NCBI GenBank assembly: GCA_000146465.1
Contig: CP001949.1
Direction: 5' to 3' (one strand)
DNA length: 64,000 bases
Part shown: in pieces, positions 1 to 64,000 of the stretch
How the letters are laid out: each line of letters begins with the position of its first letter
Position numbering within the stretch: position 1 is the first letter of the stretch
Translations under genes and position numbers: made by a program
Notes under the pieces: model-generated
The model's input: only the letters and a program-made list of their open reading frames with translations
What the model was told of the DNA's origin: nothing
Database searches by the model: none

Positions 1-1468
1 GAGACATGCATTCTTCGTATATTCCACTGGCATCTATCCCTCTTCTCTCTCCAAGCTCTGCATATAGAAGCCAGTGCTTATAATCAAACAGATCCTTTCC
101 TAACTCCTCAAAAGCCCTTTCCAGGCTTATTTGAGACAGGATTACATATTTTCTTATTGTCCTCATCTTTCCAGGAATCACAGAATAGCTGCTGTGGAAG
201 TCTCCTCCCATGTAATACATCTTCGATCTAGCAAGGATAAATGTTTTCTTCTCTCTCCCGTACTGTCTCATTCCGCTCCTTAGAATCTTCTCGGCCCTCC
301 GGAAATATCCAATCTCCTTGCTCCCCACAAACAGCTTCCACCACTCCTTGGCCTTCATCAAATCAACAAAATACCTACGAGGCTCCATCACAAAAAATCT
401 CTCAATGAACTCGGAGTCCAGAAAATACTCCTTTGCAACATTATAGCAGGAAATAAACGTCTCGTCGTCATGGAGCCCATGCTTGCTCATCGAGACAAAC
501 AGAGACCAGAGGTCAGAAGGAAGAGCTGACATCGGCTCAGGTCTCTCCCCTTGCAGGTAGAGGAGAAGGGTATCTTTGGAGAGGATGGGGGACGGAAGCT
601 CGACCCTCCGCTTTCCTCTTCGAAGAATCCGAAGAGTTCCTTCCAGTCCAAGTCTGAGAAGATCTTCAACCACCATCGAGTTGTCTCCATCTTCCACCAG
701 ACAGCTCAGAAGATGCTCCGAGTAGATTCCTTTGTCCCTAAGGACTCTGTACAGAGACTCCACAAGCCCATGGTTGGGTTTTGTGCCAATAAACAGATCT
801 ACAAGTCTCTCCTCATGAGTCTCAACCACACTTTCATATAGGAACATCTGTTTCTCCAAAATATCTTCCAGATTCTCGCTCATCATTTTTCGGAGACCAA
901 AACTCCTGGGATGTCTTGAGACCCCAGCCCTCAGGATCTTGATGTCTCTGTCTTTTCGAAACAGATCTTCATAAAAGCCTTCATCTCCGTCTACAACCTC
1001 CAATGCCTCGTCAAGCATGTCGGATGCATAGTATCTACTAATAATCTCTCTCCACAGTCTCTCGTCCTTGATGTCTCGGCCCTCGAGCAATATCTTTGAA
1101 CCCTCGTTTCTCCCAACAAGTCTACTGAGTCTGATTCTCGCATCCACATTCAAACGGTTCTTCTTCAATAAGTTCCTTAGGACGTGGGTCTTCCATTCGT
1201 TATTTTCCTGGTCCTGCTCTCCATCCATCTCCACTTCCTCTATTCCTTTCCAAGAAGGAATGTGTCTGGAAGTGGCTTCCTCTATATCCATCTTTCCAAG
1301 AGCCTCCACCTCCTCTCTGGAAAGTATCCTTTGCTTTGGATCCTTTATTTTCCTCTTTCTTTTTTCTTCTATTGCTGTGTAGATCTCGTCCTCCTCTCCG
1401 TCATATCTAGATGCAGTGTTCTGTTCAAACAGACTCCTTATGTCAAAGAGCTTTCTTCCTTTTCCCAT
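1..1468 (-). CDS. N-terminal ~489 aa of a larger HAT/TPR-repeat protein, possibly pre-mRNA splicing factor Prp6-like; the ORF runs off the window start
   Basis: My manual reverse-complement translation from the ATG at 1468 is open to position 1, with an in-frame TAA immediately upstream of the ATG. The ORF track lacks it because there is no stop inside the window. The N-terminal 'DGEEDEIYTAIEEKRKRK' resembles the Prp6 N-terminal domain, and later 'KHWLLYAELGE'-type half-TPR repeats are present. Confidence 0.45.
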   Translation of the reverse strand, partial: MGKGRKLFDIRSLFEQNTASRYDGEEDEIYTAIEEKRKRKIKDPKQRILSREEVEALGKMDIEEATSRHIPSWKGIEEVEMDGEQDQENNEWKTHVLRNLLKKNRLNVDARIRLSRLVGRNEGSKILLEGRDIKDERLWREIISRYYASDMLDEALEVVDGDEGFYEDLFRKDRDIKILRAGVSRHPRSFGLRKMMSENLEDILEKQMFLYESVVETHEERLVDLFIGTKPNHGLVESLYRVLRDKGIYSEHLLSCLVEDGDNSMVVEDLLRLGLEGTLRILRRGKRRVELPSPILSKDTLLLYLQGERPEPMSALPSDLWSLFVSMSKHGLHDDETFISCYNVAKEYFLDSEFIERFFVMEPRRYFVDLMKAKEWWKLFVGSKEIGYFRRAEKILRSGMRQYGREKKTFILARSKMYYMGGDFHSSYSVIPGKMRTIRKYVILSQISLERAFEELGKDLFDYKHWLLYAELGERRGIDASGIYEECMS

Positions 1469-1525
1469 AGGCACAGCACAAAGAACACAAAAATAAATCC
1501 GATGTGGGGCATTAAAACTTTAGAG

Positions 1526-3325
1526 ATGGGCGAGGAGAAAGACACAAAGAAGAAGAGGGTTTCGTTTGCACCTGAGCCTCAGGTGATGTATATATATCCT
1601 GAAGAGGAGAACAAAAGCAACAAGGCTGTAGACTCTGGAATGATGAGCGAGGATGAGATATCTGTGGAGCTGACGGTAGATCATCTTCGAGGGAGGAAGA
1701 CAGAAGACGGAGGAGATGGAGAATTTTTGAATGCAGAGCTGAAGGATTTGATGGAGGATAGTGAGGTTGGGTATGGAGCCATGGGTGACAACAGTGGAAA
1801 AGAAGATGAGGTGGAAAAAGAGAAGTGCAAGGAGAACTATGGGGTGGAGGAAGGAGAGATTAAAGAAGTCAAGGATGATGAAGAGTGTAAGGAAGGAGGG
1901 GCTGAGAACAGCGAGACAGGGTGGAGAGAAGGGCCCTGTAGGAATGAACAGGAGGAATTTGAAGATACTCTGATGAGCAATGAGACAGTGAATGTAGAAG
2001 AGATCATCAACACCCAAGATCTTCGGAAGATAATTCCACAAGTGAGGAAAGAGATGGTGAATGTTTCTGAGCTACTGGTTTCCAAAGGAATCAGATTTCT
2101 GGACAGTCTTGTTGTGTCGAATACAAGAAGGGATACAATGTCGAAGTCGCGGAACGAGGTACATCCTCGGCAGGAAAGGTTCTACGAGAGTTTCCTGGAG
2201 CCTCGGACACGGTTCTTCTTGGAGTTCAGTTCTGATCTTGAGGATAGGATGTTGCGGCAGGAGAAGGTGAACGAGGAGCTGGAAAGAGAATTCAGGATTG
2301 CAGGGACTGTTTTTGAGAGCCCGGATGCCTCAAGCCTTCTGAGAGCTTTGAAGACGGAATGCCGGATGAAGTCTAAGATTGAGTGGTATGAGCTTCGTAA
2401 AGAGAAGGAAGTTGAGTTCAATAGAGAGGTAACTGATAGAAGGAATCGGCTTGCTGAAGAGTATAATCATCTTGGAGGATGTCTGAAGGAAACCTCTGAG
2501 AAGGTTGAAGAGAGTAAAAGAAGGAATGAAGAGATGGAGGAGCAGATACGCAGAATAAAGAATAGGCTTGGGATGGATGGGGATGGGAGGCACCAGAAGA
2601 TCTCTGAGCTGAGAGCATTGATGAGTAAGCAGGAGGGAACGATTGAGAGTGGAAGGAAGGAAGTGAAGAGACTTGAGGAAGAGAGAACAAGGAAGCAAGC
2701 CGAGAGACGTGTGCTGAAAGAAGCATTGGAGAAGATGGAGATGGAAATTAGAGACCTTGAGGAAGTGTTAAAAACCCAAAACATAACCGAGGGTGATGTG
2801 AAGGAAATAAGACAGGAGTTCCGGACATTGTGTGCAGCCTTTGGAATGGAACTAATGAAAGTAGATACAAGCGAGGTTAGGCTCCGAATACTGGAATACA
2901 ACCTCAAGATAAATCTAGGGGCTGGCTTCGTGATTGAATCGATTGAAGCCACTCCTCTGTGCGATAGAAAAGACCTGGGGCATCTCTACCACCACTTCGG
3001 AAAATACTTTGAAGGAAAGGGATGCAGCTTCTTCAAGGGAATTAGAGACGCCATGTTTATGTCGGCGATGGTGTCAGGGCTATGTAAAGAGTTGTCTGGA
3101 ATTAAGAAAAGACACTCTGTAGAATGCAGCGGGGAAGACAACGAAGCCATTGTTAGGATCTTAGCATTGGATGTGGAAAAGTGCACCAAGCATGAGATTT
3201 CCATCAAGATAAAAAATGGATTTGAATGCTTGATCCAATGGAAAGACAGAAGCCAGATGTGGGATCTTAAGAAGGATGTAGGTATAATATCCAGATCGGT
3301 CGAAGAAGCACTTGCAAATCGCTGA
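1526..3325 (+). CDS. Acidic coiled-coil protein with an N-terminal RVxF (KKKRVSFAPE) PP1-docking motif; candidate KNL1/Spc105-like kinetochore scaffold or another PP1 regulatory subunit
   Basis: ORF 1184..3325 trimmed to the first plausible ATG at 1526 (MGEEKDTKKKRVSFAPEP...). The protein has an acidic, low-complexity N-terminal half, a long heptad-rich E/K/R coiled coil in the middle and a C-terminal globular region. Confidence 0.4.
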   Translation: MGEEKDTKKKRVSFAPEPQVMYIYPEEENKSNKAVDSGMMSEDEISVELTVDHLRGRKTEDGGDGEFLNAELKDLMEDSEVGYGAMGDNSGKEDEVEKEKCKENYGVEEGEIKEVKDDEECKEGGAENSETGWREGPCRNEQEEFEDTLMSNETVNVEEIINTQDLRKIIPQVRKEMVNVSELLVSKGIRFLDSLVVSNTRRDTMSKSRNEVHPRQERFYESFLEPRTRFFLEFSSDLEDRMLRQEKVNEELEREFRIAGTVFESPDASSLLRALKTECRMKSKIEWYELRKEKEVEFNREVTDRRNRLAEEYNHLGGCLKETSEKVEESKRRNEEMEEQIRRIKNRLGMDGDGRHQKISELRALMSKQEGTIESGRKEVKRLEEERTRKQAERRVLKEALEKMEMEIRDLEEVLKTQNITEGDVKEIRQEFRTLCAAFGMELMKVDTSEVRLRILEYNLKINLGAGFVIESIEATPLCDRKDLGHLYHHFGKYFEGKGCSFFKGIRDAMFMSAMVSGLCKELSGIKKRHSVECSGEDNEAIVRILALDVEKCTKHEISIKIKNGFECLIQWKDRSQMWDLKKDVGIISRSVEEALANR

Positions 3326-3410
3326 CGGCCATTGGAGTCTTTGATAAATTGTTAATCCCGGGACAGGAGTCCGAGTAATAAACAATTAGTTTATTGATAG
3401 ATCACATTTG

Positions 3411-3773
3411 TTATAATTTGTCCTTCTCTTCTTCGGAGTCCTGGGGCTTTGAATTCCCCGGGAGTGCATAGTACTCTTGCAGAGACCGGTTGAAGTCTTC
3501 AAGACATCTTATCAGTACGTCTTCCTCCATGTTCTCAACCTGCATTCCCTCGTACAAAGAAACAGCCTTTTCATAAACAAGTCTCTGATGCTGGATGGAC
3601 TTGGATAGAAGCTCCAGGTCCTCCTTAGGACATGTCTCCGAGATATCCCCAACAACCCTGTCTAAGATGGTTCTAAGAACAGACAAGCTTTCGAGATGCT
3701 CTCCTTTTCTTATGGCTTTCTCTAGCTTTAAGTAGTTCTCCCTGTCCATAGGAAGGGCCACGAATCTAAACAT
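3411..3773 (-). CDS. Hypothetical protein (120 aa)
   Basis: Clean ORF in a tight intergenic context; no recognisable motif. Confidence 0.4.
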   Translation of the reverse strand: MFRFVALPMDRENYLKLEKAIRKGEHLESLSVLRTILDRVVGDISETCPKEDLELLSKSIQHQRLVYEKAVSLYEGMQVENMEEDVLIRCLEDFNRSLQEYYALPGNSKPQDSEEEKDKL

Positions 3774-3911
3774 TTGATTCCAGGAAGCCTAGATTAAGAA
3801 TTAGATTTTGAAAGCTCCCAGAAATATCTTAATATATAGTCCAGTGATATAATTCTCAATTGATATCTATTTAATTAAAGGATAAAAAGCCAGAGCATCC
3901 AAACTCTCTTA

Positions 3912-4876
3912 ATGGAGAAGAATCAGGCCGAGCCAGAAAAGAACATAAGTTACACAAAACTTGCATTTTTCTTTTTCGTAATAAGAACAGTAGTAATAGG
4001 TCTGGCCTTACTATCGGGACCATACTTTGCACTAGATGACGAAACAACAACATTCAAGATGTTTATAATTTTCTTGGACATAACAAACATATTACAGTTT
4101 ATATTTCAATGGGACATAATTCAGCGTAAGATTCTATTTCAATATCTTCTATATATTCCTGTCCTTGCTTACTCTCTGACTCTTACAATCACGTTAATAG
4201 TTGATGCACACAATACTAACAGTTGTAACTTCAAAGTAGAAGGTAAAATTAAGAAATTAGCTATTGGATATATCTATACATATATGGGAATTCTTCTTGG
4301 GGAAGTTGCTCTCCTTCCAATCATATACAGAAGACTCAAGAGTGACTTTATGTGGGCAAACTTCAAAAAGCTAGGAGCTAACACAGCTATTAATGGTAAG
4401 TGGAGATAAGTAATTTTAGATGCCTTCGGGAGGAGAGAACAGTTTAGTGCAATAAGAAGATTTATGTTGATTTTTCTGTGTGGAGAAGTTGCAAGTTTCA
4501 ATATAAGCATAAGAGATAACAAAGATGTCTTCTTTTTTGTAGCAGGGACACAGATATTTGTGATTTTCCTTTCTTTTATATTTTTCAACGAAGAATATGT
4601 ACATCAGAGAAGGTTTCTTCTGGGATTTTCCGGACTGTGTACATTAGGAGGAATAGCATACACTGTGATTTATATTGTTATGGCTAGTAGGAGTAGCGAA
4701 ATAAGAAAGTAAGTGAAGATGTTAATTTTAGAGGAGTTATTTCCGAAATTGTATTCTATACAATTACAATGCTTATTTTCTTTGTTGGAGCCTTTAGGGA
4801 TTATCAGACATTTGGGAAGGGACTAAAAGATTATTATAGTGGAAGTCTTGGAATAAGAAAAAAACTCACACCTTAG
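3912..4876 (+). CDS. Three-exon multi-pass membrane protein, ~305 aa after splicing; exons 3912..4395, 4420..4708 and 4732..4876
   Basis: ORFs 3912..4409 and 4464..4712 each end at a TAA embedded in GTAAGT. Removing introns 4396..4419 and 4709..4731 joins both in frame to a third exon that stops at TAG 4874..4876. All three exons encode hydrophobic helices. Confidence 0.55.
4396..4419 (+). other. Spliceosomal intron 1 (24 nt) gtaagtggagataagtaattttag
   Basis: Canonical GTAAGT 5' splice site and TAATTTTAG 3' end. Removing it restores the reading frame across the two ORFs. Confidence 0.55.
4709..4731 (+). other. Spliceosomal intron 2 (23 nt) gtaagtgaagatgttaattttag
   Basis: Same GTAAGTG...TAATTTTAG architecture. 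The apparent stop TAA at 4710..4712 lies inside it, and the downstream exon stays open for 47 codons with a transmembrane-like segment. Confidence 0.45.
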
Positions 4877-4894
4877 GCAGAGCAGAATACTTTT

Positions 4895-5298
4895 CCACGA
4901 GACAATAAAAACCAAAGACTTTATTTCTCTTGGGGACTCCCCGCATACACCGTCATCCGGCTGTTCCCCAACACCTTCTCAATCACCCCCTCAGACGCTA
5001 GGTGCCGCAACACATTCTCCGCAACCCCGAGGTTCAGATTGTACTTGCTCCCAACACCATACCGCGTCACAACACTCGCTCGGCACACATCCTTGCGCAC
5101 CTTCGACAGGAGCTCCTCGGTCACCGTCACTCCCCTGCGCACTTCCTCCTTCTTCTTTCCGTCGCTCCACTTCTTCTTGTCCTTCCTTGTTCCAGACATG
5201 GCCTTGAGTGCCTTCTTCTCCTTCGACTCCTGGATCTTCTTGGCCATTTGTGGGAGTCCAATTTTCCCACTTCAAATCCCATCCCAGAAACTCCCAAA
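4895..5298. repeat. Left arm of a ~404-bp inverted repeat carrying a complete RPS25 gene; the right arm is at 6723..7127
   Basis: The reverse complement of 4895..5298 matches 6723..7127 at both boundaries. The encoded 108-aa RPS25 ORFs and the antisense shadow ORFs are identical in both arms. Confidence 0.8.
4921..5247 (-). CDS. RPS25: 40S ribosomal protein S25 (eS25), copy A
   Basis: 108 aa MAKKIQESKEKKALKAMSG...VTRYGVGSKYNLNLG..., the typical eS25 lysine-rich N-terminus and conserved core. Confidence 0.85.
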   Translation of the reverse strand: MAKKIQESKEKKALKAMSGTRKDKKKWSDGKKKEEVRRGVTVTEELLSKVRKDVCRASVVTRYGVGSKYNLNLGVAENVLRHLASEGVIEKVLGNSRMTVYAGSPQEK

Positions 5299-5365
5299 GA
5301 AGCCCATAGCCTCCGAATGCCAGGAGTGGATTTCTGGATTGGAAAAATTTGCCCTCAATCTAAAG

Positions 5366-5812
5366 ATGGCAAAGATGCATTCTAGCGGAAGAGGACGCTC
5401 GGGGAGCGTTAAGCCGTATGCAACAGTGTTTCCAACATGGCTGACAAAGACGGCTGATGAAATTAAGGCCGATGTTATCCAGATGGGAAACAAGGGGATT
5501 CCTGCACCTGATATAGGGAAAAAGCTAAGAGACGAATATGGAGTCGGAAATGCCAAGGACGTCCTGGGGTGTGAAATCACAAAGTTCCTTGAAGAGAATG
5601 GGGCATCTCCAAAGATCCCATTTGATCTTGAGTCTCTGGTTCGCCGAGCGAACACCCTCCGAAGTCACTTGAACATCTATAGGAAAGACAACTCTGCAAA
5701 ATACAGACTTATCCTTGTTTCATCCCGGATGTATCGTGTTGCAAGGTACTACAAGCGCAAGATGAGGATTCCAGGGAACTGGAAGCCAAAGCTTGTTGAG
5801 CTCATTAAATGA
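5366..5812 (+). CDS. RPS13: 40S ribosomal protein S13 (uS15)
   Basis: MAKMHSSGRGRSGSVKPY...RLILVSSRMYRVARYYKRKMRIPGNWK is a hallmark S13 sequence. ORF 5039..5812 is trimmed to the internal ATG at 5366, which sits behind a ggaaaaatttgccc upstream motif. Confidence 0.85.
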   Translation: MAKMHSSGRGRSGSVKPYATVFPTWLTKTADEIKADVIQMGNKGIPAPDIGKKLRDEYGVGNAKDVLGCEITKFLEENGASPKIPFDLESLVRRANTLRSHLNIYRKDNSAKYRLILVSSRMYRVARYYKRKMRIPGNWKPKLVELIK

Positions 5813-5930
5813 TCTTCTTGAAGTCTCGAACTGGCTGTTTCAAGGCCACCTCTGTGTGTTTTTGACGTCTTTCCAACAGGCGATTTTATTTGCGAAGAGA
5901 GGTATATTTTGTGAAAAACAAACCCCGTGA

Positions 5931-6626
5931 ATGTATGAGGAGCTCTTGAACTTTCTGCTGGCGAGGAAGAAGAGGCTGCTGTCTGAGGAAGAGGCCGATA
6001 GACTTATGGAGCTTATTACCCAGTCGATGGAAGCCAGAGAGGGCCGGGAAGGGAAAGAGGACAATACAGCATTGATAAGGAAGATCCTCGAAAATGTGGA
6101 TATGGACCAAGCTTACGAAACAGACACTGAGAGCATGGAAAATGCTATGGAAGATTTGCTTTTTGATGGCTACAGCAGCGAAATTTACAGCAACGATACT
6201 ATAGACTTGAGCGAGTCTGACAACGACACAGAGCCTCTGTCTGAGCGGAAGTTCCAGAGAGGAGAGTTTAGAGCTGGAGTGAAGGCTTCTGAGAATGAAG
6301 AGGAGCCGAAGAGGAGGATTGGGCTCAAAGACAAAGCAAAAGAAGGGGAATGGAAGGATCTGTCGGGAGGGAAGGATAACGATCTCCAACCACCAAAGGA
6401 TAGCACAGGAGTTCTGTCGGAGGATGGGGAAGGCCCCAAGAGAAGGGAATTCAAGCTCCCTGGATTTAGTAAGGAGAAGAAGGAGAGATCATTTGAGATG
6501 AGGGATGGCGGGGACTTTAACTTGCCAGGGTCTGTGGAATTTGAGTTTGATCTCGGAGAACTAAAGAAGGTGAATAATACCGGGCCGAATGTGAAGTTTT
6601 TCGACGAGGATGGAGAAGAGATCTGA
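5931..6626 (+). CDS. Hypothetical acidic, low-complexity protein (231 aa)
   Basis: ORF with D/E/S-rich composition lying between RPS13 and the right repeat arm. Confidence 0.4.
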   Translation: MYEELLNFLLARKKRLLSEEEADRLMELITQSMEAREGREGKEDNTALIRKILENVDMDQAYETDTESMENAMEDLLFDGYSSEIYSNDTIDLSESDNDTEPLSERKFQRGEFRAGVKASENEEEPKRRIGLKDKAKEGEWKDLSGGKDNDLQPPKDSTGVLSEDGEGPKRREFKLPGFSKEKKERSFEMRDGGDFNLPGSVEFEFDLGELKKVNNTGPNVKFFDEDGEEI

Positions 6627-6722
6627 AAGTCTTTGGTTTTGAATGTAGAGTAATAGTGACTGTTTTATGGATGAATTATCTTTATTAAAGTAGCAAGTTC
6701 TCTCAATGATTGTGTTTTTTCT

Positions 6723-7127
6723 TTTGGGAGTTTCTGGGATGGGATTTGAAGTGGGAAAATTGGACTCCCACAAATGGCCAAGAAGATCCAGGAGTCGAAG
6801 GAGAAGAAGGCACTCAAGGCCATGTCTGGAACAAGGAAGGACAAGAAGAAGTGGAGCGACGGAAAGAAGAAGGAGGAAGTGCGCAGGGGAGTGACGGTGA
6901 CCGAGGAGCTCCTGTCGAAGGTGCGCAAGGATGTGTGCCGAGCGAGTGTTGTGACGCGGTATGGTGTTGGGAGCAAGTACAATCTGAACCTCGGGGTTGC
7001 GGAGAATGTGTTGCGGCACCTAGCGTCTGAGGGGGTGATTGAGAAGGTGTTGGGGAACAGCCGGATGACGGTGTATGCGGGGAGTCCCCAAGAGAAATAA
7101 AGTCTTTGGTTTTTATTGTCTCGTGGC
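6723..7127. repeat. Right arm of the inverted repeat; identical RPS25 copy
   Basis: See the left arm; boundaries determined by base-level comparison. Confidence 0.8.
6774..7100 (+). CDS. RPS25: 40S ribosomal protein S25 (eS25), copy B
   Basis: Identical 108-aa protein to copy A, on the opposite strand. Confidence 0.85.
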   Translation: MAKKIQESKEKKALKAMSGTRKDKKKWSDGKKKEEVRRGVTVTEELLSKVRKDVCRASVVTRYGVGSKYNLNLGVAENVLRHLASEGVIEKVLGNSRMTVYAGSPQEK

Positions 7128-7192
7128 AGCATTGGAACTTTTCTGTTGAGTGGCTGTTATCTTAAAATATCGCATTAAAAATTTACCCCACA

Positions 7193-8674
7193 ATGACATA
7201 CAGAGGGTATAGTGGAGATAGAAGAGGGTTTCGGACGTCGCCCAGATTTGACAGAGGGGGCAGATATCCTCCTCGGGAAAGACGTGAGGGACAGAGATAC
7301 GATCCTCTTCCAGAGCTTCCTCCTGTGGAGTTTCAGAAGAACTTCTACAAGGAGGCGGAGTCTATCAGTAGAATGAGTTCGCGCGATGTCGATTCGTTCA
7401 GGAAGACAAACGAGATGACGGTCAAGGGGATGGATATTCCACATCCGATCAGCCGGTTTGAGGAGGCAGGGTTTCCCTCTAGGATTGTGGAGGAGCTTGA
7501 AGGAAAGGGATTCAGTGGGCCCACGCCTATCCAAGCACAAGGATGGCCGATGGCATTAAGCGGAAGGGATATGGTAGGGATTGCACAGACTGGATCTGGA
7601 AAGACACTGAGTTTTATTCTTCCTGGGCTTGTGCATGCAAAGGATCAGCAGCCTCTGCGAAGAGGGGACGGGCCTATTGCGCTTGTGCTTGCGCCGACTC
7701 GGGAGCTTGTGATGCAAATCAAGAAAGTTGCCGACGAGTTCTGTGGGATGTTTGGACTAAGGAGTACAGCGGTTTATGGAGGAGCTTCATCGCAGCCACA
7801 AATAAAGGCTTTGCATGAGGGGGTAGAAATAGTTATTGCAACTCCTGGAAGGTTGATTGACCTGCATGAGCAAGGGCATGCACCGCTTAGCAGAGTGACA
7901 TTCCTTGTTCTTGACGAGGCCGACAGGATGCTTGACATGGGGTTTGAGCCGCAGCTCCGAAAGATTATTCCAAAGACAAATGGAAACAGACAGACATTAA
8001 TGTGGAGTGCAACATGGCCGAGAGAGGTGCGAGGACTGGCAGAAAGCTACATGAATGATTACATTCAAGTGGTTGTTGGAAATGAAGAGCTTAAGACAAA
8101 CAGCAAGATCAAGCAAGTGATTGAAGTCTGTAGTGGACGTGAGAAGGAGGACAAGCTGCTTGGAGTTCTTGACAAATTCAAGGGAGACAAGGTCATTGTG
8201 TTCTGCAACATGAAAAGAACATGCGACGATTTGGAGTATGTTCTGAATAGATCTGGGTATGGGGCTGCAGCATTGCATGGAGACAAATCGCAGAACATTC
8301 GAGATAAAGTTCTTGATGACTTCCGATCAGGGAGGAGGCCGATTCTAATTGCCACAGAGGTTGCAGGAAGAGGACTTGATGTAAATGACGTCAAGCTTGT
8401 GATCAACTTCGACTTCCCAGGGACATGCGAGGACTATGTGCATCGAATTGGAAGGACGGCAAGAGGCAACACAAAGGAGGGGATATCGCATACATTCTTT
8501 ACAATCAACGACAAAGGAAATGCACGGGAGCTGATCCGGATGCTAAGAGAAGCCAATCAGACGGTTCCTTCTGATCTCGAGGACATGGTGAGAGTGTCGA
8601 ACGATAGATATGGATCCAGGGGTGTCAAACACGACTACAGAGGAAGACCTGGGAGATTTCCTTATCGAGGATGA
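7193..8674 (+). CDS. DBP2: DEAD-box ATP-dependent RNA helicase, Dbp2/p68 type
   Basis: Q-motif (GFSGPTPIQAQ), AQTGSGKT, PTRELV, DEAD (LVLDEADRM), SAT, HRIGRTAR, and an RGG-like N-terminus. Confidence 0.9.
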   Translation: MTYRGYSGDRRGFRTSPRFDRGGRYPPRERREGQRYDPLPELPPVEFQKNFYKEAESISRMSSRDVDSFRKTNEMTVKGMDIPHPISRFEEAGFPSRIVEELEGKGFSGPTPIQAQGWPMALSGRDMVGIAQTGSGKTLSFILPGLVHAKDQQPLRRGDGPIALVLAPTRELVMQIKKVADEFCGMFGLRSTAVYGGASSQPQIKALHEGVEIVIATPGRLIDLHEQGHAPLSRVTFLVLDEADRMLDMGFEPQLRKIIPKTNGNRQTLMWSATWPREVRGLAESYMNDYIQVVVGNEELKTNSKIKQVIEVCSGREKEDKLLGVLDKFKGDKVIVFCNMKRTCDDLEYVLNRSGYGAAALHGDKSQNIRDKVLDDFRSGRRPILIATEVAGRGLDVNDVKLVINFDFPGTCEDYVHRIGRTARGNTKEGISHTFFTINDKGNARELIRMLREANQTVPSDLEDMVRVSNDRYGSRGVKHDYRGRPGRFPYRG

Positions 8675-8813
8675 TCTCCAGATTGGACAACTCAAAAACA
8701 AAAGATACTGAATGAACCAGGGGATCCTTGGCTCTCGGAAGTTACCTTCTACTTTGGAGAGAAGCCAGATAAAATTCATCAAATAAAATTTTGTTTAATA
8801 TAATCTTCAGGGC

Positions 8814-10493
8814 TTAGCATAGGTCCTTGACCATGTACGGGCCCTCCAGGACATACCCAAACTTGGAGTAGTAGTTCCTGGTCCCTACTCCCGAGATAAT
8901 TGCGATCTTGCTTGATCCATGCTCGTCCCTTGCAATCCTCTCGGCTTCGGCTATCAGGAGTGTGCCATATCCCCGGTGCTGGTACTTTCTTTCATCGCTC
9001 TTGTTTATGGCCACCGCACTCCCGTACACGTGGAGTTCTCTTATCATGGATGCATTTCCATTAACCACAGCAGGATGGTATTTCCCTCCCCGAGGACTTT
9101 CTCCACCTGTTTCCGAAGGTGGATCTAGGCCCTTCAACTCCTTTCGAAACGTGTCCACACTGCATTTGCGCAGCCTCAAAAGCCCTATCAAAATATCCTG
9201 CTTCACATCTTCATAGCTAAGGAATGTCTCCCAACCCTTGTTGGCCACATAATCTCTCCTCACAAGTTCTACTTCTTCTGGTAAGACACTTTCATGAATA
9301 TTCTTGATTCCAACCTCTCTAGTCCTTACATCTCTGCACCTTGTTCTGTAGTCCTTCATTCTGGCAAGTGCGAGTTCTCTTATGTTGCCGTGTTCCACCC
9401 CAGAGCTTACCAATGTCATCGGAATGTCTCTTTGCACTCTGTAGACTCTCATCCATGGAGGTACAAATGAAAGAATCCTTGCTAGGAGATCAATCAGCTC
9501 GTCGGGGGAATAGTTCTTATATTTGTTGTTCTTCCACAACTCAAAAAGTCCTGTCCCCTTAATTACGAGAGTAGGATATATCTTCAGCCCGTCACTCCGG
9601 AACCTAGGGTTATCGAAGTATTCTCGGAACTGTGCAAGATCCCTCTTCATAGGAACATTTGGAAGGTTAGGCATCATATGTGCAACTATCTTGAACCCGG
9701 CATCCTTAGAAAGCCCAAAGGATTCACACACACTTCCAACCGTGTGTCCTCTGTTGGTATCCAGGGCAACATCTTCATACACGCTTTGAACACCTATCTC
9801 AATCCTCGTGCATCCATAGCTTAGCATCTTACTGAGGTGTGGACGCACACAGAAATCCGGTCTTGTCTCTATTGTTATCCCAACACATTTCAACCGTCCT
9901 TCTGCTCCAACCCTCACTGCCTCTTCTACCGAGGCAGATGTATGCCCGCTCAGGGCATCATGCAGCCTTGAGATAAAGTGGTCTCTATAGGATTCGGGCA
10001 GGGACATAAACGTTCCCCCCATTATTATGTACTCGACTTTGTCCACATTATGCCCAAGGCTTTTGAGTTGCTTGAGTCTTTCTCGTGCTTGCTCAAATGG
10101 ATCATATCTACTTCTTATGGCTCTCATGCTTGTCGGCTCATATCCCGTGTACGATTGTGTAGAATATTCAAAGTCGGAGTCGGGGCCTCCAGGGCAGTAT
10201 ACACATATGTTCCCCGTTAGTGCTATGTGGGGGCATCTGTGGGGCTTGCACATCACTGCAACAACAGCAACCCCAGATGCAGTCCTAACCGGCTTCACCC
10301 TAAGCTGCTGAATCAGATGCCCATACTCGGGTGGAATAAACGAGATTATGTCCACCACACGCGGAGTAGCCCCGAGGTTGTACTTCTTGCACACCCTGGA
10401 CTTGATTGCATTCACATCTATCTTCTTCTCTTGCTTGTAGAGTCTAATGATCTCGCCAGAAATTTCGTTACATGCCTTGAGGAAGTCGGACAT
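8814..10493 (-). CDS. ELP3: Elongator complex catalytic subunit Elp3 (radical SAM plus GNAT acetyltransferase)
   Basis: 559 aa with a radical-SAM Cys cluster ([17 protein letters not shown]) and a C-terminal GNAT region. Full-length collinear Elp3 architecture. Confidence 0.9.
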
Positions 10494-10619
10494 TCTTGGG
10501 GAGGATGGAGTCTGGAATTAATTCCTTAGAAAGAGGAGTTGGGCTTCCATGTGAGCAATGGGCAATGCTGGCTGGAAGTGCACTTTGGGATATTTTGTAT
10601 TCGATTTTGAGCCCCGAAG

Positions 10620-13079
10620 ATGCAGGCTTCTCTGTACCTAAACACATCAACACGGATGAGGAAAGACGAGATAATGCAGAAGCTGGGGTCGAACAACGAG
10701 GAGGACAAGGCTGAAGGAATGAAACAGATAATAGCACAGATGAGCCAGGGAGAGGACTTTGGCTCTCTTACACACAAAGTAACAAAGGAGACCTTAGTGG
10801 TGAAGAGCAACGAGCTTAAGAGGCTATTCTATTACTATCTAGAGCTACTTCCGAAATCCAGAGGATCTCAGTCGTTTGAGGAGATACTTCTTCTGTCTAA
10901 TCAAGTTCGAAAGGATCTTGAGCATCCAAATGAGTATGTCCGAGGGTTTGTAATGAGATTTGTCAGTACTCTGGACGACCAGGAACTTGTAGGGAACTTC
11001 TACAAGTTGATCAAAGACAACCTCAACCATCCGAACGCATATGTTCGAAGAAATGCATACTTCTGTCTTGGAGAGATCTTCCTGAAGATGGACACATACA
11101 AGGAAATTCCAGACCTTCTGTACCATGCACTGCTCAGAGACCTGGATCCAAACTGTTTGCGGGAGGCCTTTGTCTCTCTGCACCAGACGGATCCAGACTT
11201 GGCATTGAAGTATGCTAACGAGGTGGACTTGTCGATACCAAGCGAGCTTTCCACGGCCATCATAGAGAAGACTAGCGACCCAGGCCTTCTGGAGAGGTTC
11301 CTTTTTTCCGGGGATTTCCAAACGGCGCTTGAAGCGGGGATATCGATTCACAGGATTAGTAGCGACGAAGAGTTGTTGAAGAGAAGTACAGACACCATAC
11401 TGAGGTGTCTTGCAGATCTTCCCGAATTCAGAGAATATGCTGTTGACGAGCTTCTGCTCTCCACATACTCGTTTTCAGGATATGCAATGAGCTTCTTGGA
11501 ACTTATAGACCCGTACGACTTGAGTCTTTGTTCAAAGTGCCTGGACCTTGCTTTCAAGATTGCAGAGACCCACGAGTTTCTGCGAATCTCCGAGTTCCTG
11601 GGATCGAAGTTCATTGATACTCATGATGCATCATCGCAGAACCAGAACTTCAAGGTGCTTCTCCTGAAGAAGATGGCATACTTTGCTGATGTCTATTCAT
11701 CCTACAGCGAAGAGATGATTTCTGAGTCATTGAAAAACATTGTGTCGGACAATCCGGAGATGAGCTATGGATCCTTGGTATTTCTCTCCTCTTGCTTCGA
11801 GGTCATGAGGAAGAATACTATGCCTGGGCAGAGAGAAACAATAGGATATATCGGCCATCTGAAGACATTGGTGAATAAGATAAACGCGGTGAAGTATGGG
11901 AAGATATTGAGGTGCTGTTTTGAGGTTCTTAGGAAATATGCCACAAAGGAGATCTTCCTCAGTACTGTTGAGATGCTGGACTGTTCGTTTGAGCTTTCCA
12001 GCAAGCCTTTGTATTTAGAAAACACACAGACGTTTTTGGGAGCATTTATGTGCATTGAATTGGCTAAGATGTGCAAGACATTTGGAGAAGACCAAAAGGA
12101 CAGGGTTATTGGGATCATGCTAAAGTTTGTTGAATACGGGAAGGAAAGCAAGACTATCGATGTGAGTTCCCATTCGACAATAATATCATGTATTAGATCT
12201 CTGATGTCTTGTGATGAGGAGGTGGGGATTGAGTTTGATAGGCAAGTACGGTGCAGGGAGAATGTTCTGGACCCTATTGTACTTCCTGGGGTGCGACCCG
12301 GTGATGAAAGGAATCAAAATAAGCTTTGCGAGTTTCTGAGAAAGGATGAAGGCGGGAGCGGAGAAATGAGGAATGTAACCCAGCTGACAGGGCTGTCGGA
12401 TCCCATCTATGTTGAGGCCACTACAAGTTACACCCGGCACGAGGTTGTGATGGATATGCTTCTTATCAACCAGACCTCGTCCTATCTTCAAAACATACTA
12501 CTGGACTTTGTGACCAGCCAGGGATTTAATGCAACATTCATCAACACGCCGTTTTCGTTGTCCAGTAGGTCAGTGGTGACCAAGAGATTTACATTCAGAA
12601 TCATCGAAGGATCGAATGGGTTTATAAGTGGATCCATAACCTTCAGGTATCCTGACGAATGTGGAGAGTATGCCAACACGGTGTATACAATCAATTTGGC
12701 GGAGGTAAGAACGGCAGTGTCGGAGTTTCTCGAGCCAAAGAAGATGGACTCTGACGAATTCCGAGAGACGTGGAAGGAGCTTGAGTGGGAAAACACATAC
12801 ACACTCAAGTTTGTTACCAGAAGAACCTTGGAAGAGATATTTGAGGAGGTGAGCAAGGTCCTGAACGGGGAGATACTGGACATCGAGTACGACGAGAGCT
12901 ATGCTGTTGGGAACATAGCTTGTATGACTCTCCAGAACGTATGTGTGCTGATCAATGTATGTCTTAGAAAAGGGGAGTATGTGCACTTTGAATCTAGGAT
13001 CCGTAGCAGAAGGGAGGGGATAGTAAAGTCTGTAAGCGCAGTGGTTGGGGATGTCCTGAAGTCGCTTAAGAATAAATGA
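10620..13079 (+). CDS. SEC26: Coatomer beta subunit (COPB1/Sec26)
   Basis: The N-terminus matches the COPB adaptin N-domain (...LEHPNEYVRGFVMRFVSTL...NHPNAYVRRNAYFCLGEIF). The true start may be the internal Met at ~10653. Confidence 0.8.
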   Translation: MQASLYLNTSTRMRKDEIMQKLGSNNEEDKAEGMKQIIAQMSQGEDFGSLTHKVTKETLVVKSNELKRLFYYYLELLPKSRGSQSFEEILLLSNQVRKDLEHPNEYVRGFVMRFVSTLDDQELVGNFYKLIKDNLNHPNAYVRRNAYFCLGEIFLKMDTYKEIPDLLYHALLRDLDPNCLREAFVSLHQTDPDLALKYANEVDLSIPSELSTAIIEKTSDPGLLERFLFSGDFQTALEAGISIHRISSDEELLKRSTDTILRCLADLPEFREYAVDELLLSTYSFSGYAMSFLELIDPYDLSLCSKCLDLAFKIAETHEFLRISEFLGSKFIDTHDASSQNQNFKVLLLKKMAYFADVYSSYSEEMISESLKNIVSDNPEMSYGSLVFLSSCFEVMRKNTMPGQRETIGYIGHLKTLVNKINAVKYGKILRCCFEVLRKYATKEIFLSTVEMLDCSFELSSKPLYLENTQTFLGAFMCIELAKMCKTFGEDQKDRVIGIMLKFVEYGKESKTIDVSSHSTIISCIRSLMSCDEEVGIEFDRQVRCRENVLDPIVLPGVRPGDERNQNKLCEFLRKDEGGSGEMRNVTQLTGLSDPIYVEATTSYTRHEVVMDMLLINQTSSYLQNILLDFVTSQGFNATFINTPFSLSSRSVVTKRFTFRIIEGSNGFISGSITFRYPDECGEYANTVYTINLAEVRTAVSEFLEPKKMDSDEFRETWKELEWENTYTLKFVTRRTLEEIFEEVSKVLNGEILDIEYDESYAVGNIACMTLQNVCVLINVCLRKGEYVHFESRIRSRREGIVKSVSAVVGDVLKSLKNK

Positions 13080-13123
13080 TCTTTGGTAAAGCGGATTTCT
13101 TTGAAAATTTTTGATCCCTGAAA

Positions 13124-14128
13124 ATGTCATCGGCCGAGCTGGAGGTTTTGGAATATCTGAACGGGCACAAGGACGAGGTCAAGGGCCTGAAGGTTGTGCG
13201 AGTATCTGGAAAGGAGATCCTGTACTCCTCATCGAAGGACAAGAAGGTTTTCAGCTGGGATCTGCACAGCAAGATTGACTCTGAGTTTGGCAAGATACTT
13301 AAGTTATATGAAGGGGGGCATAGCAAGAGAATTAACGGGATTGATGTGTCTAAGGACGGAAGCATGATGGTGACTGTTGGATCTGACGGGATAGGGAGGA
13401 TCTGGGACACAGAGGCCAAAAAATCAAAGCCCCTTGAGGGGCATAGTAGAGATGTTCTGTGTGTGAGCATCAACAGCAACGATACAAAGATAGTCAGTGG
13501 GTCTGTTGACAGGACGATGAACCTCTATAACACAAGAGGGGAGCTGATTGCAAAGATTGGGAAGGAGACGGAAAAGATGCATCGAGGATGGATCAACTGT
13601 GTTGCGTTCCACCCGATTGAGGAGAACATTCTCGCAAGCGGATCCACAGATGGGACTGTGAAGATCTGGGACTTGGATGCTCCGGAGCACATGCAGACAT
13701 ATCTTGGAGGGATGTATGTTGACTATGAGAAGGCAAAGGAGAAGAAGGTTTCCCCTGCAGACTACGACGAGTCGAAGAGTGTCACTGCAATGGCATTTTC
13801 GAAGGACGGGTCGATTCTGACATATGGAGAGAAGAGTGGGAAGGTATATCTTGTGAAGCTAGACTCCAAGGAGTGCATACAGAGTCTTGACACGCTCATT
13901 CCTGTTAGGTCGATTGCAGTTGGAGAGACTGAGCCTGTGATTGCATTAGGGACAGATGAGTCCGTAATTATTTGGGAGACAATCAGCTCAAGGATTATTG
14001 CAAATTATAACCTTAAGGAAATTGGAAACGGAGTTCGATGCCTATCCCTAGCGTTTTCTGGCAACACTCTTTATTGCGGATTGTCTTCTGGGACAATTGT
14101 CCCATTGGAGCTTAGAAAATCGGATTAA
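13124..14128 (+). CDS. RACK1/Asc1-like WD40 protein (G-beta-like)
   Basis: Seven WD repeats with RACK1-like spacing (GHSRDVLCVSINSNDTKIVSGSVDRTMNLYN...WINCVAFHP...GSTDGTVKIWDL). Confidence 0.65.
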   Translation: MSSAELEVLEYLNGHKDEVKGLKVVRVSGKEILYSSSKDKKVFSWDLHSKIDSEFGKILKLYEGGHSKRINGIDVSKDGSMMVTVGSDGIGRIWDTEAKKSKPLEGHSRDVLCVSINSNDTKIVSGSVDRTMNLYNTRGELIAKIGKETEKMHRGWINCVAFHPIEENILASGSTDGTVKIWDLDAPEHMQTYLGGMYVDYEKAKEKKVSPADYDESKSVTAMAFSKDGSILTYGEKSGKVYLVKLDSKECIQSLDTLIPVRSIAVGETEPVIALGTDESVIIWETISSRIIANYNLKEIGNGVRCLSLAFSGNTLYCGLSSGTIVPLELRKSD

Positions 14129-14174
14129 ACTGGTTCTTTGGTTTTCTTTTTAGTTTCCTTTCTGCCTCCCTGGG

Positions 14175-16034
14175 ATGGACAGGATCGAGCTATACGAATC
14201 CCAGAAGTTATTTATAGAAGATGCGAGGAGGGTGATTGATGGCGGATCTGTTGGAATATTCTCGAGTCCTACCGGAACGGGCAAAACGATCTCTCTTCTC
14301 AGCGCAGTGGCAGATTATATGGACATAGAGGAGACAGAGATGGATTGTAGAAACAGAATGCTGGAGAAGATACTTTTCCAGGGGTCCAGGAAAGCAGTGT
14401 TCTATTGCACAAGAACACATACTCAGCTGGCACAAGCTATTAATGAACTCAAGAAGCTAGGTGTAAGATGCAATTCGGTTGTACTAGGATCCAGAAAGAT
14501 CTACTGCCTGAATGAAGAGATTCGGAAGTATAAGAGCTCCGATGAAATGAACGAAGCGTGCAAGGAGGCAGTCAAGGAGGGAAAGTGCATGCTCCATGAC
14601 GGATGCGAAGAGTTTGATGGATATGGGGTGATTGATGTGGAGGATCTACTTGCTACAGGGGGGAGAGAGAGGTTCTGTCCGTACTATACTGCCAGAAGCT
14701 ACTCGCAGCAATGCGACATTGTATTTCTTCCCTATCAGTTGTTATTCACCAGAGAGGGAAGGAAAAGTGCAGATATTGATGTGAAAGGAAGTATTGTGGT
14801 TGTGGATGAAGCACATAACATTTATGATTCTGTGATACAGATGAACACAGCAAGTATATCGTTTGGAACAGTAGATAGATATGTCAAAGCGATGGAACTC
14901 TACAAGAAAAGATATGGGGGGAGGATGAAAAGGGATGGGCAGTTTGAGAGGGTTATGGAGGTACTCAAGAAGATAGGGAGCTTCAGGTGTGTACACTGCA
15001 GAGACATGGAGGGAGATGAAGGAGTGATGGGTGTTTCGGAGTTTCTGCTCGGGGCTGGTATTGAGGACTTCAACATGCTTGAGATCGAGGACTACATAGC
15101 CGTTAGCGGGATTTCAAGGAAGCTGGAGGGGTTTGAGAAGGACCTGAATATGAAACTTCCTGAGATATCGAAGTTTCTGTCTCTTCTAACAATGAGTGAC
15201 AAAAGCGGGAGGATCCTTTACAGTTCAAAGGGAATCAAATTTACACCTCTAGATGCATCCATGTACTTTGAAGATGTGCTCGAATGCAGGTCGTTGCTAC
15301 TGGCTGGAGGGACGATGGAACCTATTGACCAGCTTGTCTCTGCACTTAGAAAGAGAAGCCCCAAATACTTTTCATATGGAAGTGTCTGCAAGGACTTCTT
15401 GCCGATTGTGATTCGGTCAGGGCCGTCTGGAAAAGAGATTGTAGTGAACTATGAAACAAGGGAGAGTCCAATGTCTATCAAGGACGTAGCTTCATCCATA
15501 CTCAACCTATCGAATGCAGTCAGAAGTGGAGGGATGGTATGTTTCCTGCCCTCAAAAGCATATCTCAAAATACTTAAGGAGGCATGTGGAGATACGATAG
15601 GATCGAAGAAAGCTCTCTACGAAGACTCGGTAACCTTTGAGGAATACGTGCAGGAGGTTAGAAGAAGCCCTTGTATTCTCTTTGCTGTGATGGGGGGAAG
15701 CCTTAGCGAAGGAGTAAACTTCAACGATAGTCTCTGCAGACTACTTGTGGTTGTTGGAGTTCCCTATCCAAGCCAAGATCTAGAACTTAAAGAAAGAGCC
15801 AAATTCAACGGGAGTGGATACACTACAGCCATAGCAATGAAAACGGTGAATCAAGCTCTGGGGAGGGCGCTGAGACACAGAGACGACTATGCCGTACTTG
15901 TGCTACTGGACAAGAGATACGTCCAGCTCTCAAGACTCACTAGCCCATGGATAAGGGAAAAGATAATTCACTGCAACTTTGGAGATGGACTTTTCAAGAC
16001 TAATAAGTTCCTGAATAAAGATAGATGCCTCTAA
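14175..16034 (+). CDS. Rad3/XPD-family Fe-S DNA helicase, Chl1/DDX11-like
   Basis: Walker A SPTGTGKTISLL, a four-Cys Fe-S cluster segment, and the DEAH box VVDEAHNI. Confidence 0.65.
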   Translation: MDRIELYESQKLFIEDARRVIDGGSVGIFSSPTGTGKTISLLSAVADYMDIEETEMDCRNRMLEKILFQGSRKAVFYCTRTHTQLAQAINELKKLGVRCNSVVLGSRKIYCLNEEIRKYKSSDEMNEACKEAVKEGKCMLHDGCEEFDGYGVIDVEDLLATGGRERFCPYYTARSYSQQCDIVFLPYQLLFTREGRKSADIDVKGSIVVVDEAHNIYDSVIQMNTASISFGTVDRYVKAMELYKKRYGGRMKRDGQFERVMEVLKKIGSFRCVHCRDMEGDEGVMGVSEFLLGAGIEDFNMLEIEDYIAVSGISRKLEGFEKDLNMKLPEISKFLSLLTMSDKSGRILYSSKGIKFTPLDASMYFEDVLECRSLLLAGGTMEPIDQLVSALRKRSPKYFSYGSVCKDFLPIVIRSGPSGKEIVVNYETRESPMSIKDVASSILNLSNAVRSGGMVCFLPSKAYLKILKEACGDTIGSKKALYEDSVTFEEYVQEVRRSPCILFAVMGGSLSEGVNFNDSLCRLLVVVGVPYPSQDLELKERAKFNGSGYTTAIAMKTVNQALGRALRHRDDYAVLVLLDKRYVQLSRLTSPWIREKIIHCNFGDGLFKTNKFLNKDRCL

Positions 16035-16057
16035 GTGCTTTATTTGAACGGATAACC

Positions 16058-16591
16058 CTACTCAAAAAACCCATCCATCTTCTTAACAAGCTTCATTGTG
16101 ATCCGGGGCCCTATTTCATTGAACCCAACCTTTATGTCTTCCTCCTCTTTTGTGAGAATGGCATAATGCCTTATGTGAATAAGATCTCCATCGAAGTAGA
16201 AGTGCAGGCTTCTCTTGAATGCTTCGGGCTGGGACGACAGAGATAGAAACAAGCCTTTGAGGTCGCTTTCTCCTGTGAACGTAATGCAAGGATCGCTCTT
16301 GTAATACTCTTCTTCCACCCTAACGTATTTCGGGTTGTAGTCGACTACGTTGAATACATATGTAGGACCCTTTGGCCGGACTCCGATCTTGATGTCTCTT
16401 GCATCCACCAGAATGAAGTGAGATAGCTCCAATGCATCGGCAACATCTAGATAAGACTTCACTGTTGTGTTTCTGTCTCTAAGTTTGGCAGTGACATTAG
16501 GCTCCAGCATCCTACGTATGTGCATGCAGATTTGTTTCGACCTCTTTGTGGGCTTCTTCACAGTTATCACCAACTTGTTCAGGAACCCCAT
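16058..16591 (-). CDS. Brix-domain ribosome biogenesis protein (Imp4/Rpf-like)
   Basis: Brix-like segments HFILVDAR...GPTYVFNV and GPRITMKL. Confidence 0.5.
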   Translation of the reverse strand: MGFLNKLVITVKKPTKRSKQICMHIRRMLEPNVTAKLRDRNTTVKSYLDVADALELSHFILVDARDIKIGVRPKGPTYVFNVVDYNPKYVRVEEEYYKSDPCITFTGESDLKGLFLSLSSQPEAFKRSLHFYFDGDLIHIRHYAILTKEEEDIKVGFNEIGPRITMKLVKKMDGFFE

Positions 16592-16633
16592 GAGGGGTCT
16601 CCAAACCCCGCCTTTGTTTCGTTTGCAATGGAG

Positions 16634-17578
16634 TTAGATATTTGGAATTGTGGAAACATCCATCATATCGTCCCCACTCCTGTGTTCAAGATTTAAGAAA
16701 CCCGACGCAACATGCTTCTTTATGCCTTCCATCTTCTGGATAGACTCACAGATGCCGTTCCCCGGGGTAACCAGGAACTTAATCGAGTAGTAGCATAGCC
16801 CCACGAAGAAGGCCGTTTCTGCAAGCGAGTTGGTAGGAATTCCCAAGCCATATTCTACAGGAAAAAACATCCTTGCCATTCTAAATGCTCCGGAAGCCAT
16901 GTCCGCACACAAATATGCCATAATGCCAACAATCTTGGGGCTGACCCTTCCAAGAACCTCTTCGATCTCAAACTTGGTGATGATCTGTGTGTATGAGAGG
17001 ACATCATGCATCTTCCATATTTTTTGAAGCAATGCAAAGTACAGTAAAAGCAGCAGGGAATTCTCTGCTATGTTTAGAACTTCTACCAAATAACCTCCAA
17101 GATCATATCCATTGGAAACGTGGAAGATAAACGGATACAAAAAACTTCCAAAGAGTGAATAGTACCTTACAAATGCAATTGAAACCTTTTCGTCGACACC
17201 CAGCACCCGGAATCTCCTCGATGACACCAGAGGAATGACAAGGGCAGTTGCATAAAACATAAAGCTTTTTTGAATGTTTCTGGTACACAGCTCAAGCATC
17301 TTCAAGGAATGGCTGTCCATGCGGATCACCTTGAGAAAGTTGGGAGGACTTCCCTCGAGGTAGTTCTGTGTGCAAAGGAAGTAATAAATGCTTGTAAGCA
17401 CAAGAACCAGAAGAAGGAACATGAGTCCCTTTGCTCTTGTGGACTGGATTTCCTCTATGTACTTTGTGCCAGAGACCTCCGGACTGCTATTCGCTCTCAA
17501 CACAATGAGATTTACGGCAGTGGCTCCAAGAACAAGCACTGCTGCAAAAAGCAGAAGTGGTGCGATGGCAGAGTCCAT
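16634..17578 (-). CDS. Multi-pass membrane protein, hypothetical
   Basis: 314 aa with more than 7 hydrophobic helices; no motif recognised. Confidence 0.45.
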   Translation of the reverse strand: MDSAIAPLLLFAAVLVLGATAVNLIVLRANSSPEVSGTKYIEEIQSTRAKGLMFLLLVLVLTSIYYFLCTQNYLEGSPPNFLKVIRMDSHSLKMLELCTRNIQKSFMFYATALVIPLVSSRRFRVLGVDEKVSIAFVRYYSLFGSFLYPFIFHVSNGYDLGGYLVEVLNIAENSLLLLLYFALLQKIWKMHDVLSYTQIITKFEIEEVLGRVSPKIVGIMAYLCADMASGAFRMARMFFPVEYGLGIPTNSLAETAFFVGLCYYSIKFLVTPGNGICESIQKMEGIKKHVASGFLNLEHRSGDDMMDVSTIPNI

Positions 17579-17713
17579 TTTTGTTTATCTTGGAGAAAGG
17601 GAATTGTGGTAACTGTAAATGGCTCAAACAGATTTTGAAACAGATCAAGGGAGACAAGTACAAAGAGAAGAATAATCAAAACACTTAATTAACATTCTTC
17701 TGGCAACTCGAAA

Positions 17714-18640
17714 GTGTATTCAAATTATTTTTCTTCTAGTGCCCTGGAAATGGTTATCCAGCTAATTTATCTAGGCGTGTCATACATGATGTTGAAGATA
17801 CTCCCGACCATATACCAGTACATATACTCGAAGTGTAGAAACCATCAAGTGTGGGAAGGATTGAAGAAGAAGTATGTTCTCATCAATGGAGCAACAGGAA
17901 AGGTTGGAATGGGGCTGGCCAGGAAGTTTGCAGAAAAAGGAATGAAGATTCTCCTTGTTGGAAGAAGCGAGTCCCGGCTCACAAGACTCCATGCAAAGAT
18001 AGGGAGGATGACCGAGTGCCACATGCACATTGTGGACTACAAAAGAAACCCCAACCTGTCGTTCATAGAAAGATATGACATAGGAATTCTGATCAACTGT
18101 GTAAGTGCAATAGAGGACAGCCCAGCATACTTTGTGGAGCAAACTGTAGAAGACATCATGAATGCTAACCTTGTTGGGGTGATGTCTCTGACAAGACATG
18201 TGCTTGTCAACATGATGGACAGCGGATATGGGTATGTCATCAACATCGGATCTTTGATGGCAGAAGCATCGACACCTCTGTATTCTGCATTTGGATGCTC
18301 GAAACAGGCCCTAAAGACTTTGTCGGACTCTCTCTATTATGAGTTGTCTGGATATAACATAAACATAGAGTATATGGGAGTTGGGAATGTATCGTGCGAG
18401 GACTATGGAGAGAAGTCTTCGTTCCTGAGGCCGTCCTCGGACACACTTGCATCATCGATCCTGGGCACATTTGGGTCGGCAAAGATGTCTATACCGTACT
18501 TTCCCCATTTTATTATGTATCTTCTAATGCTTTGCATTCCCTCTCCGCTTCTGAGCAGACTAGTCCTCCATAAAAATAGACAGGAAATGCTTGAGATGAG
18601 AAACAATGAGTCCAGCTTTGAAGAACGGAAAGTGAAATGA
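17714..18640 (+). CDS. Short-chain dehydrogenase/reductase (3-ketoacyl reductase-like) with an N-terminal membrane anchor
   Basis: Rossmann motif NGATGKVGMGLARKFAEKGMKILLVGR; SDR length and fold. Confidence 0.6.
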   Translation: MYSNYFSSSALEMVIQLIYLGVSYMMLKILPTIYQYIYSKCRNHQVWEGLKKKYVLINGATGKVGMGLARKFAEKGMKILLVGRSESRLTRLHAKIGRMTECHMHIVDYKRNPNLSFIERYDIGILINCVSAIEDSPAYFVEQTVEDIMNANLVGVMSLTRHVLVNMMDSGYGYVINIGSLMAEASTPLYSAFGCSKQALKTLSDSLYYELSGYNINIEYMGVGNVSCEDYGEKSSFLRPSSDTLASSILGTFGSAKMSIPYFPHFIMYLLMLCIPSPLLSRLVLHKNRQEMLEMRNNESSFEERKVK

Positions 18641-18713
18641 TTTCCTGTCCTGATACTCAAGACAAGTAAGATACAAAGCTTTAGACCACGTCAAGAATAA
18701 AACTGGTTTATTG

Positions 18714-19154
18714 TCAGTTGATAGACGATGCTTGGGATGATATCTTAGGCCACATGTCGGCAACTTCTCTGGGGACTGGGCCAGCTATCTGGGCTCCTCT
18801 CAACTCTCCCTTGTTGTTGATGAGGACTGCAGCATTGTCCTCAAACATAATGTGAGATCCATCTGTGCGCCTCCAGATCTTCTTCTGCCTTATAAGAATG
18901 GCATAATGCACCTTTTTTCGGAGCTCAGGCTTTCCCTTTTTAACGGACACGACACATATATCCCCAGGCGCTGCTGCAGGAAGCCTGTTGAGCCTTCCTC
19001 TGTACCTCTTTACTCCAATGCATCGGAGGATCTTTGCTCCACTATTGTCGGCACATTTCATGAGAGTCTCCACCTGAACACCCCTTGTTATCTTGTTGCG
19101 GGGCTTTATTGAGATCTTCTTCTCAAGAACTTCTGTCTTCTTCTCGGCAGCCAT
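18714..19154 (-). CDS. RPL23: 60S ribosomal protein L23 (uL14)
   Basis: CADNSGAK...[30 protein letters not shown]...[17 protein letters not shown] matches the uL14 core. Confidence 0.85.
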
Positions 19155-19211
19155 ATTTCCGGGGCTTCTGTCGAAATTTTTTTCTAGAGAGATGTTCGCC
19201 CTAGAACTTCA

Positions 19212-19442
19212 TTAGAGGCTGTATCCCTCATAGGCTTCATTGGCCCTGTAAAGATCCTTTGTGGTAGCAGTTGGCCTTGATATTCCCGATTTCATCTCCT
19301 CCTTTCTTCCAAGGAGCTGCCATATTCTTTGCCTTAGCTCTTTAATCTCCTCTTTTCCAAGGTCCTCAGTAAGCATCTTATCTATGGCAAGGAGTTTTAG
19401 CCTTATCTTCGTTTTGATCTCAAGGTCTTTGGAAGTGTCCAT
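19212..19442 (-). CDS. Small hypothetical protein (76 aa)
   Basis: Compact ORF in a short gap; identity unclear. Confidence 0.3.
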   Translation of the reverse strand: MDTSKDLEIKTKIRLKLLAIDKMLTEDLGKEEIKELRQRIWQLLGRKEEMKSGISRPTATTKDLYRANEAYEGYSL

Positions 19443-19536
19443 TCTGTATAGTGGGATGGAACCCAGATGGATTTACCCTGTTTTAAAGTCTCTTTGATAG
19501 ACTTCTTGGATAACAATTATATGCAGACCCCATCAG

Positions 19537-19911
19537 ATGAAGCCGTTTCTTCTAGGCCTCCTCAAGTGCAAAAGATGTTCGTTTACATCAAGACTAGTTC
19601 CTCGATGCGAAAAGGTGAAGAGAAGCAGCATAGATGGAAATGCAAAGATTTTCAACAAGCATACGTTTACAGAGAATGGAGGAGAGAGACTCAAACTTCT
19701 TGTTGAAAGTCTACAGGGCTTTTTTGGCAATTTACTTTCGGAGCAGGAGATCGGATCCTTTGTCGAGGATCCAGACGACGATGAAAGGATAAAGGAGCTT
19801 TTGTTTGGAGTCGATGTTGTAGAGGGAAGCCTGACGTGTGATGAATGCGGCCTTATATACCCGATTAGGGATTCCATTGTGGAGACAGTCGATACTCTTG
19901 AATCTAAATAA
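19537..19911 (+). CDS. TRM112: Trm112-like methyltransferase activator
   Basis: N-terminal MKxxLLxLLxC, and a C-terminal zinc-ribbon-like GSLTCDECGLIYPIRDSI that matches the Trm112 C-terminus. Confidence 0.65.
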   Translation: MKPFLLGLLKCKRCSFTSRLVPRCEKVKRSSIDGNAKIFNKHTFTENGGERLKLLVESLQGFFGNLLSEQEIGSFVEDPDDDERIKELLFGVDVVEGSLTCDECGLIYPIRDSIVETVDTLESK

Positions 19912-19974
19912 AATGTTTTTCATGATTGGTGAGTTGATCGTTTCTAGAGAAATCTCTCTCCATTAGCCCTTGGA

Positions 19975-22770
19975 ATGTCGGACATAGAGGCCTTTGTGGC
20001 TTTTTACGAGCATCTGAAGTCTCAAGGAAAGGGAGATTCCGAGCTCCGGAGCGAGGAGCTGGAGAGGGCCATGAGGGAGATGCTGAGGAGAGCAAAGATA
20101 ACGGACTTTAAGGAGTATGCACGAAGTTACAAGTACAAGAGGAGGGAGCTGAGTGGTTTTCAGGAAGTACTGGTGTGGGGAAAGAGGAATTCCATATGGA
20201 ATGGAATGGGAGACATGTTTAGAAGCAGTATGGAGCTTCTCGGGCATTCTGGACAGGTTGATAGAATATGCTTTGACCAAGGAAATAGATTCTTTATGTC
20301 TGGAGGCTCTGATGGAATGATCAAGCTCTGGGACATTTACTCAGGGCTTTTGGTATACAGCTTCATAGGCCACCGAAACCTTGTGAGCGACCTTTGTGTT
20401 AGTAGTGATGGGAAAGTCCTTGTTTCGTGTGATTCCCACGGATTACTGAGCATCTGGTCCTTGGAGAGGTTTGAAATGCTCCTCCAGCTTGAACTGGAAT
20501 GCGAGATTGTCTTTACCGAATTTTTTGACACAGACGACCTATCTACCTATAATCTGATTGTTGTTTTGTCGAAGGGTGTTATCAAGACATACAGGTTTGA
20601 TGAGAGAAGGATAGTGTCTGAGTCTGAAAACCTTTGTCTTCTTGACGAGTCCATCAAGGGCCTGTGCTTTACAGATGGGGGAAGGTTTCTTCTGTGTAGT
20701 GGATGGTGGCCATTTCTTGTTGTCTTCGACACCCAGAACTCCGATGGATGCATAGTTCTTGAGACAAATGGAATGCCGGTGAATACCATATGCGGATCGA
20801 AGAAGGGTCTTAAGATAGCAGCAGCGTGCGACTCTCAAATATTCCAATGGACATTCTTTGCAGAGGGAAATCCTGGAATGGGAAACTTCAAAAGGAGAAC
20901 AAAGGACACGTCGTTAGAGGGACACTGGAAAAGATCTATCACCAAGATTGACATTGGGGAGAACGAGTCGATCGAGAGGATATGCTATCTCCGGGACAAT
21001 TTTCTCGTTTGCATATGCACTGATTTGAAGATAAGGATATTTGCGGGATCTGAGCTTAGATGCATAATAGACATACCGGAAATGGGGATTGCATATCCAC
21101 ATCCTCTGGAGAACATATTTGCCCTCTGCGGTAGTAGCCTTCGAATATATAGCATGGACAAGCTGATCTACGAGGAGATGCTGAGCTTTGCAGCCAATGA
21201 TGGCCAGTTTTCGAATGATGGAGAGTTCTTTGTGTTTGGAGACGAAAGAGGAGTGGTAAGGGTACTTTCGATGAGTTTCCTACCAAAGCCACCGAAGGAG
21301 CAGTTTTTTGAATCCGACCTTGACCACCTTAACTCTACTGAGTGGAATGGAGTTGTTGAGTGCAGGAGAGAATCCACTTATGAGTCGGATAGAAAGAGGA
21401 ACGAAGATTGGTTCCAAGTGGAATATGCCATTACAAAGAAGTCCAACGACTGTGTAAAGGTTGAGGATCTGGGATCAAAGCACTTTGTGAAAGACTTTGT
21501 AGGTCTTGAAGCATTCCGAAAAAAGTACATGAACATTCCCTTGCCTGGGGAGACACAGTCTGTGGAGCAGACAATGATATCTGAGTATAGCAGCAGCATC
21601 CTAGAGGGAGACACATCCAGTGGGTTTTACGAGGAATCTACAGACATGACAGGAGATGAAGAAATATTGTTTGAAGACAAAGGGGCACCTGTAAGAAGAT
21701 CCCTTGTTATCAGTGATGAGTCCTCGGAGATGGTGCCTGTTTTGAGAAGAAACACCCGGGTCTCGGAGGATGTTGAGAACGATTTAAGTCCAACAGGAAT
21801 TGTAAGAAGGTTAAGGAGATTCAATAGAGACCAGGCTGTGGAGGATGAAGAAAACGGAATCCGCATTCTGTCGCTAGAGGGAGGGGACGGTATGGACAGG
21901 AGGGGTGCTGAGCATTGTGCAGGACCTCGTAGTAGTATTAACGACAGCGAAAGAAGTGAACTAGCAGAAAACAGTGATGACCGATATGTGATTGGATTGT
22001 CTGGAGGGATAGGGCATGGAGAGCAGGAGCTAAGGCAGTATGTTCAATCGTGGCTGTCGTCTCCAAGTATGGTACCTCAGCCGGGAGATGTTGTTTACCT
22101 AAACTCCGAAGGCCTGAGAGAATTTCAAATGTTTGATGGGAGAAAGAAGTTTAAGGGGCAAGAAATATGCTCTGGATACTACGAAGTGAGAAGTCTTGAG
22201 GCAGTCAGGTACAGCCCACCATTTCTTAAGGTGGGGCTGGGCCTTAGAGACGAGAGCTTTTCGATAAGATACTACAGGTATCCTGGATCATCTCCTGTGC
22301 TCTTGTTAAGAGAACAGATGAATGCTGGGGCAGGGGATTTTATAAGTTTTGTGTCAAATGGGATAATATCTCGAGGAAGGGTGTCTGGAGTTCGAGGAAT
22401 CCATCTTGTAGTTGATTCTGGAGGGACTTCTGTCCTGGTTGAGAGGCTGGACATGTTAATTCCAAGGGCATTATTTCCTGGGGATATGAAGACCGAGATG
22501 TTAAAAGTACTCAGGCAAAGGAGAATGCACAGAGGACTTTACGTAACCCTGAGAAGAGAGTCAAATCCGTCTTACTACGAGAATGCAACTTCTACTGTCA
22601 ACCTAGGGATTATTGAAGAAAAGATCCTCCACGACTTATATCGGACAATAGGTGGACTGGAGTTTGATCTTGACATGGCAGTTAGTAACTCATTATATTT
22701 GGGGCCAGTTCTTCATGAGCATTGTCAGCAGGCTGTGGAAGGGGTCCGAACGATTATAAGAAGGATTTGA
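19975..22770 (+). CDS. Large WD40-repeat protein (931 aa) with an N-terminal WD propeller; function unknown
   Basis: WD repeats (GHSGQVDRICFDQ...SGGSDGMIKLWDI...) followed by a long non-repetitive C-terminal region. Confidence 0.5.
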   Translation: MSDIEAFVAFYEHLKSQGKGDSELRSEELERAMREMLRRAKITDFKEYARSYKYKRRELSGFQEVLVWGKRNSIWNGMGDMFRSSMELLGHSGQVDRICFDQGNRFFMSGGSDGMIKLWDIYSGLLVYSFIGHRNLVSDLCVSSDGKVLVSCDSHGLLSIWSLERFEMLLQLELECEIVFTEFFDTDDLSTYNLIVVLSKGVIKTYRFDERRIVSESENLCLLDESIKGLCFTDGGRFLLCSGWWPFLVVFDTQNSDGCIVLETNGMPVNTICGSKKGLKIAAACDSQIFQWTFFAEGNPGMGNFKRRTKDTSLEGHWKRSITKIDIGENESIERICYLRDNFLVCICTDLKIRIFAGSELRCIIDIPEMGIAYPHPLENIFALCGSSLRIYSMDKLIYEEMLSFAANDGQFSNDGEFFVFGDERGVVRVLSMSFLPKPPKEQFFESDLDHLNSTEWNGVVECRRESTYESDRKRNEDWFQVEYAITKKSNDCVKVEDLGSKHFVKDFVGLEAFRKKYMNIPLPGETQSVEQTMISEYSSSILEGDTSSGFYEESTDMTGDEEILFEDKGAPVRRSLVISDESSEMVPVLRRNTRVSEDVENDLSPTGIVRRLRRFNRDQAVEDEENGIRILSLEGGDGMDRRGAEHCAGPRSSINDSERSELAENSDDRYVIGLSGGIGHGEQELRQYVQSWLSSPSMVPQPGDVVYLNSEGLREFQMFDGRKKFKGQEICSGYYEVRSLEAVRYSPPFLKVGLGLRDESFSIRYYRYPGSSPVLLLREQMNAGAGDFISFVSNGIISRGRVSGVRGIHLVVDSGGTSVLVERLDMLIPRALFPGDMKTEMLKVLRQRRMHRGLYVTLRRESNPSYYENATSTVNLGIIEEKILHDLYRTIGGLEFDLDMAVSNSLYLGPVLHEHCQQAVEGVRTIIRRI

Positions 22771-22808
22771 GGGTTGCGGACATGTAATCAAGGGCTGGGG
22801 TTACCCTG

Positions 22809-23525
22809 ATGTACTACGACGTGAATATTAGTCTGGATTATCCAAAGCAAGATATCGAGGAGCTGGAGAAAAGTGAATACGAAGGGTTTTGTGTGAATAA
22901 GACTATGAGGCCCAAGGACCTCGAAAGACTTTCCCATGGATCTCTTGAGTTTCCTGGGGCAAAGCGTTACTACAACCGTGCGGAGATTGTATTTGGAGAG
23001 GGAGAGCAGATTGGATACGACTTTAGAAAAGCAATGAGATATGATCTGTTTGTTGTGAAGCTGAGCGGGACAGAGGGAATGGATAAGATAATAAAACATC
23101 AGCCAGATATGATTACATTTGACTATGGTGGAAAAGTCCTTCCATTTAAGCCCGGACTTGTCAAGACGGCAATCAGGGAAGGCATATTCTTTGAGATACC
23201 GATGAGAGAGGGCTTGAGAGGAGGGTCTTTAACCATCATGTGGATCCGGAATGTACGGAGACTGCTGTTTATTACAAATGGGAAGAACATTGTAGTTAGC
23301 AGTGGGGCCCAATGCTCCATGGAGATTAAGAAAGTCAGAGATGTTGTTAAGATGCTTGAGATGTTTGGACTTGGGGAGAAAAGAGCACTGGAAGTGATGC
23401 TCAACTCGGAGAGGCTTTTAAAGAGGTGTGCAATGAAAAGGCATTGCTACAGAGACTCGATTGTGCACAGTGTGGATGAAGGGGCCCTAAAAAGGGACTT
23501 TGTACTGTCTCTGTACAAAAATTGA
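22809..23525 (+). CDS. RNase P/MRP protein subunit Rpp30 (Rpp1)-like, paralog A
   Basis: PHP/TIM-barrel Rpp30 pattern: YDVNIS..., ITFDY, FFEIPM, NIVVSSGAQCSMEIKKVRDVVKMLEMFGL. Confidence 0.65.
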   Translation: MYYDVNISLDYPKQDIEELEKSEYEGFCVNKTMRPKDLERLSHGSLEFPGAKRYYNRAEIVFGEGEQIGYDFRKAMRYDLFVVKLSGTEGMDKIIKHQPDMITFDYGGKVLPFKPGLVKTAIREGIFFEIPMREGLRGGSLTIMWIRNVRRLLFITNGKNIVVSSGAQCSMEIKKVRDVVKMLEMFGLGEKRALEVMLNSERLLKRCAMKRHCYRDSIVHSVDEGALKRDFVLSLYKN

Positions 23526-23589
23526 TTTTTTACAAAATAAAGTCTACGACTAATAAGACTTGTATTTTTGATTACCTTTCCAAGGCTCG

Positions 23590-24243
23590 ATGTTCTTTGA
23601 TGTAAATGTAAGTAACAGATGCCCAAGAGGGGATCTGGATGTTTTAAAGGAGCTTGGATGGGATGGAATCTGCATAAACACTGTTGTTGGCTTGGACAAC
23701 CTGGAAGGATGGAGCAGTCCCCTTCTTGATGTGTGGAAGGACGAGAAGGCCTATGAGAGGATAGAGGTAAGATACAAGGATAATGAGAAGTGGAGTGAAG
23801 TTAGAAAGATGGTGAATCCTGATGTGCTTTCGGTGAGAATAGAAGGGGTTGAAGACTTTAAGAAAGCTCTCGAGGTTTCTCCAGACGTGATTACATTTGA
23901 TTATTCCAGGAGCTTCTGTCTCGGAAAGGACGAAGTTTTTGAAGCTGTGAAGAGAAATATATTTCTTGAGATTCCATTGGTGTGTGGGATGTATGGCCAG
24001 AGAAACAAAGTTGTATGGATGAGAAATGCCAGAAAACTTGTGGAGATCACGGGGGGAGTGAATGTTGTGGTTGGGAGCGGGGCGTCATGTTGTACAGAGA
24101 TGAGAAGTTCCCATGACATTATAAAGATATTGGGAGGACTTGGAACGAGTGGAGACTGTGGAAGGAAGATACTGCAGAACTCTGGGAGGCTGATCAGGTC
24201 CTGCAGAATAAGAAAAGGATGTGTTATGAAGGAAGAGATATGA
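23590..24243 (+). CDS. RNase P/MRP protein subunit Rpp30-like, paralog B (divergent tandem copy)
   Basis: Same collinear motifs (FDVNVS, ITFDY, FLEIPL, NVVVGSGASCCTEMRSSHDIIKILGGLG), about 30% identical to paralog A. Confidence 0.6.
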   Translation: MFFDVNVSNRCPRGDLDVLKELGWDGICINTVVGLDNLEGWSSPLLDVWKDEKAYERIEVRYKDNEKWSEVRKMVNPDVLSVRIEGVEDFKKALEVSPDVITFDYSRSFCLGKDEVFEAVKRNIFLEIPLVCGMYGQRNKVVWMRNARKLVEITGGVNVVVGSGASCCTEMRSSHDIIKILGGLGTSGDCGRKILQNSGRLIRSCRIRKGCVMKEEI

Positions 24244-24327
24244 TTGGTTCCTTGAAGATGAGATTCTGAAACATCTCTAGTTCTGTGACTACTGAGATAA
24301 ATAGAATTCTGAATCCAAACCAAAGGC

Positions 24328-25674
24328 ATGGGAGCAAGAAAAAACAGGATGAGAGGACGAGGTAGAATTCAAGGGGCTGGGAGAAGTATTGTTATTGAGA
24401 GAAGTGAGGTTAAGAAGGAAGAGAAGGCGGAAGGGAAGTTCAATGTCGATTTCCAGGAGCTTAACGAAGAACTATCTGGCATCGAATTAAAAGAGGAGAA
24501 TTCAAAGTGCTCTGATGTTGATGAGATGGTGTGTGAGAGAGTCTGCAAAGACGACAAAGTTGAGGAAGTACCTGAGGTATCCGAGATTAATAGGGAAAAT
24601 ACAGTGGATGAAGAGGTGGAGGCTGAGAAGAAGGAAGAGAATATCGAAAACAGAAAGGAAGAAGGAGAAGATGCTGTAAAAGCATCGCAAGCCCTCTATC
24701 CAGCAACACCCAGTGTATTGACCACTGTTATACCTCAGACACCAATGAGGAGGGTACTTCATGAGGAAGGAAGCCATCTTTTTGTTAAGGAGGAAAGTAT
24801 GGCTCTTCCTGGGAAGGTGATTATCAATAGGTATCCGGGACATTTGTTTATTCATATAGACCAGGTCGAGAGGTTCATGACATCCAGGAAGGAGGTGGAG
24901 AGTGTATCTATTAAGATTGAATCGAAGGGGATCTTCTATGAGACAAAGAAATATCCAGTGCAGCCGGACATAGGAATCAACGAGATGCTGCAAGTCCCCA
25001 TCAACAAGGCCGAGAGCAATGGAACACCTCTGAGATTTATACTTCTCCTGTACCACAGGTCTGGAAATATAGTAAAGTCGTGTGAAACTGTGCTTGTGGT
25101 TGACGGAAGTAGAATCCGCTCAATACATAACAATCTTCTCGAAAGTAGATTGGCATGGGACAACTATGTGTCGAGGAATCTATTTAAAAGCATTCGAAGC
25201 TTTTTTACAAGTGGAGCACCTGATGCATGGAGCCTGAAGATTTACTTGTCGTTTGTGTCGGACGATGAGCTTAGGTTGATTCCTGCGCCTCTTCCTCAGG
25301 ACCTTAAGTCCCTCAGCAAGTGGCTGGTGGTGAAGAAGTTTTCTTATAACATATGGTTTAGAGGATTTGTGAATGTCCGGGGAGATGTTGAAAAGGCATG
25401 TACCAACCTATGGAAGAGAAGATATGTTCGATGCTATGGATACATGATCTTTATATTTAACGAGCATTCGAGAAGCCTTGTTGGGACAATAAACCTCGTG
25501 GATGCAAGCTTTGATCCAAGCACGAGTAACAAGGTATATTTAGAGAACTTTCTTCGGATTAATGTTGGGGAGAAGGTGGTTGAGTTGCATTTTGACACAA
25601 AGGACAAATATAATACATGTAGGAGCGCACTTACCATGATGCTTCCACGAACACTGTTTCACAAGAAGGGGTGA
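24328..25674 (+). CDS. Hypothetical protein (448 aa) with a basic/acidic low-complexity N-terminus
   Basis: ORF only. Confidence 0.4.
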   Translation: MGARKNRMRGRGRIQGAGRSIVIERSEVKKEEKAEGKFNVDFQELNEELSGIELKEENSKCSDVDEMVCERVCKDDKVEEVPEVSEINRENTVDEEVEAEKKEENIENRKEEGEDAVKASQALYPATPSVLTTVIPQTPMRRVLHEEGSHLFVKEESMALPGKVIINRYPGHLFIHIDQVERFMTSRKEVESVSIKIESKGIFYETKKYPVQPDIGINEMLQVPINKAESNGTPLRFILLLYHRSGNIVKSCETVLVVDGSRIRSIHNNLLESRLAWDNYVSRNLFKSIRSFFTSGAPDAWSLKIYLSFVSDDELRLIPAPLPQDLKSLSKWLVVKKFSYNIWFRGFVNVRGDVEKACTNLWKRRYVRCYGYMIFIFNEHSRSLVGTINLVDASFDPSTSNKVYLENFLRINVGEKVVELHFDTKDKYNTCRSALTMMLPRTLFHKKG

Positions 25675-25806
25675 TCTGGCAGACGATGTGTTTCCTGAAA
25701 CCTATCTTATTAAAGAATTGAATACGGCCTTTCTCTATGTTCTGATGGAGGGAAGTTTTCCCGCCAAGCCTAAGGATTTCAAGAAAATCCAGGATCCTGG
25801 GAGTTT

Positions 25807-26112
25807 ATGCGGCCTGTTTTGAACGAGACAACGAATGCTACCAAAAGACTGGAGACAAAGAGTAAGGAAGGGGAAAGTGACAAGGGAAGGGTGCTCCACT
25901 TCCTGAAGGGTGTCTACGCAACGACCAGGGACTATTCGTTGAAGTATGACCTGAAGAAATGTATGGAGATAATTGAAGGGAAAGAGAACCAAGAGGTCAT
26001 CGACCTTAAGAATGCGTTGTCTGAAGCTCTTATAGAGAACGAGACGCTGTTTGCAGAGAAATGCGAGCTTGCAGTTACTCTGGAATGTATGAAAGCAGAA
26101 AGAAAGGAGTGA
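25807..26112 (+). CDS. Small hypothetical protein (101 aa)
   Basis: ORF inside an otherwise ORF-poor 840-bp stretch. Confidence 0.3.
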   Translation: MRPVLNETTNATKRLETKSKEGESDKGRVLHFLKGVYATTRDYSLKYDLKKCMEIIEGKENQEVIDLKNALSEALIENETLFAEKCELAVTLECMKAERKE

Positions 26113-26196
26113 TCACTGGACTCTGATATACATTAAAGGACTTATTTACTATTTGGTATTGAGAGATGGATTTTTGGCGGGACACCCCTCGGCTGA

Positions 26197-26472
26197 ATGG
26201 AGTTGCGATATAGATTGTAAGTGGAAGCAACTAATTTTAGGGTTTTTGGCAGAAAGGGTGTTCTGATCGAAGACCGAGCTCTGAAGGAGTTTGTGAGCGG
26301 GCTTATCCGGGGCTTTGGGGGCCTTGATTTGCTGAGCAGAGTTAGTGTAAGATGTGATGGAGGAGTGATCAATATCTCGGCGGACAAAGAGGCTTCTAGC
26401 ATTGTGCATGGATCTCTATTTCTCTGCGGAGAGTATAAGTCTGTTGGATGTAGATTTGAGCGAATCGATTAA
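26197..26472 (+). CDS. Two-exon small protein (~84 aa): exon 1 26197..26216, intron 26217..26240, exon 2 26241..26472
   Basis: ATGGAGTTGCGATATAGATT|gtaagtggaagcaactaattttag|G GTT TTT GGC... The splice fuses ATG plus 6 codons to ORF 26221..26472, which the ORF finder could only open with GTG. A CCCC motif lies just upstream of the ATG. Confidence 0.5.
26217..26240 (+). other. Spliceosomal intron (24 nt) gtaagtggaagcaactaattttag close to the 5' end of the gene
   Basis: Near-identical to the intron at 4396..4419: GTAAGTGGA...CTAATTTTAG. Confidence 0.5.
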
Positions 26473-26514
26473 ATGGTTTATCAAGTGTCATTACTATAAA
26501 TTATTCCAAATGAT

Positions 26515-27804
26515 TTGTTTAAAAAACAGATGCATAGAAAAACAATGACAGAGAGCTTGGATGGATACAGGGAGATAACCGAGATCCGGAGAGACAGGAG
26601 GATTGTGATAAGCTCTGCCGTAGATGTAGTGACTGGAGAAAAGGTTATTCTTGAGGAGGCAGATCTTTCTGGGATTTCTTCGTACTACCAGCCGTTATTG
26701 ATGGGTTTTTTACTAGAGCATGAACTCAACAACTCGCCTTATGTGATGAAGGTGATGAGGGTTTTTGAGAGCTCTAACCGAATTTATGTGGTACAGAGGC
26801 ATATGTCTCTTGGGCCTGTGGATACTACGATTGGAAACCAAATCTTTGTGAGCGATGACTTTGTGTTCTATGTATTTATGCAAGTGGTGTATGCCATGAA
26901 GCTGAACGGGGAAGAGGGATGGTTTTGGGACCGAATGTCGCCAAGATACATATGGATTGATGAGGATGGGAAAGTCCGAATATGCTGGGCAGATGTTGTA
27001 TTGGGGAATATGAAGGCGATGGTTAAGCAGTTGGATAAGTGGAACGGAAGAATGAAGAGTGAAGAGAAGACAACAGGGGGAGATAAGGTTAATTCTGGGT
27101 GCGAGGGGTCGGTGTCCTTTGGAAATCTAAGAAGGATTTTTGTGTCGCTAGCTCTGGGTGTATCGGAAGTGTCGAAAGTCATGTATTCTTGGAACGGCAG
27201 GATTGGGAGATCTGGATTCTTGGGACATATCCAGGGTCTTTCGCCGGATCTAGACGGGCTTGCATCGCTTCTGTTTGAGGATGGAGTCGGGATAAAAGAT
27301 CTTGAAGAGTATACACGGAGGATGATCCAAGAAAAGAGAATAGCCAGTAATCCTCGGGAGATATTCAAATCCCTGGGAACTGTTTTGGAAGAGATGAAAA
27401 GAGACGAAAACAAGACGTTGGAAGAAACAAGGGCATGGAATGGAAAGTCCCCGAGAACAGAAGAACCGGAAAGCGGAAGTGGGTCTGAGGAGAGCGGGAG
27501 AAATATGAGCGAGAGTGGGAGTAGAGGAGATGATGAAAGAGTTGGATCTTTTGGGACAAGAGAGTACAGAAAAGGGAGATTCTATGTATGCGATGCCATT
27601 CCCTTAGGAGAAAGAGAAAAAGGCCTAGGGATGAATGATCAGATGAAGAGAATGGGCCGAATTGTGAATGTACAAAATCGGCAGATAAGTCTTCTTACAG
27701 GTGTAATGAGGAAATCAGGACTCCTAGACAAGGAGACAGATGCAGAACTTGGAGAATTAGAAGATCTAGTGAATTTTCTGTTGTTTGGAGTGGAGAGGCA
27801 GTAG
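26515..27804 (+). CDS. Protein kinase-like fold lacking canonical catalytic motifs (putative pseudokinase) with an acidic/Ser-rich tail
   Basis: Kinase-like spacing (ITEIRRDRRIVISSAVD...KVILEE...YVMKVMRVFES...YVVQRHM...WFWDRMSPRYIWIDEDGKVRICWADV). I see no GxGxxG, no HRD and no DFG. Confidence 0.4.
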   Translation: MFKKQMHRKTMTESLDGYREITEIRRDRRIVISSAVDVVTGEKVILEEADLSGISSYYQPLLMGFLLEHELNNSPYVMKVMRVFESSNRIYVVQRHMSLGPVDTTIGNQIFVSDDFVFYVFMQVVYAMKLNGEEGWFWDRMSPRYIWIDEDGKVRICWADVVLGNMKAMVKQLDKWNGRMKSEEKTTGGDKVNSGCEGSVSFGNLRRIFVSLALGVSEVSKVMYSWNGRIGRSGFLGHIQGLSPDLDGLASLLFEDGVGIKDLEEYTRRMIQEKRIASNPREIFKSLGTVLEEMKRDENKTLEETRAWNGKSPRTEEPESGSGSEESGRNMSESGSRGDDERVGSFGTREYRKGRFYVCDAIPLGEREKGLGMNDQMKRMGRIVNVQNRQISLLTGVMRKSGLLDKETDAELGELEDLVNFLLFGVERQ

Positions 27805-27867
27805 AAACATATTATAGATAAAATCTGTTTAATCTATTTCTTCTTTGAACGATCTCCAAGCCCTCGA

Positions 27868-28758
27868 ATGGAGGAAATCGTTTACTTATGCGATTTGAGC
27901 TTTTACTCGTCGTCTGTGGCAGGAGATTCGCTAATTGCCTCGGACAAGATGGGGGGAGTACACATAATAGCTCCGGAAATAAGCACAGTGAATATAGATC
28001 ATTTCAAGAAGGATGTTAACTTCTATCCTGTTGATGATTTATGCTTCACCACCACAGACATGTTCAAGGGAATACGGGTGTGGGATAGATGCCGGGGAGA
28101 CATAGTGTATTCATATAAAGAAGATAGCATCAAGATGCATACATACAGCAGGACGGGATGTTTAGCAGCTGTTGGAGAAGGATGTGTGAAACTTTATGAT
28201 CTCCGTGTCAGGTACAATATTGATGCAGTGCCTCTAAAGATGTGCAAGAAAGCAGAATGGGGAAATGACAGGATTTATTGCATCAACGACGAGTGTGTGG
28301 TTGAATATGATACTCGGAACATGAGTAGCATGGTATGCGGAGAGAAGAATGAGGCCTATCTGAAGAAAAAGAATATTGAGGGAATTCTCGACCTTATCAG
28401 TATTAGTAAGGGGGAGTTTTGTACGGTGAAAAGAGATGGGGTCCCATATCTCATGAGATTGTCTGGGGTAGATGTGATGGAAGGGACAAGAAGAGCATCG
28501 ATTGGATGGAAGATGATAAAGGTTAAGGATACGTCTGATGATTTTGTGATTGGAATGGTAAGCGAAAACACTGTAGGATTCTACGGGTATAAGGACACGT
28601 GGACTCATGAATTTGATGGGATTAGTCATGTGGACTGGATGTGCTTTTCCAAAAGGAAAATCTATATGTTTGCAGATAAAAAGATTTATCTCATAGAGAG
28701 AGAGTACGAAGGGTTGAAGGAGCTTATGAAGGAAGGGCCTGGGTCCTTGGAAGAATGA
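27868..28758 (+). CDS. Hypothetical protein (296 aa), possibly a beta-propeller
   Basis: ORF; weak WD-like segments. Confidence 0.35.
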   Translation: MEEIVYLCDLSFYSSSVAGDSLIASDKMGGVHIIAPEISTVNIDHFKKDVNFYPVDDLCFTTTDMFKGIRVWDRCRGDIVYSYKEDSIKMHTYSRTGCLAAVGEGCVKLYDLRVRYNIDAVPLKMCKKAEWGNDRIYCINDECVVEYDTRNMSSMVCGEKNEAYLKKKNIEGILDLISISKGEFCTVKRDGVPYLMRLSGVDVMEGTRRASIGWKMIKVKDTSDDFVIGMVSENTVGFYGYKDTWTHEFDGISHVDWMCFSKRKIYMFADKKIYLIEREYEGLKELMKEGPGSLEE

Positions 28759-28820
28759 GCAAGGAAGCCCCTGGAGATTGTAGTGAATAAAAATGGATTA
28801 GGAGATGGGCTGTAAACAAA

Positions 28821-30986
28821 ATGAAATTCAAGAGGACAATACAGAAAACATTTGGATCGTCGAAGATAAAGAGTATACAGGTGCATCCTACCAAGCCGAT
28901 AGGGATAATGGGGCTGTTTTCTGGGGATATCCAGGTTTGGGACATCGACAAAATGGGAATGATAAACAGCATCCATGTGTGTAATGAACCGATAAGAACC
29001 TGTGCAATCTTGAGTAGGATGGACTGGGTACTTGTGGGAAGTGACAACGGAAAGGTTAGCATATACGAACTGGGAAAGTACAGGAAGATCAAGATGTTTC
29101 ATGGGCATGACGACTTCATCAGGAAGATCGAGGTCCACCCACAGGAACCGATGTTTTTGACTGCCTCCGATGATTCGACACTGAAGAGCTGGACATATGA
29201 AGAGGAGATTGTTCAGAAGATGGTATACACAGGACACAAGCACTTTGTAATGGATGTTTGTTTTTACCCGAATGACTGCAGTAAGTTCGTATCGTGCTCT
29301 CTGGACTCCACAATCAAGGTATGGCACATAGGACAGCCGCATTGTGTGAAAACGTTCAAGGGACACGCGTCTGGAGTAAACAGTATATGCTTTCTGAGTG
29401 GAGATTATCTGGTTTCTGGGGCAGACGACCTAACATTGAAGGTTTGGGACTTCCAAACAACACAGTGCATAACAACCCTCGCAGGACATACAAACAATGT
29501 CAACAAGGTGTATCCGTTTAGTAGCTTCTCTCTTTTTGCTTCATGTGGAGAGGATGGAAGCATGCGGCTATGGAACAGCAAGACATTCAAGCAGGAGGAT
29601 CTGATTATGCTGCAAGGGGGAAGAGTATGGGATGTGAAGGAGAAGGACGGAAGGATAATTGTTGGGTGTGATGAAGAGCTTGTCTTTATCAATGCTTGGC
29701 AGGGATCATCTCTTGTTCGGATGAGTAGGAACAGAATATTCTACTCTGCATCTGGGTCTATGTTTGGTACCAGGAGTGACAACATAGGTGTGGTCAAAGA
29801 GTTGCATAACATTGGATTCTACCCCGACGAGTTAGAGGTGTCCCCGAGTGGAAAGACAATAGCAGTTGGGAACGAGGGAGAGTTTAAGATCTTTTCATCT
29901 CTGGGATTTCGAAACAAGTTTGGCGGAGAGGGAAGAGATTTCCACTTCATAGAGGATGATGAATTTGTTGTGAGAAACGGAGAGGTTGTGAACTTCTACA
30001 AGAAGGCCGAAGTGATCCGAAGTATTAGCATCAAGGGGATCAGCAAAGTGTTTTTTCTAAGTCCTAGGTTGATAGGATGCAATGTCTGCGATCAGACGAG
30101 AATTTACCTATCTACTGGAGAGTTCGTGTCATCTGTTAGTCATGCGTCCGACCATCTTGCCATGATCGGAGACTTTCTGATTGCATGTGGAGCATTTATA
30201 AGCATCTACAGAGTGGACCATGAAGTGATCAACGGGTTTATTGAACAGGAGATTGAGATTCCAGAGGAAGGGATAAAGGAAGCATTAATACATCTTGGGA
30301 CTGAGTACTATTCGGTAGCATCCTGGTGTGCAAAAGAAGATGTTTTCTACTTTGTATCAAATGGTAAGGGATACTATCTCATCCTGGGAGACAAGCCATA
30401 TGTATATCATTTTTCATCTATTGACGGCACAATTGCCGGAGTTGAGAACGGAGTTCTGTTTTATCTCCGCGACAAATCAATTGAGTGCAAAAGGATAGAT
30501 GGGGAGTTTCTTGAGTTCCAAAGATCTGTAATACTTGGGAAAGAATACAAGGTGACGGAGGGGATCCGCAGTAAGGCGATTGCATTTTTCGAGTCTCTGG
30601 AAATGCACGAGAATGCTCTAGATCTTTGCATAGACGACAACCAGAGATTTGAGATTCTTCTCAAGCTGGACAGGTATGATGAGGCATTTTCAAAAGCAAA
30701 CAGTATAGTCAAGTATGACAAGCTTGGAAGATACTTTCTCAGGGCCGGAGAGCTTCCGAAGGCATCTGAATGCTTTCTTAAGTCGAGGAACTGGGTAAGC
30801 TTGCTCCTTTCAGACATTCTATCTTCGAAGAAAAATCTTTCTCTTGCAGCATCCGAGTGTAAAAAAGAGGGAAGGCTGAACCATGCATTCTTCGCATACC
30901 TCAAGAGCGGACAGTATATTGAGTGTGCCAAACTGCTGGAAAAAACTCCTTTCTCGACCTTGTTTGCTAAGAACTATCTTGATTAA
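28821..30986 (+). CDS. SEC27: Coatomer beta' subunit (COPB2/Sec27)
   Basis: The N-terminal double WD propeller is collinear with Sec27 (IQVHPTKPIGIMGLFSGDIQVWD...GSDNGKVSIYE...HDDFIRKIEVHPQEPMFLTASDDSTLKSW...), followed by an alpha-solenoid. Confidence 0.85.
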   Translation: MKFKRTIQKTFGSSKIKSIQVHPTKPIGIMGLFSGDIQVWDIDKMGMINSIHVCNEPIRTCAILSRMDWVLVGSDNGKVSIYELGKYRKIKMFHGHDDFIRKIEVHPQEPMFLTASDDSTLKSWTYEEEIVQKMVYTGHKHFVMDVCFYPNDCSKFVSCSLDSTIKVWHIGQPHCVKTFKGHASGVNSICFLSGDYLVSGADDLTLKVWDFQTTQCITTLAGHTNNVNKVYPFSSFSLFASCGEDGSMRLWNSKTFKQEDLIMLQGGRVWDVKEKDGRIIVGCDEELVFINAWQGSSLVRMSRNRIFYSASGSMFGTRSDNIGVVKELHNIGFYPDELEVSPSGKTIAVGNEGEFKIFSSLGFRNKFGGEGRDFHFIEDDEFVVRNGEVVNFYKKAEVIRSISIKGISKVFFLSPRLIGCNVCDQTRIYLSTGEFVSSVSHASDHLAMIGDFLIACGAFISIYRVDHEVINGFIEQEIEIPEEGIKEALIHLGTEYYSVASWCAKEDVFYFVSNGKGYYLILGDKPYVYHFSSIDGTIAGVENGVLFYLRDKSIECKRIDGEFLEFQRSVILGKEYKVTEGIRSKAIAFFESLEMHENALDLCIDDNQRFEILLKLDRYDEAFSKANSIVKYDKLGRYFLRAGELPKASECFLKSRNWVSLLLSDILSSKKNLSLAASECKKEGRLNHAFFAYLKSGQYIECAKLLEKTPFSTLFAKNYLD

Positions 30987-31054
30987 ATAAGTCGGTGGCT
31001 ATGTTCTTCTTTCCAGGACCCGGGATACACAAATTCTGATAGGAAGGATCCCTG

Positions 31055-32122
31055 ATGGAGAATCTAGAAAAATGGTATCCGATAGAGGTGACCACACACA
31101 ACTTGCATTTCCATGAGGAAGCATCCATATTCACAATGCATGGGAATGAAGAGTTTATAGCCACGGGAGGAGGGGATAAGGATATAAGACTGTGGAGGGT
31201 GGAAAAAAGTGCATCTAAGAACAAGGATTTTTGTTATACCACGGCAGCCAACTCCTCTATAAAGATAAGATATCACACAGTACTTTCTGGACATCACAGG
31301 AGCGTTAATTGTGTCAGATTTCAAGGGGATCTATTAGCATCTTGTTCCGATGGTGGAGAAGTCATCTTGTGGAGCGGAGAAAAGCCGCATGTAGTCCGAA
31401 GGATTGATGGAGATGATGCATATGAGCTTGTCTGGGGAAATGGGCATCTCTTTGTTGGGTTTTCCAGCGGAAACATATTGGTGTACCAGGTGACTCTGAA
31501 CAACGAATCTCTTAGAGGGGACGAAAACCATTCCAACTCGAGAGCTTCAAAGGACGAGGATGAGAAAAAGAAAGATTGGAGCCAGGAGATATCTACCAAG
31601 TTGGTGCAGAAGGTACAATGCCATGGAGATATAATACAGGGATTGGCATTTAACCATCGCTTTGGAGTCCTAACATCTTTAAGCAAAGACCGCACGGGAA
31701 GGACGTTTGTGTTTACCGACAAGCTTGTTGCAATAGAGAAAATGGAATATGTTGATGGAGAGAGGCTCTTTACAGCGGGAAGAGGCTTCTTTAGAAGGTT
31801 TTCATACTCTCCAGATGGGAAACTTTTATATCTTGCATGCTGCAAATCCAACACTGTTGCTGTACTTCACTATCCATTCCGAATGGAGCACATGTATGGA
31901 ACAATGGGACCCTTTGACTCGGAACCTTTGAGAATAATGTGTGATGAAAATAAGGTGTTTATTGCAACCAAGAAGAACTTGTATGTGTTTGCGGATCAGA
32001 AGCTGGAGTTCTGTGTAGAAAACATTTCCTTTATGACCATAACAGATGGATGGGTGTTTGATGGAATTTGCTTTCTGTGTTCCTTGGACGGATTTCTGTC
32101 ATCGTTGAGCATGAAAAGATGA
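31055..32122 (+). CDS. WD40 protein of the CAF-1 p60 (Cac2)/HIRA family
   Basis: N-terminus TGGGDKDIRLWRV...HHRSVNCVRFQGDLLASCSDGGEVILW, typical of chromatin assembly factor B-type propellers. Confidence 0.5.
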   Translation: MENLEKWYPIEVTTHNLHFHEEASIFTMHGNEEFIATGGGDKDIRLWRVEKSASKNKDFCYTTAANSSIKIRYHTVLSGHHRSVNCVRFQGDLLASCSDGGEVILWSGEKPHVVRRIDGDDAYELVWGNGHLFVGFSSGNILVYQVTLNNESLRGDENHSNSRASKDEDEKKKDWSQEISTKLVQKVQCHGDIIQGLAFNHRFGVLTSLSKDRTGRTFVFTDKLVAIEKMEYVDGERLFTAGRGFFRRFSYSPDGKLLYLACCKSNTVAVLHYPFRMEHMYGTMGPFDSEPLRIMCDENKVFIATKKNLYVFADQKLEFCVENISFMTITDGWVFDGICFLCSLDGFLSSLSMKR

Positions 32123-32174
32123 CTGGGCTTGGATTTAGTGGCGAATATTTGCAAACTGGTTGACAAGCCCCTAG

Positions 32175-33263
32175 ATGGGGATCCAAGACAAGATTAACGA
32201 GATAGAGGCGGAGATGGCTAGAACCCAGAAGAACAAGAAGACCGAACATCATCTTGGGATTCTTAAGGCAAAGCTTGCAAGATACAGGCATGAGCTGGAT
32301 GCGCCGAAGACCAAGTCTCTGAAAAATGATGGGTTTGAGGTCTCGAAAAGTGGAGATGCTAGGGTTGTTCTTATTGGGTTCCCTAGTGTTGGAAAGTCAA
32401 CTCTTCTGTCAAAGATCACAGGGACCCATAGTAAAGCAGCAGAACACGAGTTTACCACTCTAGACTGCATATCTGGAAAGATGTGCTTGAATGACACATG
32501 GATCCAAGTGCTAGATCTTCCAGGAATTGTTTCAGGGGCTGCACAAAATAGAGGGAGAGGACGGCAAGTGATAAGTGTTGCAAGAACAGCAGACTTGATC
32601 CTAATGGTTCTTGATCCCCGAAGGCATGAGGACAGGAAGATTCTTGAAAACGAATTATATGAGATGGGCATAAGATTAAACAAGGAGAAGCCTGACATAT
32701 CTCTCACATATACAGCAAATGGAGGAATAAACATCGGGGTAACATTGCAGCTCACAAAGACAACTGAAGATACAATAAGAGCCATTCTACGGGAGTACAA
32801 AATTAACAATTGCCAGATGTTTATAAGAGAGGATGTATGCGATGATGATGTCATAGACTTGATTAGCGGATCTGCCGTCTATATAGATTGTTTGTATGTG
32901 TACAACAAAATAGACGAACTTTCTCTGGAGGACTTCAACAAGATTGCAGAATGTCCCAACAGTACGCCCATAAGCTGCCAAAAAGGCTGGAATATCGATG
33001 CATTGCTTGAAGACATCTGGTCCAAGCTGAAGCTCACAAGGGTTTACACAAAGAAGAAGGGAATACCCCCGGCTTTAGACAACCCTGTGGTGATAAAGGA
33101 AGGAGGAACAGTGAGGGATCTTTGTGTTCAGATCCACAAGGATTTTCTGCAAGGTTTCAAATATGCACTGGTCTGGGGAACTAGTGCAAAACATAGCCCG
33201 CAGAAGGTCGGGCTTGGACACATGCTAGAAGATGAAGATGTGGTTCAGATATTTCTGAAGTAG
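32175..33263 (+). CDS. DRG: Developmentally regulated GTP-binding protein (DRG/Rbg1), Obg family with a TGS domain
   Basis: GIQDKINEIEAEMARTQKNKKTEHHLG...G1 motif GFPSVGKSTLL, DLPGI, and a TGS-like C-terminus. Confidence 0.9.
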   Translation: MGIQDKINEIEAEMARTQKNKKTEHHLGILKAKLARYRHELDAPKTKSLKNDGFEVSKSGDARVVLIGFPSVGKSTLLSKITGTHSKAAEHEFTTLDCISGKMCLNDTWIQVLDLPGIVSGAAQNRGRGRQVISVARTADLILMVLDPRRHEDRKILENELYEMGIRLNKEKPDISLTYTANGGINIGVTLQLTKTTEDTIRAILREYKINNCQMFIREDVCDDDVIDLISGSAVYIDCLYVYNKIDELSLEDFNKIAECPNSTPISCQKGWNIDALLEDIWSKLKLTRVYTKKKGIPPALDNPVVIKEGGTVRDLCVQIHKDFLQGFKYALVWGTSAKHSPQKVGLGHMLEDEDVVQIFLK

Positions 33264-33264
33264 T

Positions 33265-34587
33265 TTAGTTCTGCATGTATCTATCGAGATATATCTTCAT
33301 GTCGCCATCTGCCTTGGAATAAGCCTGGAGGAATATGGAGTAGACAGCATCCTTTTCTCTTTTCTTGTACATCCTAGCAACATTCTTAAATAAATCGTTT
33401 CTTATGAAGTACCTGTGTGTGAATCTACTGCTGCAAGACACAGTATGAAGGAGTACTTTGGAGACAAACACTTCGTTTACACCATCTCTGTGGTCGGACA
33501 GAAATATCTTCTTCATCAGCCCAGTGTTAATGAGAAATTCTCTTGCCCTGAATCCATGGTTATTAAGCAGGTACAGCAAAAGGTTCTGGAAATCTGGATG
33601 GTGTTCCATAATTCCGAGGAGGTTAAAAACTTCCGTGTAGAATGTATCTAGTTTTTCGGACTTACATACATCCAGTAATATGTACAGTCCCTCGAGTGCA
33701 TACAAAAGACTATCATCCAAGGGCTTTCTGCTAACCAGATCCTTGATCTTGGAGAGGATGTATTTAAAGTCTACAGCCTCGGACATTTTCTCTCGGAATA
33801 TAAAGCAGAGATAGTAGAATGTCTCAAAAAGATAGATGTTTTCTTTAGGTCTGTGGATTCTCTCAAGATACGTCTCCACACTTCCGATCTTATACCCGTT
33901 CCCACTGCATCTCTTGAGGAGGTCCCTTATCTCCTCATCAGACATTTCTGTTATTTTGCTCTCGCTTCTTGCCAATTCTTGCCTGTTTATGATAATGAGG
34001 AAGTCCTCGAAGGTCCTTGCAGTAGAGCCACCAAGATTCTTTTCTATGATTTCCCTATAAAATCCATATGGGGTGACTCTGCTCTTAGAAGGAACCTCAA
34101 ACAGTTCAAAAACCTTCTCTCCATTCTTAAGCAACATCTTAAACAGATGGAGACTCTCCATCTTCAGAAGTTCCAACACTCCATCCCTACTTTCAAGCAT
34201 TTTTTCAAATACAGAGTTGTCTGCGTATTTCCCGATGCCGAGAAGCTCTGCAAAGAGATTTACCTCCTTTCCAAAGGAAGTGCATTCTCTTTCCCTATCT
34301 AATTCCTCGAGGCTCCAGAAGGTCTTTTCCATAAATTCAGCGAAACTATCTCTAATTTCCTCACCTTCAAAACAGATGGCATATTCCTCAAAATCATCAT
34401 ATACAATTGCAACGTTTTTTTCCGATCTTCCACAGTGCTTCTGGCAAAGAGATATTTCAATACACCTTTCAGATCTATCGTCCTCGACAAAGATACAATT
34501 CTTTGCAATGTAGAGTATTGTTCCTGTGCATAGGTCTTCCCACTCGTCCTTCACATTTTTGAAGATCCTAGCCTTTATGAGAGCCAT
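33265..34587 (-). CDS. Protein phosphatase 4 regulatory subunit 3 (SMEK/Psy2)-like
   Basis: N-terminal EVH1/RanBD-like pattern (VKDEWEDLCTGTI...IAKNCIFVED...AICFEGEEIRDSFAEFMEK) followed by ARM-like helices. Confidence 0.5.
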   Translation of the reverse strand: MALIKARIFKNVKDEWEDLCTGTILYIAKNCIFVEDDRSERCIEISLCQKHCGRSEKNVAIVYDDFEEYAICFEGEEIRDSFAEFMEKTFWSLEELDRERECTSFGKEVNLFAELLGIGKYADNSVFEKMLESRDGVLELLKMESLHLFKMLLKNGEKVFELFEVPSKSRVTPYGFYREIIEKNLGGSTARTFEDFLIIINRQELARSESKITEMSDEEIRDLLKRCSGNGYKIGSVETYLERIHRPKENIYLFETFYYLCFIFREKMSEAVDFKYILSKIKDLVSRKPLDDSLLYALEGLYILLDVCKSEKLDTFYTEVFNLLGIMEHHPDFQNLLLYLLNNHGFRAREFLINTGLMKKIFLSDHRDGVNEVFVSKVLLHTVSCSSRFTHRYFIRNDLFKNVARMYKKREKDAVYSIFLQAYSKADGDMKIYLDRYMQN

Positions 34588-34661
34588 GAGGGATCTATTG
34601 TGTGAAAGATATTCATCAAAAGGTACAAATGTTTATTGTATTTTGGCTCTCTTTGAAGCTA

Positions 34662-35630
34662 TCATAATCCAAAACCAGGATCGATTTTCTTAAGACCTTT
34701 GTATCCAAGTAGAGAGAGCCCGGCCAGAGAAAACATGAGATGATATAAGTCAACTTCGTCTCCAGGTCTATCAGAGAATCCCCCACTCCGTCCTTGGCAG
34801 GACAATATGAAATTCTCCAACCTCTCTTGATTCACACAATTTTCTTTTCCAATAAGCACAAGAGAAGAGTATGCCCAAAACGAATAGCAAACATCTTCCT
34901 TCTTGCTCACCCTTCCAGAAAGACCTCCAGATCTTGCCTGCTTCTTGACTATAAATCTAGAGATACTTTCCTTGTCGACAAGCTCCAAAGCCCCAAGAGA
35001 CCTTAGCGTGCTTAGGCAACAGAACACTTGTGCAGCATGAGATTCAGCACCCTCAACAGCCCCAAATCCCCCATCCAGATTGTAACATTTTTGAATATAT
35101 TGAACAATAGCTTTCAAATCAACCCCAACCTCCGACAAAAACACCTTGCACGCCGGCCTAGACAAACTTTCGGGATCAAAATCTCCCCTTTCCAAAAGAG
35201 ACAGTAACTGCAGCCCCAAGACTCCGCAGCAGCTGATTCGGGTGTCTATCTCTCCATACCTGTCATTGTAGAAATATCCCTCCGGCTGCAGCAGTCCTGA
35301 TATAAATAAAGCAGTGTTCCTGTCACGGTAAGCTATGCGATAGATGTAGAGTATTTGCAGGGCATGGAAGGTACTTGTTATGTTGGAAGGGTATCCCTTG
35401 CATCCTCCAAACCCTCCATCGTCATTCTTACAGTTCATTACATACTCGATTATTCGGTCCTTCATTCTTAGCATCTCCTCCCTTCCCAACATCGATAGGG
35501 AGTTCACAGACCAGTATATAGTGCTGAGTCTGTATGGCTCCGTCAAGTAATACAGGAAGTTCTTTGTGTCTATCATACTTTGGATAAAAGAACAGTGTTC
35601 ATCAACCTTTAAACTCATTCCAGGGCCCAA
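34662..35630 (-). CDS. BET2: Geranylgeranyltransferase type II beta subunit (Bet2)
   Basis: Prenyltransferase alpha-alpha toroid repeats with recurring GGFGG/DGGF motifs. Confidence 0.8.
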   Translation of the reverse strand: MGPGMSLKVDEHCSFIQSMIDTKNFLYYLTEPYRLSTIYWSVNSLSMLGREEMLRMKDRIIEYVMNCKNDDGGFGGCKGYPSNITSTFHALQILYIYRIAYRDRNTALFISGLLQPEGYFYNDRYGEIDTRISCCGVLGLQLLSLLERGDFDPESLSRPACKVFLSEVGVDLKAIVQYIQKCYNLDGGFGAVEGAESHAAQVFCCLSTLRSLGALELVDKESISRFIVKKQARSGGLSGRVSKKEDVCYSFWAYSSLVLIGKENCVNQERLENFILSCQGRSGGFSDRPGDEVDLYHLMFSLAGLSLLGYKGLKKIDPGFGL

Positions 35631-35786
35631 ATTTCTTGTCTTCCTTAAAAACTGCTTTGCTTAAAAGAAAAGACACAGGTGCAGAGTCTGGTCCCTCTTG
35701 AATCTGTTGTAGACTCAGGTACAGAGATTTGATAAAGATTGAAATGTCTTTAAAAGTATTTACATTCAATCAAAACAAAAACAAAG

Positions 35787-37466
35787 ATGAATGAAGTTGA
35801 AAGCAACAATCACACTCCTCTTCATCCAGATATTCCCACAGAGGACCAGATAGAAGAGGAAGCTAACAGCAGGCGAGGGATTCTTCGATATTTCAGGGTA
35901 GCAAAAGTAGAGTACACAAAATTCACTGTTTTGGGATTGATGTTTGGAATAATTGGTTTCATATACTCGTTCATGAGGATTCTTAAGGACATGTTTGTGA
36001 TGGTGAGACAGGAGCCTACAACAATACTGTTCATCAAGATCTTTTACATTCTTCCTGTTTCCATGGCCCTTGTGTTCCTCATACAATATATGCTGGGGAC
36101 AAAGACGGTGTCGCGAATCTTCTCCATCTTTTGCGGGGGATTTGCATCTCTGTTCTTTTTCTGTGGTGTTGTGTTTCTGATTGAGGAGCAAGTTGCTCCT
36201 TCCAAGTTTCTCTTCCGTGACATGTTTGTTGACGGGAAGATGTCCACTAGAGGCCTCAATGTCTTCAAATCGATGTTTCTGACCTTAAATGAGCCTCTTG
36301 CCACAATCGTCTTCATCTCGGCCGAGATGTGGGGAAGCCTTGTCCTGTCCTATCTTTTCCTGAGTTTTCTGAATGAATCGTGCACAATCAAACAGTTTTC
36401 GAGGTTTATTCCCCCTCTCATAATCATCACAAACGTGTCGTTGTTTCTTTCTGCAACAGTGGCTGGAGCCTTTTTCAAGCTTCGAGAAAAACTAGCCTAC
36501 CAACAAAATCAGTTTCTACTCTCGGGAATATTCATCTCCCAAGGCCTTCTTGTGGTCTTGGTGATCTTCCTGAAGATATATCTTGAGAGAGTGGCAATGA
36601 AAAAGCCCTTGTTCATCGTCTCCTCCGGATCAAGAAGAAAGAAAGCTAAGCCCAACGTGTCTTTTTCAGAGGGCCTTGAGATCATGTCGCAGTCAAAGTT
36701 ACTTCTTGCCATGTCTCTCATTGTCTTGTTCTTCAACATTTCCTACAACATGATCGAGTCTACATTCAAAGTCGGAGTTAAGGTTGCTGCAGAATACTTC
36801 AATGAAGAGAAGGGCAAGTACTCCGGAAAGTTCAATAGAATTGACCAGTATCTTACCTCGACAGTGGTCATATGTCTCAACTTGTCGCCCTTTTCAAGCT
36901 ATGTTGAGACAAGAGGATTTCTTCTTGTTGGGGTCATAACGCCGATTGTGACGCTTCTGGCCATTACTCTTTTCTTGGGGTCTTCACTTTACAACACCAG
37001 TATGGAAGAGTCTGGAATTGGAATTGTAAATAGCCTCTTTCCAAGAGGAAAGCCACTTTACATTCTTGAAAATTACTCCGGGATAATCTTCATGTCCTTG
37101 CTGAAGATCACAAAGTACTCTGCATTTGACATCTGTAAGGAGAAGCTTGGGATGAGAATCAATCCCACATACCGGGCAAGATTCAAGAGTGTGTACGATG
37201 GGATCTTTGGAAAGCTTGGGAAATCAATAGGATCCATATATGGATTACTGATGTTCGAAGCCTTAGACACCGAGGACCTTAGAAAGGCAACACCCATAAC
37301 TGTGGGAATCATCTTCATCTTTGTTGTTATGTGGATAAAAGCAATCATCTATCTGTCAAGATCCTATGATTCTGCAGTACTACACAATAGAGACGTCGAC
37401 ATCGATATGACTGAGAAGGCCAAGAAAAGTATGGAAACATCCGAGCCTTCAAAAGCTGTAGATTAA
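35787..37466 (+). CDS. NTT: ADP/ATP (nucleotide) translocase of the NTT/TLC family
   Basis: 559 aa with 11-12 transmembrane helices and collinear similarity to the Tlc/NTT carriers of microsporidia, Rickettsia and plastids. Confidence 0.8.
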   Translation: MNEVESNNHTPLHPDIPTEDQIEEEANSRRGILRYFRVAKVEYTKFTVLGLMFGIIGFIYSFMRILKDMFVMVRQEPTTILFIKIFYILPVSMALVFLIQYMLGTKTVSRIFSIFCGGFASLFFFCGVVFLIEEQVAPSKFLFRDMFVDGKMSTRGLNVFKSMFLTLNEPLATIVFISAEMWGSLVLSYLFLSFLNESCTIKQFSRFIPPLIIITNVSLFLSATVAGAFFKLREKLAYQQNQFLLSGIFISQGLLVVLVIFLKIYLERVAMKKPLFIVSSGSRRKKAKPNVSFSEGLEIMSQSKLLLAMSLIVLFFNISYNMIESTFKVGVKVAAEYFNEEKGKYSGKFNRIDQYLTSTVVICLNLSPFSSYVETRGFLLVGVITPIVTLLAITLFLGSSLYNTSMEESGIGIVNSLFPRGKPLYILENYSGIIFMSLLKITKYSAFDICKEKLGMRINPTYRARFKSVYDGIFGKLGKSIGSIYGLLMFEALDTEDLRKATPITVGIIFIFVVMWIKAIIYLSRSYDSAVLHNRDVDIDMTEKAKKSMETSEPSKAVD

Positions 37467-37502
37467 AAGCACAATTCAAGACTGTTTTATTCTTCATGAT
37501 TT

Positions 37503-37769
37503 TCAAATATGGCCTTCGGCCTTGCTAGAGGAGTTGAAAAAGCCATAGCGTGCAATTCTTTCCATATAGGACTTGTTTTCCTTATCACGATTTCTTATCC
37601 TGAATGCCCCGTAGACCGACACAGATAAAATAAACAAACAGGCCAAAATGCATTGGAGAGTTGCATATTCCAAGAAAGATATGGAAGTATACATCTTGGT
37701 TACACATGTAGAGATAAACATGAGTAAAAGCAAACTTCTGGCCATCGGTATACTTTTGGCTTCCTGCAT
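37503..37769 (-). CDS. Possible small two-TM membrane protein (88 aa)
   Basis: Only ORF in a 365-bp gap; two hydrophobic helices. Confidence 0.25.
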   Translation of the reverse strand: MQEAKSIPMARSLLLLMFISTCVTKMYTSISFLEYATLQCILACLFILSVSVYGAFRIRNRDKENKSYMERIARYGFFNSSSKAEGHI

Positions 37770-37831
37770 TTGGGGTCATTCTCTGCCGCTTCAAATGTGA
37801 AATGCAGCAGGTAGTAACGAGTAAGAAGCGC

Positions 37832-38131
37832 TTACGATTCGACTGTGAGCCTGTATCCACATTCACAGGAATAGAAGACTGTTTGGCCCTCGTCGGTAGA
37901 TCTCAGCTGCACTGTATTGTACATCATTTCTTCAGCACCGCACCCGGGACATCGATGCTTTATCTTTGCACCTTCCACTTCTATGACTTCTATATGAGAA
38001 TCTCTTTGAACTTCAATTTCGGTGAAGACAGGCTTTATCATCTCGATACTATTTTCTCTCTTGCATCGGAGGCATTCCACTTTGCTGCTGTTGGATTTGA
38101 TATAGATTAACGTTCCACAAATACAAAACAT
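37832..38131 (-). CDS. RNA polymerase subunit with a TFIIS-type C-terminal zinc ribbon (Rpb9/Rpc11/Rpa12 family)
   Basis: Paired CxxC zinc-ribbon motifs: CxxxxxxC / CxRC near the N-terminus, and CPGCGAEEMMYNTVQLRSTDEGQTVFYSCECG at the C-terminus. Confidence 0.7.
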   Translation of the reverse strand: MFCICGTLIYIKSNSSKVECLRCKRENSIEMIKPVFTEIEVQRDSHIEVIEVEGAKIKHRCPGCGAEEMMYNTVQLRSTDEGQTVFYSCECGYRLTVES

Positions 38132-38312
38132 ACTGGGCCTAGATTTTGAAGAATCTTATATGGAAAGAAATGAAGATTTGGTGCAGCTGGAGCAGAGCGT
38201 CAGTGCGGAGTGAAACCTACGGCCAGCTTCATGTGGAGGATGCATGAATAGGAAAATCTAGAAATTAATAGATACCTTCTGGAGATAAAATAGTGGGGAA
38301 CCTGCCCTAAAC

Positions 38313-39542
38313 ATGGGGGGAGTTCAAATTGGTGGGAAAATAGGTAGAAGCATGGATGGAAAAATGAAAGAGGGAGATATGAAGAAATCTAGAAATATCC
38401 ACCTGGACTTGGAGGAAGTGGCAATGTGCAGCATAGAGGCTCTTAAAGCCAATCCCTCCAATGTTGAAGCTCTATATAGTCTAGGAAAATACCATATAGA
38501 AAACAAAAATATAGATGAAGTAGAGACTATTGCAAATAAGTTGTTTGAATTAGAGGAGGAATCTTACGAGGCATGTGTACTAAGTGGGCACATAGGTCTG
38601 CAGACAAGTGAGCTAGATAAGAGCTACGAGAACTTTGTGAAGGCATATGGCAAGGTAGAATACAAAGACAAGTTTCTGATATATGGAATCTCGCTTTTTT
38701 ACGAAGCCTTAGGAGACTATGCAAGTGAAAGACCCTGGCTTGTACTTCTGAATAAGCTGGGGGTAGAGGAGTACAAGAGCTATGAAGTTTTGTTTAGAAC
38801 AGGTGTTTGTCTTAAGAAAATGAACAGACTTCAAGACTCGATCAATGTCTTCCGTGTGATCTTGTACGATCCCGTATCGGATACCTATGATCCCTATGCT
38901 CAAATCCAGATGGCACACCTTTACGAGATGCAGTCCAAGCATGACCTTGCAATCGAGATCTTGAGCAGGATAAAGAAGGAAGGAAAGCTCAACCTTATGG
39001 TTTCGAGACTCCATGCATGGATAGACTTCAAGGTTGGGAACTTTCGGAGAGTAAGGAAGCGGCATAAAGAAGATAGTGATACTATTGACGATCCTTATCT
39101 CCTGTATCTAGCCGGAAGGATAAAGTACATGGAGAAGAACTACACAGATGCACTGAGAAAGTATATGAAGGTTATTCAAACAGATTCCATCTGTGGAATG
39201 GTGCACAACTCTATAGGATGCATATACCTTCGGCAAGGAAATCTTGTATCTGCAAAGATTGCCTTCATAAATGCCCTAGAGGCCAATCCAAGGTTTTCTG
39301 AAGCATCAATGAATCTCAAGCATATCGAAAAAATCATACCTAAGAAAACAAAGGAAACCATCGAACCGCTGGAGGACATTCTATACAATCCGAGAGAACT
39401 ACCTCCATCAATCGGGAGAACAAGATACCTTGACTCTGGAGGGGTTTTTTCTGATCCGGTGTATAACATCCACCCTCGGATGTTTAGAATTCTTCTTCCG
39501 ATGAAAACATCTAAACTCGAGTTACTTCCTGGACGATCTTAA
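38313..39542 (+). CDS. TPR-repeat protein
   Basis: Multiple 34-aa TPR-like repeats (AL..LGKYH, A...LGDY, A.IN.ALE.NP). Confidence 0.45.
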   Translation: MGGVQIGGKIGRSMDGKMKEGDMKKSRNIHLDLEEVAMCSIEALKANPSNVEALYSLGKYHIENKNIDEVETIANKLFELEEESYEACVLSGHIGLQTSELDKSYENFVKAYGKVEYKDKFLIYGISLFYEALGDYASERPWLVLLNKLGVEEYKSYEVLFRTGVCLKKMNRLQDSINVFRVILYDPVSDTYDPYAQIQMAHLYEMQSKHDLAIEILSRIKKEGKLNLMVSRLHAWIDFKVGNFRRVRKRHKEDSDTIDDPYLLYLAGRIKYMEKNYTDALRKYMKVIQTDSICGMVHNSIGCIYLRQGNLVSAKIAFINALEANPRFSEASMNLKHIEKIIPKKTKETIEPLEDILYNPRELPPSIGRTRYLDSGGVFSDPVYNIHPRMFRILLPMKTSKLELLPGRS

Positions 39543-39562
39543 ACAGCTTATTAAATTGAAAG

Positions 39563-40564
39563 ATGTACAGTCATGTCTGTCAAGGTTTTCAATGTATTCG
39601 ACTACACCCCATTTCTCCAGACGACCTGTTGGATAAGCTTCAACCCAGAATCCCGATTGGTGAGCTACAAACTCAAAACAAAGGATCTTCCAGACTAACG
39701 ATGAGGTTTCCTACCATAACAGTGGATAGAGAAAGAGACTTCAACACACACTTTGCATTCCCTCGAGACATATATCTCCTGATGGCTCTTTCTCTGATGA
39801 TTGTGATGGTTAAGAATTTGATGATTCTCCCTATGGCGTCTACCTTAATCAAGAGATTTGGTATGGAAAAGAGTTTAGAGTTTGAGAGAAAGAAGAAGTT
39901 CTCTATTTCTCTTTGGAAGGCTTTGTTTTATTCTTTCACATCGATTTATGGATACTTTGTAATAAGGAGTGAACCAGAAGCTTACACCATGGAAAACCTC
40001 ATAGGAACTTGGGGGATTCACAGGACTCCTTCTAAAGTCTTATTCTATTATTATCTGGAGTTTACATATTACTTTGTTGAGCTATTTTATCTCTTTAGTG
40101 AGCATATGTATAAAGACTTCCTGCAGATGGTTGCTCACCACATTGTGACTATGCTTCTTCTGTTTCTGTCTTATCACAAGGACCTGCTACGCCCGGGTGT
40201 TATCATCATAGCTATACATGACATATCAGACCCATTTTTAGAAATCAGCAAACTTATAAACTACATTCGTTATAAGCCTCTGGCCACAAACATATTCATA
40301 TGCTTTGCCGGGGTCTTTTTTGTTTCTAGGATAGGAATCTACACACCTCTTATTACATTTCCTATATGCATCACCATATGGGAACATGAATTTGGCCGAG
40401 TCCTGACCTTTATCTCTGTGTTATTACAAGGATTGGTATGCATGCATGTTATATGGTTCTGGATAATTCTAAAGATGATAAAGAAGATTGTTCGCAAAGA
40501 AGAGTTTGAAGACATTAGATCTGTCAAGCCCCAGGGCTCTTCCATTCATATCAAGTGCAAGTAA
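39563..40564 (+). CDS. LAG1: Ceramide synthase (Lag1/Lac1, TLC domain)
   Basis: Lag1p motif HHIVTMLLLFLSY...GVIIIAIHDISDPFLEISKLINY. The true start is probably an internal Met. Confidence 0.75.
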   Translation: MYSHVCQGFQCIRLHPISPDDLLDKLQPRIPIGELQTQNKGSSRLTMRFPTITVDRERDFNTHFAFPRDIYLLMALSLMIVMVKNLMILPMASTLIKRFGMEKSLEFERKKKFSISLWKALFYSFTSIYGYFVIRSEPEAYTMENLIGTWGIHRTPSKVLFYYYLEFTYYFVELFYLFSEHMYKDFLQMVAHHIVTMLLLFLSYHKDLLRPGVIIIAIHDISDPFLEISKLINYIRYKPLATNIFICFAGVFFVSRIGIYTPLITFPICITIWEHEFGRVLTFISVLLQGLVCMHVIWFWIILKMIKKIVRKEEFEDIRSVKPQGSSIHIKCK

Positions 40565-40611
40565 ACACACAAGTTCAGGTTAGATATTCAGGTGGGGTTG
40601 CCCCTCGGTAG

Positions 40612-41358
40612 ATGATCATGGTACTTTTGGTGTATCAGCTAGTACTTGCAATAGAGACTTGCAGGTTTGTGAAGTACTTCTGTGACGAGCAGGGAATAAA
40701 GGTTCCCGAACAAATAATGGACGATTACAACGAAGCAGAAGGAGAGTTTGGAAACGATCCAGAGTCCTTTGATTTCATATTTCACAATGGAGGCGAAATG
40801 GACATTTTCCAATACAAGATTGGAGTAGAGCTGGTTGCGTCGGTGTTCCTGGTCAGAAGGACATTCTACATGATAGTAGATGAAGAACCTGTGGGGAGAA
40901 GTGTTGTTTTGCTTTACACAATGTATGTTTCGAAAAAATATCGAGGAAAGGGATACTCAAAAAGAATCCTGAAGGATGCTTTAGACTCTCTGAATAGCCA
41001 TTACGGAATGAACGGAGACTTCTTGGTGGTCTTACATTTGGATCCAAAGGATAGAGATATGGCCCTTGCCTTTTCTTTATACTACAACCTCAACTTCAGG
41101 AATGGAGGGTTTTCAATGACAGGTCCAGGGGAAAAGCAATATTTCCTGGAGGAAATTCTTGAATATAGAGATCCCTGCGACGCAGTTGATAAATACAATG
41201 AGAAAAGAGATAAAGGGCTACACATGATAATGTTCTGTGAATACTCAAAGCTTTTTACATGTAAGAAGATTCCATATGAGCGATTAATGGAGTATGGATC
41301 AAGGCTGAAGAGCATTTTGAGGAGTAATAAGCCGGTGGAAACCCAATCTATGTCATGA
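40612..41358 (+). CDS. GNAT-family N-acetyltransferase-like protein
   Basis: Acetyl-CoA binding-like segment LLYTMYVSKKYRGKGYSKRILKDAL. Confidence 0.4.
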   Translation: MIMVLLVYQLVLAIETCRFVKYFCDEQGIKVPEQIMDDYNEAEGEFGNDPESFDFIFHNGGEMDIFQYKIGVELVASVFLVRRTFYMIVDEEPVGRSVVLLYTMYVSKKYRGKGYSKRILKDALDSLNSHYGMNGDFLVVLHLDPKDRDMALAFSLYYNLNFRNGGFSMTGPGEKQYFLEEILEYRDPCDAVDKYNEKRDKGLHMIMFCEYSKLFTCKKIPYERLMEYGSRLKSILRSNKPVETQSMS

Positions 41359-41438
41359 AACAAAGAACAGGGAGACATCAAACTTCTGAAACAGACAAAA
41401 AACAGAAGGATATATAACCTGAGATGAGTTAAACAACA

Positions 41439-41843
41439 ATGAAAGCAATTTTCTTGATTATGTTGTTAATTTATGGAATTCAAGGGATAGAGATAGAATG
41501 GAGTATTTCGGAGAAGGATACTGATTACGAAAAGATCATAAGGGAAGAGAAATGTGTTCTGTTCATCAAAAAGTTCTGCCCTTTCAGTATTAAAGCAAGG
41601 GAGCTGCTGTATAATAAGGGCATTTCCTGTAAGATTATCCCGGTAGACGGGCGGATCAAGCCCTACAATTTCGCGAAGACCTACCAGAGTACATTCCCTG
41701 TCTTCTTCTTCAATGGAACCTTTATCGAAGGAGGCTATCAAAAGCTCAAAGATCTTTCTATTCACAAACTTCCCCCATTTGACCAATCCCCCCTGTTTAC
41801 AGAGGGTAGTTATGAAGCTTCTTTTAGATCAAAGATCAAGTAA
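41439..41843 (+). CDS. Glutaredoxin with an N-terminal signal peptide and a CPFS active site
   Basis: Hydrophobic N-terminus, the active-site Cys in the CPFS motif, and a Grx C-terminal TFPVFFFNGTFIEGG motif. Confidence 0.6.
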   Translation: MKAIFLIMLLIYGIQGIEIEWSISEKDTDYEKIIREEKCVLFIKKFCPFSIKARELLYNKGISCKIIPVDGRIKPYNFAKTYQSTFPVFFFNGTFIEGGYQKLKDLSIHKLPPFDQSPLFTEGSYEASFRSKIK

Positions 41844-41849
41844 AGTCCT

Positions 41850-42272
41850 TTATTTTTCGTTTGCATCTTTGTTTTCTGTTTTTGTATGCTCCTCCTTGTA
41901 CTTTTTTAAAAAGTCCACAACATTTTCAACCTTCTTCCCGTCCTCGTACAACAAAGGAATCTCCCCGCCGTTTTTAGAAATCGCAGTGCTATAAAGATCC
42001 AGATTCTCCTCCACGTAGAACGGTTGATAAGGCACGCCGAGGCTCTTAAGAGTATCTTCTAATTGTCTACTTTGATTACAGTTCTGCTCAAGCACCGCAA
42101 CAATTCCAGGTCCCTTAAGCTTCTCACCTATGGTACTCGTCTCAAACCCACCTGTACGTTTGGCAGCTTCAAACCCCACAGCTTTTTGCCCTGTGACTTC
42201 CATTGTCTTCGTATATACAACTCCTACACTTACAACCAGTGCAATATAATGGAAAAAGTGGAGAGATTTCAT
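41850..42272 (-). CDS. Glutaredoxin-like protein with a signal peptide and a CNQS active site
   Basis: Started at the internal MKSLHFF signal-peptide Met. Contains GIVAVLEQNCNQS and GGEIPLLYEDGKKV in a Grx-like arrangement. Confidence 0.5.
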   Translation of the reverse strand: MKSLHFFHYIALVVSVGVVYTKTMEVTGQKAVGFEAAKRTGGFETSTIGEKLKGPGIVAVLEQNCNQSRQLEDTLKSLGVPYQPFYVEENLDLYSTAISKNGGEIPLLYEDGKKVENVVDFLKKYKEEHTKTENKDANEK

Positions 42273-42468
42273 CTTTCCTAATAAGGAAATTGGGGTTAAA
42301 TAAATTTTCTCATACAATGTTTTAATATCTAAAACGCAATAAAATCGATAAGACATCTATCACCTTACGGAGTTGAGTCAACAGATAAGAAACTCCTACT
42401 CTTAAACGGATTTGATCAGACTGGTTTAATTTATTATTTAATGAATACAGGCTTCTTAAGAAATCATG

Positions 42469-43158
42469 CTAAATCCTCTCACGGGACAAATCCAAGAGAG
42501 CATTAACTGCAATCACCTCAAAATCCTCCAAGTCTATCTCGTGCTCATCTCTTTCTTTTGTTTGCATTTCTATGGCGTCCTTTTCTCGCTCCTCCGAATT
42601 TGATACCTTTTCTTTACCTTCCGATCCAATCATAAATTGTGGAATCTTCCCAGGTCTTTTGTCGAAGTGCCTCCTAATCAAGGACGTTGCGGCTGTGTTT
42701 GTATCGTGTCTATAGTTTCCTCTACTCCCCGAAAGTGTTCTTCTTTCGTCCCTGGGTCCTCCAAAGTCGTCATAGAACACATCCTTATCAGAATCTACCG
42801 ATATAATTTCTCTATTCCGCTTGAAGCCATCGTGTTTCATTTGGTAATCTGATGGCTTTGCTCCCAAGTTCCTTTGGTTTTCCTCTTGGTATATATTGGA
42901 TTGGTCTTGAACTCCGCTTCGATGCTCATGGAGAGTCCATCCAGTCGCTCTGTGGCCATTGCCTGTTTCCTCCACAACTCTTCTGCATCTTACTCTCGAC
43001 TTTCCGGAATCCGCTTTGAAATTTGTAGGTCTCTTCCTCCCGTGTATCTTGTAGTAAAGTCCACATGCATTACAGAGATAGCTTCCATCCTCTGCCCTCC
43101 TCCATAAAGGTGTAGCTGTGGTGTTACAGTTGCTGCAAAAGCCTTGTTTGGATAACAT
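42469..43158 (-). CDS. GATA-type zinc-finger transcription factor
   Basis: [37 protein letters not shown]. Confidence 0.85.
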
Positions 43159-43365
43159 TCTTAGGGTGACATCTATTCTATCTGTTTTAGAGAGGGATCG
43201 AGGAAAGATTCATCAGGACATCCCTAGCACATTTGGGTTTTCTTCTTATATTAACTTGTTTTAGAATATCAAAGTTTGACAGCTCGGTGGGCGTTATTTA
43301 ATCCACACATCCGGCTTACAGCAGACGCCTGTACGTTAAATTGGAAATCATACACTAAATTAGAA

Positions 43366-44127
43366 TTACAAGATATGAACTCTTCGTCGTTCACGTCTTT
43401 CTCGAGAATGGCCTGTAGATATCCTGCTTCGGCAGATAGGACAGGCCAAGTTCCTGAGAAACCATTTGTCAACACATTCCTTGTGGAATGCATGGCCACA
43501 GCCAAGATTCCGAACATATCCCCCTTCTTCGAAGTCCTCTAAGCAAATAATGCAGCCTTTGTTGATGAACTCTTGGCTGGAGTAGGGACATAACAGTATT
43601 TTTTCTATTTCTTTGCTGGAGAGTCCTTCTACTTCTTCTATTCCAAAAGATAAAAACAAATAGAACACTATTGCAGCCACCAGAACAATTGGTATGTGAA
43701 GAAAGACCTGAATTGCAAGAGGGATCTTAACCTCAATGCTCTTGATCTTTATTTCTGGAGAATGGCCTAGGTTTCTTTGGCTATCCTGGCTCAGAATTGC
43801 CTTAAGCATAGAAAAGTCAAAGGACATGGTTCCAAAAGTGATGTTTTTCGACATCTCTTCGGTCCTTGAATTTATATTCTCTTTGTCTTCGATCCGGTAT
43901 ATCTCTAGACTATCCATCCAATAGTCCTTTCCCTCTCCCTCCTGCTTTGCTAAGTGTCCAAACAATTTGGGGATGGCTCGGGTCTCTATCTTGACATCTT
44001 TCAGAGTCAGCTTCTCTCCCAAGCAACTTCCCTCATCAATTGCATAAAGCGGCATGTACACACTTACGTCGAACATCTGGAGAATCACATATGCACTTAT
44101 TCTATAGACACTCATCTGTAAACACAT
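43366..44127 (-). CDS. Membrane-anchored RING-H2 E3 ubiquitin ligase
   Basis: Transmembrane helix followed by CIICLEDFEEGGYVRNLGCGHAFHKECVDKWFLRNLACPICR. Confidence 0.75.
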   Translation of the reverse strand: MCLQMSVYRISAYVILQMFDVSVYMPLYAIDEGSCLGEKLTLKDVKIETRAIPKLFGHLAKQEGEGKDYWMDSLEIYRIEDKENINSRTEEMSKNITFGTMSFDFSMLKAILSQDSQRNLGHSPEIKIKSIEVKIPLAIQVFLHIPIVLVAAIVFYLFLSFGIEEVEGLSSKEIEKILLCPYSSQEFINKGCIICLEDFEEGGYVRNLGCGHAFHKECVDKWFLRNLACPICRSRISTGHSRERRERRRVHIL

Positions 44128-44244
44128 CCAAAACTCTTTTATTTAGTCTCTGATACCCGGTTTCATCCGCCAGAGTTCTATACCGGATTTCTGTGGCAGA
44201 GGAAGCCCTAGATAATAGTTCTCTATACAGTATGGAAGTACTGC

Positions 44245-45687
44245 TTGCATCACCAAACAAAGAGGTACAAAATAAAACCCATAAGAAATCCGATGGCAAG
44301 GCTGGTGTACTCGGCATCTTCCAAGAGGATATCATGGGAAACAGAGTCTGGTGTTGCTACGCTTTGCTGTGTAGGAACTACAGATAAAAAGCCCGACTCA
44401 AAACAGATTGAATTCCAGACAATCTTGGGAATTCTCCAGGTGGAGAAAAACGAATACTGCGAGGAGTTCCTTGCATGTGTTACTAAAAGCACACTCACCG
44501 GTTTGTACGATGGGATCGAAATATACAAGATTGACAAAATCAGGTTTCTGAATATCAATGAGCCTGACAGGGCAGATGAGATTATGTCCCAAGTTAAGGG
44601 GTTTATGCAGTCCCATGATTTTTATTACTTTTCGGCATCTTTATTCATAGAAGATGAATTTGTGTGGAACAAACACATGAAAGACAATCTCCTGAAATAC
44701 TTTGGGCCAAATCCTCACCGATGGATCCTTTCACACCGGCCCGAAAGACAGTCTCTTAATCTCGGGATCTCAACACTTTTCTGTGGGTTTTTTGCAGCCA
44801 AGGCATTCAAGGTGTCGGAAGATTTCTATCATATGAAGCTTCTCTCGCTGGTGTCCTCAAGTAGAGTTGGGACAAGGTATTTATGTAGAGGTATTGACAA
44901 TGAAGGAAATGCATCTCTTTTTGTAAAGACACATTTTTTAACAAAGAGGAACAATATTACAATATTTGATTTCACCATAATCAGAGGGTCGGTTCCAATC
45001 TTCTGGAATCAGATGGAGTATGGAATCTCCACAAAAATAAACATTTATGGAGACGAGGATGGAGTGCGAAAGGCATTTGCAAAGCATTTCAAGAAGCTCA
45101 AGAGGGAATATGGAAAAGTACATGTAATCAATCTTCTAGGAGAAAAAAAACATGAAAAGCAGCTTACCTTGCACTTCAATAGACTCTTAGACCTCGAGGA
45201 CATCCCACATACAACGTTTGATTTAAATGCTCATGCAAACAACTACGACGATCTGAAGTTTCTTCTTTACTTCAAGCTGCAAAGTATCGATATGAAGGAT
45301 ACAGTCTTCCGAGTAAACTGCTTGGATTGTTTGGATAGGACAAACGTTGCACAGTCTTTGATATGCATGTTCTATTTCGAAAAAGTCGTAAGGAGCGAGG
45401 AAGTCCTGAAGAAGATGCAGGAATGCTGGGCAGACAATGGAAATTCACTAAGCAACTTATATACGGGGTCTGATGCAATGAAGAGAGAACTGGCTCTTAA
45501 GGGCAGGAGATCGTTTATTGGATACATGGATGATTTTGTCATTTCTGCAACACGGCTTATAAATGGAAGGTTTACCGATAGACAAAAGCACAGCATTATC
45601 AATGTTTTATTGGAAAAGAAGGAGGACTCAGAAGAGATAGGGGCTCTTAGCCTTGATATGGAAATCATTAATAGGCCTATATCTTGA
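44245..45687 (+). CDS. SAC1: SAC-domain phosphoinositide phosphatase (Sac1-like)
   Basis: Catalytic CX5R(T/S) motif RVNCLDCLDRTNVAQS. Confidence 0.85.
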   Translation: MHHQTKRYKIKPIRNPMARLVYSASSKRISWETESGVATLCCVGTTDKKPDSKQIEFQTILGILQVEKNEYCEEFLACVTKSTLTGLYDGIEIYKIDKIRFLNINEPDRADEIMSQVKGFMQSHDFYYFSASLFIEDEFVWNKHMKDNLLKYFGPNPHRWILSHRPERQSLNLGISTLFCGFFAAKAFKVSEDFYHMKLLSLVSSSRVGTRYLCRGIDNEGNASLFVKTHFLTKRNNITIFDFTIIRGSVPIFWNQMEYGISTKINIYGDEDGVRKAFAKHFKKLKREYGKVHVINLLGEKKHEKQLTLHFNRLLDLEDIPHTTFDLNAHANNYDDLKFLLYFKLQSIDMKDTVFRVNCLDCLDRTNVAQSLICMFYFEKVVRSEEVLKKMQECWADNGNSLSNLYTGSDAMKRELALKGRRSFIGYMDDFVISATRLINGRFTDRQKHSIINVLLEKKEDSEEIGALSLDMEIINRPIS

Positions 45688-45697
45688 TTAAACCCTC

Positions 45698-45970
45698 TTA
45701 AAGATGCTGCTTTACATATTCAATGGCCCTCTCAAGAACGTTTATGTCGACTCCACTCAGTCCGCCAACAAAGATTGTCCTCAGAATCCCAGACCTAAAC
45801 ATTCCATACATACGTACCCATGACCCTATATCCAGCTGCTTCTCGGTGGCCATGATGATGCTCCTCTCCTTGAATACCACCTTGTATCTCCCACTTCCAA
45901 GCCTACTCTCAACCTTTCCAAAGGAGTATATGGTTTTTCCCTCTATAGGTCTGTCCAAAAGGCTCAACAT
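45698..45970 (-). CDS. Small OB-fold-like protein, possibly RPA14/Ten1-type
   Basis: 90-aa ORF; the assignment is speculative. Confidence 0.25.
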   Translation of the reverse strand: MLSLLDRPIEGKTIYSFGKVESRLGSGRYKVVFKERSIIMATEKQLDIGSWVRMYGMFRSGILRTIFVGGLSGVDINVLERAIEYVKQHL

Positions 45971-45993
45971 CTGAAAGTTTCAAAATAAGGTGA

Positions 45994-46836
45994 TTGGTTC
46001 CAAAATGTTCAAATAGAAGCCATCCCTTTAACAGGAAAATGAGCATCAAAGCCCATGAGTCTTGTTCCGATCAGCTTAGAACAAGGTTTGTGATGTTTTT
46101 GCATATCAAAATGTACATAGGAACCTTGATGTATTGCCTGCTACTTGTCAAAACGTTTTATGGATCCCTGTGTCTTGTGCTCTTGGTTGTGGCCAACTCT
46201 TTGTCGTTTCTGAAGGCGTGTCTGAACGACCCGGGAAGAGTGAATAAAAAGACATATCATAAGTACCTGCCGGATGTGGTTGCATTTGAAAAGAACATCT
46301 CGACGCAGATATGCACCAACAAGAATGGGGATTGGATAAGAGCCATAAGGATCAACGGAACCGAGTATGAGGAAAAGTATTGTTTGGAATGTAATTTATT
46401 TCGTATTGGAGGGATGTCCCATTGTAGAGAATGCAACAGATGCATCTTAGACATGGACCATCATTGCCTATGGTTTGGAAATTGCATAGGCAGAAATAAT
46501 ATAAGGCACTTCCATATCTATCTGTACACTTTGGTTGCTGTTATCTTGGTGAATGCAGCATTGCTGTATAGCTTGATAGCCATATATCCCTGGAGAAATA
46601 CTCCACCCGGGCTAGCACTCAAAACCTTCTTATTTCTCCTTGCAGTGTTATATACCTTGTTTTTCTGTGTTATCTTTCTATTCACGGCCTTCAACATATA
46701 TGTGGCCTTGAATTCTTCAACATCAAAGGACTTCATCAAGAACGGCCTGAAAAACAAAAGGTTCGATCTTAAGAGAGCCTGCAGAAATCTCTCGAGAATC
46801 AGGCCAGAGATGTCTTCTTCTCAGCCATCGGTGTAA
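45994..46836 (+). CDS. DHHC-type palmitoyltransferase
   Basis: CLECNLFRIGGMSHCRECNRCILDMDHHCLWFGNCIG plus flanking transmembrane helices. Confidence 0.85.
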   Translation: MVPKCSNRSHPFNRKMSIKAHESCSDQLRTRFVMFLHIKMYIGTLMYCLLLVKTFYGSLCLVLLVVANSLSFLKACLNDPGRVNKKTYHKYLPDVVAFEKNISTQICTNKNGDWIRAIRINGTEYEEKYCLECNLFRIGGMSHCRECNRCILDMDHHCLWFGNCIGRNNIRHFHIYLYTLVAVILVNAALLYSLIAIYPWRNTPPGLALKTFLFLLAVLYTLFFCVIFLFTAFNIYVALNSSTSKDFIKNGLKNKRFDLKRACRNLSRIRPEMSSSQPSV

Positions 46837-46904
46837 GTTGTGGTTTAAATCTCATTGAAGGCCCATTTGTAGTCCCAAATGTATAAAAAGATTTTCTTGG
46901 ATTT

Positions 46905-48806
46905 CTAGGCAACACTTGAATCATTTTCTGTTTCTGTATCATTGGGTCTACCATCGGCCTGGTAATCTCGCTTGTAGAAGAGTTCTCTGGACGTAAGAAG
47001 CATCGAGTCCTTTGACTTGAACTCGCTACAGTTGTTAAGGTGTTCAAATTCCACTCTGAAGATTGTCCATACAAATCTCCGGGTTATTTCCAGGAATACT
47101 ATCCAGAACACTGGGATCTCAAACCAATAAAAGAATACCCACGAAAATCTACACAGCACATTGAATACTATTCCGCAGCTATACGTACATCTCGGATATA
47201 TCATCTTGCTTCGGATAATGCCCCAGTCCATAAATAGATCCCAAGTGGCAGAGTATATCGATGAGATGGTGATAACCATCATCTTATAGACAAACAATTC
47301 CCATGTTCTTTTTGTCGCATATAAAGGAATAGAAAATCCAGTCAGGATGGCAAAGGAGTACTTAAGGGCATTTGCAATGTGCGGAAACTTAAGACGGGTG
47401 TCTCTATAACGCCTAATACATTGCAAGAACCTTATTATTGCAAAGAAAGAGTTGGCATACCCCTCTACCTTCCAATTGAGATGCCTCCCGCAGAAGAATA
47501 TCTTCTTGAAGCAAGGCGTAAAGCTCTGGCCAACATCTGCAAAGTAGAAATGCCTGAATCTGACAAACGACATAGGAAACACAATTATTCTAAACACGAT
47601 AAGAAGAAGATAGAACCTCGACTCGTAGTGGAGTACTTTAAATGGAATCAAAATTATAAGGAGATGGCCCAGAAGTAGATAATATGGATTAAGATGCAAA
47701 AAGGAAATATTGATCCATGTTCCAACCACATTAGCAAATATCGAGAGGGAAACCAGAAATAGATACTTATCTGAAGTCAGTGACGAGCACATATCGAAGT
47801 TGAAAATAAACTTGTAGTTTATGTGGAATCTTTTGAATATAACGAGAGATGTTCCAAAAAGAAATGCCCCGTACTGTAGAAGTACCATAGAAAAAAACAG
47901 CTCCTTATCCATCTGGCTCTTCCCAAAGTTAATTAGCCCCATCATCCCAAGAGATATCCCTCCCAGTGCACCAGACACATAAGAGATAAGGGGGTCTGCT
48001 TTGGTCTTGACCCTTAATTTCTTGAATACCGTCTTTGCTTTGGCTGGGTTGTCTTTCGCAAACACGCTTCTGTAGAGTTCTTTTACAGACCTGTATATGT
48101 CGTCAATCCGCGAGGATTTGTTGAAGTACGACTCATTAACATTTCTAGAAAAATGCTCATGAAATCTTTCCTGAGGATACGCCTTGTCGTATTTCTTTGA
48201 TAGCTTCATTAGCCCTGTGTAGTTCAACTCCCTAAACCTTTTGATGCTGATCACCGCATGAAGAAACTCTTGTATATTCTTCTCCCTTCTTCTTCTTTCC
48301 AAACGCTTGGAGATCTTGAATATCTCTCCAATGCCCTTTTCGTCTGTTCCTTTCCTTACCTTCTTAATCAAATACTCAAATCTACTGTTCCTATCTTCCG
48401 AGGATGTGCTCGACCCTTTGGAATCCTCATCATCTCCTTCCTCATCAAGCTCCATCTTCATATCCGACTTGACCCTTAGCCGATCCTGCTGGTCATCCCT
48501 CCCCATGCCATAGTCGTCACTTAAACACATGGCTTTCTTTTGTGAATCCCTTATTCTCACTCCAGGGTCCTTTGGAGACTTTTCCTCAGGGGATACCCCG
48601 GCATCGGCAAATATCTCCTCCTTTTCAAGCATAGCCTTCTTTTCCAGTAGAAAAAAGAAATCGTTTATCTTCCGAAGCTCACCATTAATCCGAGTTTTGA
48701 ACTCCTCTCTATCCTGGCTCAACAGGGGTTTGAGGGTTTCATAGGATACATAATTATCCTTCCACTCATCGACTTGGTTTGCCCTCAAAGTGTTGGAAAA
48801 TCTCAT
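46905..48806 (-). CDS. SPX-EXS domain protein (Syg1/Xpr1/Pho1-like phosphate signalling/export)
   Basis: N-terminal SPX (MRFSNTLRANQVDEWKDNYVSYETLK), a multi-TM core and a C-terminal EXS domain (WDLFMDWGI). Trimmed to the Met at 48806. Confidence 0.8.
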   Translation of the reverse strand: MRFSNTLRANQVDEWKDNYVSYETLKPLLSQDREEFKTRINGELRKINDFFFLLEKKAMLEKEEIFADAGVSPEEKSPKDPGVRIRDSQKKAMCLSDDYGMGRDDQQDRLRVKSDMKMELDEEGDDEDSKGSSTSSEDRNSRFEYLIKKVRKGTDEKGIGEIFKISKRLERRRREKNIQEFLHAVISIKRFRELNYTGLMKLSKKYDKAYPQERFHEHFSRNVNESYFNKSSRIDDIYRSVKELYRSVFAKDNPAKAKTVFKKLRVKTKADPLISYVSGALGGISLGMMGLINFGKSQMDKELFFSMVLLQYGAFLFGTSLVIFKRFHINYKFIFNFDMCSSLTSDKYLFLVSLSIFANVVGTWINISFLHLNPYYLLLGHLLIILIPFKVLHYESRFYLLLIVFRIIVFPMSFVRFRHFYFADVGQSFTPCFKKIFFCGRHLNWKVEGYANSFFAIIRFLQCIRRYRDTRLKFPHIANALKYSFAILTGFSIPLYATKRTWELFVYKMMVITISSIYSATWDLFMDWGIIRSKMIYPRCTYSCGIVFNVLCRFSWVFFYWFEIPVFWIVFLEITRRFVWTIFRVEFEHLNNCSEFKSKDSMLLTSRELFYKRDYQADGRPNDTETENDSSVA

Positions 48807-49053
48807 CCTTTTATGGGTGACATATTTTCTCCAATTCAAGTCCAATTGGAAAGAATCGAAAGACAGATGGAAAAGCTTTGCACTGGAATAGGGAGGATGG
48901 TGGAGCAGCATTCCAAGATAGGAAGGTTTCTAATAGCCCAGGAAAAGATATTAACCAGAAGAACACAGACCCTCCAAAACGGAGAGGCGCTTTGAATCCA
49001 GCTCCAAGTTCCATCAAGTTTTTATCTAGCTTCCAAATGACGTCCCACCCCAT

Positions 49054-50346
49054 ATGGAAGACAGCGGATCCAAAGAAACTATTCAAGAAGAGTCTACAAC
49101 AATTATCAAGAACGAACGAACATTCTTCAATCCTGCACAAAAATTCAATCGGGACATATCTGTAGAGATTATCAGGGAATGCTTCAAGGACTCCACTTCT
49201 ATTCGAATTTTGGATGCAATGTCTGCTACGGGGCTACGCGGAATAAGATATCTCAAGGAGATAGAAAACTCCAGAGTTTATCTGAATGACATCTCCCAAT
49301 CTTCTGTCGAGACAATCAAGGCAAACATTCTTCTGAATGGAATCGAGGATGTAGAGTGCTTTGAATCTGTCTTCCAGAATATTAAGACAAGTAAAGATGT
49401 AAGAGCCACTATTACAAAGTCTGACTGCAACGTTTTAATGGCTTCTCTCCCCTGTTTCTTCGATGTCATCGACATAGATCCCTTTGGAAGCTGTTCTGAA
49501 TACATTGACAGTGCGCTACGAGCGATTAGACACAGAGGGATCATATGCCTTACTGCAACAGACAAGGGAGTTCTGTGTTCTAACGAGAGGAAGTGCCTCA
49601 TCAAGTATTCCACAAGTATCATGAAAGGAGTGGGGACAAACGAAGTTCCGTTAAGAACAATTATATCCCTAGTGTCAAGGCAAGCATCTAAATTCGATTG
49701 TAGTGTGGAGCCAGTGGCATCTCTAAGCATTGATTTCTATGTTAGAATATTTCTTCGAATAGTAAGGAGAAATCCAAGGTCCGTGATTGAAAAAAACAGC
49801 CTTTTCTGGATGTGCACCTGCCACAACATCTTTGAAGTTAGAAATGGCGAGGACATTAGCAACAAATGTGATAACTGCAGCAGAAGAATGAAGTTGTGCG
49901 GCCCGTTCTGGAATGGCCCTCTGAACGATATAAATGTCATCCAGGGAGTCTTGAACAGAGCAAAGGAGGATAACAAGAGATTGATTGGAGTGCTAAGGCA
50001 TCTAGAGCAAGAGCTACCAACAATGTTTTATTACGAGATTCCTCGTCTGTGTTCAATACTAGGAATCAGCTCTGTCAAACAATTGAGGGTGATGCATGCG
50101 CTAGCAAATATGGGGTATCGGGTGTCTTACACACATTCGGAGCTGAATGCTATCAAGACAGATGCGCCGATTGGCTTGATAAACAAAGTGCTGTTGCTGA
50201 GCGATGGGAGTAACCAAGAAAAGGCAGAGGTGCTTGGTCTAAAGTTTGAGGGGAATAAAAATATAGAGGCTCTTGAGACCATAGAGTTTTTCAAGGGCCT
50301 TATCAAGTCGGGGATGGGGCCTCTCTCTCTTCCTAAGAAACATTAA
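49054..50346 (+). CDS. TRM1: tRNA (guanine26-N2)-dimethyltransferase Trm1
   Basis: [14 protein letters not shown]...[15 protein letters not shown]...DIDPFGS. Confidence 0.85.
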
Positions 50347-50390
50347 AGTCTTTTAAGCATACGGGTTTTTCTTTTTCCGATTTCCAGTCC

Positions 50391-50888
50391 ATGGGTATAT
50401 CTCGGCTCTATGTATTGAGTAGGCTAAACAAAACCCTCTGTTATATGTCCTGGAAGTTCCTCAATGTGTTGAAGGAGAGAACAGGAGTGGAAAGCATTAC
50501 TAAAGAACAGGTAAAAGGAATCAAGGAGCTTGTAAGGAAAGCACACGAGTGGGATGAGAAAAAGGCCCGGGAGCATATGAATTTGGTACTGAAGATGCCC
50601 GAGGAGGAGTACTCGAAGCTTTGGAAAATAGACTTATACTCTATAAGCGACTGCGATAAGGAAAAACTCAAGAACCTCGACCAAAAGACGGTGTTCAACA
50701 ATATCATGTGGCTGTCACGCAACGTAGAGAAAATAGATTCAAGTATGAGGAAGTTTCTTGGAATGCATGTCTGGGTGGTAAACTACTGGATTAAAACGGT
50801 TGGGTCGTCAACAGTCCGAAAATTCCTAAGAGAAAACAACTATAGTGGAGAGTTTGTGTACTTCCTGTATAAATACTTTAATCTCTAA
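50391..50888 (+). CDS. Hypothetical protein (165 aa)
   Basis: ORF only; its 3' end overlaps the convergent kinase gene by 11 bp. Confidence 0.35.
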   Translation: MGISRLYVLSRLNKTLCYMSWKFLNVLKERTGVESITKEQVKGIKELVRKAHEWDEKKAREHMNLVLKMPEEEYSKLWKIDLYSISDCDKEKLKNLDQKTVFNNIMWLSRNVEKIDSSMRKFLGMHVWVVNYWIKTVGSSTVRKFLRENNYSGEFVYFLYKYFNL

Positions 50889-52311
50889 ACACCTGTCCTT
50901 TCCAGTTTATGGCCGCGTCTTTTTCTCCGTCTTGACTAACAAATAGAATGAAGTTCACCACAAAGTCGATAAACTCGATCTTACTTCCCTCTGCAAGCGT
51001 GAGAGTGCATGTAGTAAATGGAATCTTCTCGGAAAGCTCTATCTTCACCAATAGTCCATTGGAATGATGGACGGTATATCCAGACTTCTTTCTAAAGGTT
51101 ACTTTTGGAAATGCCGACAGGGAACGTTCAATGAGGATTCTAGACATCTCCAAACTCAAATTTATGTCCCTCTTCACAGCATACATTTTTCTTCTGTTCC
51201 ATAGAAAAGGTAGAAAGCATCCCCCCCTTATAGGCTTCATTCCACGGAGTATTTCATGTCTCCATGTCCTCCTTTGGTGGGTCTGGGCCGCTTTTTCATC
51301 AACCATAAAGCTGAGGTCGACAATGCTGTAAGGACGGCAAAGACAGACTTCTCCAGGGACAAGGAGGAGGTTTCCCGACAATAACTTTCTGTTAACCAAG
51401 CAGTAGGCCGAGTACTCTCTGGAGTTTTTGTCTGTGATATTATTGAGAACATCTTCTTTTCTGAATCCTATTTCAATCAGCCTTTCGATAACTTTGCCGT
51501 CAATAAAAATTATCCTTTTTCTGTGATCCTCTCTTGTAACATTTATCCAAGGATGCTTCATTATCTGATCTATTTCTATTCTCATGGACCTGTCAGGTTC
51601 TATAATCCTTCTTATTAGGTCCTTTAATTCATCGGACAGAGACCCATCAATCTTCATCTTCGACAAAATTGCATTCCTCCCCATGAGACTTATGTCCGCA
51701 TCTTCAAAAGGCAGTCTTCCATGGACCATTGCATAGAGAATCACACCTAGACACCAAATATCAACCTCAGGGCCAACGTATGGGATTCCCCTCATGATTT
51801 CTGGAGGTGCGCATTGGGGAGTTCCGCAGTAATCCTTTAGCACGGAAGATCTGTCGTAGAATGCCGAAAGCCCAAAATCACATATCTTGACCGACTCCCC
51901 ACTGATCATGATATTTTCTAGCTTTAAGTCTCGATGCACAATAGAGTGGCTGTGGAGATAATCCACTCCATACAACATCTGGACAAACAGAGACCTTGCA
52001 TGTGTCTCGCTCAGTCTCCCGTTTCTTCTTATATACTTGTGAAGATCAATTCCTCTCACTAACTCTAGAACCAGTACCAGGTTTCTCGATGTGCTGATAC
52101 ATCCATAAAGCTTGCATATGTTTTCATGGTCTAGGATCAATTGTATCTTCGGTTCAAAACTATTCTTCCATTGGTCCACATCCTTTTTGGCAAATTTTAT
52201 GGCCACATCCATCCCGGTAATTTTGTCAACGGCCGATAATACATCTCCATAGCTTCCCGAGCCAAGCACTCCAGTTATATCAAAGTTCAAAAACTTTCTT
52301 TGAAGGTGCAT
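50878..52311 (-). CDS. Ser/Thr protein kinase, CAMK-like (Snf1/MARK/Kin1 family) with a C-terminal extension
   Basis: GSGSYGDV, VAIK, HRDLKLEN, DFGLS, GTPQCAPPE, DIWCLGVILYAM. Confidence 0.85.
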   Translation of the reverse strand: MHLQRKFLNFDITGVLGSGSYGDVLSAVDKITGMDVAIKFAKKDVDQWKNSFEPKIQLILDHENICKLYGCISTSRNLVLVLELVRGIDLHKYIRRNGRLSETHARSLFVQMLYGVDYLHSHSIVHRDLKLENIMISGESVKICDFGLSAFYDRSSVLKDYCGTPQCAPPEIMRGIPYVGPEVDIWCLGVILYAMVHGRLPFEDADISLMGRNAILSKMKIDGSLSDELKDLIRRIIEPDRSMRIEIDQIMKHPWINVTREDHRKRIIFIDGKVIERLIEIGFRKEDVLNNITDKNSREYSAYCLVNRKLLSGNLLLVPGEVCLCRPYSIVDLSFMVDEKAAQTHQRRTWRHEILRGMKPIRGGCFLPFLWNRRKMYAVKRDINLSLEMSRILIERSLSAFPKVTFRKKSGYTVHHSNGLLVKIELSEKIPFTTCTLTLAEGSKIEFIDFVVNFILFVSQDGEKDAAINWKGQVFRD

Positions 52312-52483
52312 ATGCTCTGTTATTTCCTCGGAGAGTATTTCAAAAAGTGTTTCATATTATGAAGCATTGCTTTTGTCTTGAATATTCAATACATGAGTAT
52401 TGGAAAGTACCGCTTGGGAGATGCAAACACAGACAGACGTTTCGGAAATTCTGGCCTCGATGAGTATAAAATTCTAATAAATA

Positions 52484-53635
52484 ATGGAAGACAAAGTTAT
52501 GCTATTTATCTATCTAGCATTAACATATGCTATGGAAGAGATGGGATATATATTTTCTGAGGGAAAACAGCGATTCCTGACACGGAATGGAGTGAACATA
52601 GTTGTAGGAAGATCAAAAGACAAGCCGCTCAAGTTTCGAATGGTGGAAATGGATGGCAAGAATTCCCACAACATGCTTCTTTTTCCTGTTCCAAAGATGG
52701 GTGGCAATAAGGTTGCAGATCTTGCACTGAATGGCAGCAGGAAATGGCATTTCTATCCAAAGCATGGAAATTGGAATCAAAGAACGAAGTTTATTCTGTT
52801 ACCTGGAAACGCTTTGAAAATCGTTGTTGGGTCGGAATGTATTGGAGTTAGAGAAGACAACCAAGTGGTTGGAGAAACCTGTAGAAATAACGGAGAAGAT
52901 CTTTTTCAAATCTTTAGCTGGATTCCTATAAGCCAAAAGAAAAAAGTAAAAGCATGGTTCCATAGGAACAGATATGAGCAAGAAGAAGAAAATCAGAACT
53001 TTCCCGAAGACGACAGAGACTCGGGCTCGGAAGATAAGAACTATGGACCAGATAACTCGCCCTACGATAGTGAAACAAGTTCTTCTGATTATTGGAGAGG
53101 GGAAAGGCAATTCTATGATTTCGACTATGATGGGGGATTAGGAGGAGGATATGGTTCGTTTGGGCTTGGAATGGGATCCCTTGGAGGAAGAAGAAGAAGA
53201 TATAGGCGTGACGAAGACCATCTTAAATTCACCGAGGACGGAGAAGAAGACACATACAAGAGCGATGGAGGCAAAGACTATCGCGAAGAAAGGATGTTTC
53301 GGAGAAAGAGGATGGGAAACTATTCCGGACATAGAAAAGGAAGACATCATAAAGGAAGTAAAGAATTGGATGGAGGTTTTCTGCAGGGAAGAGATATGAT
53401 GTTTGGAGATCTTAGCAGCTCTGAGATGATGGACTACTTCGGAAACCTTCAGGAATATGACAGGAAAAATAGGGCACTTAGGGGAAATCCTCCTAATGGG
53501 TGTGGGAATTTGGACGGGATAGTATTTGCAGAAGGTTCCAACAATTGCAATACAGGAGGGCCTGGGGAGAACGAAATATGTAGGATAAACAAAACAACGA
53601 CGGCCTTCCGTAAGATGGTTGGCATTCCTATTTAA
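52484..53635 (+). CDS. Signal-peptide protein with a globular N-terminal domain and a Gly/Arg/Asp/Tyr-rich low-complexity C-terminus
   Basis: Hydrophobic N-terminus MLFIYLALTYA; an RGG/YG-rich segment; a C-terminal Cys-rich end. Confidence 0.45.
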   Translation: MEDKVMLFIYLALTYAMEEMGYIFSEGKQRFLTRNGVNIVVGRSKDKPLKFRMVEMDGKNSHNMLLFPVPKMGGNKVADLALNGSRKWHFYPKHGNWNQRTKFILLPGNALKIVVGSECIGVREDNQVVGETCRNNGEDLFQIFSWIPISQKKKVKAWFHRNRYEQEEENQNFPEDDRDSGSEDKNYGPDNSPYDSETSSSDYWRGERQFYDFDYDGGLGGGYGSFGLGMGSLGGRRRRYRRDEDHLKFTEDGEEDTYKSDGGKDYREERMFRRKRMGNYSGHRKGRHHKGSKELDGGFLQGRDMMFGDLSSSEMMDYFGNLQEYDRKNRALRGNPPNGCGNLDGIVFAEGSNNCNTGGPGENEICRINKTTTAFRKMVGIPI

Positions 53636-53746
53636 GGCCTGTACCATGAATAAAGATTTTGCCAATATCAAGTTTTATTTGTGCTTTTTTGATCCACAAA
53701 GCTTTGGCTTCTGTACATAGGTTCAAGTAGGCGTGGGCTGATTGAA

Positions 53747-54445
53747 GTGTCTGCAAAAAGGAGAAAAAAGTTTAAAAGGCAACTGGAAGAGAGAGCTATG
53801 GAAGCCTGGAAGATGATAAATAAACTTGTGGCATACATAGAGCTTCTTATTGTAACCTTTGTTATCCTTTTGTATCTTCTAGGACTTTACGAGGCTGCCA
53901 TTGTTTCTGGTGTATCGTTCCGCATATATTTGCTTCTGACTTCGTTTTACTACTACGTGGGGTGCCTGGCGAAGTCTCCTGGACAGCTCCTCGACTTTGG
54001 AAATGCAAATGTAAAAGGAATATGCAATAGATGCAACAGGATAGTGGGGACAAAAACAGTCCACTGCGAGATATGTAACAAATGCTATCATAAACGAGAC
54101 CACCATTGCCCAATAATAGGAAGATGTGTTGCATCCAATAACCTCAAGGATCTGTATTTGGCGGTTTTCTTCATGAGTCTTCATTCCCTGGCTGCAGTTC
54201 TGAGAGGTTCGACGAAGTTCGCTTACATGATGTCCATCCACAAGTATCTGCTTGCTATGTCGAGTGCATTTACATGCTGGCTAACACTCCTTATACTCAC
54301 AGGCAAAACAACAAAGGAACTGACCAGAGCCAAGGGCAATATAACCAGCGAAATGAAGATTTCCAGGCTGAAAGACATGTTCCGTAACGGGCTGATGGAT
54401 ACGCTGGTCCCCTATCTAAAGTGGAAGACACACATTGTAAGATAA
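53747..54445 (+). CDS. DHHC-type palmitoyltransferase (second copy in the window)
   Basis: CNRCNRIVGTKTVHCEICNKCYHKRDHHCPIIGRCV with four transmembrane helices. Confidence 0.85.
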   Translation: MSAKRRKKFKRQLEERAMEAWKMINKLVAYIELLIVTFVILLYLLGLYEAAIVSGVSFRIYLLLTSFYYYVGCLAKSPGQLLDFGNANVKGICNRCNRIVGTKTVHCEICNKCYHKRDHHCPIIGRCVASNNLKDLYLAVFFMSLHSLAAVLRGSTKFAYMMSIHKYLLAMSSAFTCWLTLLILTGKTTKELTRAKGNITSEMKISRLKDMFRNGLMDTLVPYLKWKTHIVR

Positions 54446-54502
54446 TCAAGATTTATTTGGAACTTCGAGCTCCCAAGCCTCCATTATAAACGTGTTTTTA
54501 GA

Positions 54503-54994
54503 CTAACTATTTTCTCTTCTTCGAAAAATGTTGGCAAGCCTGTTAGCCTCATTTTTCTCGATATTGTTCTTTCTTTGTCTCCTAAGTGCAGACACAGTTA
54601 TTTCTCCATCCTTCACTGCTGCCTTCAGAATCCTATTTTTCTTGCTGTGGGGCCCGTATCGAGGAATATATTCTCCTATCTCCTCGTCGTACACAAGAGA
54701 TCCTTTCTTTCTTCTTTTTATTCCCTTGGCCCTTGCGAATCTCTCCCATCTCGTCTCAACATGCTCTTTTAAGTATTGCTTGGGAAGGACTATTCTGGGC
54801 TCTGGGAGGACAAATACAAGGTCTGAGCCCCTCCTTGCCGACTGGCAGGTCTTTATCTCCTTTACAATCCCCTTCAATAAATTAGATGTTTCCTGATTCA
54901 GATCCGAGCTTCTAACCGCATTACTGTCCACTATCGTTAGAAACTTCAAATGATTCATTTCTCTGAAGGGCTGCCCAACCAAATAAAAAATCAT
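54503..54994 (-). CDS. RRS1: Ribosome biogenesis regulatory protein Rrs1
   Basis: LPEPRIVLPKQYLKEHVETRWERFARAKGIKRRKK...VYDEEIGEYIPRYG. Confidence 0.65.
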   Translation of the reverse strand: MIFYLVGQPFREMNHLKFLTIVDSNAVRSSDLNQETSNLLKGIVKEIKTCQSARRGSDLVFVLPEPRIVLPKQYLKEHVETRWERFARAKGIKRRKKGSLVYDEEIGEYIPRYGPHSKKNRILKAAVKDGEITVSALRRQRKNNIEKNEANRLANIFRRRENS

Positions 54995-55983
54995 CGGACA
55001 ACAAACAGATGGTCCATTGCATCCCGTCTATTCTGGACAATGCATTCGGCAACCCATAGTATGTTCTTTATTTCCTGTTCCTTCATCTTGAAGTACGAAT
55101 ACACACAGCTAAGGTCTCCATACATTCTAAACGACTCTTGGTACTTTTGAAGCTCGGCCTTTATAAGGACATTCGAGATGTCGGAGTCAAAGTCATAAGT
55201 CTCGCTCAAGATGGATTTTATGTCATCCAGACTTTCAACATGGGACAAGAGCTCTCGAGTCTTTAGACTCATGGAATGAACGTCGGGAAATAATCTCATT
55301 CTCTTTTTTCCCACTACATCCTTTGAATTGAGCGTGTTTACTGTAATCTCTATTATCTGCCGGTCTCCTTCAAGCTTCAGTATCTCCCTCATATGGTCCA
55401 TGTCGTCATTAAGGTTTCTAAATGTCTCCTCAATATGGAACTTGAAAAACAATGTCTGAAGAATTTGGAAGTTGTTTGCAGAAAACTCCTTCTTGAACTT
55501 GACCTTTCTCTCAAATTTCCTTAGAAAGCTGTTTTCTATGCAATATCTCTGGACATCGTCCATATCGTTGGAAAACTTGATTGTTCTCAATGCACTGAAG
55601 TCTCCTATTTCTATCTTCTCGAAGCTTTTCTCAAGGTTTGGATCTTGGAGTTTACACTGAAGAAGATAAAAGAAGTTCTGTATCTTATGGAAGTCCATGT
55701 AGTAATCGAGGATTGTTCTTATACCTTTATCCTCTGCATCGTGGTAATAATTGAAGTCTGATTTTAAGGCTTCTAATAGCTTCTTCTTCAGCTCAGGCTT
55801 TGTATAGGCAATTCCCTCCGAGAGTCCACGGTATGTCCTCGACAGCTTGATTGCCACTTCTTCCAGGCTCTCACACCTCTTAAGGGCATTGTAATCTTCT
55901 TCCTTCAGCATCTCTTCCTTTTTCCCATTGATTTCAGATATTATGTATCCATACTTCTCCACATGGTTGAATTGTTTTTCCAT
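54991..55983 (-). CDS. VMA6: V-type ATPase subunit d (Vma6/AC39)
   Basis: The C-terminal YSYFKMKEQEIKNILWVAECIVQNRRD matches the subunit d signature. Trimmed to MEKQFNHVEKYGYI, which has an atatttcccca upstream motif. Confidence 0.75.
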   Translation of the reverse strand: MEKQFNHVEKYGYIISEINGKKEEMLKEEDYNALKRCESLEEVAIKLSRTYRGLSEGIAYTKPELKKKLLEALKSDFNYYHDAEDKGIRTILDYYMDFHKIQNFFYLLQCKLQDPNLEKSFEKIEIGDFSALRTIKFSNDMDDVQRYCIENSFLRKFERKVKFKKEFSANNFQILQTLFFKFHIEETFRNLNDDMDHMREILKLEGDRQIIEITVNTLNSKDVVGKKRMRLFPDVHSMSLKTRELLSHVESLDDIKSILSETYDFDSDISNVLIKAELQKYQESFRMYGDLSCVYSYFKMKEQEIKNILWVAECIVQNRRDAMDHLFVVR

Positions 55984-56029
55984 GAGTGGGGAAATATGCC
56001 AAAATAAATATGGTATCTGTCGGTTCATT

Positions 56030-56983
56030 ATGCCCATGCCTCTCAGGATGAACGAAGAACATGTTCTCTGCATGGTGGAGAGCATGGTGGGTGCCAATCA
56101 AGGAGAAATGTATGAAAACAAGGTCTATTCAGTAAGTGATGGAAGCAAAGGAAAGATAGACAAGGCAGCATTAAAGAATAGGCTTCCACAAGGAGACTGG
56201 AACTCTCCTTACACAGAGATAATGGTGAGAGTAGAGGACGACGTGAAGATATCGGTGCAGAATAGCCCAATATATATCTATGGAGAGTACACAAAGATGG
56301 ATAGAAACATGACACAATCGCCTTTAGTAGTAGAAGGACGACTCAAATGCAATAGGAGCGTGTCGGATTTTAAGTCCCAAGTCAAGGAGTTCTTTCTAGC
56401 AGATGATGTTATCTTTACTCCTGCAGGAAGAGAAGACTTTGATGTTCGAATGGTTGAAGGAAGGCCCTTTCTCCTTTCTGTAAAAAACCCCCGAAGAAAC
56501 CTCAGCTTTGAGAGGTTGAATCTGGCTCTTTATAAAGAAGTCGAAATAAGAAACCTGAGCGTGGTGAGGAAGGAATGCAAGAGCGTGATCTTTGGGGGAG
56601 AGAACCAATCAAACAAAACATACTCTATATTTCTGTGCTGTAAAAAGGAGCTTGCCCTGCAAAACTATTACATAGTGGAACAGAGGACACCACTGAGGGT
56701 TCTACACAGAAGAGCCAATCTGGCCAGGATAAAGAAGGCTTGGATTCTCGAATCGGAAAAGAGAGAGGTTGAAGGGTGGATATATTACCGGATTGTTCTT
56801 GAAGCCAGTGCTGGAATGTACATCAAGGAGTTTGTGAATGGAGACTTTGGAAGGACAGTCCCATCTCTTGGAAGTAAAGAAAACTACTGTGATTTGCTTG
56901 AGTTGGATGTCCTAAGGGTAGAGAAGAAAAGCATAGAAGACTTTTTGGTGAGGAATATTGAGCTAGATGTTACTAGATGCTGA
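56030..56983 (+). CDS. PUS10: tRNA pseudouridine synthase Pus10
   Basis: GREDFDVRMVEGRPFLLSVKNP...QRTPLRVLHRRANLAR catalytic-domain pattern. Divergent from the Vma6 gene across a 46-bp spacer. Confidence 0.65.
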   Translation: MPMPLRMNEEHVLCMVESMVGANQGEMYENKVYSVSDGSKGKIDKAALKNRLPQGDWNSPYTEIMVRVEDDVKISVQNSPIYIYGEYTKMDRNMTQSPLVVEGRLKCNRSVSDFKSQVKEFFLADDVIFTPAGREDFDVRMVEGRPFLLSVKNPRRNLSFERLNLALYKEVEIRNLSVVRKECKSVIFGGENQSNKTYSIFLCCKKELALQNYYIVEQRTPLRVLHRRANLARIKKAWILESEKREVEGWIYYRIVLEASAGMYIKEFVNGDFGRTVPSLGSKENYCDLLELDVLRVEKKSIEDFLVRNIELDVTRC

Positions 56984-57026
56984 CCCACCATAGAACAAAT
57001 ATTTTGAATAAAAATCTTAACCGTAA

Positions 57027-57605
57027 ATGTCGGAACTGAATGGTCTTGAGGAGAATAAGCTTGACGGAAGTTTGAAAGAAAAAGATGTTGGCAACGACAA
57101 CTCTGAGAGCGGAAAGACTTATAAGAGCACTAAGAAGAGAATACTGTCGATGAGAGACGAGAGTAAAGAGAATCCCAAACAAGTTAGGATGAGTTCATAT
57201 TATGAAAAAAAGGCTGAAGAGTCTGGGATTCGAGGTGGGGACGAAAAAGGCGGGAAGAATGGTATACTGAAGCAAGCAATATGGAGAAGGGATCTGTCAT
57301 ACATCAGTGAGTTTCTGTTGAGAAAGGACAGAGGTCTAATGCTGAAAACATTGTCGTATGAAGACAAAGAGGTGCTAGGGGAGATACTCCTTGAATTTGT
57401 TGACCAGCCGTTGCGGATCGAGGCACTGGAGACTATGAGAGAGATTGTTTCGAGCATAAAGAATGTCGGATTATTTATTAGAAAGCTGAAGGAGAGAGCC
57501 ATTGATTTCTCAAAGCTGATTTATTTGAAAGGTAAGATCGACTACCTAAGATTTACAGCAGGAAATCAAGAGGAGAAGGAGCCTGAAATAACTGTCAAGG
57601 GATAA
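57027..57605 (+). CDS. Hypothetical protein (192 aa)
   Basis: ORF only. Confidence 0.35.
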   Translation: MSELNGLEENKLDGSLKEKDVGNDNSESGKTYKSTKKRILSMRDESKENPKQVRMSSYYEKKAEESGIRGGDEKGGKNGILKQAIWRRDLSYISEFLLRKDRGLMLKTLSYEDKEVLGEILLEFVDQPLRIEALETMREIVSSIKNVGLFIRKLKERAIDFSKLIYLKGKIDYLRFTAGNQEEKEPEITVKG

Positions 57606-57759
57606 CTTTTGCTCGGCCTTATCTAGTGAGGGGTGAAACACAGTAAAAAGTCCAATGGCGACGTTTATGATATGAAACACGTCTGGATCTGAAAGTACTG
57701 GATTGGTTACATGTGTTACAGAATAAATATAAAAGAAGCATTCTCATCTGTATAACAAT

Positions 57760-58083
57760 ATGGCTGACTCAGCAAACGAAAACAACACTTCTGGAGACAG
57801 TGGAAACAACAAAGCCAAGAGAAACACAATAATCGGAATTATTGTATGTGTGGTTGTTATCACAATTATTCTTGCCATCGGTGCCAAGAGAGGATGGTTT
57901 GGAGGAAGCAATGGCGGAGCTGGAGGTTCTCCTAAGGGAGGAAAGGTTGGAGATTTGTCTGAATCATCCAAGTCTAAGCTATCTGAATCCAATAAAAAGA
58001 ACTCAGCCAAGAGCAGTGGAAAGGAAGATGAAGAAAACAGTACCAGCGGTGGTATGGGGCAGTCTTCCAATCTTTATGGATAA
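57760..58083 (+). CDS. Small single-pass membrane protein with a Gly/Ser/Lys-rich tail
   Basis: IIGIIVCVVVITIILAI transmembrane segment. Confidence 0.35.
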   Translation: MADSANENNTSGDSGNNKAKRNTIIGIIVCVVVITIILAIGAKRGWFGGSNGGAGGSPKGGKVGDLSESSKSKLSESNKKNSAKSSGKEDEENSTSGGMGQSSNLYG

Positions 58084-58333
58084 TTGAAGGATGGGAGACA
58101 ATTAAATTGAATCTTCTTTAATTTCTGTTGAGGTATTTCGTATCATAAGTCGTTAAACGGCGGAATGTTGAATCTCTTTTTGATTGTTATTCTTTCCTTT
58201 GAGAACTTATCTTCGATTGTGAATTTTGCAGGATGAGCACTGAAGCTGTCTTCTTCACTCAGTGTATAGACTCTTTCGCCGTCCTTCAGGCGATAAAACA
58301 TCTGGGGTATTGGAGAAAAGGGTAAAATAGGCA

Positions 58334-58963
58334 GTGCCCTTTAGAGAGCTTCTCATGGCTGCTAAGAAGATGTGGAACATGTTCCTCCTCGGTTTGATAT
58401 CGACCAATGAAAAGAAGAGGAAGTTTCTGGATCGGATGCTCTTCCTCCCTGGAAGGCTTACGAGGATTCTCACAGCTATCAAGTCGTTTGATCAGTCGAA
58501 AATATTCTTAAGAAGGGTTTTGAAGAAAGACGCACCGAACTATTACGAGGTAATAAAGAAACCGATGGACTTAAGCATTGTTCAGAAGAAAATAGGGAAG
58601 TATAGGTCCTTTGAGGAGTTCAAGGCCGATCTTAACTTGATTTGGGATAACTGCCTCAAGTTTAATCAGGAGAAGTACTATCGGGATTGTGCTTTCAAGA
58701 TGAGGGAGGTGGTGAGTACTTTCGAGATAGAAGTGGTTCCTGTGAAAATGGATTCGGAGTTTGCAATGGGCTCGAATGTCTGGGAGGGCGAGGAAAACCA
58801 AGGGCCTGCTATCAAGTGGATGATTAGAAGAATGATTGGAAGAGTCCTTCTTCTTTCTGGATATGGGTTTGTTTCTAAAACAGCACTCTGGGTGTTTTGC
58901 GATGTCTTTCAGCACAAAATTCTGGAGATAGTAAAAGAAGAGTGCAAAGAGAATGGTAAGTAG
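58334..58963 (+). CDS. Bromodomain protein
   Basis: [18 protein letters not shown]...[25 protein letters not shown]. Confidence 0.75.
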
Positions 58964-59017
58964 ATGGATCGGAATGAAGGCCAAGTCCTTTAGCCCAGAA
59001 GCTTCTATTTTAAGCTA

Positions 59018-59038
59018 GGAAAAATTTTAACCCTCGAA
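59018..59038 (+). promoter_or_regulatory. AAAATTT...CCC start-proximal motif upstream of RPL10; one instance of a recurrent signal
   Basis: ggaaaaattttaaccctcgaa then ATG. The same arrangement occurs at 5341..5356 (RPS13), 7176..7190 (Dbp2), 6751..6773 (RPS25-B), 49041..49053 (TRM1) and, in reverse complement, at 55984..56000 (Vma6). Confidence 0.45.
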
Positions 59039-59698
59039 ATGGGAAGAAGGCCAGGAAGGTGCTACAGATATCTGTCGAAGAAGGCATATCCGAAGTCAAG
59101 GTTTAACAGAGGAGTTCCGGACTCCAAAATACAGATTTTCGACCTTGGAAGGCGTAAAGCAGGAGTCCTTGAATTTCCACTACTGGTCAACTGCATCTCA
59201 AATGAGAGAGAGAACCTGTCTGCAGAGGCATTGGAGGCAGCCCGTATATGTGCCAACAAGTATATGGTAAAGCATGCAGGAAAGGACAACTTCCATCTGA
59301 GAGTCCGTGTTTATCCGTTTCATGTTCTTAGGATCAATAAGATGTTGAGCTGTGCAGGAGCCGATAGACTTCAGACAGGAATGAGAGGATCCTTTGGAAA
59401 GCCTTATGGAAGGGCTGCAAGGGTTGTCTTTAACCAGCCTATTCTCAGCATAAGAACAAAGGACACTTTCAAAGATGTGGCCATTGAAGCATTAAGGAGA
59501 GCAAAGAACAAATTCCCTGGACATCAGAAGATCCAGGTTAGCTCGAAGTTTGGATTCACAAACATGTTACGGGATGAATTTACTTCTCTAAACGAGAATG
59601 GGAAGATCATCCTAAGGGGAGGGTCTTTTTCTGTGGTCAAAGAGAAAGGGAGCATTGACAACTTCAAGAAAAATCTCGAACAAGTTGCCAACAATTAA
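59039..59698 (+). CDS. RPL10: 60S ribosomal protein L10 (uL16)
   Basis: [28 protein letters not shown]..., with ggaaaaattttaaccctcgaa immediately upstream. Confidence 0.9.
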
Positions 59699-59775
59699 AA
59701 CAACAACTTTCTGTGTGCTTTTCCTGTTTTTCAATTCCCTAGAGCAAGGATAAACAAAATGATTGGGAAGGACCC

Positions 59776-60477
59776 ATGGATTTCAGTCGTGAAAAGCCTG
59801 TGACTTTGTTTTCCAACGAAGGGAATCTAGGCCAGTGTGACAATGCCCTCCGAGCTGCAATTAATGGGAGTTTGTCGATTGGAGCAAGCGCAGGAGATGG
59901 AGCTGTTCTGATATCCTTTAAGGATGTGCCTCCTCTTGCTATAAAGGAGGAGGTTAAGAAGGTGTTCAAGATATGCGATACAATAGGATGCACTTATTCG
60001 GGGCTTCAACCTGACTGCAGAATACAGGTTAACATGGGATGCCGGATAGCGGAAGAGTACTACGACGTGTATGGAAGATATCCTGATGTAGATGTATTTA
60101 CTGCACACTTCTCTTCCGTTGTGCAAGAGTACACACAGAAGAGTGGATACCGTCCATTTGGAACGCTTATGATATTTGCAGGTCCTGTGAAAGGGGTTCC
60201 AAGACTATACCAGGTAGATCCCAGTGGGTCTTACCAAACGGCAGATGTATGTTCTTCTGGGATGGGATATAGCGAAGCGAAGAAGTTTGTTAAGAGAAGG
60301 CTGGAGAGTCTTGATGACAACATGGTCAACTGTGTGTCCTCTGTGAGGGAATTTGCGGGGAAAGAAGTGGGTCCTGAGGATATTGACATAGGAGTGTATT
60401 ACAAGGACAAGAATGTATTTAAGACATTCACTCTTGATGAAGTTAAGGAAGTGTTCGACTCTCTGGGCAAGAACTAA
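59776..60477 (+). CDS. 20S proteasome alpha-type subunit
   Basis: N-terminal FSREKPVTLFSNEGNLGQCDNALRAA (the alpha-subunit YDR..FSPEGR.FQVEYA equivalent) and Ntn-hydrolase length. Confidence 0.75.
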   Translation: MDFSREKPVTLFSNEGNLGQCDNALRAAINGSLSIGASAGDGAVLISFKDVPPLAIKEEVKKVFKICDTIGCTYSGLQPDCRIQVNMGCRIAEEYYDVYGRYPDVDVFTAHFSSVVQEYTQKSGYRPFGTLMIFAGPVKGVPRLYQVDPSGSYQTADVCSSGMGYSEAKKFVKRRLESLDDNMVNCVSSVREFAGKEVGPEDIDIGVYYKDKNVFKTFTLDEVKEVFDSLGKN

Positions 60478-60533
60478 TAACTTTTTGAAATAAACTTCTC
60501 TGAGTATCTGGGTTTTTAATATTCACGGCTGTT

Positions 60534-61724
60534 ATGCTCCACGAGGCCAGGGCCCATATGGAAAGGGTCGAGAAAGAGATTTCTAGAAAGATAGATTTGT
60601 GTCTTTACGGCGAAGCACTTCAACTAATCCATTCTTTCCCTTTGTCATATGAATCTGGAATAAGTATCTATCCCTACAAAGGGTATGTTCTATATCTTCA
60701 AAGAAGATACGAAGAATCTGTTACTTTTCTAAAAGATCTTCTGAAGAGGTTTCCATCTAATATCAAGGCCAAGAGATTCTTGTATCTAGGACTTCTAACT
60801 CTAGGAGACTTCGGTTCATCTTTTAGAATTGCAAAAGAATGCTGGATTGATGGGGATTATAGAAGGTCTACACTCATCCGGATACTGGCACATTCTTTTG
60901 TGCTCAAGGATTTTGATTTCCTTGGGAGGCTCGACATGCACTGCGATGAGCCTCTACTCCTGTCAATGGGTTATATATACTCTGGAGAGTTAGAGCGGGC
61001 AGTGGAGTTAATGAGAAAGATCAACGATTCCCACGGCTCGGAAATATATCTTGACTCGCTGATTTCTGCCAAGACTAGGTCTGTATATATGCTGGATTAT
61101 GTAAGGTACTTGGATGAGGAGATTTTCATCAAGGCAATAGAGAGTCTTGAAAACAAACTGAAGGTATTTGAAGGAGTCGAAGGAGAGGGATGTGATTATG
61201 TGGACAGTAAAGTATTACGTATAGCGAAGAAGGTGCTAAGTAGAGGGGAGTACGAAGTTGTAGAGAAAAATATTTACCATGGAAAGAAAATGAAACATTG
61301 CTGCCAAAAGGAATGTGTAATAGGAAAACTTAGAGCCAGAGCAGAAGAGGATATGCTACTCCCTAAAAAGGGTTTTCGGAAACCAAAAGGGAGATACTCC
61401 GAGCTAGAAGGTATATTTGAAGAGATAAGAAATGGAAACATAGAACATGGATTGGAGAGCTTGAAAAGAACATATGGGAAAGAAACGATTGGCGATCTCG
61501 AGAAACACTTAAAAGATGGGCAAAACATACTTGTCCTGAACGAAGTAAAAGAGTCCTATTTGAGGTACAGAAAGAAAGAGAAGGCATTACATTATGCCAA
61601 GCTTGAGAAAGAAGCACAGTCGTTGCGTGTGCGAGACACAATTGAATGTCTGGAGAAGCTCATGGACGAAAGCATGGTTAGAGAGATTATTGAATTTCTT
61701 GAATTAGATTTATTTGATAAGTAA
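60534..61724 (+). CDS. Hypothetical helical-repeat protein (396 aa)
   Basis: ORF only; no recognisable motif. Confidence 0.35.
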   Translation: MLHEARAHMERVEKEISRKIDLCLYGEALQLIHSFPLSYESGISIYPYKGYVLYLQRRYEESVTFLKDLLKRFPSNIKAKRFLYLGLLTLGDFGSSFRIAKECWIDGDYRRSTLIRILAHSFVLKDFDFLGRLDMHCDEPLLLSMGYIYSGELERAVELMRKINDSHGSEIYLDSLISAKTRSVYMLDYVRYLDEEIFIKAIESLENKLKVFEGVEGEGCDYVDSKVLRIAKKVLSRGEYEVVEKNIYHGKKMKHCCQKECVIGKLRARAEEDMLLPKKGFRKPKGRYSELEGIFEEIRNGNIEHGLESLKRTYGKETIGDLEKHLKDGQNILVLNEVKESYLRYRKKEKALHYAKLEKEAQSLRVRDTIECLEKLMDESMVREIIEFLELDLFDK

Positions 61725-61767
61725 ATCTCGTGCTTATCCACCGCCTGGGAAGATAGTAGGACATCGA

Positions 61768-63369
61768 TTATTTCTTCTCAAGGAACACAGAAGGTACCGG
61801 CATTCCATCGACAATAAGGTGGCATATGTATCTAGCAAAGCTTTCATCTGCACAGTCATTAAGAAACAATTCTATGCCTTCGTCGTTGGAATAGCTAAGC
61901 TTTTCTATCTTACAATAGGGACCCATCATGGAAGAAAGATATACCCACTTGTCTGTGTCGAGGAGTTCCTTGTTCAACTTTGCAAGGTAGAATGTGACAA
62001 GGGGATAGATGTACACAAGGCAGGAGAATATGGACTCTATAGCCGGGCGAGGGCCCTTATCAATGGAGATAAGCTTGATGCAGGCATCATGAAATCTATC
62101 TAAAAACCCAGCATCTATAAGCATAGAGAACTTGGACTGGTCTTTGATTGCTGATGAGAGAAATATTGTAAGGGAAATCAAGAGAGGTATATGATCCGGG
62201 TTTCCAAAGAACAGGTCTATAAGTGTGAAATAAACTTCTTTTTGGAATATCTCATCCATAAGGAGATCCAGCTGTCCCACCATTAGTCTTATGTAGAGGA
62301 CTAGCTTGGAGTCCACTCTTTTGAATTCGGGAACTTCTAGCTTAGGGCATCTCCGAGAACAATTTAGGATCTCAATTATGTCGTATATTTGCTTGAATTC
62401 CGAATACGACTCCTCTTTAAGGAACATAGAAATGAGCTTTTCTCCCCCAGACACTATCTCGTCGTGGAAGAAATCTTCTTCATCGCTGGACATCGACCCG
62501 CTGTCGTCGCCTATCCAGTCTGCAAGAAGCAACATCTTTAATGCAACATAACACTTTCTTTCGATAAGGACAGACACAGGACGTGAGTCCTTCAGCAGCA
62601 TGGCCAGCTTCTGCATGTTAAGGCCCTTCAGCCCAAGCAGAATCGAAAAGAGATTCAATGCCGGTTCAAACCAAAGTAAACCCAGAAAGGAGTTGACAAA
62701 GCGACCATCAAGAGCCTCTGTCATGTAATGGGGATGGATCCGAAAGTGAAAAGCTAGAACCTCAAAAAAGTATGCAAGAACCTTTGACGTGGAGTTGAAA
62801 ACAAAATATTCCAAATCTTCCTCATCTCCGAAGTATTCGCTGATTTCGAAATTTCTGAGAATTTCCCTTGTCTTTGTTCTATCATCTGAATCTTCTGTAT
62901 CCGAAGTGTTTTCCCGGAATTCTCCAACAGATCCAAATAAAGCATCCTTGCTTCTTCTTATCCATTCCTCTTTCGTCATAGGATACACGCATTCGGAAGA
63001 GCATCCCAAGGAACGGCTCGAGGCATCTTCAATTGAGAGATCTCCTCTATTCCCCTCGTCCCCACCAGAGCCATTGCTTCCAAAGTCAATTATCCGTATG
63101 AAAACACTCATCTTCTGATAGAACGCAAAGTTGAATCGGCTATTTTCTGTGCATAAGCATTCGCTAACAAGAGCAATGTCTCGGAAATAGCAGAAGTTAA
63201 ACACAAGATAGTCCAAGTGGTAGATCATGTAATTTGTAATCATTGGCTTTTTAAGCTTGAACTGTGTTAAAGATCTTTGGAGAATGTTATGGAATCGCTT
63301 CTGGTCCACGTCAGGATACATCGAACTATTCCCCATCAATTCCAAATTTGATGGGCTTTTCCTTCTCAC
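61768..63369 (-). CDS. Hypothetical protein (533 aa)
   Basis: ORF only. Confidence 0.4.
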   Translation of the reverse strand: MRRKSPSNLELMGNSSMYPDVDQKRFHNILQRSLTQFKLKKPMITNYMIYHLDYLVFNFCYFRDIALVSECLCTENSRFNFAFYQKMSVFIRIIDFGSNGSGGDEGNRGDLSIEDASSRSLGCSSECVYPMTKEEWIRRSKDALFGSVGEFRENTSDTEDSDDRTKTREILRNFEISEYFGDEEDLEYFVFNSTSKVLAYFFEVLAFHFRIHPHYMTEALDGRFVNSFLGLLWFEPALNLFSILLGLKGLNMQKLAMLLKDSRPVSVLIERKCYVALKMLLLADWIGDDSGSMSSDEEDFFHDEIVSGGEKLISMFLKEESYSEFKQIYDIIEILNCSRRCPKLEVPEFKRVDSKLVLYIRLMVGQLDLLMDEIFQKEVYFTLIDLFFGNPDHIPLLISLTIFLSSAIKDQSKFSMLIDAGFLDRFHDACIKLISIDKGPRPAIESIFSCLVYIYPLVTFYLAKLNKELLDTDKWVYLSSMMGPYCKIEKLSYSNDEGIELFLNDCADESFARYICHLIVDGMPVPSVFLEKK

Positions 63370-63381
63370 AATAAAACATAA

Positions 63382-64000
63382 CTAGCATATCTCTTCATCT
63401 TCGGGCTCTTCTCTTCTTAATATCAAATATCTTACCTTCTCTTCTTCACATATTTCCTTGAACTTAGGGAAGCACTCGCTTCTTATAATCACGTAGCCAT
63501 CATGCACTTCTCCATTCCTCCTAGCAAACTCCATAATCTTATCATTTCCTCCAACACTGACTCTTATTCCAACCCTTTCAAATCCTATCTTCTCCAGCTT
63601 GCTCAGTATCTCTTGGGACTGCTTCTTACTATTTCCGATGTATATGTTGTGCACTTTGTTTATCGCCTCCCTCAAAGAAGCCTCATTAAGATGCCTTCCC
63701 CCTCTAGTCACTTTGTTCCGAAGAAACTCAATAATCTCCCGCTCCGTCTTTTCTTGCTCGTAAGCCCTAGTCACTTCACTCTTCTGTTCGTGTCCACTAT
63801 TCAATATTTCAAGAACTATCTCTTCGTGCGTCTTATTAAATAAGTCCAGATCCGCTTGCTTAGCTATCTCTCCCTTTGACACACTCCGATAAATCGTATC
63901 CGTAAGAAGAATCTCGCTCAAAGGTGTTGCCATTCCATTTCTATATTCGTAAAGCTTGTTGGGGTAAACTCCTAGTTCATACTTCCTCCCAAACTTTCTA
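63382..64000 (-). CDS. SDO1: SBDS/Sdo1 ribosome maturation factor; N-terminus truncated by the window end
   Basis: VSKGEIAKQADL..., NSKKQSQEILSKLEKIGFERVGIRVSV are collinear with SBDS. The reading frame stays open upstream of the Met at 63933 to position 64000. Confidence 0.7.
   Translation of the reverse strand, partial: RKFGRKYELGVYPNKLYEYRNGMATPLSEILLTDTIYRSVSKGEIAKQADLDLFNKTHEEIVLEILNSGHEQKSEVTRAYEQEKTEREIIEFLRNKVTRGGRHLNEASLREAINKVHNIYIGNSKKQSQEILSKLEKIGFERVGIRVSVGGNDKIMEFARRNGEVHDGYVIIRSECFPKFKEICEEEKVRYLILRREEPEDEEIC

What the first reader, a model, noticed from the sequence alone, without database searches (positions are those of the whole stretch)
4396..26240. Family of three near-identical ultra-short introns (GTAAGTG...[ACT]TAATTTTAG, 23-24 nt)
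Three sequences are almost the same element: 4396..4419 (gtaagtggagataagtaattttag), 4709..4731 (gtaagtgaagatgttaattttag) and 26217..26240 (gtaagtggaagcaactaattttag). In each, a canonical GTAAGT 5' splice site is followed about 10 nt later by a CTAAT/GTAAT branch-like site fused to TTTTAG. In all three cases removing the element restores a continuous reading frame into the next exon, and in two cases the stop codon that ends the upstream ORF lies inside the element. Microsporidia are known to retain a handful of extremely short introns of this constrained type, usually in ribosomal-protein genes. Here they sit in a membrane-protein gene and a tiny non-RP gene. A Prp6-like splicing factor at 1..1468 shows that at least part of the machinery is encoded nearby.
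Basis: partly seen in the sequence, partly recalled or inferred. Interest (0 to 1): 0.7.

Follow-up and report, generated by a model that had tools for sequence, protein, structure and literature searches.

The report
Three known ultra-short microsporidian introns
The three 23-24-base elements are genuine tiny spliceosomal introns of the parasite Encephalitozoon intestinalis, but this intron type and these very introns are already published, so the only new point is that GenBank still truncates one of the two host genes.

Summary
GTAAGTN(6-20)TAATTTTAG occurs three times in the window, at the stated coordinates, against none in 100 shuffles. TAATTTTAG occurs nowhere else on either strand.

The window is Encephalitozoon intestinalis ATCC 50603, chromosome 8. 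Removing 4396-4419 and 4709-4731 joins three exons into a 305-aa membrane protein colinear with E. cuniculi ECU08_1030. Removing 26217-26240 joins a 7-codon first exon to an 83-aa protein with a Pop5 (RNase P/MRP subunit) fold.

All three introns sit at the same positions in four or five related species. The 5' GTAAGTG and the 3' TAAT-T(3-4)-AG are conserved and the core varies. Lengths differ between species (24/25 nt; 24/23/22 nt), so only exact excision keeps the reading frame.

This is the short intron class described in E. cuniculi. E. cuniculi GB-M1 annotates both genes with introns. A published E. intestinalis re-annotation (MicroAnnot supplement) lists CDSs of exactly these spans and spacing.

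What remains is curation. All E. intestinalis GenBank records truncate Eint_081030 to 165 aa, and the E. hellem models use a wrong acceptor. The Prp6 claim is inconclusive.

Verdict: real, interpretation supported, already known, low interest.

The parts
3912..4395 (+). Gene 1 (Eint_081030 orthologue of ECU08_1030), exon 1, from ATG 3912; ends in phase 1
   Evidence: The unspliced ORF 3912-4409 is the 165-aa product carried by the GenBank E. intestinalis records.
4396..4419 (+). Intron 1, 24 nt, GTAAGTG...GTAATTTTAG. In-frame TAA at 4407-4409. Inferred branch A at 4413.
   Evidence: Orthologues are 24 nt (E. cuniculi), 25 nt (E. hellem) and 25 nt (Logan SRR23946965) at the same position.
4420..4708 (+). 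Gene 1, exon 2 (289 nt); ends in phase 2
   Evidence: 65-68% aa identity to the orthologues.
4709..4731 (+). Intron 2, 23 nt, GTAAGTG...TTAATTTTAG. In-frame TAA at 4710-4712. Inferred branch A at 4725. A second AG lies 2 nt downstream (4732-4733).
   Evidence: It is 23 nt in all four species; the Logan species has GTAGGT.
4732..4876 (+). Gene 1, exon 3 with stop TAG 4874-4876. It encodes the last hydrophobic helix.
   Evidence: (71-79% identity to the orthologues only in the spliced frame).
26197..26216 (+). Gene 2 (Pop5-like, 83 aa), exon 1: ATG plus 6 1/3 codons (MELRYR, then the first two bases of L); ends in phase 2
   Evidence: 100% identical to the annotated KAL7349042.1; these residues form strand beta-1.
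26217..26240 (+). Intron 3, 24 nt, GTAAGTG...CTAATTTTAG. In-frame TAA at 26218-26220. Inferred branch A at 26234.
   Evidence: Orthologues are 23 nt (E. cuniculi, E. romaleae, E. hellem) and 22 nt (Logan SRR21633403).
26241..26472 (+). Gene 2, exon 2 with stop TAA 26470-26472
   Evidence: No ATG opens this frame without exon 1.

Best explanation
These are three canonical U2-type (major-spliceosome) GT-AG introns of the short, highly constrained Encephalitozoon class, in E. intestinalis chromosome 8.

Two interrupt a 305-aa multi-pass membrane protein gene, the orthologue of ECU08_1030 (GenBank Eint_081030). One follows codon 7 of an 83-aa Pop5-like RNase P/MRP subunit gene.

Inferred mechanism, from established splicing biology:
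- The 5' GTAAGT pairs with the ACUUAC(C) 5' end of the Encephalitozoon U1 snRNA.
- The xTAAT motif, placed 4 nt before the 3' AG, pairs with U2 and supplies the branch adenosine.
- Lariat formation and exon ligation remove exactly 24, 23 and 24 nt.

Sequence comparison shows that precise removal is what selection preserves. RNA-level excision in E. intestinalis is inferred, not shown here.

Any unspliced transcript terminates at a TAA inside the intron. That gives a 165-aa or 258-aa truncated membrane protein, or a 7-aa peptide. By analogy with E. cuniculi, splicing is probably inefficient.
For: - Motif statistics: 3 matches against 0 in shuffles, and the 3' 9-mer is found only at these sites.
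- Splicing gives a 305-aa product colinear with E. cuniculi ECU08_1030 across both junctions without gaps. The E. cuniculi gene span of 965 nt for 305 aa implies 47 nt of annotated introns, i.e. 24 + 23.
- Orthologous introns in 4 species (gene 1) and 5 species (gene 2) share invariant GTAAGTG (one GTAGGTG) and TAAT-T3-4-AG with variable cores. Lengths are 24/24/25/25, 23x4 and 24/23/23/23/22 nt.
- Identity per exon is 65-79% in the spliced frames.
- The spliced gene-2 product is 100% identical to the annotated E. intestinalis KAL7349042.1. It folds with pLDDT 87.8 into a Pop5-like fold whose first strand is exon-1 encoded.
- The MicroAnnot supplement lists 'correct CDS boundaries' in its intron sheet for NC_014422 of 99912-100876 (965 nt) and 122197-122472 (276 nt). 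These match the spans and the 22,285-nt spacing seen here.
- Literature: Encephalitozoon U1 carries ACUUACC (PMC5499648). E. cuniculi introns are 22-76 nt with strict motifs, and all annotated ones were confirmed by RNA-seq (PMC3629993).
Against:
- I could not read the list of the 37 E. cuniculi introns (Lee et al. 2010 is not held; the figures are images). That ECU08_1030 and the Pop5-like gene are among the RNA-seq-confirmed ones therefore rests on the GB-M1 annotation.
- Short E. cuniculi introns are spliced at under 20% on average, so most transcripts may stay unspliced.
- No snRNA gene lies in the window.
Confidence: 0.95

Rival explanations
1. Chance motif matches inside decaying or frameshifted genes (pseudogenes or assembly errors), with no splicing.
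For: All E. intestinalis GenBank records annotate gene 1 as a 165-aa ORF that ends in the element. Pfam finds no family for either product.
Against: - There were no motif matches in 100 shuffles.
- The same interruptions are found in four E. intestinalis assemblies and in 3-4 other species.
- Exons downstream of the stops are as conserved as exon 1.
- Intron length changes between species never disturb the spliced frame.
- Gene 2 folds confidently as Pop5.
Confidence: 0.02
2. Copies of one mobile or recently propagated 'introner-like' element, i.e. a true sequence family related by descent, as the title 'near-identical family' suggests.
For: The three elements share 16-17 of 23-24 positions, including G at +7 and a purine-rich stretch after it.
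Against: - The shared positions are exactly the 5' splice site and the branch/3' signals. The cores differ (GAGATAAG / AAGATGT / GAAGCAAC).
- Each intron is at a fixed orthologous position in E. cuniculi, E. hellem, E. romaleae and two unnamed relatives. They therefore predate the divergence of these species.
- There are no target-site duplications and no further copies in the window or in about 68 kb of fetched loci.
Confidence: 0.03
3. Recoding without splicing: stop-codon read-through plus programmed frameshifting across the elements.
For: The elements are very short, and two of them are multiples of 3 in this species.
Against: - Each element has an in-frame TAA.
- Intron 2 is 23 nt.
- Orthologues of introns 1 and 3 are 25, 23 and 22 nt, so read-through would change frame in some species and not in others.
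- The conserved sequences are splice signals, not slippery sites.
- E. cuniculi RNA-seq shows real splicing of this intron class.
Confidence: 0.01
4. They are real introns, but retention is the functional default: most transcripts stay unspliced, and the truncated products or the low yield of full-length protein serve as a form of regulation.
For: Short E. cuniculi introns average under 20% spliced, and 11 of 37 junctions change with time after infection (PMC3629993 and PMC6349667). Every one of the three introns carries an in-frame TAA.
Against: - Downstream exons are under the same constraint as upstream ones, so the full-length products matter.
- The in-frame TAA follows from GTAAGT itself in phase 2.
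- The authors of the RNA-seq study favour an inefficient spliceosome.
Confidence: 0.1

Closest known systems
Short spliceosomal introns of Encephalitozoon cuniculi (Biderre 1998; Katinka 2001; Lee et al. 2010; Grisdale et al. 2013, PMC3629993)
   Same: GT-AG boundaries, a strict GTAAGT 5' site, a branch motif placed directly before a short T run and the AG, and a length of about 22-25 nt. They occur in ribosomal-protein and other genes, and they have been confirmed by RNA-seq in E. cuniculi.
   Different: Nothing of substance. These are the E. intestinalis orthologues. Splicing in E. intestinalis itself was not examined here.
ECU08_1030 (CAD26409.2, 305 aa) and the 83-aa gene at AL590448.1:140156-140430 in E. 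cuniculi GB-M1
   Same: The same genes, the same intron positions and phases, and nearly the same intron sequences (24, 23 and 23 nt).
   Different: Intron 3 is 1 nt longer in E. intestinalis. The proteins are 59-69% identical.
Curated E. intestinalis intron list in the MicroAnnot paper (PMC10815200, supplementary file 2)
   Same: It lists intron-containing CDSs at NC_014422:99912-100876 and 122197-122472, with the same lengths and spacing as the two genes here.
   Different: That correction has not reached GenBank for gene 1. Eint_081030 and its equivalents in the T2T and the three 2025 draft assemblies are still 165 aa.
Long conserved microsporidian introns in the poly-A-binding and S23 genes (Whelan et al. 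2019, PMC6349667)
   Same: They are spliceosomal introns retained in reduced microsporidian genomes.
   Different: Those are about 76 nt with a conserved internal stem-loop and are spliced at about 80%. The three here are a third of that length with no room for internal structure.
Other ultra-short intron systems (Paramecium, chlorarachniophyte nucleomorphs; myxozoans, PMC13644364)
   Same: Intron lengths near the physical minimum, and frequent in-frame stops on retention.
   Different: These are independent lineages with thousands of introns and weaker branch-site signals. Encephalitozoon has fewer than 50 introns per genome, with very strict signals.

Membership tests
Encephalitozoon short U2-type spliceosomal introns | GT...AG boundaries with a GTAAGT 5' splice site complementary to the U1 5' end (ACUUAC) | tested here: met
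   All three start with GTAAGTG and end with AG. The U1 motif is taken from PMC5499648.
Encephalitozoon short U2-type spliceosomal introns | Branch-point motif (xTAAT/C) immediately upstream of a short T run and the 3' AG | tested here: met
   GTAATTTTAG, TTAATTTTAG and CTAATTTTAG. The motif is conserved in all 14 orthologous copies, and also in the GTAGGT copy.
Encephalitozoon short U2-type spliceosomal introns | Length within the published range (22-76 nt; short class about 25 nt) | tested here: met
   24, 23 and 24 nt; orthologues are 22-25 nt. The range is from PMC3629993.
Encephalitozoon short U2-type spliceosomal introns | Exact removal restores a reading frame that is colinear with orthologous proteins | tested here: met
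Encephalitozoon short U2-type spliceosomal introns | Orthologous position conserved between species, with length changes that are tolerated only if the element is excised | tested here: met
   Intron 3 is 24, 23 and 22 nt, i.e. all three residues modulo 3.
Encephalitozoon short U2-type spliceosomal introns | Spliced junction observed in RNA | not testable with these tools
   No E. intestinalis transcript data were reachable, and the exact 305-aa product is not in the protein collection. For E. cuniculi, the literature states that all annotated introns are spliced, but the gene list could not be read.
Introner-like / mobile intron family | Many copies that share core sequence, with recent insertion (presence/absence between close relatives) | tested here: not met
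   The cores differ and the positions are fixed across 4-5 species. There are no extra copies in the window or the fetched loci.
Pop5/Rpp14 RNase P/MRP protein (host gene 2) | Pop5 alpha-beta sandwich fold | tested here: met
   The model has pLDDT 87.8. The top Foldseek PDB hits are archaeal Pop5 (3wz0, 2czv, 2av5, 6k0a; TM 0.74-0.77, E down to 1.6e-4) and a yeast RNase MRP chain.
Pop5/Rpp14 RNase P/MRP protein (host gene 2) | Match to the Pfam RNase_P_Rpp14 profile or to PDB Pop5 sequences | tested here: not met
   No Pfam family at E <= 1 and no Pop5 chain by phmmer. Only a UniRef name on the E. hellem orthologue points to it ('Ribonuclease P protein component 2').
Prp6/Prp1 splicing factor (gene at 1-1468, - strand) | PRP1_N domain followed by HAT/TPR repeats | tested here: inconclusive
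   PRP1_N gives E 0.71 in the window fragment. In the E. cuniculi orthologue it gives E 0.022 at 15.6 bits, below the 22.4 cut-off, at the same residues 12-57. TPR_14 gives 24.4 bits in E. cuniculi. There is no PDB hit by sequence or by a 3-sequence profile.

The most novel reading that the evidence does not exclude
The invariant extended signals (G at +7 in 15 of 15 copies) and the spacing of only 6-10 nt between 5' site and branch motif (8-9 nt in the three window introns) may mean that U1 and U2 cannot occupy the intron in the usual way. In that case these introns would be recognised as a single composite site by the reduced Encephalitozoon spliceosome. The built-in TAA stops would make inefficient splicing a throttle on the dosage of a membrane protein and an RNase P subunit.
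Probability: 0.1. Interest if true: 0.5.

Novelty: already known. Interest (0 to 1): 0.12.

Why it matters
It matters little for biology, because the intron class, its constraints and these particular introns have been described.

The practical value is curation:
- Eint_081030 and its equivalents in five E. intestinalis GenBank assemblies should be 305 aa with two introns, not 165 aa.
- The E. hellem orthologues should use the 23-nt intron 2.
- The small spliced gene can be named as a Pop5-like RNase P/MRP subunit.

The case also shows that a simple pattern scan combined with a frame check recovers Encephalitozoon introns with high specificity.

Tried and rejected
- **Other intron candidates.** A relaxed intron scan (GT[AG][AT]GT...xTAA[CT]...AG up to 45 nt, both strands) found only one extra hit. 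That hit, 10934-10957, lies in frame inside a continuous coding sequence with no T-run, so it is chance. The candidate 58956-58993 (GTAAGT...TTTAG, 38 nt) sits at the natural stop of a gene just before RPL10 and has no branch motif, so I rejected it. TAATTTAG at 43355 (- strand) has no 5' site upstream, so I rejected it.
- **Rfam.** The scan of the window found no snRNA or any other family.
- **Pfam.** Both spliced products gave nothing.
- **Gene 1 structure.** The prediction via E. cuniculi P0001 had pLDDT 46.5 and was too poor for a fold search.
- **Prp6.** Pfam, PDB phmmer and a PDB profile search all gave sub-threshold hits or nothing.
- **Literature.** Lee et al. 2010 could not be read. 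A full-text search for 'ECU08_1030' found no paper.
Full report
**1. Observation**

| Element | Coordinates | Sequence | Length |
|---|---|---|---|
| 1 | 4396-4419 | GTAAGTGGAGATAAGTAATTTTAG | 24 nt |
| 2 | 4709-4731 | GTAAGTGAAGATGTTAATTTTAG | 23 nt |
| 3 | 26217-26240 | GTAAGTGGAAGCAACTAATTTTAG | 24 nt |

- The composite pattern GTAAGTN{6,20}TAATTTTAG has 3 matches in the window and none in any of 100 dinucleotide-preserving shuffles.
- The 3' nonamer TAATTTTAG occurs only three times on both strands. Each copy lies 8-9 nt downstream of one of the thirteen GTAAGT hexamers.
- Removing each element restores a reading frame.
- One correction: the in-frame stop lies inside the element in all three cases (TAA 4407-4409, 4710-4712 and 26218-26220), not two.

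**2. Source of the window**

A DEAD-box protein encoded at 7193-8671 is found verbatim on NCBI contig JBLUPK010000019.1 of assembly GCA_051312795.1. The announcement paper identifies this assembly as Encephalitozoon intestinalis ATCC 50603, a short-read draft (PMC12697097).

**3. Gene 1**

Exons 3912-4395, 4420-4708 and 4732-4876 give a 305-aa protein with about eight hydrophobic helices. It aligns end to end, without gaps at either junction, with the 305-aa E. cuniculi protein ECU08_1030 at 69% identity (CAD26409.2). The E. cuniculi gene spans 965 nt for 305 codons, so its record already holds 47 nt of introns, i.e. 24 + 23.

DNA alignments show the same two introns at the same positions in E. 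cuniculi, E. hellem and an unnamed relative assembled from SRR23946965:
- Intron 1 is 24/24/25/25 nt.
- Intron 2 is 23 nt in all four. One copy has GTAGGT.

GTAAGTG and TAATTTTAG are invariant and the core varies. With these introns removed, all four species give 302-305-aa products. Identity to the window is 70-76% in exon 1, 65-68% in exon 2 and 71-79% in exon 3. The sequence beyond the stops is therefore under the same constraint as the sequence before them.

The protein's family remains unknown. There is no Pfam hit and the structure model is poor (pLDDT 46.5).

**4. Gene 2**

ATG 26197 plus 20 nt of exon 1, joined to 26241-26472, gives an 83-aa protein.

- It is 100% identical to the annotated E. 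intestinalis KAL7349042.1. It has 83-aa orthologues in E. romaleae and E. hellem.
- E. cuniculi GB-M1 has an annotated 83-aa gene of 275 nt at the syntenic place.
- The intron is 24 nt in E. intestinalis. It is 23 nt in E. cuniculi, E. romaleae and E. hellem, and 22 nt in a more distant relative from SRR21633403. Exon 1 is always 20 nt and encodes M-x-x-R-Y-R/K-L.
- These three lengths cover all three residues modulo 3. Only exact excision can keep the frame.
- Without exon 1 the conserved frame has no ATG.
- The protein models at pLDDT 87.8 as beta-alpha-beta-beta-alpha-beta. Its best PDB matches are archaeal Pop5 (TM 0.74-0.77) and a yeast RNase MRP subunit. The exon-1 residues form most of the first strand.
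- Sequence profiles do not detect the family.

**5. Mechanism**

*Shown here:* selection preserves the splice signals and the spliced frames.

*From established knowledge and the literature:*
- Encephalitozoon U1 snRNA carries ACUUACC, complementary to (G)GUAAGU (PMC5499648).
- E. cuniculi introns are 22-76 nt with strict 5' and branch motifs, and all annotated ones were seen spliced in RNA-seq (PMC3629993).
- The short ones are spliced at under 20% on average (PMC6349667).

*Inferred:*
- U2 pairs with xTAAT, with the branch A at 4413, 4725 and 26234.
- Exactly 24, 23 and 24 nt are removed as a lariat.
- Splicing is inefficient, and unspliced RNAs end at the internal TAA.

**6. Comparison with what is known**

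This is the known short intron class.

For E. intestinalis itself, the MicroAnnot paper's supplementary intron sheet lists 'correct CDS boundaries' on NC_014422:
- 99912-100876, which is 965 nt.
- 122197-122472, which is 276 nt.

These match the spans of the two genes here (3912-4876 and 26197-26472) and their spacing of 22,285 nt. All three introns are therefore already published.

GenBank still lacks the correction for gene 1. Eint_081030 (ADM12035.1), the T2T model UTX45823.1 and the three 2025 drafts all carry the 165-aa read-through product.

**7. Rivals**

- *Chance or pseudogene.* Excluded by the statistics and by the conservation across species and isolates.
- *Mobile 'introner' family.* Excluded because the shared bases are only the splice signals and the positions are old and fixed. 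No further copy occurs in the window or in about 68 kb of related loci.
- *Recoding without splicing.* Excluded by the length variation and the internal stops.
- *Functional intron retention.* Cannot be excluded, but nothing here supports it.

**8. Side claim**

The gene at 1-1468 (- strand) is the N-terminal 489 aa of a 679-aa protein. It gives only sub-threshold PRP1_N hits at the same residues in two orthologues (E 0.71 and 0.022), one borderline TPR hit and no PDB hit. 'Prp6-like' is plausible but not shown.

**9. Verdict**

Interest is low, apart from the annotation fixes.

Noticed in passing
window 4895-5298 and 6723-7126: A perfect 404-nt inverted repeat. Each arm carries an identical RPS25 gene (4921-5247 on the - strand, 6774-7100 on the + strand). 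The arms flank a 1424-nt spacer with RPS13 and a 231-aa ORF. E. cuniculi and E. hellem have the same 100%-identical repeat (421 and 401 nt), but there the spacer genes lie in the opposite orientation. This is either a real flip-flop inversion or an orientation that 151-bp reads could not resolve.
   Followed up: partly
window 3912-4409; GenBank ADM12035.1, UTX45823.1, KAL7345302.1, KAL7347256.1, KAL7349212.1: Every E. intestinalis GenBank annotation in the collection gives this gene as a 165-aa protein that ends in intron 1 (GKWR*). The two-intron 305-aa model is absent from the protein collection.
   Followed up: yes
L003 3799-3823 (E. hellem CP075154.1); proteins P0002-P0004: The annotated E. 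hellem orthologues (296-300 aa) appear to use the AG 2 nt downstream of intron 2, giving a 25-nt intron. Their C-termini are therefore frameshifted and unrelated to E. cuniculi and E. intestinalis. Using the 23-nt intron gives a 305-aa protein that is 71% identical in exon 3. The same TTTTAGAG tandem acceptor is present in all four species.
   Followed up: partly
window 4402, 4715, 26223 and all orthologous loci (L002-L010): Intron position +7 is G in all 15 copies examined, and position +8 is a purine in 14 of 15. This conservation extends beyond the canonical GTAAGT hexamer and is not explained by the published ACUUACC U1 motif alone.
   Followed up: no
window 1-1468 (- strand): The N-terminal 489 aa of a 679-aa conserved protein. 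It has a weak, recurrent PRP1_N-like stretch at residues 12-57 (EEDEIYTAIEEKRKRK) and TPR-like repeats. It may be a diverged Prp6, but every hit is below the curated thresholds except one borderline TPR_14 hit in the E. cuniculi orthologue (24.4 bits against a 23.5 cut-off).
   Followed up: partly
L011 30-302 / L012 84-356 (E. cuniculi, E. hellem; about 5.7 kb upstream of the ECU08_1030 orthologue, probably just outside the window): A 90-aa PHF5 (SF3b subunit) gene lies in the same neighbourhood. A U2-snRNP component is therefore encoded near the intron-containing gene, presumably by coincidence.
   Followed up: no

What the first reader, a model, noticed from the sequence alone, without database searches (positions are those of the whole stretch)
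3912..4876. Two 'separate' ORFs plus an unannotated tail form one three-exon membrane protein
ORF 3912..4409 and ORF 4464..4712 are joined in frame by removing 4396..4419. A second splice at 4709..4731 extends the protein by 47 codons to TAG 4874..4876, with a new transmembrane-like helix (IVFYTITMLIFFVGAF). This fills an otherwise unexplained 180-bp gap that ends 19 bp before the inverted repeat. A gene with two internal introns would be unusual for a microsporidian, where introns are few and mostly at the 5' end.
Basis: seen in the sequence. Interest (0 to 1): 0.5.

Follow-up and report, generated by a model that had tools for sequence, protein, structure and literature searches.

The report
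Mis-annotated two-intron membrane protein gene
The two short ORFs and the "empty" tail are one three-exon gene of Encephalitozoon intestinalis, split by two tiny spliceosomal introns; the gene model is right but already known from the E. cuniculi and Ordospora annotations and from a 2024 re-annotation table, so this corrects a database error and is not a discovery.

Summary
The window is E. intestinalis chromosome VIII (NC_014422:96001-160000).

- **Splice arithmetic.** Removing 4396..4419 (24 nt) and 4709..4731 (23 nt) joins 3912..4876 into a 305-aa ORF.
- **Intron motif.** Both introns read GTAAGT…TAATTTTAG. The window has 3 such sites against 0.01 expected by chance.
- **Orthologue evidence.** The same splice of E. 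cuniculi DNA gives exactly ECU08_1030 (NP_597233.2). The same splice of Ordospora DNA gives exactly M896_091030.
- **Conservation.** Both introns sit in the same codon and phase in 7 microsporidian lineages and in the paralogue ECU08_0950. Intron-free homologues read straight through both sites.
- **Selection.** Substitutions in exon 3 fall 50/25/141 on codon positions 1/2/3.
- **Prior report.** MicroAnnot Table S2 (PMC10815200) already lists CDS 99912-100876 (= 3912..4876) as intron-containing.
- **Current records.** GenBank E. intestinalis records still hold two fragments (165 and 82 aa). E. hellem records place the second acceptor 2 nt too far downstream.
- **Product.** A predicted 8-helix membrane protein, distantly related to fungal UPF0658/DUF7789. 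Its function is unknown.

Novelty: already known. Interest is low.

The parts
3912..4395 (+). Exon 1 (ATG 3912; 161 codons + 1 nt; predicted helices 1-4). GenBank annotates it with read-through as Eint_081030, 165 aa.
4396..4419 (+). Intron 1, 24 nt, phase 1, GTAAGTGGAGATAAGTAATTTTAG. It carries the in-frame TAA that ends the 165-aa ORF.
4420..4708 (+). Exon 2 (289 nt; helices 5-7). Its first 44 nt, coding the 3' part of the split codon (D) plus AFGRREQFSAIRRF, lie upstream of ATG 4464, the start used for the 82-aa GenBank fragment GPK93_08g14030.
   Evidence: substitutions 3/6/45 by codon position
4709..4731 (+). Intron 2, 23 nt, phase 2, GTAAGTGAAGATGTTAATTTTAG.
4732..4876 (+). Exon 3 (145 nt: third base of the split Lys codon, 47 codons and stop TAG 4874..4876). 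It encodes helix 8 and the family-invariant motif DY.TFGKGLK.YY. It is unannotated in all E. intestinalis GenBank records.
   Evidence: (50/25/141)
4904..4909 (+). The only + strand AATAAA between 3800 and 5000, 28 nt after the stop. It is a candidate poly(A) signal for the whole three-exon unit; none follows 4409 or 4712.
   Evidence: an AATAAA follows the stop at a similar distance in E. cuniculi, E. hellem and L003. Assigning it this role is inference.

Best explanation
3912..4876 (+) is a single protein-coding gene of Encephalitozoon intestinalis, the orthologue of E. cuniculi ECU08_1030. It is interrupted by two canonical Encephalitozoon-type miniature spliceosomal introns of 24 and 23 nt. 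Each has the 5' site GTAAGT and a TAATTTT branch-point-like motif directly abutting the 3' AG.

The reduced microsporidian spliceosome removes both introns from the pre-mRNA. The mature mRNA encodes a 305-aa polytopic membrane protein with about 8 helices. Exon 1 supplies helices 1-4, exon 2 helices 5-7, and exon 3 helix 8 plus the conserved C-terminal DY.FG.GLK motif. The protein belongs to a microsporidian family that is a distant branch of the fungal UPF0658/DUF7789 'Golgi apparatus membrane protein' family, whose biochemical function is unknown.

Unspliced transcripts would stop at TAA 4407..4409 and give a 165-aa, four-helix product. Transcripts retaining only intron 2 would stop at TAA 4710..4712. 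The GenBank models (165 aa and 82 aa, no exon 3) are annotation artefacts.

Shown here: the sequence signals, their statistical excess, exact orthologue models, conservation of intron position and phase, the purifying-selection pattern, and contiguity in intron-free homologues.

Inferred: that splicing actually occurs in E. intestinalis, the membrane topology, and the endomembrane location.
For: - **Arithmetic and motifs**. The strict motif occurs 3 times against 0.01 expected.
- **Species and current annotation**.
- **Exact orthologue models.** The same two-intron splice of E. cuniculi DNA equals NP_597233.2 / CAD26409.2 exactly. The same splice of Ordospora colligata DNA equals KHN69175.1 (M896_091030) exactly.
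- **Conservation with length change.** Four-species DNA alignment shows both introns conserved. Intron 1 is 24 nt in E. intestinalis and E. cuniculi but 25 nt in E. hellem and in L003 (an unnamed close relative assembled from run SRR23946965), yet the downstream frame and protein are kept.
- **Codon-position bias.** Substitutions are 50/25/141 in exon 3 and 3/6/45 in the 42 nt upstream of ATG 4464.
- **Same site everywhere.** Every intron 1 falls in one alignment column at phase 1 and every intron 2 in another column at phase 2. This holds across Encephalitozoon, Ordospora, two further microsporidian assemblies and the 26 %-identical paralogue ECU08_0950. Homologues without the intron(s) (L008, P0030, P0038, P0039, P0040) are continuous there.
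- **Family-invariant residues** span all three exons.
- **Published curated boundaries** 99912-100876 on NC_014422 equal window 3912-4876.
- **E. cuniculi RNA-seq.** All previously annotated introns were found spliced, and ECU08_1030 is expressed at about 38-44 FPKM.
- **Distant family link.** HMM E = 1e-5 against 5.8 billion proteins, and hhalign probability 96 % over residues 11-296.
- **Structure.** An 8-helix AF2 model.
Against: - No transcript data for E. intestinalis could be examined.
- I could not read Lee et al. 2010, nor the x-axis of Grisdale Fig. 2, so I cannot confirm that ECU08_1030 is among the experimentally verified junctions.
- Short E. cuniculi introns are spliced inefficiently: average below 20 %, and 81 % of junctions below 50 %. 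Most transcripts may therefore stay unspliced.
- The protein itself has no Pfam hit.
- The AF2 model is only moderate (pLDDT 66) and has no meaningful PDB neighbour, so the functional part of the statement is weak.
Confidence: 0.93

Rival explanations
1. The GenBank model is right: two independent small genes (165 aa and 82 aa) followed by a non-coding 3' spacer.
For: All four E. intestinalis annotation sets carry these fragments. Both are open ORFs starting with ATG.
Against: - The 42 nt upstream of ATG 4464 and the whole 'spacer' evolve like coding sequence in the spliced frames (3/6/45 and 50/25/141).
- Family-invariant motifs straddle both junctions.
- Intron-free homologues are single ORFs.
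- E. cuniculi, Ordospora and the curated E. intestinalis table all use the joined model.
Confidence: 0.02
2. A decaying pseudogene: the stop at 4407 and the frameshift near 4709 are disabling mutations that happen to resemble introns.
For: There is an in-frame stop and a frame change, and the E. cuniculi orthologue is expressed at a low level.
Against: - The same two interruptions, with canonical GTAAGT…TAATTTTAG signals, sit in the same codon and phase in at least 7 lineages and in a paralogue.
- The exons show strong third-position bias.
- The motif is 300-fold enriched over chance.
Confidence: 0.01
3. The gene is spliced, but intron 2 uses the acceptor AG 2 nt downstream (4732..4733), as annotated in E. 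hellem. This would give a different, shorter C-terminus.
For: Three E. hellem GenBank models (P0002-P0004) use exactly that acceptor. Grisdale 2013 reports rare use (<5 %) of downstream acceptors in three E. cuniculi genes.
Against: - That frame gives non-conserved tails.
- The TAATTTTAG| acceptor gives a 47-aa tail that is conserved, including the family-invariant F..G.GL motif, and ends at the aligned stop in all species.
- The E. cuniculi and Ordospora models use the upstream AG.
Confidence: 0.03
4. The frame is restored at translation, by stop-codon read-through and programmed +1/-1 frameshifting, and not by RNA splicing.
For: None specific. This is only the formal alternative for joining the frames.
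Against: - Both interruptions carry full spliceosomal signals.
- Intron 1 varies between 23 and 26 nt among lineages without affecting the flanking protein.
- The sequences between the signals are not conserved as codons.
Confidence: 0.005

Closest known systems
ECU08_1030 of Encephalitozoon cuniculi GB-M1 (NP_597233.2 / CAD26409.2, 305 aa) and M896_091030 of Ordospora colligata OC4 (KHN69175.1, 306 aa)
   Same: - Syntenic orthologues, with an Spc7-like gene and a 112-aa gene upstream and RPS25 downstream.
- 69 % identity to ECU08_1030.
- Identical three-exon structure, with introns in the same codon and phase and the same GTAAGT…TAATTTTAG signals.
   Different: Only species-level sequence divergence. 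In E. intestinalis the GenBank records never received the joined model.
Curated E. intestinalis re-annotation used in MicroAnnot (PMC10815200, Table S2, sheet 'intron prediction': NC_014422 99912-100876)
   Same: Exactly the same CDS boundaries as 3912..4876 once the 96,000-nt offset is applied. The offset is cross-checked by 122197-122472 = 26197..26472, 99411-99749 = 3411..3749 and 97526-99325 = 1526..3325.
   Different: The table gives only the outer boundaries, not the intron coordinates or the protein.
Encephalitozoon short spliceosomal introns (Lee et al. 2010; Grisdale et al. 2013, PMC3629993)
   Same: Length 22-76 nt, GT-AG boundaries, a strict 5' site and a strict branch-point motif. 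Many lie in non-ribosomal genes without 5' bias, and a few genes carry two.
   Different: Nothing structural. Splicing efficiency here is untested.
ECU08_0950 (E. cuniculi paralogue, 311 aa)
   Same: Same family (phmmer E = 2e-6). It has two introns of 25 and 24 nt in the same alignment columns and phases.
   Different: Only about 23-26 % identity. It lies about 9 kb upstream in E. cuniculi, and its E. intestinalis counterpart (probably 90110-91087) falls outside the window.
Fungal UPF0658 'Golgi apparatus membrane protein' (S. pombe C23H3.04-like) / Pfam DUF7789 (PF25044)
   Same: - Shared motifs F.W..(F/Y)K..GA……(A/M)Y and NFG.GLK.
- Profile hits at E about 1e-5.
- hhalign probability 96 %, over residues 11-296 for the DUF7789 protein P0046 and over residues 35-182 for the UPF0658 protein P0045.
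   Different: - Identity is only 15-24 %.
- The fungal proteins carry N- and/or C-terminal extensions of 100 aa or more.
- The microsporidian proteins do not reach any Pfam threshold on their own.
- The family has no established biochemical function.

Membership tests
Encephalitozoon-type miniature spliceosomal intron | GT…AG boundaries with the strict 5' site GTAAGT | tested here: met
   Both introns start with GTAAGT and end with AG. This holds in the orthologues, with one GTAGGT in L003 and one in L009.
Encephalitozoon-type miniature spliceosomal intron | Length within 22-76 nt, with a conserved branch-point motif next to the 3' AG | tested here: met
   The introns are 24 and 23 nt and both end in TAATTTTAG. 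The same ending is seen in the independent intron at 26217..26240. The range and the 'strict motifs' criterion come from Grisdale 2013.
Encephalitozoon-type miniature spliceosomal intron | Removal restores a conserved reading frame | tested here: met
Encephalitozoon-type miniature spliceosomal intron | Spliced junctions observed in RNA | not testable with these tools
   No E. intestinalis transcript data were available. For E. cuniculi there is only the general statement that all annotated introns were confirmed by RNA-seq.
ECU08_1030 orthologue group | Best full-length similarity and conserved gene neighbourhood | tested here: met
   E = 4e-128, 69 % identity and 99 % coverage. The flanking genes are the same.
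UPF0658 / DUF7789 (PF25044) | Pfam model hit at or above the gathering score | tested here: not met
   No Pfam family was found for the window protein, ECU08_1030, the paralogue or the four intron-free homologues. PF25044 does hit the distant relative P0046.
UPF0658 / DUF7789 (PF25044) | Profile-level homology covering the whole membrane domain, with shared signature motifs | tested here: met
   hmmsearch E = 1.1e-5 and 1.7e-5 against 5.8 billion sequences. hhalign probability is 96 %, aligning residues 11-296 with P0046. K151, G154, A155, F285, G288 and L289 are invariant across 62 sequences.
Nucleotide-sugar transporter (the name UniRef gives the E. hellem orthologue P0004) | Match to NST/TPT Pfam families, or a DMT-type 10-helix fold | tested here: not met

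The most novel reading that the evidence does not exclude
Both introns are ancient and actively retained. They sit in the same codon and phase in two paralogues that are only about 25 % identical, and in several microsporidian lineages. This one small family therefore holds 4 of the roughly 36 introns left in an Encephalitozoon genome.

Intron 1 falls exactly between the two four-helix halves of the protein. Inefficient splicing could therefore be used to set the ratio of a 165-aa half-protein to the full 8-helix protein, or simply to throttle expression. In that case the introns would be regulatory elements, not leftovers.
Probability: 0.12. Interest if true: 0.45.

Novelty: already known. 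Interest (0 to 1): 0.15.

Why it matters
The practical value is a database correction.

- Every public E. intestinalis record, including the 2023 telomere-to-telomere assembly and the 2025 drafts, splits this gene into a 165-aa and an 82-aa 'hypothetical protein' and omits exon 3.
- The three E. hellem records carry a frameshifted C-terminus caused by an acceptor placed 2 nt too far downstream.
- Correcting these gives one 305-aa, 8-helix membrane protein, and links an orphan microsporidian family to the fungal UPF0658/DUF7789 family.

Biologically it adds nothing new about microsporidian introns. It does give a tidy illustration that these two introns predate a gene duplication and have been kept in place across genera.

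Tried and rejected
- **Bacterial promoter/terminator scan**. Irrelevant for a microsporidian and no better than shuffles.
- **Rfam scan of 3000-7500**. Nothing found.
- **Single-sequence AF2**. pLDDT 41, unusable.
- **AFDB fold library.** Not available.
- **Literature searches.** Searches for ECU08_1030 and ECU08_0950 and attempts to open Lee et al. 2010 failed. The supplements of PMC6349667 and PMC8476143 did not list the gene. Grisdale's Fig. 2 and Additional file 2 are images only.
- **Minus-strand ORFs across the locus** (4274..4588 and 4416..4604). Not pursued, because the substitution pattern fits + strand codons.

Full report
**What the window is.** Exact-sequence look-ups place the window in Encephalitozoon intestinalis.
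- ORF 3912..4409 is Eint_081030 (ADM12035.1, 165 aa; also GPK93_08g14020).
- ORF 4464..4712 is GPK93_08g14030 / P7C65_08s1g12990 (82 aa).
- The neighbours are Eint_081020, the ribosomal protein S25 genes and Eint_081060.
- Coordinates in a published table fix the window as NC_014422 (chromosome VIII) 96001-160000 (four independent gene boundaries agree with an offset of 96,000).
- G+C is 39-49 %, which fits E. intestinalis (41.4 % genome-wide).

**Checking the observation.** The sequence is as described.
- 4396..4419 = GTAAGTGGAGATAAGTAATTTTAG (24 nt). It contains the TAA that ends the 165-aa ORF.
- 4709..4731 = GTAAGTGAAGATGTTAATTTTAG (23 nt). It changes the frame.
- Removing both joins 484 + 289 + 145 nt into 305 codons plus TAG 4874..4876.
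- The pattern GTAAGT-N(4-34)-TAATTTTAG occurs three times in the 64-kb window on both strands, against 0.01 expected from dinucleotide-preserving shuffles. A looser pattern gives 3 against 0.21.
- Two of the three sites lie in this gene, on the sense strand, exactly where an ORF breaks.

**Orthologues.** A search with the spliced product finds E. cuniculi ECU08_1030 (305 aa, 69 % identity, 99 % coverage, E = 4e-128) and three E. hellem proteins. I fetched the orthologous DNA.
- Splicing the E. cuniculi locus at the homologous GTAAGT…TAATTTTAG sites reproduces NP_597233.2 residue for residue.
- A brute-force enumeration of all GT…AG pairs, scored with a family HMM, picked the homologous two introns in Ordospora colligata. 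Its product is identical to the deposited M896_091030 (KHN69175.1).
- The three-exon model is therefore the reference model in two related species.
- The MicroAnnot paper (PMC10815200) lists, under 'intron prediction / correct CDS boundaries' for E. intestinalis, NC_014422 99912-100876. That is exactly window 3912-4876.

**Evolutionary evidence that the interruptions are removed before translation.**
1. In a four-species DNA alignment the intron signals are invariant or nearly so, while neighbouring codons diverge.
2. Intron 1 is 24 nt in E. intestinalis and E. cuniculi, 25 nt in E. hellem, Ordospora and L003 (an unnamed close relative assembled from run SRR23946965), 23 nt in L007 and 26 nt in L008. 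The downstream protein stays in register throughout, which is impossible without excision.
3. Pairwise substitutions by codon position are 50/25/141 in exon 3. They are 3/6/45 in the 42 nt of exon 2 that lie upstream of the ATG used for the 82-aa fragment. Both 'non-coding' stretches are thus under purifying selection in the spliced frame.
4. An exhaustive phmmer scan shows the same story in many microsporidian assemblies. It returns fragments of about 160 aa ending in …NGK/NGR plus junk (read-through of G|GTAAG), fragments of 80-107 aa (exon 2) and fragments of 43-54 aa (exon 3). It also returns full-length single-ORF homologues (P0030, P0038, P0039, P0040).
5. In a joint alignment every intron 1 falls in one column at phase 1 and every intron 2 in another column at phase 2. 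Genes lacking one or both introns (two tandem copies in L008, and the four single-ORF proteins) are continuous at those points.
6. Family-invariant residues lie in all three exons (FK..GA | A…R, E…R, D…FG.GL).

**A paralogue with the same introns.** E. cuniculi ECU08_0950 (311 aa, about 25 % identical) has a 25-nt and a 24-nt intron. They lie in the same codons and phases as those of ECU08_1030. Both introns therefore predate the duplication. Its E. intestinalis counterpart is probably the 90110-91087 entry of the same table, outside the window.

**State of the annotations.**
- The 2010 E. intestinalis annotation recognised only 14 introns. Later papers quote 36 for each Encephalitozoon species.
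- ADM12035.1 was never revised. The 2023 T2T and the 2025 draft annotations still carry the two fragments, and the exact 305-aa sequence is absent from a 15-billion-protein collection.
- The E. hellem models (296-300 aa) splice intron 1 correctly but use the AG 2 nt downstream for intron 2. This gives a frameshifted, non-conserved 38-aa tail in place of the conserved 47-aa one.

**How it most likely works.** The gene is transcribed as one unit. The only AATAAA on the + strand between 3800 and 5000 is 28 nt after the final stop; assigning it a poly(A) role is inference. Both introns are then removed by the reduced spliceosome.
- In E. cuniculi, all annotated introns were confirmed by RNA-seq.
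- Short introns there are spliced on average below 20 %, and genes with two introns can show different levels per intron.
- ECU08_1030 is expressed at about 40 FPKM.
- A sizeable share of transcripts may therefore encode only the 165-aa, four-helix N-terminal half. Whether that has any role is unknown.

**The protein.**
- Hydropathy gives 7-8 hydrophobic segments.
- An AF2 model of the E. cuniculi orthologue, built with a 62-sequence alignment, gives eight long helices (pLDDT 66, pTM 0.49). Intron 1 falls between helix 4 and helix 5, and intron 2 falls just before helix 8.
- Pfam finds nothing.
- A family profile reaches a fungal 'UPF0658 Golgi apparatus membrane protein C23H3.04' and a DUF7789 protein at E about 1e-5. 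hhalign probability is 96 %, over nearly the full length for the DUF7789 protein. A second profile gathers 606 family members, mostly fungal among those listed.
- No solved structure resembles the model, so UniRef's 'nucleotide-sugar transporter' label for one E. hellem orthologue is unsupported.
- My commitment: a polytopic endomembrane (probably Golgi/ER) protein of the UPF0658/DUF7789 superfamily, with unknown biochemical activity.

**Verdict.** The feature is already known: it is the reference model in E. cuniculi and Ordospora and appears in a published corrected list for E. intestinalis. The residual value is a GenBank correction for E. intestinalis and E. hellem, plus the note that these two introns are ancient and shared by paralogues. 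Interest is 0.15.

Noticed in passing
window 4895-5298 and 6723-7126 (central segment 5299-6722): A perfect 404-nt inverted repeat carries two identical ribosomal protein S25 genes. The 1,424-nt segment between the arms (RPS13 and the 231-aa gene Eint_081060) is in the opposite orientation in E. intestinalis compared with E. cuniculi and E. hellem. This is what recombination between the repeat arms would produce.
   Followed up: partly
window 26197-26472 (+), intron 26217-26240: This is the third strict intron motif in the window (GTAAGTGGAAGCAACTAATTTTAG). It lies 20 nt after an ATG and joins to give an 83-aa protein. That protein is annotated in only one 2025 E. intestinalis draft (P7C66_08s3g13240), and is listed in MicroAnnot Table S2 as 122197-122472.
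   Followed up: partly
L002 (E. hellem CP075154.1) gene 3001-3941; intron 2 at L002 3799-3821: The E. hellem GenBank models EHEL_081020, KMI_01g01690 and PFJ87_08g01210 place the acceptor of intron 2 two nucleotides too far downstream. They therefore end in a frameshifted 38-aa tail. The conserved model is 305 aa.
   Followed up: yes
L004 (E. cuniculi AL590448.1, ECU08_0950) introns at L004 1952-1976 and 2284-2307: The paralogue of the gene has two introns in the same codons and phases. This one family therefore holds 4 of the roughly 36 Encephalitozoon introns, and the introns predate the duplication.
   Followed up: yes
L008 (JGI metagenome 3300073835) genes at 364-1298 and 1501-2441: An uncultured microsporidian carries two tandem copies of the family. 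Each has intron 1 (26 nt) but no intron 2, and gene callers split each into fragments of 162-164 aa and 144 aa.
   Followed up: partly
window 1184-3325 (+): The mechanical ORF (713 aa, GTG start) over-extends the Spc7-like gene upstream. The curated start is 97526, i.e. window 1526, giving 599 aa.
   Followed up: no
P0004 (E. hellem PFJ87_08g01210): UniRef names this orthologue 'Nucleotide-sugar transporter…'. No Pfam, sequence or fold evidence obtained here supports that name.
   Followed up: yes

Follow-up and report, generated by a model that had tools for sequence, protein, structure and literature searches.

To our knowledge, no nuclear genomes smaller than those of Encephalitozoon species are known, and the cores of their chromosomes have been described as near-perfectly collinear and repeat-free. 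How a complete ribosomal protein gene came to be present in such a core as an inverted pair of identical copies, and what has kept the two copies alike, are the questions raised by the locus described here. It lies in a 64,000-nt stretch of DNA (the window), which is chromosome VIII of E. intestinalis ATCC 50506 at approximately 123,536–187,535 of a telomere-to-telomere assembly (CP075165.1). A repeat search delimits two arms at 4895–5298 (left, minus strand) and 6723–7126 (right, plus strand), each 404 nt long, 100% complementary to one another and 1424 nt apart. The initial annotation had given the left arm the same limits but had extended the right arm to 7127, one base too far, as the C at this position does not pair with the T at 4894. 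The arm pair is the sole direct or inverted repeat of at least 40 nt within the whole window, which excludes chance as its source. The left arm adjoins the p112/membrane-protein flank and represents the ancestral position of the gene; the right arm, which adjoins a DEAD-box helicase gene, is the derived copy. A foldback or terminal-inverted-repeat transposon was considered and rejected: the outer flanks (AATACTTTT up to the left arm and CAGCATTGG from the right arm onward) have no common direct repeat that would represent a target-site duplication, the arms consist of a housekeeping gene, and the window holds no further copy.

Each arm is a complete transcription unit for the ribosomal protein eS25, comprising promoter signals, a 108-codon coding sequence (CDS) and an AATAAA signal. 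The left gene occupies 4921–5247 (minus strand) and the right gene 6774–7100 (plus strand); both read outward with their 5' ends toward the spacer, and their 108-a.a. products are identical. Their identity as eS25 is confirmed by homology, both to the Pfam family Ribosomal_S25 (PF03297; E-value 2.6e-26, 92 bits against a cut-off of 28.8, residues 6–102) and to eS25 of the solved E. cuniculi ribosome (PDB 7QEP, chain D5; E-value 1.8e-51). The initial annotation was thus correct that both eS25 genes are complete and identical and read outward, with promoters toward the S13 spacer. In the right copy, the promoter signals AAAATT (6756–6761) and CCC (6767–6769; together 6756–6769, plus strand) can be read from the sequence and are kept across species, and their mirror image in the left copy (5252–5265, minus strand) also falls within the arm; motifs of this type have been described for microsporidian ribosomal protein genes (PMC2803860). 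The AATAAA polyadenylation signal overlaps the stop codon (7096–7101, plus strand; mirrored at 4920–4925, minus strand), consistent with the use of AAUAAA in E. cuniculi (PMC2803860), and the arm ends 26 nt past the stop.

The spacer (5299–6722) contains two genes, both on the plus strand. S13 (uS15) at 5366–5812, divergent from the left eS25 gene, matches PF08069 (Ribosomal_S13_N) and PF00312 (S15). The second gene (5931–6626) encodes a 231-a.a. acidic protein (60 D+E vs. 36 K+R, pI 4.5), which has no Pfam match even at an E-value of 5 and no PDB relative, and which is kept in Encephalitozoon, Ordospora and Vittaforma. Outside the arms, the unique left flank carries a membrane-protein gene (3912–4712, plus strand; two ORFs and a 24-nt intron at 4396–4419) that is collinear in all species, and the unique right flank carries the DEAD-box helicase gene (7193–8674, plus strand; Pfam DEAD and Helicase_C), collinear in all Encephalitozoon species. 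A search of positions 3000–9000 for Rfam families and tRNAs found none. A duplicated ribosomal protein gene had been considered surprising in a genome this reduced; it is indeed unusual, but not unique, as a 2009 table of E. cuniculi ribosomal protein genes tags five of them “(D)”, namely S25 together with L3, L24bis, L35 and L23A. The duplication of eS25 as such has been annotated previously.

The inverted eS25 pair is not confined to E. intestinalis. In E. cuniculi, E. hellem, E. romaleae and Ordospora pajunii, too, it surrounds S13 and the acidic gene and has the same flanking genes on either side. The arms measure 380–421 nt and are 99.0–100% identical in E. cuniculi (GB-M1, LFTZ01 and ATCC 50602), in three E. 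hellem assemblies and in E. romaleae; the O. pajunii contig stops 182 nt into its second arm. A separate JGI metagenome contig carries the acidic gene followed by a full eS25, and a scan of JGI metagenome contigs by eS25 alignment found no relatives. Outside this group, two contigs of the Nosema clade have a single eS25 directly upstream of the p112 orthologue, and Vittaforma has the order ELP3-DEAD-acid-S13 without eS25. The inverted duplication is thus old; it postdates the split from the Nosema clade but predates the divergence of Encephalitozoon and Ordospora. In one relative (Logan contig L015), the pair of S13 and acidic genes is bracketed by two outward-reading copies of the neighboring membrane-protein gene.

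Despite this age, the CDS pairs are 100% identical within the genome in 7 of 8 genomes, as opposed to 80–86% identity between Encephalitozoon species and 75–77% against Ordospora. In a neighbor-joining tree, the left and right copies pair by species. Synonymous divergence (dS) between species is 0.39–0.78, whereas the paralogues differ at 0 of approximately 74 synonymous sites. Their identity reaches 45–53 nt into the non-coding sequence upstream and 8–46 nt downstream, and then ends abruptly. Three CDS sites vary among E. hellem strains, and at each of them both copies of a given strain carry the same allele. The third codon positions of eS25 are also distinctive: GC3 is 0.77, compared with 0.49 ± 0.06 for 57 ORFs of the window and with ordinary values for its other ribosomal protein genes (S13, 0.50; uL14, 0.54). 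The excess recurs in E. cuniculi, E. romaleae and O. pajunii, so that it is clear in 4 of the 5 repeat-bearing species; it is weaker in E. hellem, where eS25 is no outlier (0.69 vs. 0.70 for a neighboring gene), and it is absent from the single-copy eS25 of the Nosema clade. This pattern resembles a footprint of GC-biased conversion confined to the converted tract, and is supportive rather than defining. Taken together, these comparisons indicate that the two copies evolve in concert through GC-biased, arm-to-arm gene conversion. The initial annotation had offered gene conversion as a reason for the identity of the copies, and the dS values (0 vs. 0.39–0.78), the pairing by species and the shared E. 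hellem polymorphisms bear this out.

Other accounts of the identical arms have to be weighed against this reading. A collapsed or copied repeat would likewise appear perfectly identical, and polishing can homogenize repeats, such that a single eS25 mis-joined or duplicated by the assembler would give a similar picture. The window was, however, assembled from long reads (Flye on Nanopore reads, polished with Illumina data; PacBio reads were also obtained), and other species, assembled independently from Sanger and Nanopore reads, have the same structure, some with 1–4 differences between the arms; in the Sanger-based E. cuniculi GB-M1 assembly, 420 of 421 positions are identical. Furthermore, SPAdes assembly of E. 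intestinalis ATCC 50507 gave a 1424-nt contig, recorded in 3 samples, that corresponds with 1 mismatch to exactly 5299–6722, indicating that short-read assembly breaks at the inner edges of both arms, as a true two-copy inverted repeat predicts. An artefact, which the initial annotation had named as its alternative, is therefore refuted, and retains almost no probability; as Pilon polishing with 151-nt reads over 404-nt arms may erase a rare real difference, the value of 100% is perhaps slightly flattering. The initial annotation had also suggested a very recent duplication, in which the copies of E. intestinalis are identical because they are young. This would account for 404 nt at 100% identity, but hardly for the presence of this inverted pair, with the same neighboring genes, in Ordospora and three further Encephalitozoon species, with orthologues that are 14–25% different in nucleotide sequence, and the proposal is refuted, being scarcely credible any longer. 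Nor is it appreciably more credible that an old pair was held identical by purifying selection alone: eS25 is a conserved ribosomal protein, yet it changes by 17–20% between species, synonymous sites and non-coding flanks that are identical between the copies diverge freely between species (dS 0.39–0.78), and strain-specific polymorphisms are common to both copies. A route of conversion through cDNA of abundant eS25 mRNA, rather than DNA exchange between the arms, deserves more attention, since ribosomal protein mRNAs are abundant, the homogenized tracts scarcely exceed the length of the gene, and cDNA donors have been inferred in other fungi (yeasts and Mucoromycota; Mullis et al. 2020, PMC6993855). 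This route is nevertheless improbable. In every species, the identical tract begins 45–53 nt before the ATG, and the measured 5'UTRs of E. cuniculi are shorter than 7 nt (PMC2803860), an argument that read-through transcripts could blur; moreover, cDNA would not be expected to invert the spacer, whereas arm-to-arm exchange covers both conversion and inversion.

That the spacer has been inverted is indicated by alignment of the flanks. Window positions 4900–7121 match E. cuniculi, E. hellem and E. romaleae in reverse only, while 3463–5265 and 6756–8679 are collinear with these species; the forward and reverse alignments overlap over most of each arm, which places the switch points inside the arms. 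The comparison implies at least one inversion of the spacer, with E. intestinalis opposite to the other three Encephalitozoon species, and two inversions if the Ordospora contig is correctly joined, a count that depends on one O. pajunii contig crossing an arm and on a local tree with 76% bootstrap at the key node. The expectation that the repeat would permit inversion of the spacer is thus borne out between species. Within species, a single orientation, known as the consensus of each assembly, is found, as the three E. cuniculi strain assemblies agree with one another and so do the three of E. hellem, and flips consequently look rare.

Inverted repeats bracketing an invertible segment are the anatomy of a programmed switch, in which gene regulation depends on flipping of the segment by site-specific recombination. 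For the eS25 locus, such a switch is very unlikely: neither the segment nor its immediate surroundings encode a recombinase (S13 and the acidic gene are the only genes of the spacer, and the flanking genes encode a membrane protein and a DEAD-box helicase), each arm comprises a whole gene instead of a short recombination site, every promoter-gene junction is left unchanged by inversion owing to the identical arm ends, and orientation does not vary among the strains of E. cuniculi or among those of E. hellem. A bolder proposal is that the S13/acidic segment is a long-lived, actively flipping cassette of which both orientations coexist in clonal populations, that the eS25 pair is selected as a self-correcting, two-copy dosage module, and that the segment is prone to acquiring bracketing inverted repeats, for which the L015 arrangement may be compared. 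This is a long shot; if true, it would amount to a functional recombination hotspot in a genome that ranks among the most reduced of eukaryotes.

By far the most probable account is an old inverted duplication of eS25 followed by recombination between the arms that gives both conversion and spacer inversion. According to this account, the mechanism of which we infer from sequence comparison, a complete eS25 transcription unit was duplicated long ago in inverted orientation, and homologous recombination between the arms would then have had two outcomes. Without a crossover, one arm would be copied onto the other, leaving the arms near-identical within each genome while the species diverge, and this conversion would have driven the third codon positions of eS25 GC-rich. 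With a crossover, the 1.4-kb S13/acidic-protein spacer would be inverted, as has happened at least once. Because both arm ends are identical, inversion leaves each local gene-promoter neighborhood unchanged, and it is probably neutral. Both copies could persist because repeat-mediated deletion cannot collapse a pair in inverted orientation and because defects in a single copy would be erased by conversion; a putative benefit of two-fold eS25 dosage may also be a reason for keeping them. Of the initial interpretation, gene conversion and, between species, spacer inversion have stood, and the very recent duplication and the assembly artefact have not.

A literature search on Encephalitozoon S25, inversion, gene conversion and concerted evolution found no description of this locus, and the words “inversion”, “inverted”, “rearrangement” and “S25” are absent from the main text of the telomere-to-telomere assembly paper. 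The inversion may be one of the two counted without detail by Corradi et al. 2010. The process that the eS25 pair exemplifies so cleanly is a familiar one, and the significance of the pair lies in its setting: a 0.4-kb gene pair kept identical since before the Encephalitozoon-Ordospora split, with a GC-biased footprint and a core inversion between species, suggests that homologous recombination still shapes Encephalitozoon chromosome cores. There are practical consequences as well. Short-read assemblies will always break or guess at the arms, multi-mapping reads will confound eS25 expression and SNP calls, and in these organisms, whose sex and recombination are hard to study, the locus could provide a natural assay of mitotic or meiotic recombination.

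Among the known systems close to the eS25 pair are fungal ribosomal protein paralogues, which have been repeatedly homogenized in individual species and cluster by species, conversion being proposed to aid the retention of both copies (Mullis et al. 2020, PMC6993855). The eS25 pair shares with them the homogenization within species and the resulting clustering. The paralogues of that study, the main text of which does not mention Microsporidia or Encephalitozoon, are dispersed through whole-genome duplication or retroposition and are homogenized in the CDS alone, with cDNA as the inferred donor (PMC6993855). The eS25 copies, on the other hand, lie 1.4 kb apart in inverted orientation, are homogenized in the promoter too, and flank a spacer that recombination appears to have inverted.

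The eS25 locus may also be compared with other inverted repeats. Gene-bearing inverted arms of primate palindromes, as studied by Rozen et al. 2003 and in later X/Y palindrome work, are reportedly more than 99.9% identical, shared across species, and subject to concerted evolution with GC-biased conversion; inversions of the spacer are known in these sex-chromosome palindromes. Conserved gene-bearing arms, concerted evolution and a GC-biased signature are likewise features of the eS25 pair, but the primate arms range from 9 kb to 1.45 Mb, compared with 0.4 kb, and carry testis-expressed gene families rather than a single housekeeping ribosomal protein gene in a 2.6-Mb genome. The FLNA-EMD segment of the eutherian X is said to have flipped repeatedly across lineages by non-allelic homologous recombination (the work of Small et al. 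1997 and Caceres et al. 2007). It resembles the eS25 locus as a unique gene-bearing segment inverted between concertedly evolving inverted repeats; its arms are about 11 kb and its orientation is polymorphic within humans, whereas orientation at the eS25 locus is known from assemblies. The copies of the plastid inverted repeat, described by Palmer 1983, are also said to be kept identical by conversion, with recombination inverting the single-copy region. Homogenized copies and an inverted intervening region are thus common to both, except that plastid isomers are equimolar in every cell and the eS25 locus has one orientation per assembly, with conspecific strains agreeing. Finally, the yeast 2-micron FLP/FRT and bacterial Hin/Gin systems have the same geometry of inverted repeats around an invertible segment, but the eS25 locus differs from them in lacking a recombinase gene, short recombination sites and any regulatory effect of inversion.

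The window contains one inverted repeat, with arms at 4895-5298 and 6723-7126 that are 404 nt each, 100% complementary and 1424 nt apart. The repeat search returned no other direct or inverted repeat of at least 40 nt anywhere in the 64 kb, so chance is not a candidate for its presence. The initial annotation had recognized this repeat, although it set the right end one base too far (7127 rather than 7126). It had also proposed identical, outward-reading eS25 genes, one per arm, and this is confirmed: the same 108-codon ORF lies at 4921-5247 on the minus strand (left copy) and at 6774-7100 on the plus strand (right copy), and matches both Pfam Ribosomal_S25 (E 2.6e-26) and the eS25 chain of the solved Encephalitozoon cuniculi ribosome, 7QEP (E 1.8e-51). 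The spacer between the arms holds two plus-strand genes, S13/uS15 (5366-5812) and a gene for an acidic 231-aa protein of pI 4.5 (5931-6626), for which no relatives were found in Pfam or the PDB.

Each arm extends from 51 nt upstream of the eS25 ATG to 26 nt past the stop codon. In the right arm, the plus-strand promoter signals AAAATT (6756-6761) and CCC (6767-6769) are followed by ACAA-ATG, and an AATAAA (7096-7101) overlaps the stop codon. The upstream signals are of the "AAATTT-like plus CCC-like" type described for the region ahead of ribosomal-protein genes in Microsporidia (Peyretaillade et al., 2009; PMC2803860), and the signal tabulated there for E. cuniculi S25, AAAAAATGTAGTCCCAA, is also found in the E. 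cuniculi arms. Since promoter signals, coding sequence and AATAAA all fall within the arm limits, each arm is a complete minimal transcription unit and little more. No target-site duplication was found at the outer arm ends, nor any tRNA or Rfam family near the repeat. The 15-mer AAAGTCTTTGGTTTT directly after the acidic gene stop (6626-6640) also follows the eS25 stop in both arms (7099-7113 and 4908-4922); E. cuniculi, E. hellem and E. romaleae show a far poorer match here, and the shared 15-mer could represent either a brief tract of ectopic conversion or a 3'-end signal common to these genes and peculiar to E. intestinalis.

An assembly artefact, raised initially as the alternative, is refuted. 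The exact eS25 protein is encoded on CP075165.1 (GCA_024399295.1), where the window corresponds to approximately 123,536-187,535. The record belongs to the telomere-to-telomere assembly of E. intestinalis ATCC 50506 (PMC12697097), which was built by Flye from Nanopore reads and polished by Pilon with Illumina reads; PacBio sequencing was done as well (PMC10158259). Polishing over the 404-nt arms could mask a rare true difference between them, and an identity of 100% may be slightly generous. In addition, a 1424-nt SPAdes contig of E. intestinalis ATCC 50507, recorded in three samples, coincides exactly with 5299-6722 (1 mismatch); that an assembly of 151-nt reads isolates precisely the spacer is the outcome of a true two-copy inverted repeat.

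The duplication is also not very recent, as had been suggested, because the same pair occurs in E. cuniculi, E. hellem, E. romaleae and Ordospora pajunii. The layout flank, eS25(-), S13 plus acidic gene, eS25(+), DEAD-box helicase is found in 8 other assemblies. The arms measure 421 nt in E. cuniculi (GB-M1, Sanger; LFTZ01; ATCC 50602, Nanopore; 99.8-100% identity), 401-410 nt in E. hellem (3 assemblies; 99.0-100%) and 380 nt in E. romaleae (1 assembly; 99.5%). The O. pajunii contig runs through the flank, eS25(-), S13 and the acidic gene and breaks off after 182 nt of a second arm, inverted relative to the first; on another contig, from a metagenome, the acidic gene is followed by an eS25 identical to the O. 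pajunii one. The pair is absent from the outgroups: in Vittaforma corneae, eS25 is missing from a neighbourhood of ELP3, DEAD, acidic gene and S13, and in two Nosema-clade contigs a lone eS25 lies immediately before the orthologue of p112, a gene on the left flank in Encephalitozoon. From this gene order, the left eS25 copy occupies the ancestral position and the right copy is derived. In time, the duplication falls between the divergence of the Nosema clade and the split of Encephalitozoon from Ordospora.

The ELP3-DEAD helicase-acidic protein-S13 neighbourhood is kept as far as V. corneae (JH370154.1, 3114-6441), in which the acidic gene and S13 are divergent, not tandem. In a relative represented by a 2391-nt Logan contig (SRR21023573), with an S13 79% identical to that of E. 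intestinalis, S13 and the acidic gene are bracketed by two outward, diverged membrane-protein (p165-like) N-termini (1-195 and 2197-2391) rather than by eS25. Towards the contig ends their complementarity reaches 90% across the final 51 nt, which points to another inverted repeat enclosing S13 and the acidic gene.

The two copies evolve in concert, as the initial annotation had allowed in offering gene conversion as an alternative. Within a genome, left and right eS25 coding sequences are 100% identical in 7 of 8 genomes, whereas identity is only 80-86% between Encephalitozoon species and 75-77% with Ordospora; in a neighbour-joining tree the copies pair by species. The dS between species is 0.39-0.78, and none of the approximately 74 synonymous sites differs between paralogues. 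Identity also spans 45-53 nt of non-coding sequence upstream and 8-46 nt downstream before falling abruptly to random-level matching. Identity through selection on the protein is ruled out by these identical synonymous and non-coding sites. Among E. hellem strains, three coding-sequence sites vary, each with the same allele in both copies of a strain, so homogenisation is faster than strain divergence. Arm differences include 1/421 in GB-M1 and 4/407 in one E. hellem strain. In the helicase-side copy of E. hellem JAGEXW010000001.1, a C-to-T difference between the arms at codon 109 turns the last sense codon into a stop, and the copies encode 108 and 109 aa; this rare difference has escaped conversion and marks the two arms of that assembly as distinct sequences. 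From such occasional differences it follows that the copies exist as two physical entities and that conversion is episodic.

The eS25 genes also stand out in base composition. Their GC3 is 0.77, against a mean of 0.49 +/- 0.06 for 57 non-overlapping window ORFs (next real gene, 0.57); the other two ribosomal-protein genes in the window, S13 (0.50) and uL14 (18714-19154; 0.54), are ordinary. Values for eS25 and the mean of neighbouring genes are 0.77 and 0.50 in E. intestinalis, 0.78 and 0.61 in E. cuniculi, 0.75 and 0.45 in E. romaleae, 0.71 and 0.51 in O. pajunii, and 0.69 and 0.61 in E. hellem. Single-copy eS25 has a GC3 of 0.34 in N. granulosis (neighbours' mean 0.41) and 0.42 in a Nosema-like contig (L016; neighbours 0.26-0.50). 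The excess is suggestive of long-acting GC-biased gene conversion.

On the left flank, GC steps sharply from 31-35% in the membrane-protein gene region (3750-4950) to 56% in the adjoining eS25 arm (4950-5250). The membrane-protein gene (3912-4712, plus strand) has a 24-nt intron at 4396-4419, GTAAGTGGAGATAAGTAATTTTAG, which joins in frame two ORFs annotated apart (165 and 82 aa) into one 258-aa multi-pass membrane protein. The intron, GTAAGT...AATTTTAG (GTAG in Ordospora), keeps its position in E. cuniculi, E. hellem, E. romaleae and O. pajunii, and the gene looks mis-annotated as two in the E. intestinalis telomere-to-telomere record.

With the unique flanks used to set the direction of each locus (p120 minus, membrane protein plus, DEAD helicase plus), the order in E. 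intestinalis is eS25(-) S13(+) acidic(+) eS25(+), and in E. cuniculi (3/3 assemblies), E. hellem (3/3) and E. romaleae (1/1) it is eS25(-) acidic(-) S13(-) eS25(+). Nucleotide alignment with E. cuniculi is collinear from the left flank through the left arm (3463-5265) and again from the right arm into the right flank (6756-8679), while the whole unit, 4900-7121, aligns in reverse only; comparison with E. hellem and with E. romaleae gives the same pattern. This places the switch points within the arms, where a crossover between the arms would leave them, and the inversion that the arms had been said to permit is seen between species. O. pajunii is collinear with E. intestinalis throughout. The locus tree (1,300 aligned residues from five genes) is (O. 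pajunii,(E. cuniculi,(E. intestinalis,(E. hellem,E. romaleae)))), with 76% bootstrap at the key node, and matches the published genus phylogeny; the E. intestinalis-basal topology, the sole one allowing a single inversion, has 0.2% support. Taken at face value, at least two inversions occurred; only one is certain if the O. pajunii contig path through the first arm is unreliable. The orientations with long-read or Sanger support, E. intestinalis one way and E. cuniculi and E. hellem the other, are robust. In either orientation S13 faces an eS25 promoter and the 3' end of the acidic gene abuts one. Because the arm ends are identical, all junctions are unchanged, and the inversion is thus probably neutral.

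The observations themselves are the repeat and its age, the homogenised copies, the GC footprint and an inversion whose breakpoints fall in the arms; beyond them, we infer that homologous recombination between the arms is the source of both homogenisation and inversion: non-crossover repair would yield gene conversion, and crossover would invert the spacer. Conversion through a cDNA intermediate, the route put forward for paralogous ribosomal-protein genes of other fungi (Mullis et al., 2020; PMC6993855), fits less well, as the homogenised tract reaches approximately 50 nt upstream of the ATG whereas E. cuniculi 5'UTRs are <7 nt (PMC2803860); it would also leave the spacer unflipped, and inversion would need a separate recombination event. 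In a genome this reduced, retention of both copies may have been aided in three ways: with inverted geometry, recombination would flip the segment without deleting a copy, conversion could remove single-copy defects, and doubled eS25 dosage may be beneficial.

Both eS25 genes are already annotated in public genomes. In the ribosomal-protein signal table of PMC2803860 (supplementary file 2), five E. cuniculi genes, L3, L24bis, L35, L23A and S25, carry a "(D)", taken to mean duplicated. The first four, none of which lies in the window, might share the inverted geometry and concerted evolution. The E. intestinalis spacer inversion may be one of the two counted by Corradi et al. (2010). No paper was found that covers the inverted-repeat structure, its extension to Ordospora, the concerted evolution of the copies, the GC3 excess of eS25 or an origin of the inversion through the repeat. 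The repeat is genuine and long-standing, with nothing mechanistically out of the ordinary, and adds a neat new case from an unusual genome. Inverted repeats that are homogenised by conversion and flip their spacer are well known; the palindromes of sex chromosomes, the FLNA-EMD region and the inverted repeats of plastids behave likewise.

Follow-up and report, generated by a model that had tools for sequence, protein, structure and literature searches.

[quoted passage not shown] The module of human RNase P that contains Rpp30 has the composition Pop5-Rpp14-(Rpp30)2, with one Rpp30 molecule touching Rpp40 and Pop5 and the other touching Rpp29 (PMC8509007), and Rpp30 pairs both with Pop5 and with Pop8/Rpp14 (PMC13462272). 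Sequences deposited in the PDB for yeast Rpp1 and human Rpp30 each comprise 10 chains in five entries, or two per holoenzyme, and the two yeast chains are ordered unequally (293 residues in 6agb_J and 242 in 6agb_I). The solved yeast and human RNase P/MRP structures hold two Rpp30 copies in non-equivalent positions, and in both organisms one gene serves both positions.

A route from symmetry to asymmetry has already been described for this sub-complex: the symmetric archaeal (Pop5-Rpp30)2 assembly became asymmetric by duplication and divergence of one partner, with only Pop5 still binding CR-IV (PMC6565675; PMC1636426). The 2006 inventory of Rosenblad et al. listed Rpp1 as a single ubiquitous subunit and detected no Pop8/Rpp14 in Microsporidia (PMC1636426). 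It also includes tandem Rpp14 duplicates in Drosophila, neighbouring genes that encode another subunit of this palm module and are conserved across several species (PMC1636426); they belong to a different subunit family and likewise lack a reported functional model. Another paralogous pair that arose from one RNase P protein, Rpr2/Snm1, consists of two specialised members on the S-domain/substrate side, the part in which P and MRP are unlike, whereas Rpp30 lies on the C-domain, which is nearly identical in both. Finally, a shortened Rpp30 occurs naturally in the type T archaeal RNase P of Pyrobaculum; it still binds Pop5, and the parts it lacks are opposite the Pop5 interface (PMC13462272).

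Encephalitozoon species have nuclear genomes among the smallest known, and their RNase P/MRP protein set is pared down; the retention of an extra subunit gene is therefore unexpected there. The gene pair described here, termed A and B, resembles the duplication of Pop5 into Pop5 and Pop8/Rpp14 in the sub-complex affected and in its logic, but whereas that duplication is ancient and on the Pop5 side, the A/B pair is confined to the Encephalitozoon/Ordospora group and is on the Rpp30 side. In contrast to the yeast and human arrangement, two genes are present with unlike tails and charge, and unlike the reduced Rpp30 of Pyrobaculum, which is the sole Rpp30 of that organism and accompanies a minimised RNA, B has a full-length copy beside it.

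A tandem pair of Rpp30-family genes

The window, a stretch of 64,000 nucleotides from contig CP001949.1 of Encephalitozoon intestinalis (assembly GCA_000146465.1), carries on its plus strand an open reading frame of 238 aa, copy A (22809..23525), and another of 217 aa, copy B (23590..24243), separated by a spacer of 64 bp read from the sequence (23526..23589, plus strand). An AATAAA hexamer is present in the spacer at 23536-23541, beginning 11 nt past the stop codon of A, and spacers of a similar length (62-64 bp) occur in E. hellem, E. romaleae and E. cuniculi. The initial annotation had described two adjacent same-strand genes that share the Rpp30 motif series at about 30% identity, and this description was confirmed in each respect: the motifs MYYDVNIS/MFFDVNVS, ITFDY, FFEIP/FLEIP and NIVVSSGA/NVVVGSGA (A/B) were located in the two reading frames, and BLASTP aligned A with B at 32% identity over 213 aa (E = 3e-36), far beyond chance.

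A p30-like annotation is already on record for both genes. A is entered in E. intestinalis ATCC 50506 as 'RNase P subunit p30-like protein', whilst B (Eint_081200) is annotated as 'uncharacterized protein' and its orthologs as 'uncharacterized' or 'hypothetical' in some genomes. A search of the literature found no paper on the A/B pair, and one apparent match to Encephalitozoon, RNase P and p30 proved false, 'P30' being a grant number. Scanning the window with Rfam at gathering thresholds returned zero RNA families, and no P or MRP RNA gene adjoining the pair was found within it.

Membership of the Rpp30 family, which had been set as a test of the duplication, was established for both copies by profile search. 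Against a curated cut-off of 35 bits, Pfam PF01876 (RNase_P_p30) matched A with 122.6 bits (residues 3-198) and B with 85.9 bits (residues 15-195), and no second Pfam family exceeded its threshold in either protein. When compared with the sequences of solved structures, A matched yeast Rpp1 (7.9e-8) and human Rpp30 (2.7e-6), with an alignment that spans the barrel and reaches the beginning of the C-terminal tail, whilst B gave a weak match to yeast Rpp1 (6e-3). AlphaFold2 models of A and B had mean pLDDT values of 87.7 and 81.7, respectively, with values of 64-68 in the tail region of A. For both models the top Foldseek matches were the Rpp1 chains of 6agb, 7c79 and 6w6v, Rpp30 of 6ahr and archaeal Rpp30, with query-normalised TM-scores against the yeast and human chains of 0.69-0.79 (A) and 0.73-0.78 (B). 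The best match of A was 6agb_J (E 1.3e-14), and the Rpp1/Rpp30 matches of B had E values of 6e-12 and weaker; PHP and amidohydrolase barrels ranked beneath the Rpp1/Rpp30 chains. Both proteins are accordingly predicted to have the seven-stranded alpha/beta barrel of the Rpp30/Rpp1 type, and by profile as well as predicted fold they belong to the same family as yeast Rpp1 and human Rpp30. The possibility that B had regained a PHP catalytic site found no support: both copies have DVN in the N-terminal strand, with no histidine cluster, and no other Pfam family passed its threshold.

Distribution, age and selection of the pair

The A and B tandem is kept in ten lineages, comprising four Encephalitozoon species, Ordospora and five further relatives, and each B ortholog is situated directly downstream of A. 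Identities among the A orthologs of these organisms are 49-69%. The B reading frame is intact (212-221 aa) in every lineage for which the full gene is present, the copy of lineage L004 being interrupted by a contig end. Word-indexed searches, whether from single sequences or from the A+B alignment, retrieved no homologs past the Encephalitozoon/Ordospora group, and an exhaustive profile search was required to reach more distant proteins. Among the strong matches, each of eight other named microsporidia had a single p30 copy, which supports, within the Microsporidia, the expectation that one copy is the norm elsewhere.

The sub-trees of A and B were congruent across the tandem-bearing lineages. 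Neighbour-joining bootstrap values at the deep nodes were low (0.33 for the monophyly of A, 0.34 for that of B and 0.12 for A+B), and hence the duplication is not placeable by the tree alone relative to the lineages P0022, P0023 and P0029. The last of these was joined with B at a support of 0.24; this grouping is probably due to long-branch attraction, because P0029 retains a tail-like ending. We propose that the ancestral Rpp30/Rpp1 gene would have undergone tandem duplication in a common ancestor of Encephalitozoon, Ordospora and several relatives.

One lineage nested within the group is missing B at the locus, with an identical junction in two samples, and no relocated B was found within 10 kb on either side. 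B is consequently dispensable or relocatable in that lineage, and its loss fits a partly redundant subunit and equally a non-essential accessory role.

B is under purifying selection. Values of dN/dS were usable within Encephalitozoon only, more distant pairs having saturated dS, and within this range omega was 0.06-0.09 for A and about 0.15-0.18 for B (closest species pair), the latter being similar to that of an unrelated downstream gene (0.14-0.20). B has evolved at approximately twice the rate of A. Synonymous sites are saturated (dS above 1) across the tandem-bearing lineages. Together with family membership and synteny, the dN/dS values bear out the earlier proposal that a diverged tandem duplicate has been retained under selection in a very compact genome.

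Divergence in tail, charge and barrel

The most conspicuous differences between the copies are at the C-terminus. The extension of A (residues 211-238; 23439..23522, plus strand) consists of a beta-strand segment, YRDSIVH, followed by a helix motif, DEGxLKRDF. Each of the 13 A orthologs carries the motif DEGxLKxDF, as do essentially all other microsporidian p30 proteins, including those of Nosema, Vairimorpha, Hamiltosporidium, Spraguea, Binucleata, Gurleya and Edhazardia; it is absent from every B copy whose C-terminus is present. The general microsporidian form, [DE]EGxLK[RK]DF[IL] located after CAxKRY, fits A and does not fit B. Across 35 tail-bearing sequences, four columns are invariant, K228 among them, and F231 is more than 90% conserved. 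In profile alignments, the CAMKRHCYRDSIVHSVDEG segment of A (CAxKRYxxxGxVVxxxDE) aligned to residues 209-225 of Methanocaldococcus jannaschii Rpp30 and residues 236-254 of yeast Rpp1. The C-terminal tail of M. jannaschii Rpp30 forms a beta strand docked on the Rpp29 barrel, a link that is conserved in human RNase P (PMC6565675), and the alignment of the A tail is consistent with its being the equivalent Rpp29/Pop4-linking tail. A tail-only profile searched against PDB sequences gave no significant counterpart of DEGxLKxDF in the solved structures. B ends 8-14 residues past the conserved Cys, and several B copies retain a trace of the beta-strand segment as a short GxV[VM]K sequence, so that loss of the Pop4 link by B is not certain.

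The copies also differ in the net charge of the core, with ranges that do not overlap. A orthologs average +7.4 (+4 to +10; +5 in E. intestinalis) and B orthologs +0.2 (-3 to +3; 0 in E. intestinalis), against a mean of +5.4 in the single-copy species. A looks like the canonical Rpp30/Rpp1 ortholog, and B is a derived paralog, tail-less and charge-neutral.

Within the barrel, 32 positions reach a conservation of at least 90% in each of the paralogs and are located on the signature motifs, including WMRNxR, NVVxSGA and E172, and the per-site conservation of B correlates with that of A (Spearman 0.46, p 1e-12). Five substitutions are fixed specifically in B (Y3F, T120E, E124R, R133V and M182I). 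The constraint on B is unevenly distributed: over A residues 61-120 its conservation is 0.18-0.48 vs 0.52-0.74 for A, and over A residues 121-210 it is 0.47-0.69 vs 0.59-0.81. The face of archaeal Rpp30 that binds Pop5 involves alpha6, the beta7-alpha8 loop and alpha8 (residues 179-191 in Pyrococcus furiosus; PMC3227427), and the best-retained region of B appears to correspond approximately to it. The mapping of this face onto the numbering of A and B is approximate: it was drawn from profile alignments of about 15% identity, and Pyrococcus Rpp30 was not recovered by the A+B profile at E <= 0.01.

A proposed occupancy of the two Rpp30 positions

The presence of two non-equivalent Rpp30 molecules per holoenzyme, overlooked in the initial annotation, offers a more direct route to subfunctionalisation than a division between RNase P and RNase MRP. 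Of these two molecules, one pairs with Pop5 and the other with Pop8/Rpp14; the substrate pocket is lined by only one of them, and the single Rpp29/Pop4 can be linked to only one. A has kept the canonical state, with a basic barrel and a complete C-terminal extension. B has been simplified through the disappearance of the DEGxLKxDF tail motif and of about seven net positive charges and the relaxation of residues 61-120, whilst retaining the conserved C-terminal half of the barrel, the putative counterpart of the Pop5-binding face of archaeal Rpp30. By the most likely mechanism, each copy would now take one of the two positions, converting the (Rpp30)2 pair into an A/B hetero-pair, with B in the position where less RNA contact is called for and a full tail is not required. 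The pattern of divergence in B, in which tail and basic charge are lost and the candidate Pop5-face region is retained, fits such a positional split. We infer, with evenly balanced confidence, that A and B have divided the two non-equivalent positions, a reading that includes both the membership of B in the complex and its place there.

Alternatively, B may have been neofunctionalised or be moonlighting outside RNase P/MRP, in another ribonucleoprotein, in chromatin or in a PHP-like enzymatic activity. The features linked to holoenzyme integration, namely the tail motif and the basic charge, are gone from B, which evolves about twice as fast as A and could be lost in one lineage, and non-canonical roles of Rpp30 have been reported in other organisms (PMC8509007). 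We nonetheless consider this reading unlikely, as the positions strongly conserved in both paralogs are on the family signature motifs, the per-site conservation of B tracks that of A, and the half of B that is best retained is, by the approximate mapping, the Pop5-binding one; moreover, B has gained no domain or motif, with no further Pfam match above threshold, and has no sign of a PHP metal site.

The initial annotation had suggested that one copy might serve RNase P and the other RNase MRP, in the manner of yeast Rpr2 (P) and Snm1 (MRP). Although that pair is a precedent for the specialisation of paralogs, and selection acts on both A and B, we found no positive evidence for an enzyme-specific split and think it improbable. 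The yeast Pop5-Pop8-(Rpp1)2 heterotetramer binds the conserved C-domain alike in the two enzymes, being nearly identical in them (RMSD 1.7 A; PMC7351766), and human MRP has the same POP5-(RPP30)2-RPP14-RPP40 module as RNase P (PMC13184271), so there is no known structural pressure for enzyme-specific forms of Rpp30; the known P- or MRP-specific proteins instead contact the S-domain or substrate side. Such a split would further oblige each enzyme to use two molecules of its own paralog, with the tail-less, uncharged B filling both positions in one of them, and B has been lost in one lineage.

It is doubtful that B is a largely redundant subunit, competent but inferior, that has been kept by dosage or drift and has no distinct role. 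Its loss from one lineage with no replacement at the locus, and a constraint below that of A throughout, would accord with redundancy, but the tandem has been retained over ten lineages with dS above 1, whose nuclear genomes rank with the most compact known. All B copies also share the five fixed substitutions, the same tail truncation and the same loss of charge, which points to a stable and distinct selected state and not to drift. A reading of B as a pseudogene in decay or an artefact of annotation, which its weak match to solved Rpp1 and its 'uncharacterized' or 'hypothetical' labels might suggest, is scarcely credible and was rejected on the selection data, given intact reading frames wherever the full gene is present, an omega like that of the unrelated downstream gene, the Pfam score and a confidently predicted fold.

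If the positional division of A and B is correct, the two positions of the RNase P/MRP palm module in the Encephalitozoon/Ordospora lineage would be filled by two gene products, A tailed and basic, B tail-less and neutral, which would constitute an independent and recent route to asymmetry on the Rpp30 side; this broader proposition we advance tentatively, as possible but somewhat short of an even chance. Other eukaryotes reached such asymmetry long ago on the Pop5 side, through Pop5 and Pop8/Rpp14; here it would have arisen in organisms for which the 2006 inventory lists no Pop8/Rpp14. The pair would then offer a clear case in nature of a homomeric pair turned into an obligate or semi-obligate hetero-pair, and the lineage from which B was lost would have reverted and would serve as a natural reversion control. 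As one polypeptide is located at both sites in yeast and human, the needs of each site are not readable from its sequence; should A and B fill the two non-equivalent sites, their divergence would separate those needs, namely a tail, a basic surface and the Pop5 face. For the annotation of these genomes, Eint_081200 and its orthologs can be re-annotated as a divergent Rpp30 paralog.

The tandem Rpp30-family genes and their neighbourhood

The window was assigned to Encephalitozoon intestinalis ATCC 50506, with the proteins of both genes being 100% matches to that genome. Copy A (22809-23525, + strand, 238 aa) is followed after 64 bp by copy B (23590-24243, + strand, 217 aa; locus tag Eint_081200), and alignment of the two gave 32% identity over 213 aa (E = 3e-36). 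These ORFs bore out the initial annotation of two adjacent same-strand genes with about 30% identity, and all of the Rpp30 motifs that it quoted were found in both. A profile-HMM search, which it had proposed, placed both above the curated RNase_P_p30 cut-off of 35 bits (A, 122.6; B, 85.9). Against solved structures, A matched yeast Rpp1 (7.9e-8) and human Rpp30 (2.7e-6), whilst B gave a weak Rpp1 match (6e-3). AlphaFold2 models were confident (pLDDT: A, 87.7; B, 81.7), and their best structural matches were the Rpp1/Rpp30 chains of yeast, human and archaeal holoenzymes, with PHP and amidohydrolase barrels ranking next. An AATAAA hexamer at 23536-23541, within the spacer, begins 11 nt past the stop codon of A; it may be a polyadenylation-like signal, in which case 3' end formation of A would be separate from that of B.

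The gene order of WD40 gene (~930 aa), A, B, ~450-aa gene and DUF5101 is kept in E. hellem, E. romaleae, E. cuniculi, Ordospora colligata and two Logan assemblies. The upstream gene (19975-22770, + strand, 931 aa) has most of its Pfam matches to WD40/beta-propeller families across residues 65-290, one weak match extending to residue 369, and no Pfam family was found for its C-terminal residues (at least 560); its size (897-938 aa) and position are constant in all relatives sharing the gene order. The 448-aa ORF directly downstream of B (24328-25674, + strand) had no Pfam family above threshold, is acidic and Lys/Glu-rich in its N-terminal third, is under purifying selection (omega ~0.14-0.20) and is present in every related locus at 337-473 aa. 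Between 20000 and 32000 of the window, GC skew was +0.18 to +0.36 along the run of consecutive + strand ORFs and approximately zero or negative where gene strand switches, a sequence pattern that suggests a G-over-C bias of the coding strand. No Rfam family, tRNA included, reached its gathering score anywhere in the 64-kb window (1-64000).

Distribution, origin and loss of copy B

Two further contigs encode A-type and B-type proteins (P0006 with P0020, and P0010 with P0019). A JGI contig (L004:1-4185, JGI 3300073837) encodes A then B, the latter truncated at the contig edge; the upstream side is rearranged, a coatomer-beta gene in inverted orientation and a gene of 135 aa taking the place of the WD40 gene, and the pair therefore stayed together through this local rearrangement. 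When 1.8 billion representative proteins were searched exhaustively with a profile, 23 matches fell below 1e-30, and the named matches outside the A+B group were each from a different species with one protein apiece, namely Hamiltosporidium, Nosema granulosis, N. bombycis, Vairimorpha necatrix, V. apis, Binucleata, Gurleya, Spraguea and Edhazardia. Comparison of related genomes thus found the tandem in the Encephalitozoon/Ordospora group and a single copy in other microsporidia, as judged among the best 150 matches in a library clustered at 50% identity.

The phylogeny was inferred with neighbour-joining only. The B copies formed one clade with internal branching that mirrors the A clade, and the shallower congruent nodes were reasonably supported, with bootstraps in B of 0.99 (Encephalitozoon and its relative) and 0.93 (these with Ordospora), and in A of 0.89 (Encephalitozoon) and 0.81 (the group of locus L003). 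The deep nodes were weak (A monophyly 0.33, B monophyly 0.34), therefore the argument that B arose once draws more on derived characters that its copies have in common: five fixed substitutions common to all B copies (Y3F, T120E, E124R, R133V and M182I), and a C-terminal truncation and charge loss shared by every B copy whose C-terminus is complete. A is the canonical ortholog, and B is a lineage-specific paralog.

In one lineage, represented by Logan assemblies SRR21023578 (L010:10001-10874) and SRR21023580 (L011:840-1713), 148 bp separate A from the downstream neighbour, with no B between, and this junction is identical in the two independent samples. The genes surrounding the SRR21023578 locus closely match the large ORFs of the window in order and size. 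When five B proteins were searched by tblastn against 20.7 kb, gene A was the sole match, with no B-like sequence within 10 kb either side. The A of this lineage nests within the L003 group (bootstrap 0.81), of which all other members have B, hence the absence represents either secondary loss or relocation beyond 10 kb.

Divergence and selection of the two copies

In every A copy, and in essentially every other p30 protein of Microsporidia, a CAxKRY segment that B shares leads into a brief GxIVH-like beta-strand stretch, which is followed by the motif [DE]EGxLK[RK]DF[IL]. The B copies terminate 8-14 residues past the Cys of CAxKRY, with no more than a GxV[VM]K remnant left, and the [DE]EGxLK[RK]DF[IL] motif was present in none. 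Just four alignment columns were invariant in the 35 sequences that bear the tail, one being K228 of the tail motif, and F231 was more than 90% conserved. The net charge of the core, counted on the barrel up to A residue 210, averaged +7.4 in A (range +4 to +10), +5.4 in single-copy species and +0.2 in B (range -3 to +3), with no overlap between A and B (Mann-Whitney p 3.6e-5, phylogeny not corrected for).

Mean pairwise identity in nine matched genomes was 0.59-0.81 (A) versus 0.47-0.69 (B) over A residues 121-210, and 0.52-0.74 versus 0.18-0.48 over residues 61-120. Per-site conservation correlated between the paralogs (Spearman 0.46), with 32 positions at least 90% conserved in both, including W145, N148, R150, N160, S165-G166-A167, E172, L183, G187 and N199.

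Between E. hellem and E. romaleae, the most closely related species pair, dN and omega (NG86 / YN00) were 0.076 and 0.057 / 0.089 for A, 0.153 and 0.145 / 0.181 for B, 0.091 and 0.06 / 0.10 for the upstream WD40 gene, and 0.111 and 0.14 / 0.20 for the downstream 448-aa gene; dS is ~1, making omega approximate, and A and B both lie far below 1. Both copies are under selection, with B the faster-evolving. In relative-rate tests, unique changes were more numerous in B than in A with each outgroup used, significantly so against P0022 and P0023 in three of four genomes tested (p ~1e-5) and not significantly against the Vairimorpha outgroup.

Rpp30 positions in the holoenzymes and the possible role of B

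Yeast Rpp1 and human Rpp30 are each indexed in the PDB as 10 chains in 5 entries, in agreement with the two Rpp30 molecules described for each holoenzyme. The two Rpp30 positions differ in their partners: Pop5 is paired with one Rpp30 and Pop8/Rpp14 with its counterpart (PMC13462272), contacts with Rpp40 and Pop5 are made by one copy and those with Rpp29 by the second (PMC8509007), and only one lines the MRP substrate pocket (PMC7351766). Two copies of one polypeptide were modelled at unequal lengths, of 242 and 293 residues in yeast (6agb chains I/J) and 236 and 247 in human (6ahr chains I and J), hence the two positions order different amounts of protein. The C-terminal tail of archaeal Rpp30 forms, within the enzyme, an edge strand of the Rpp29 barrel, a link that is conserved in human RNase P according to the authors (PMC6565675). 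Profile alignment equated the tail segment of A with residues 209-225 of M. jannaschii Rpp30, the same part as the Rpp29-docking tail, and with residues 236-254 of yeast Rpp1. Archaeal RPP30 binds Pop5 through alpha6, the beta7-alpha8 loop and alpha8 (PMC3227427), a face that by low-identity alignments would correspond approximately to A residues 140-200, where B stays conserved.

The most economical mechanism, to which we give an even chance, is that the (Rpp30)2 pair was turned into an A/B hetero-pair. B would have retained the barrel portion required for its seat on Pop5 and lost features expected to matter at just one of the two Rpp30 positions; given a single Pop4, the full tail would be needed at only one position, and an extensive basic surface is likewise expected to be necessary at only one. 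Such a hetero-pair can accommodate the loss of B from one lineage provided that A is still able to fill both sites, the ancestral state. That B has a role outside RNase P/MRP is unlikely, and somewhat less probable still is the division into RNase P-specific and MRP-specific copies suggested by the initial annotation, which is disfavoured by the near identity of the heterotetramer in both enzymes. It is improbable that B is a largely redundant duplicate. A pseudogene is highly improbable, being effectively excluded by the selection data (omega of B 0.145 / 0.181, far below 1).

Several of these proteins are already labelled 'p30-like' in public annotation, hence the two genes are implicit in databases. 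Literature searches turned up neither an account of paired Rpp30 paralogs in Microsporidia nor one of an Rpp30 subfamily without the tail, and the text of the 2006 subunit inventory (PMC1636426) makes no mention of such a pair. The finding is of interest mainly for the fields of RNase P/MRP and protein-complex evolution.
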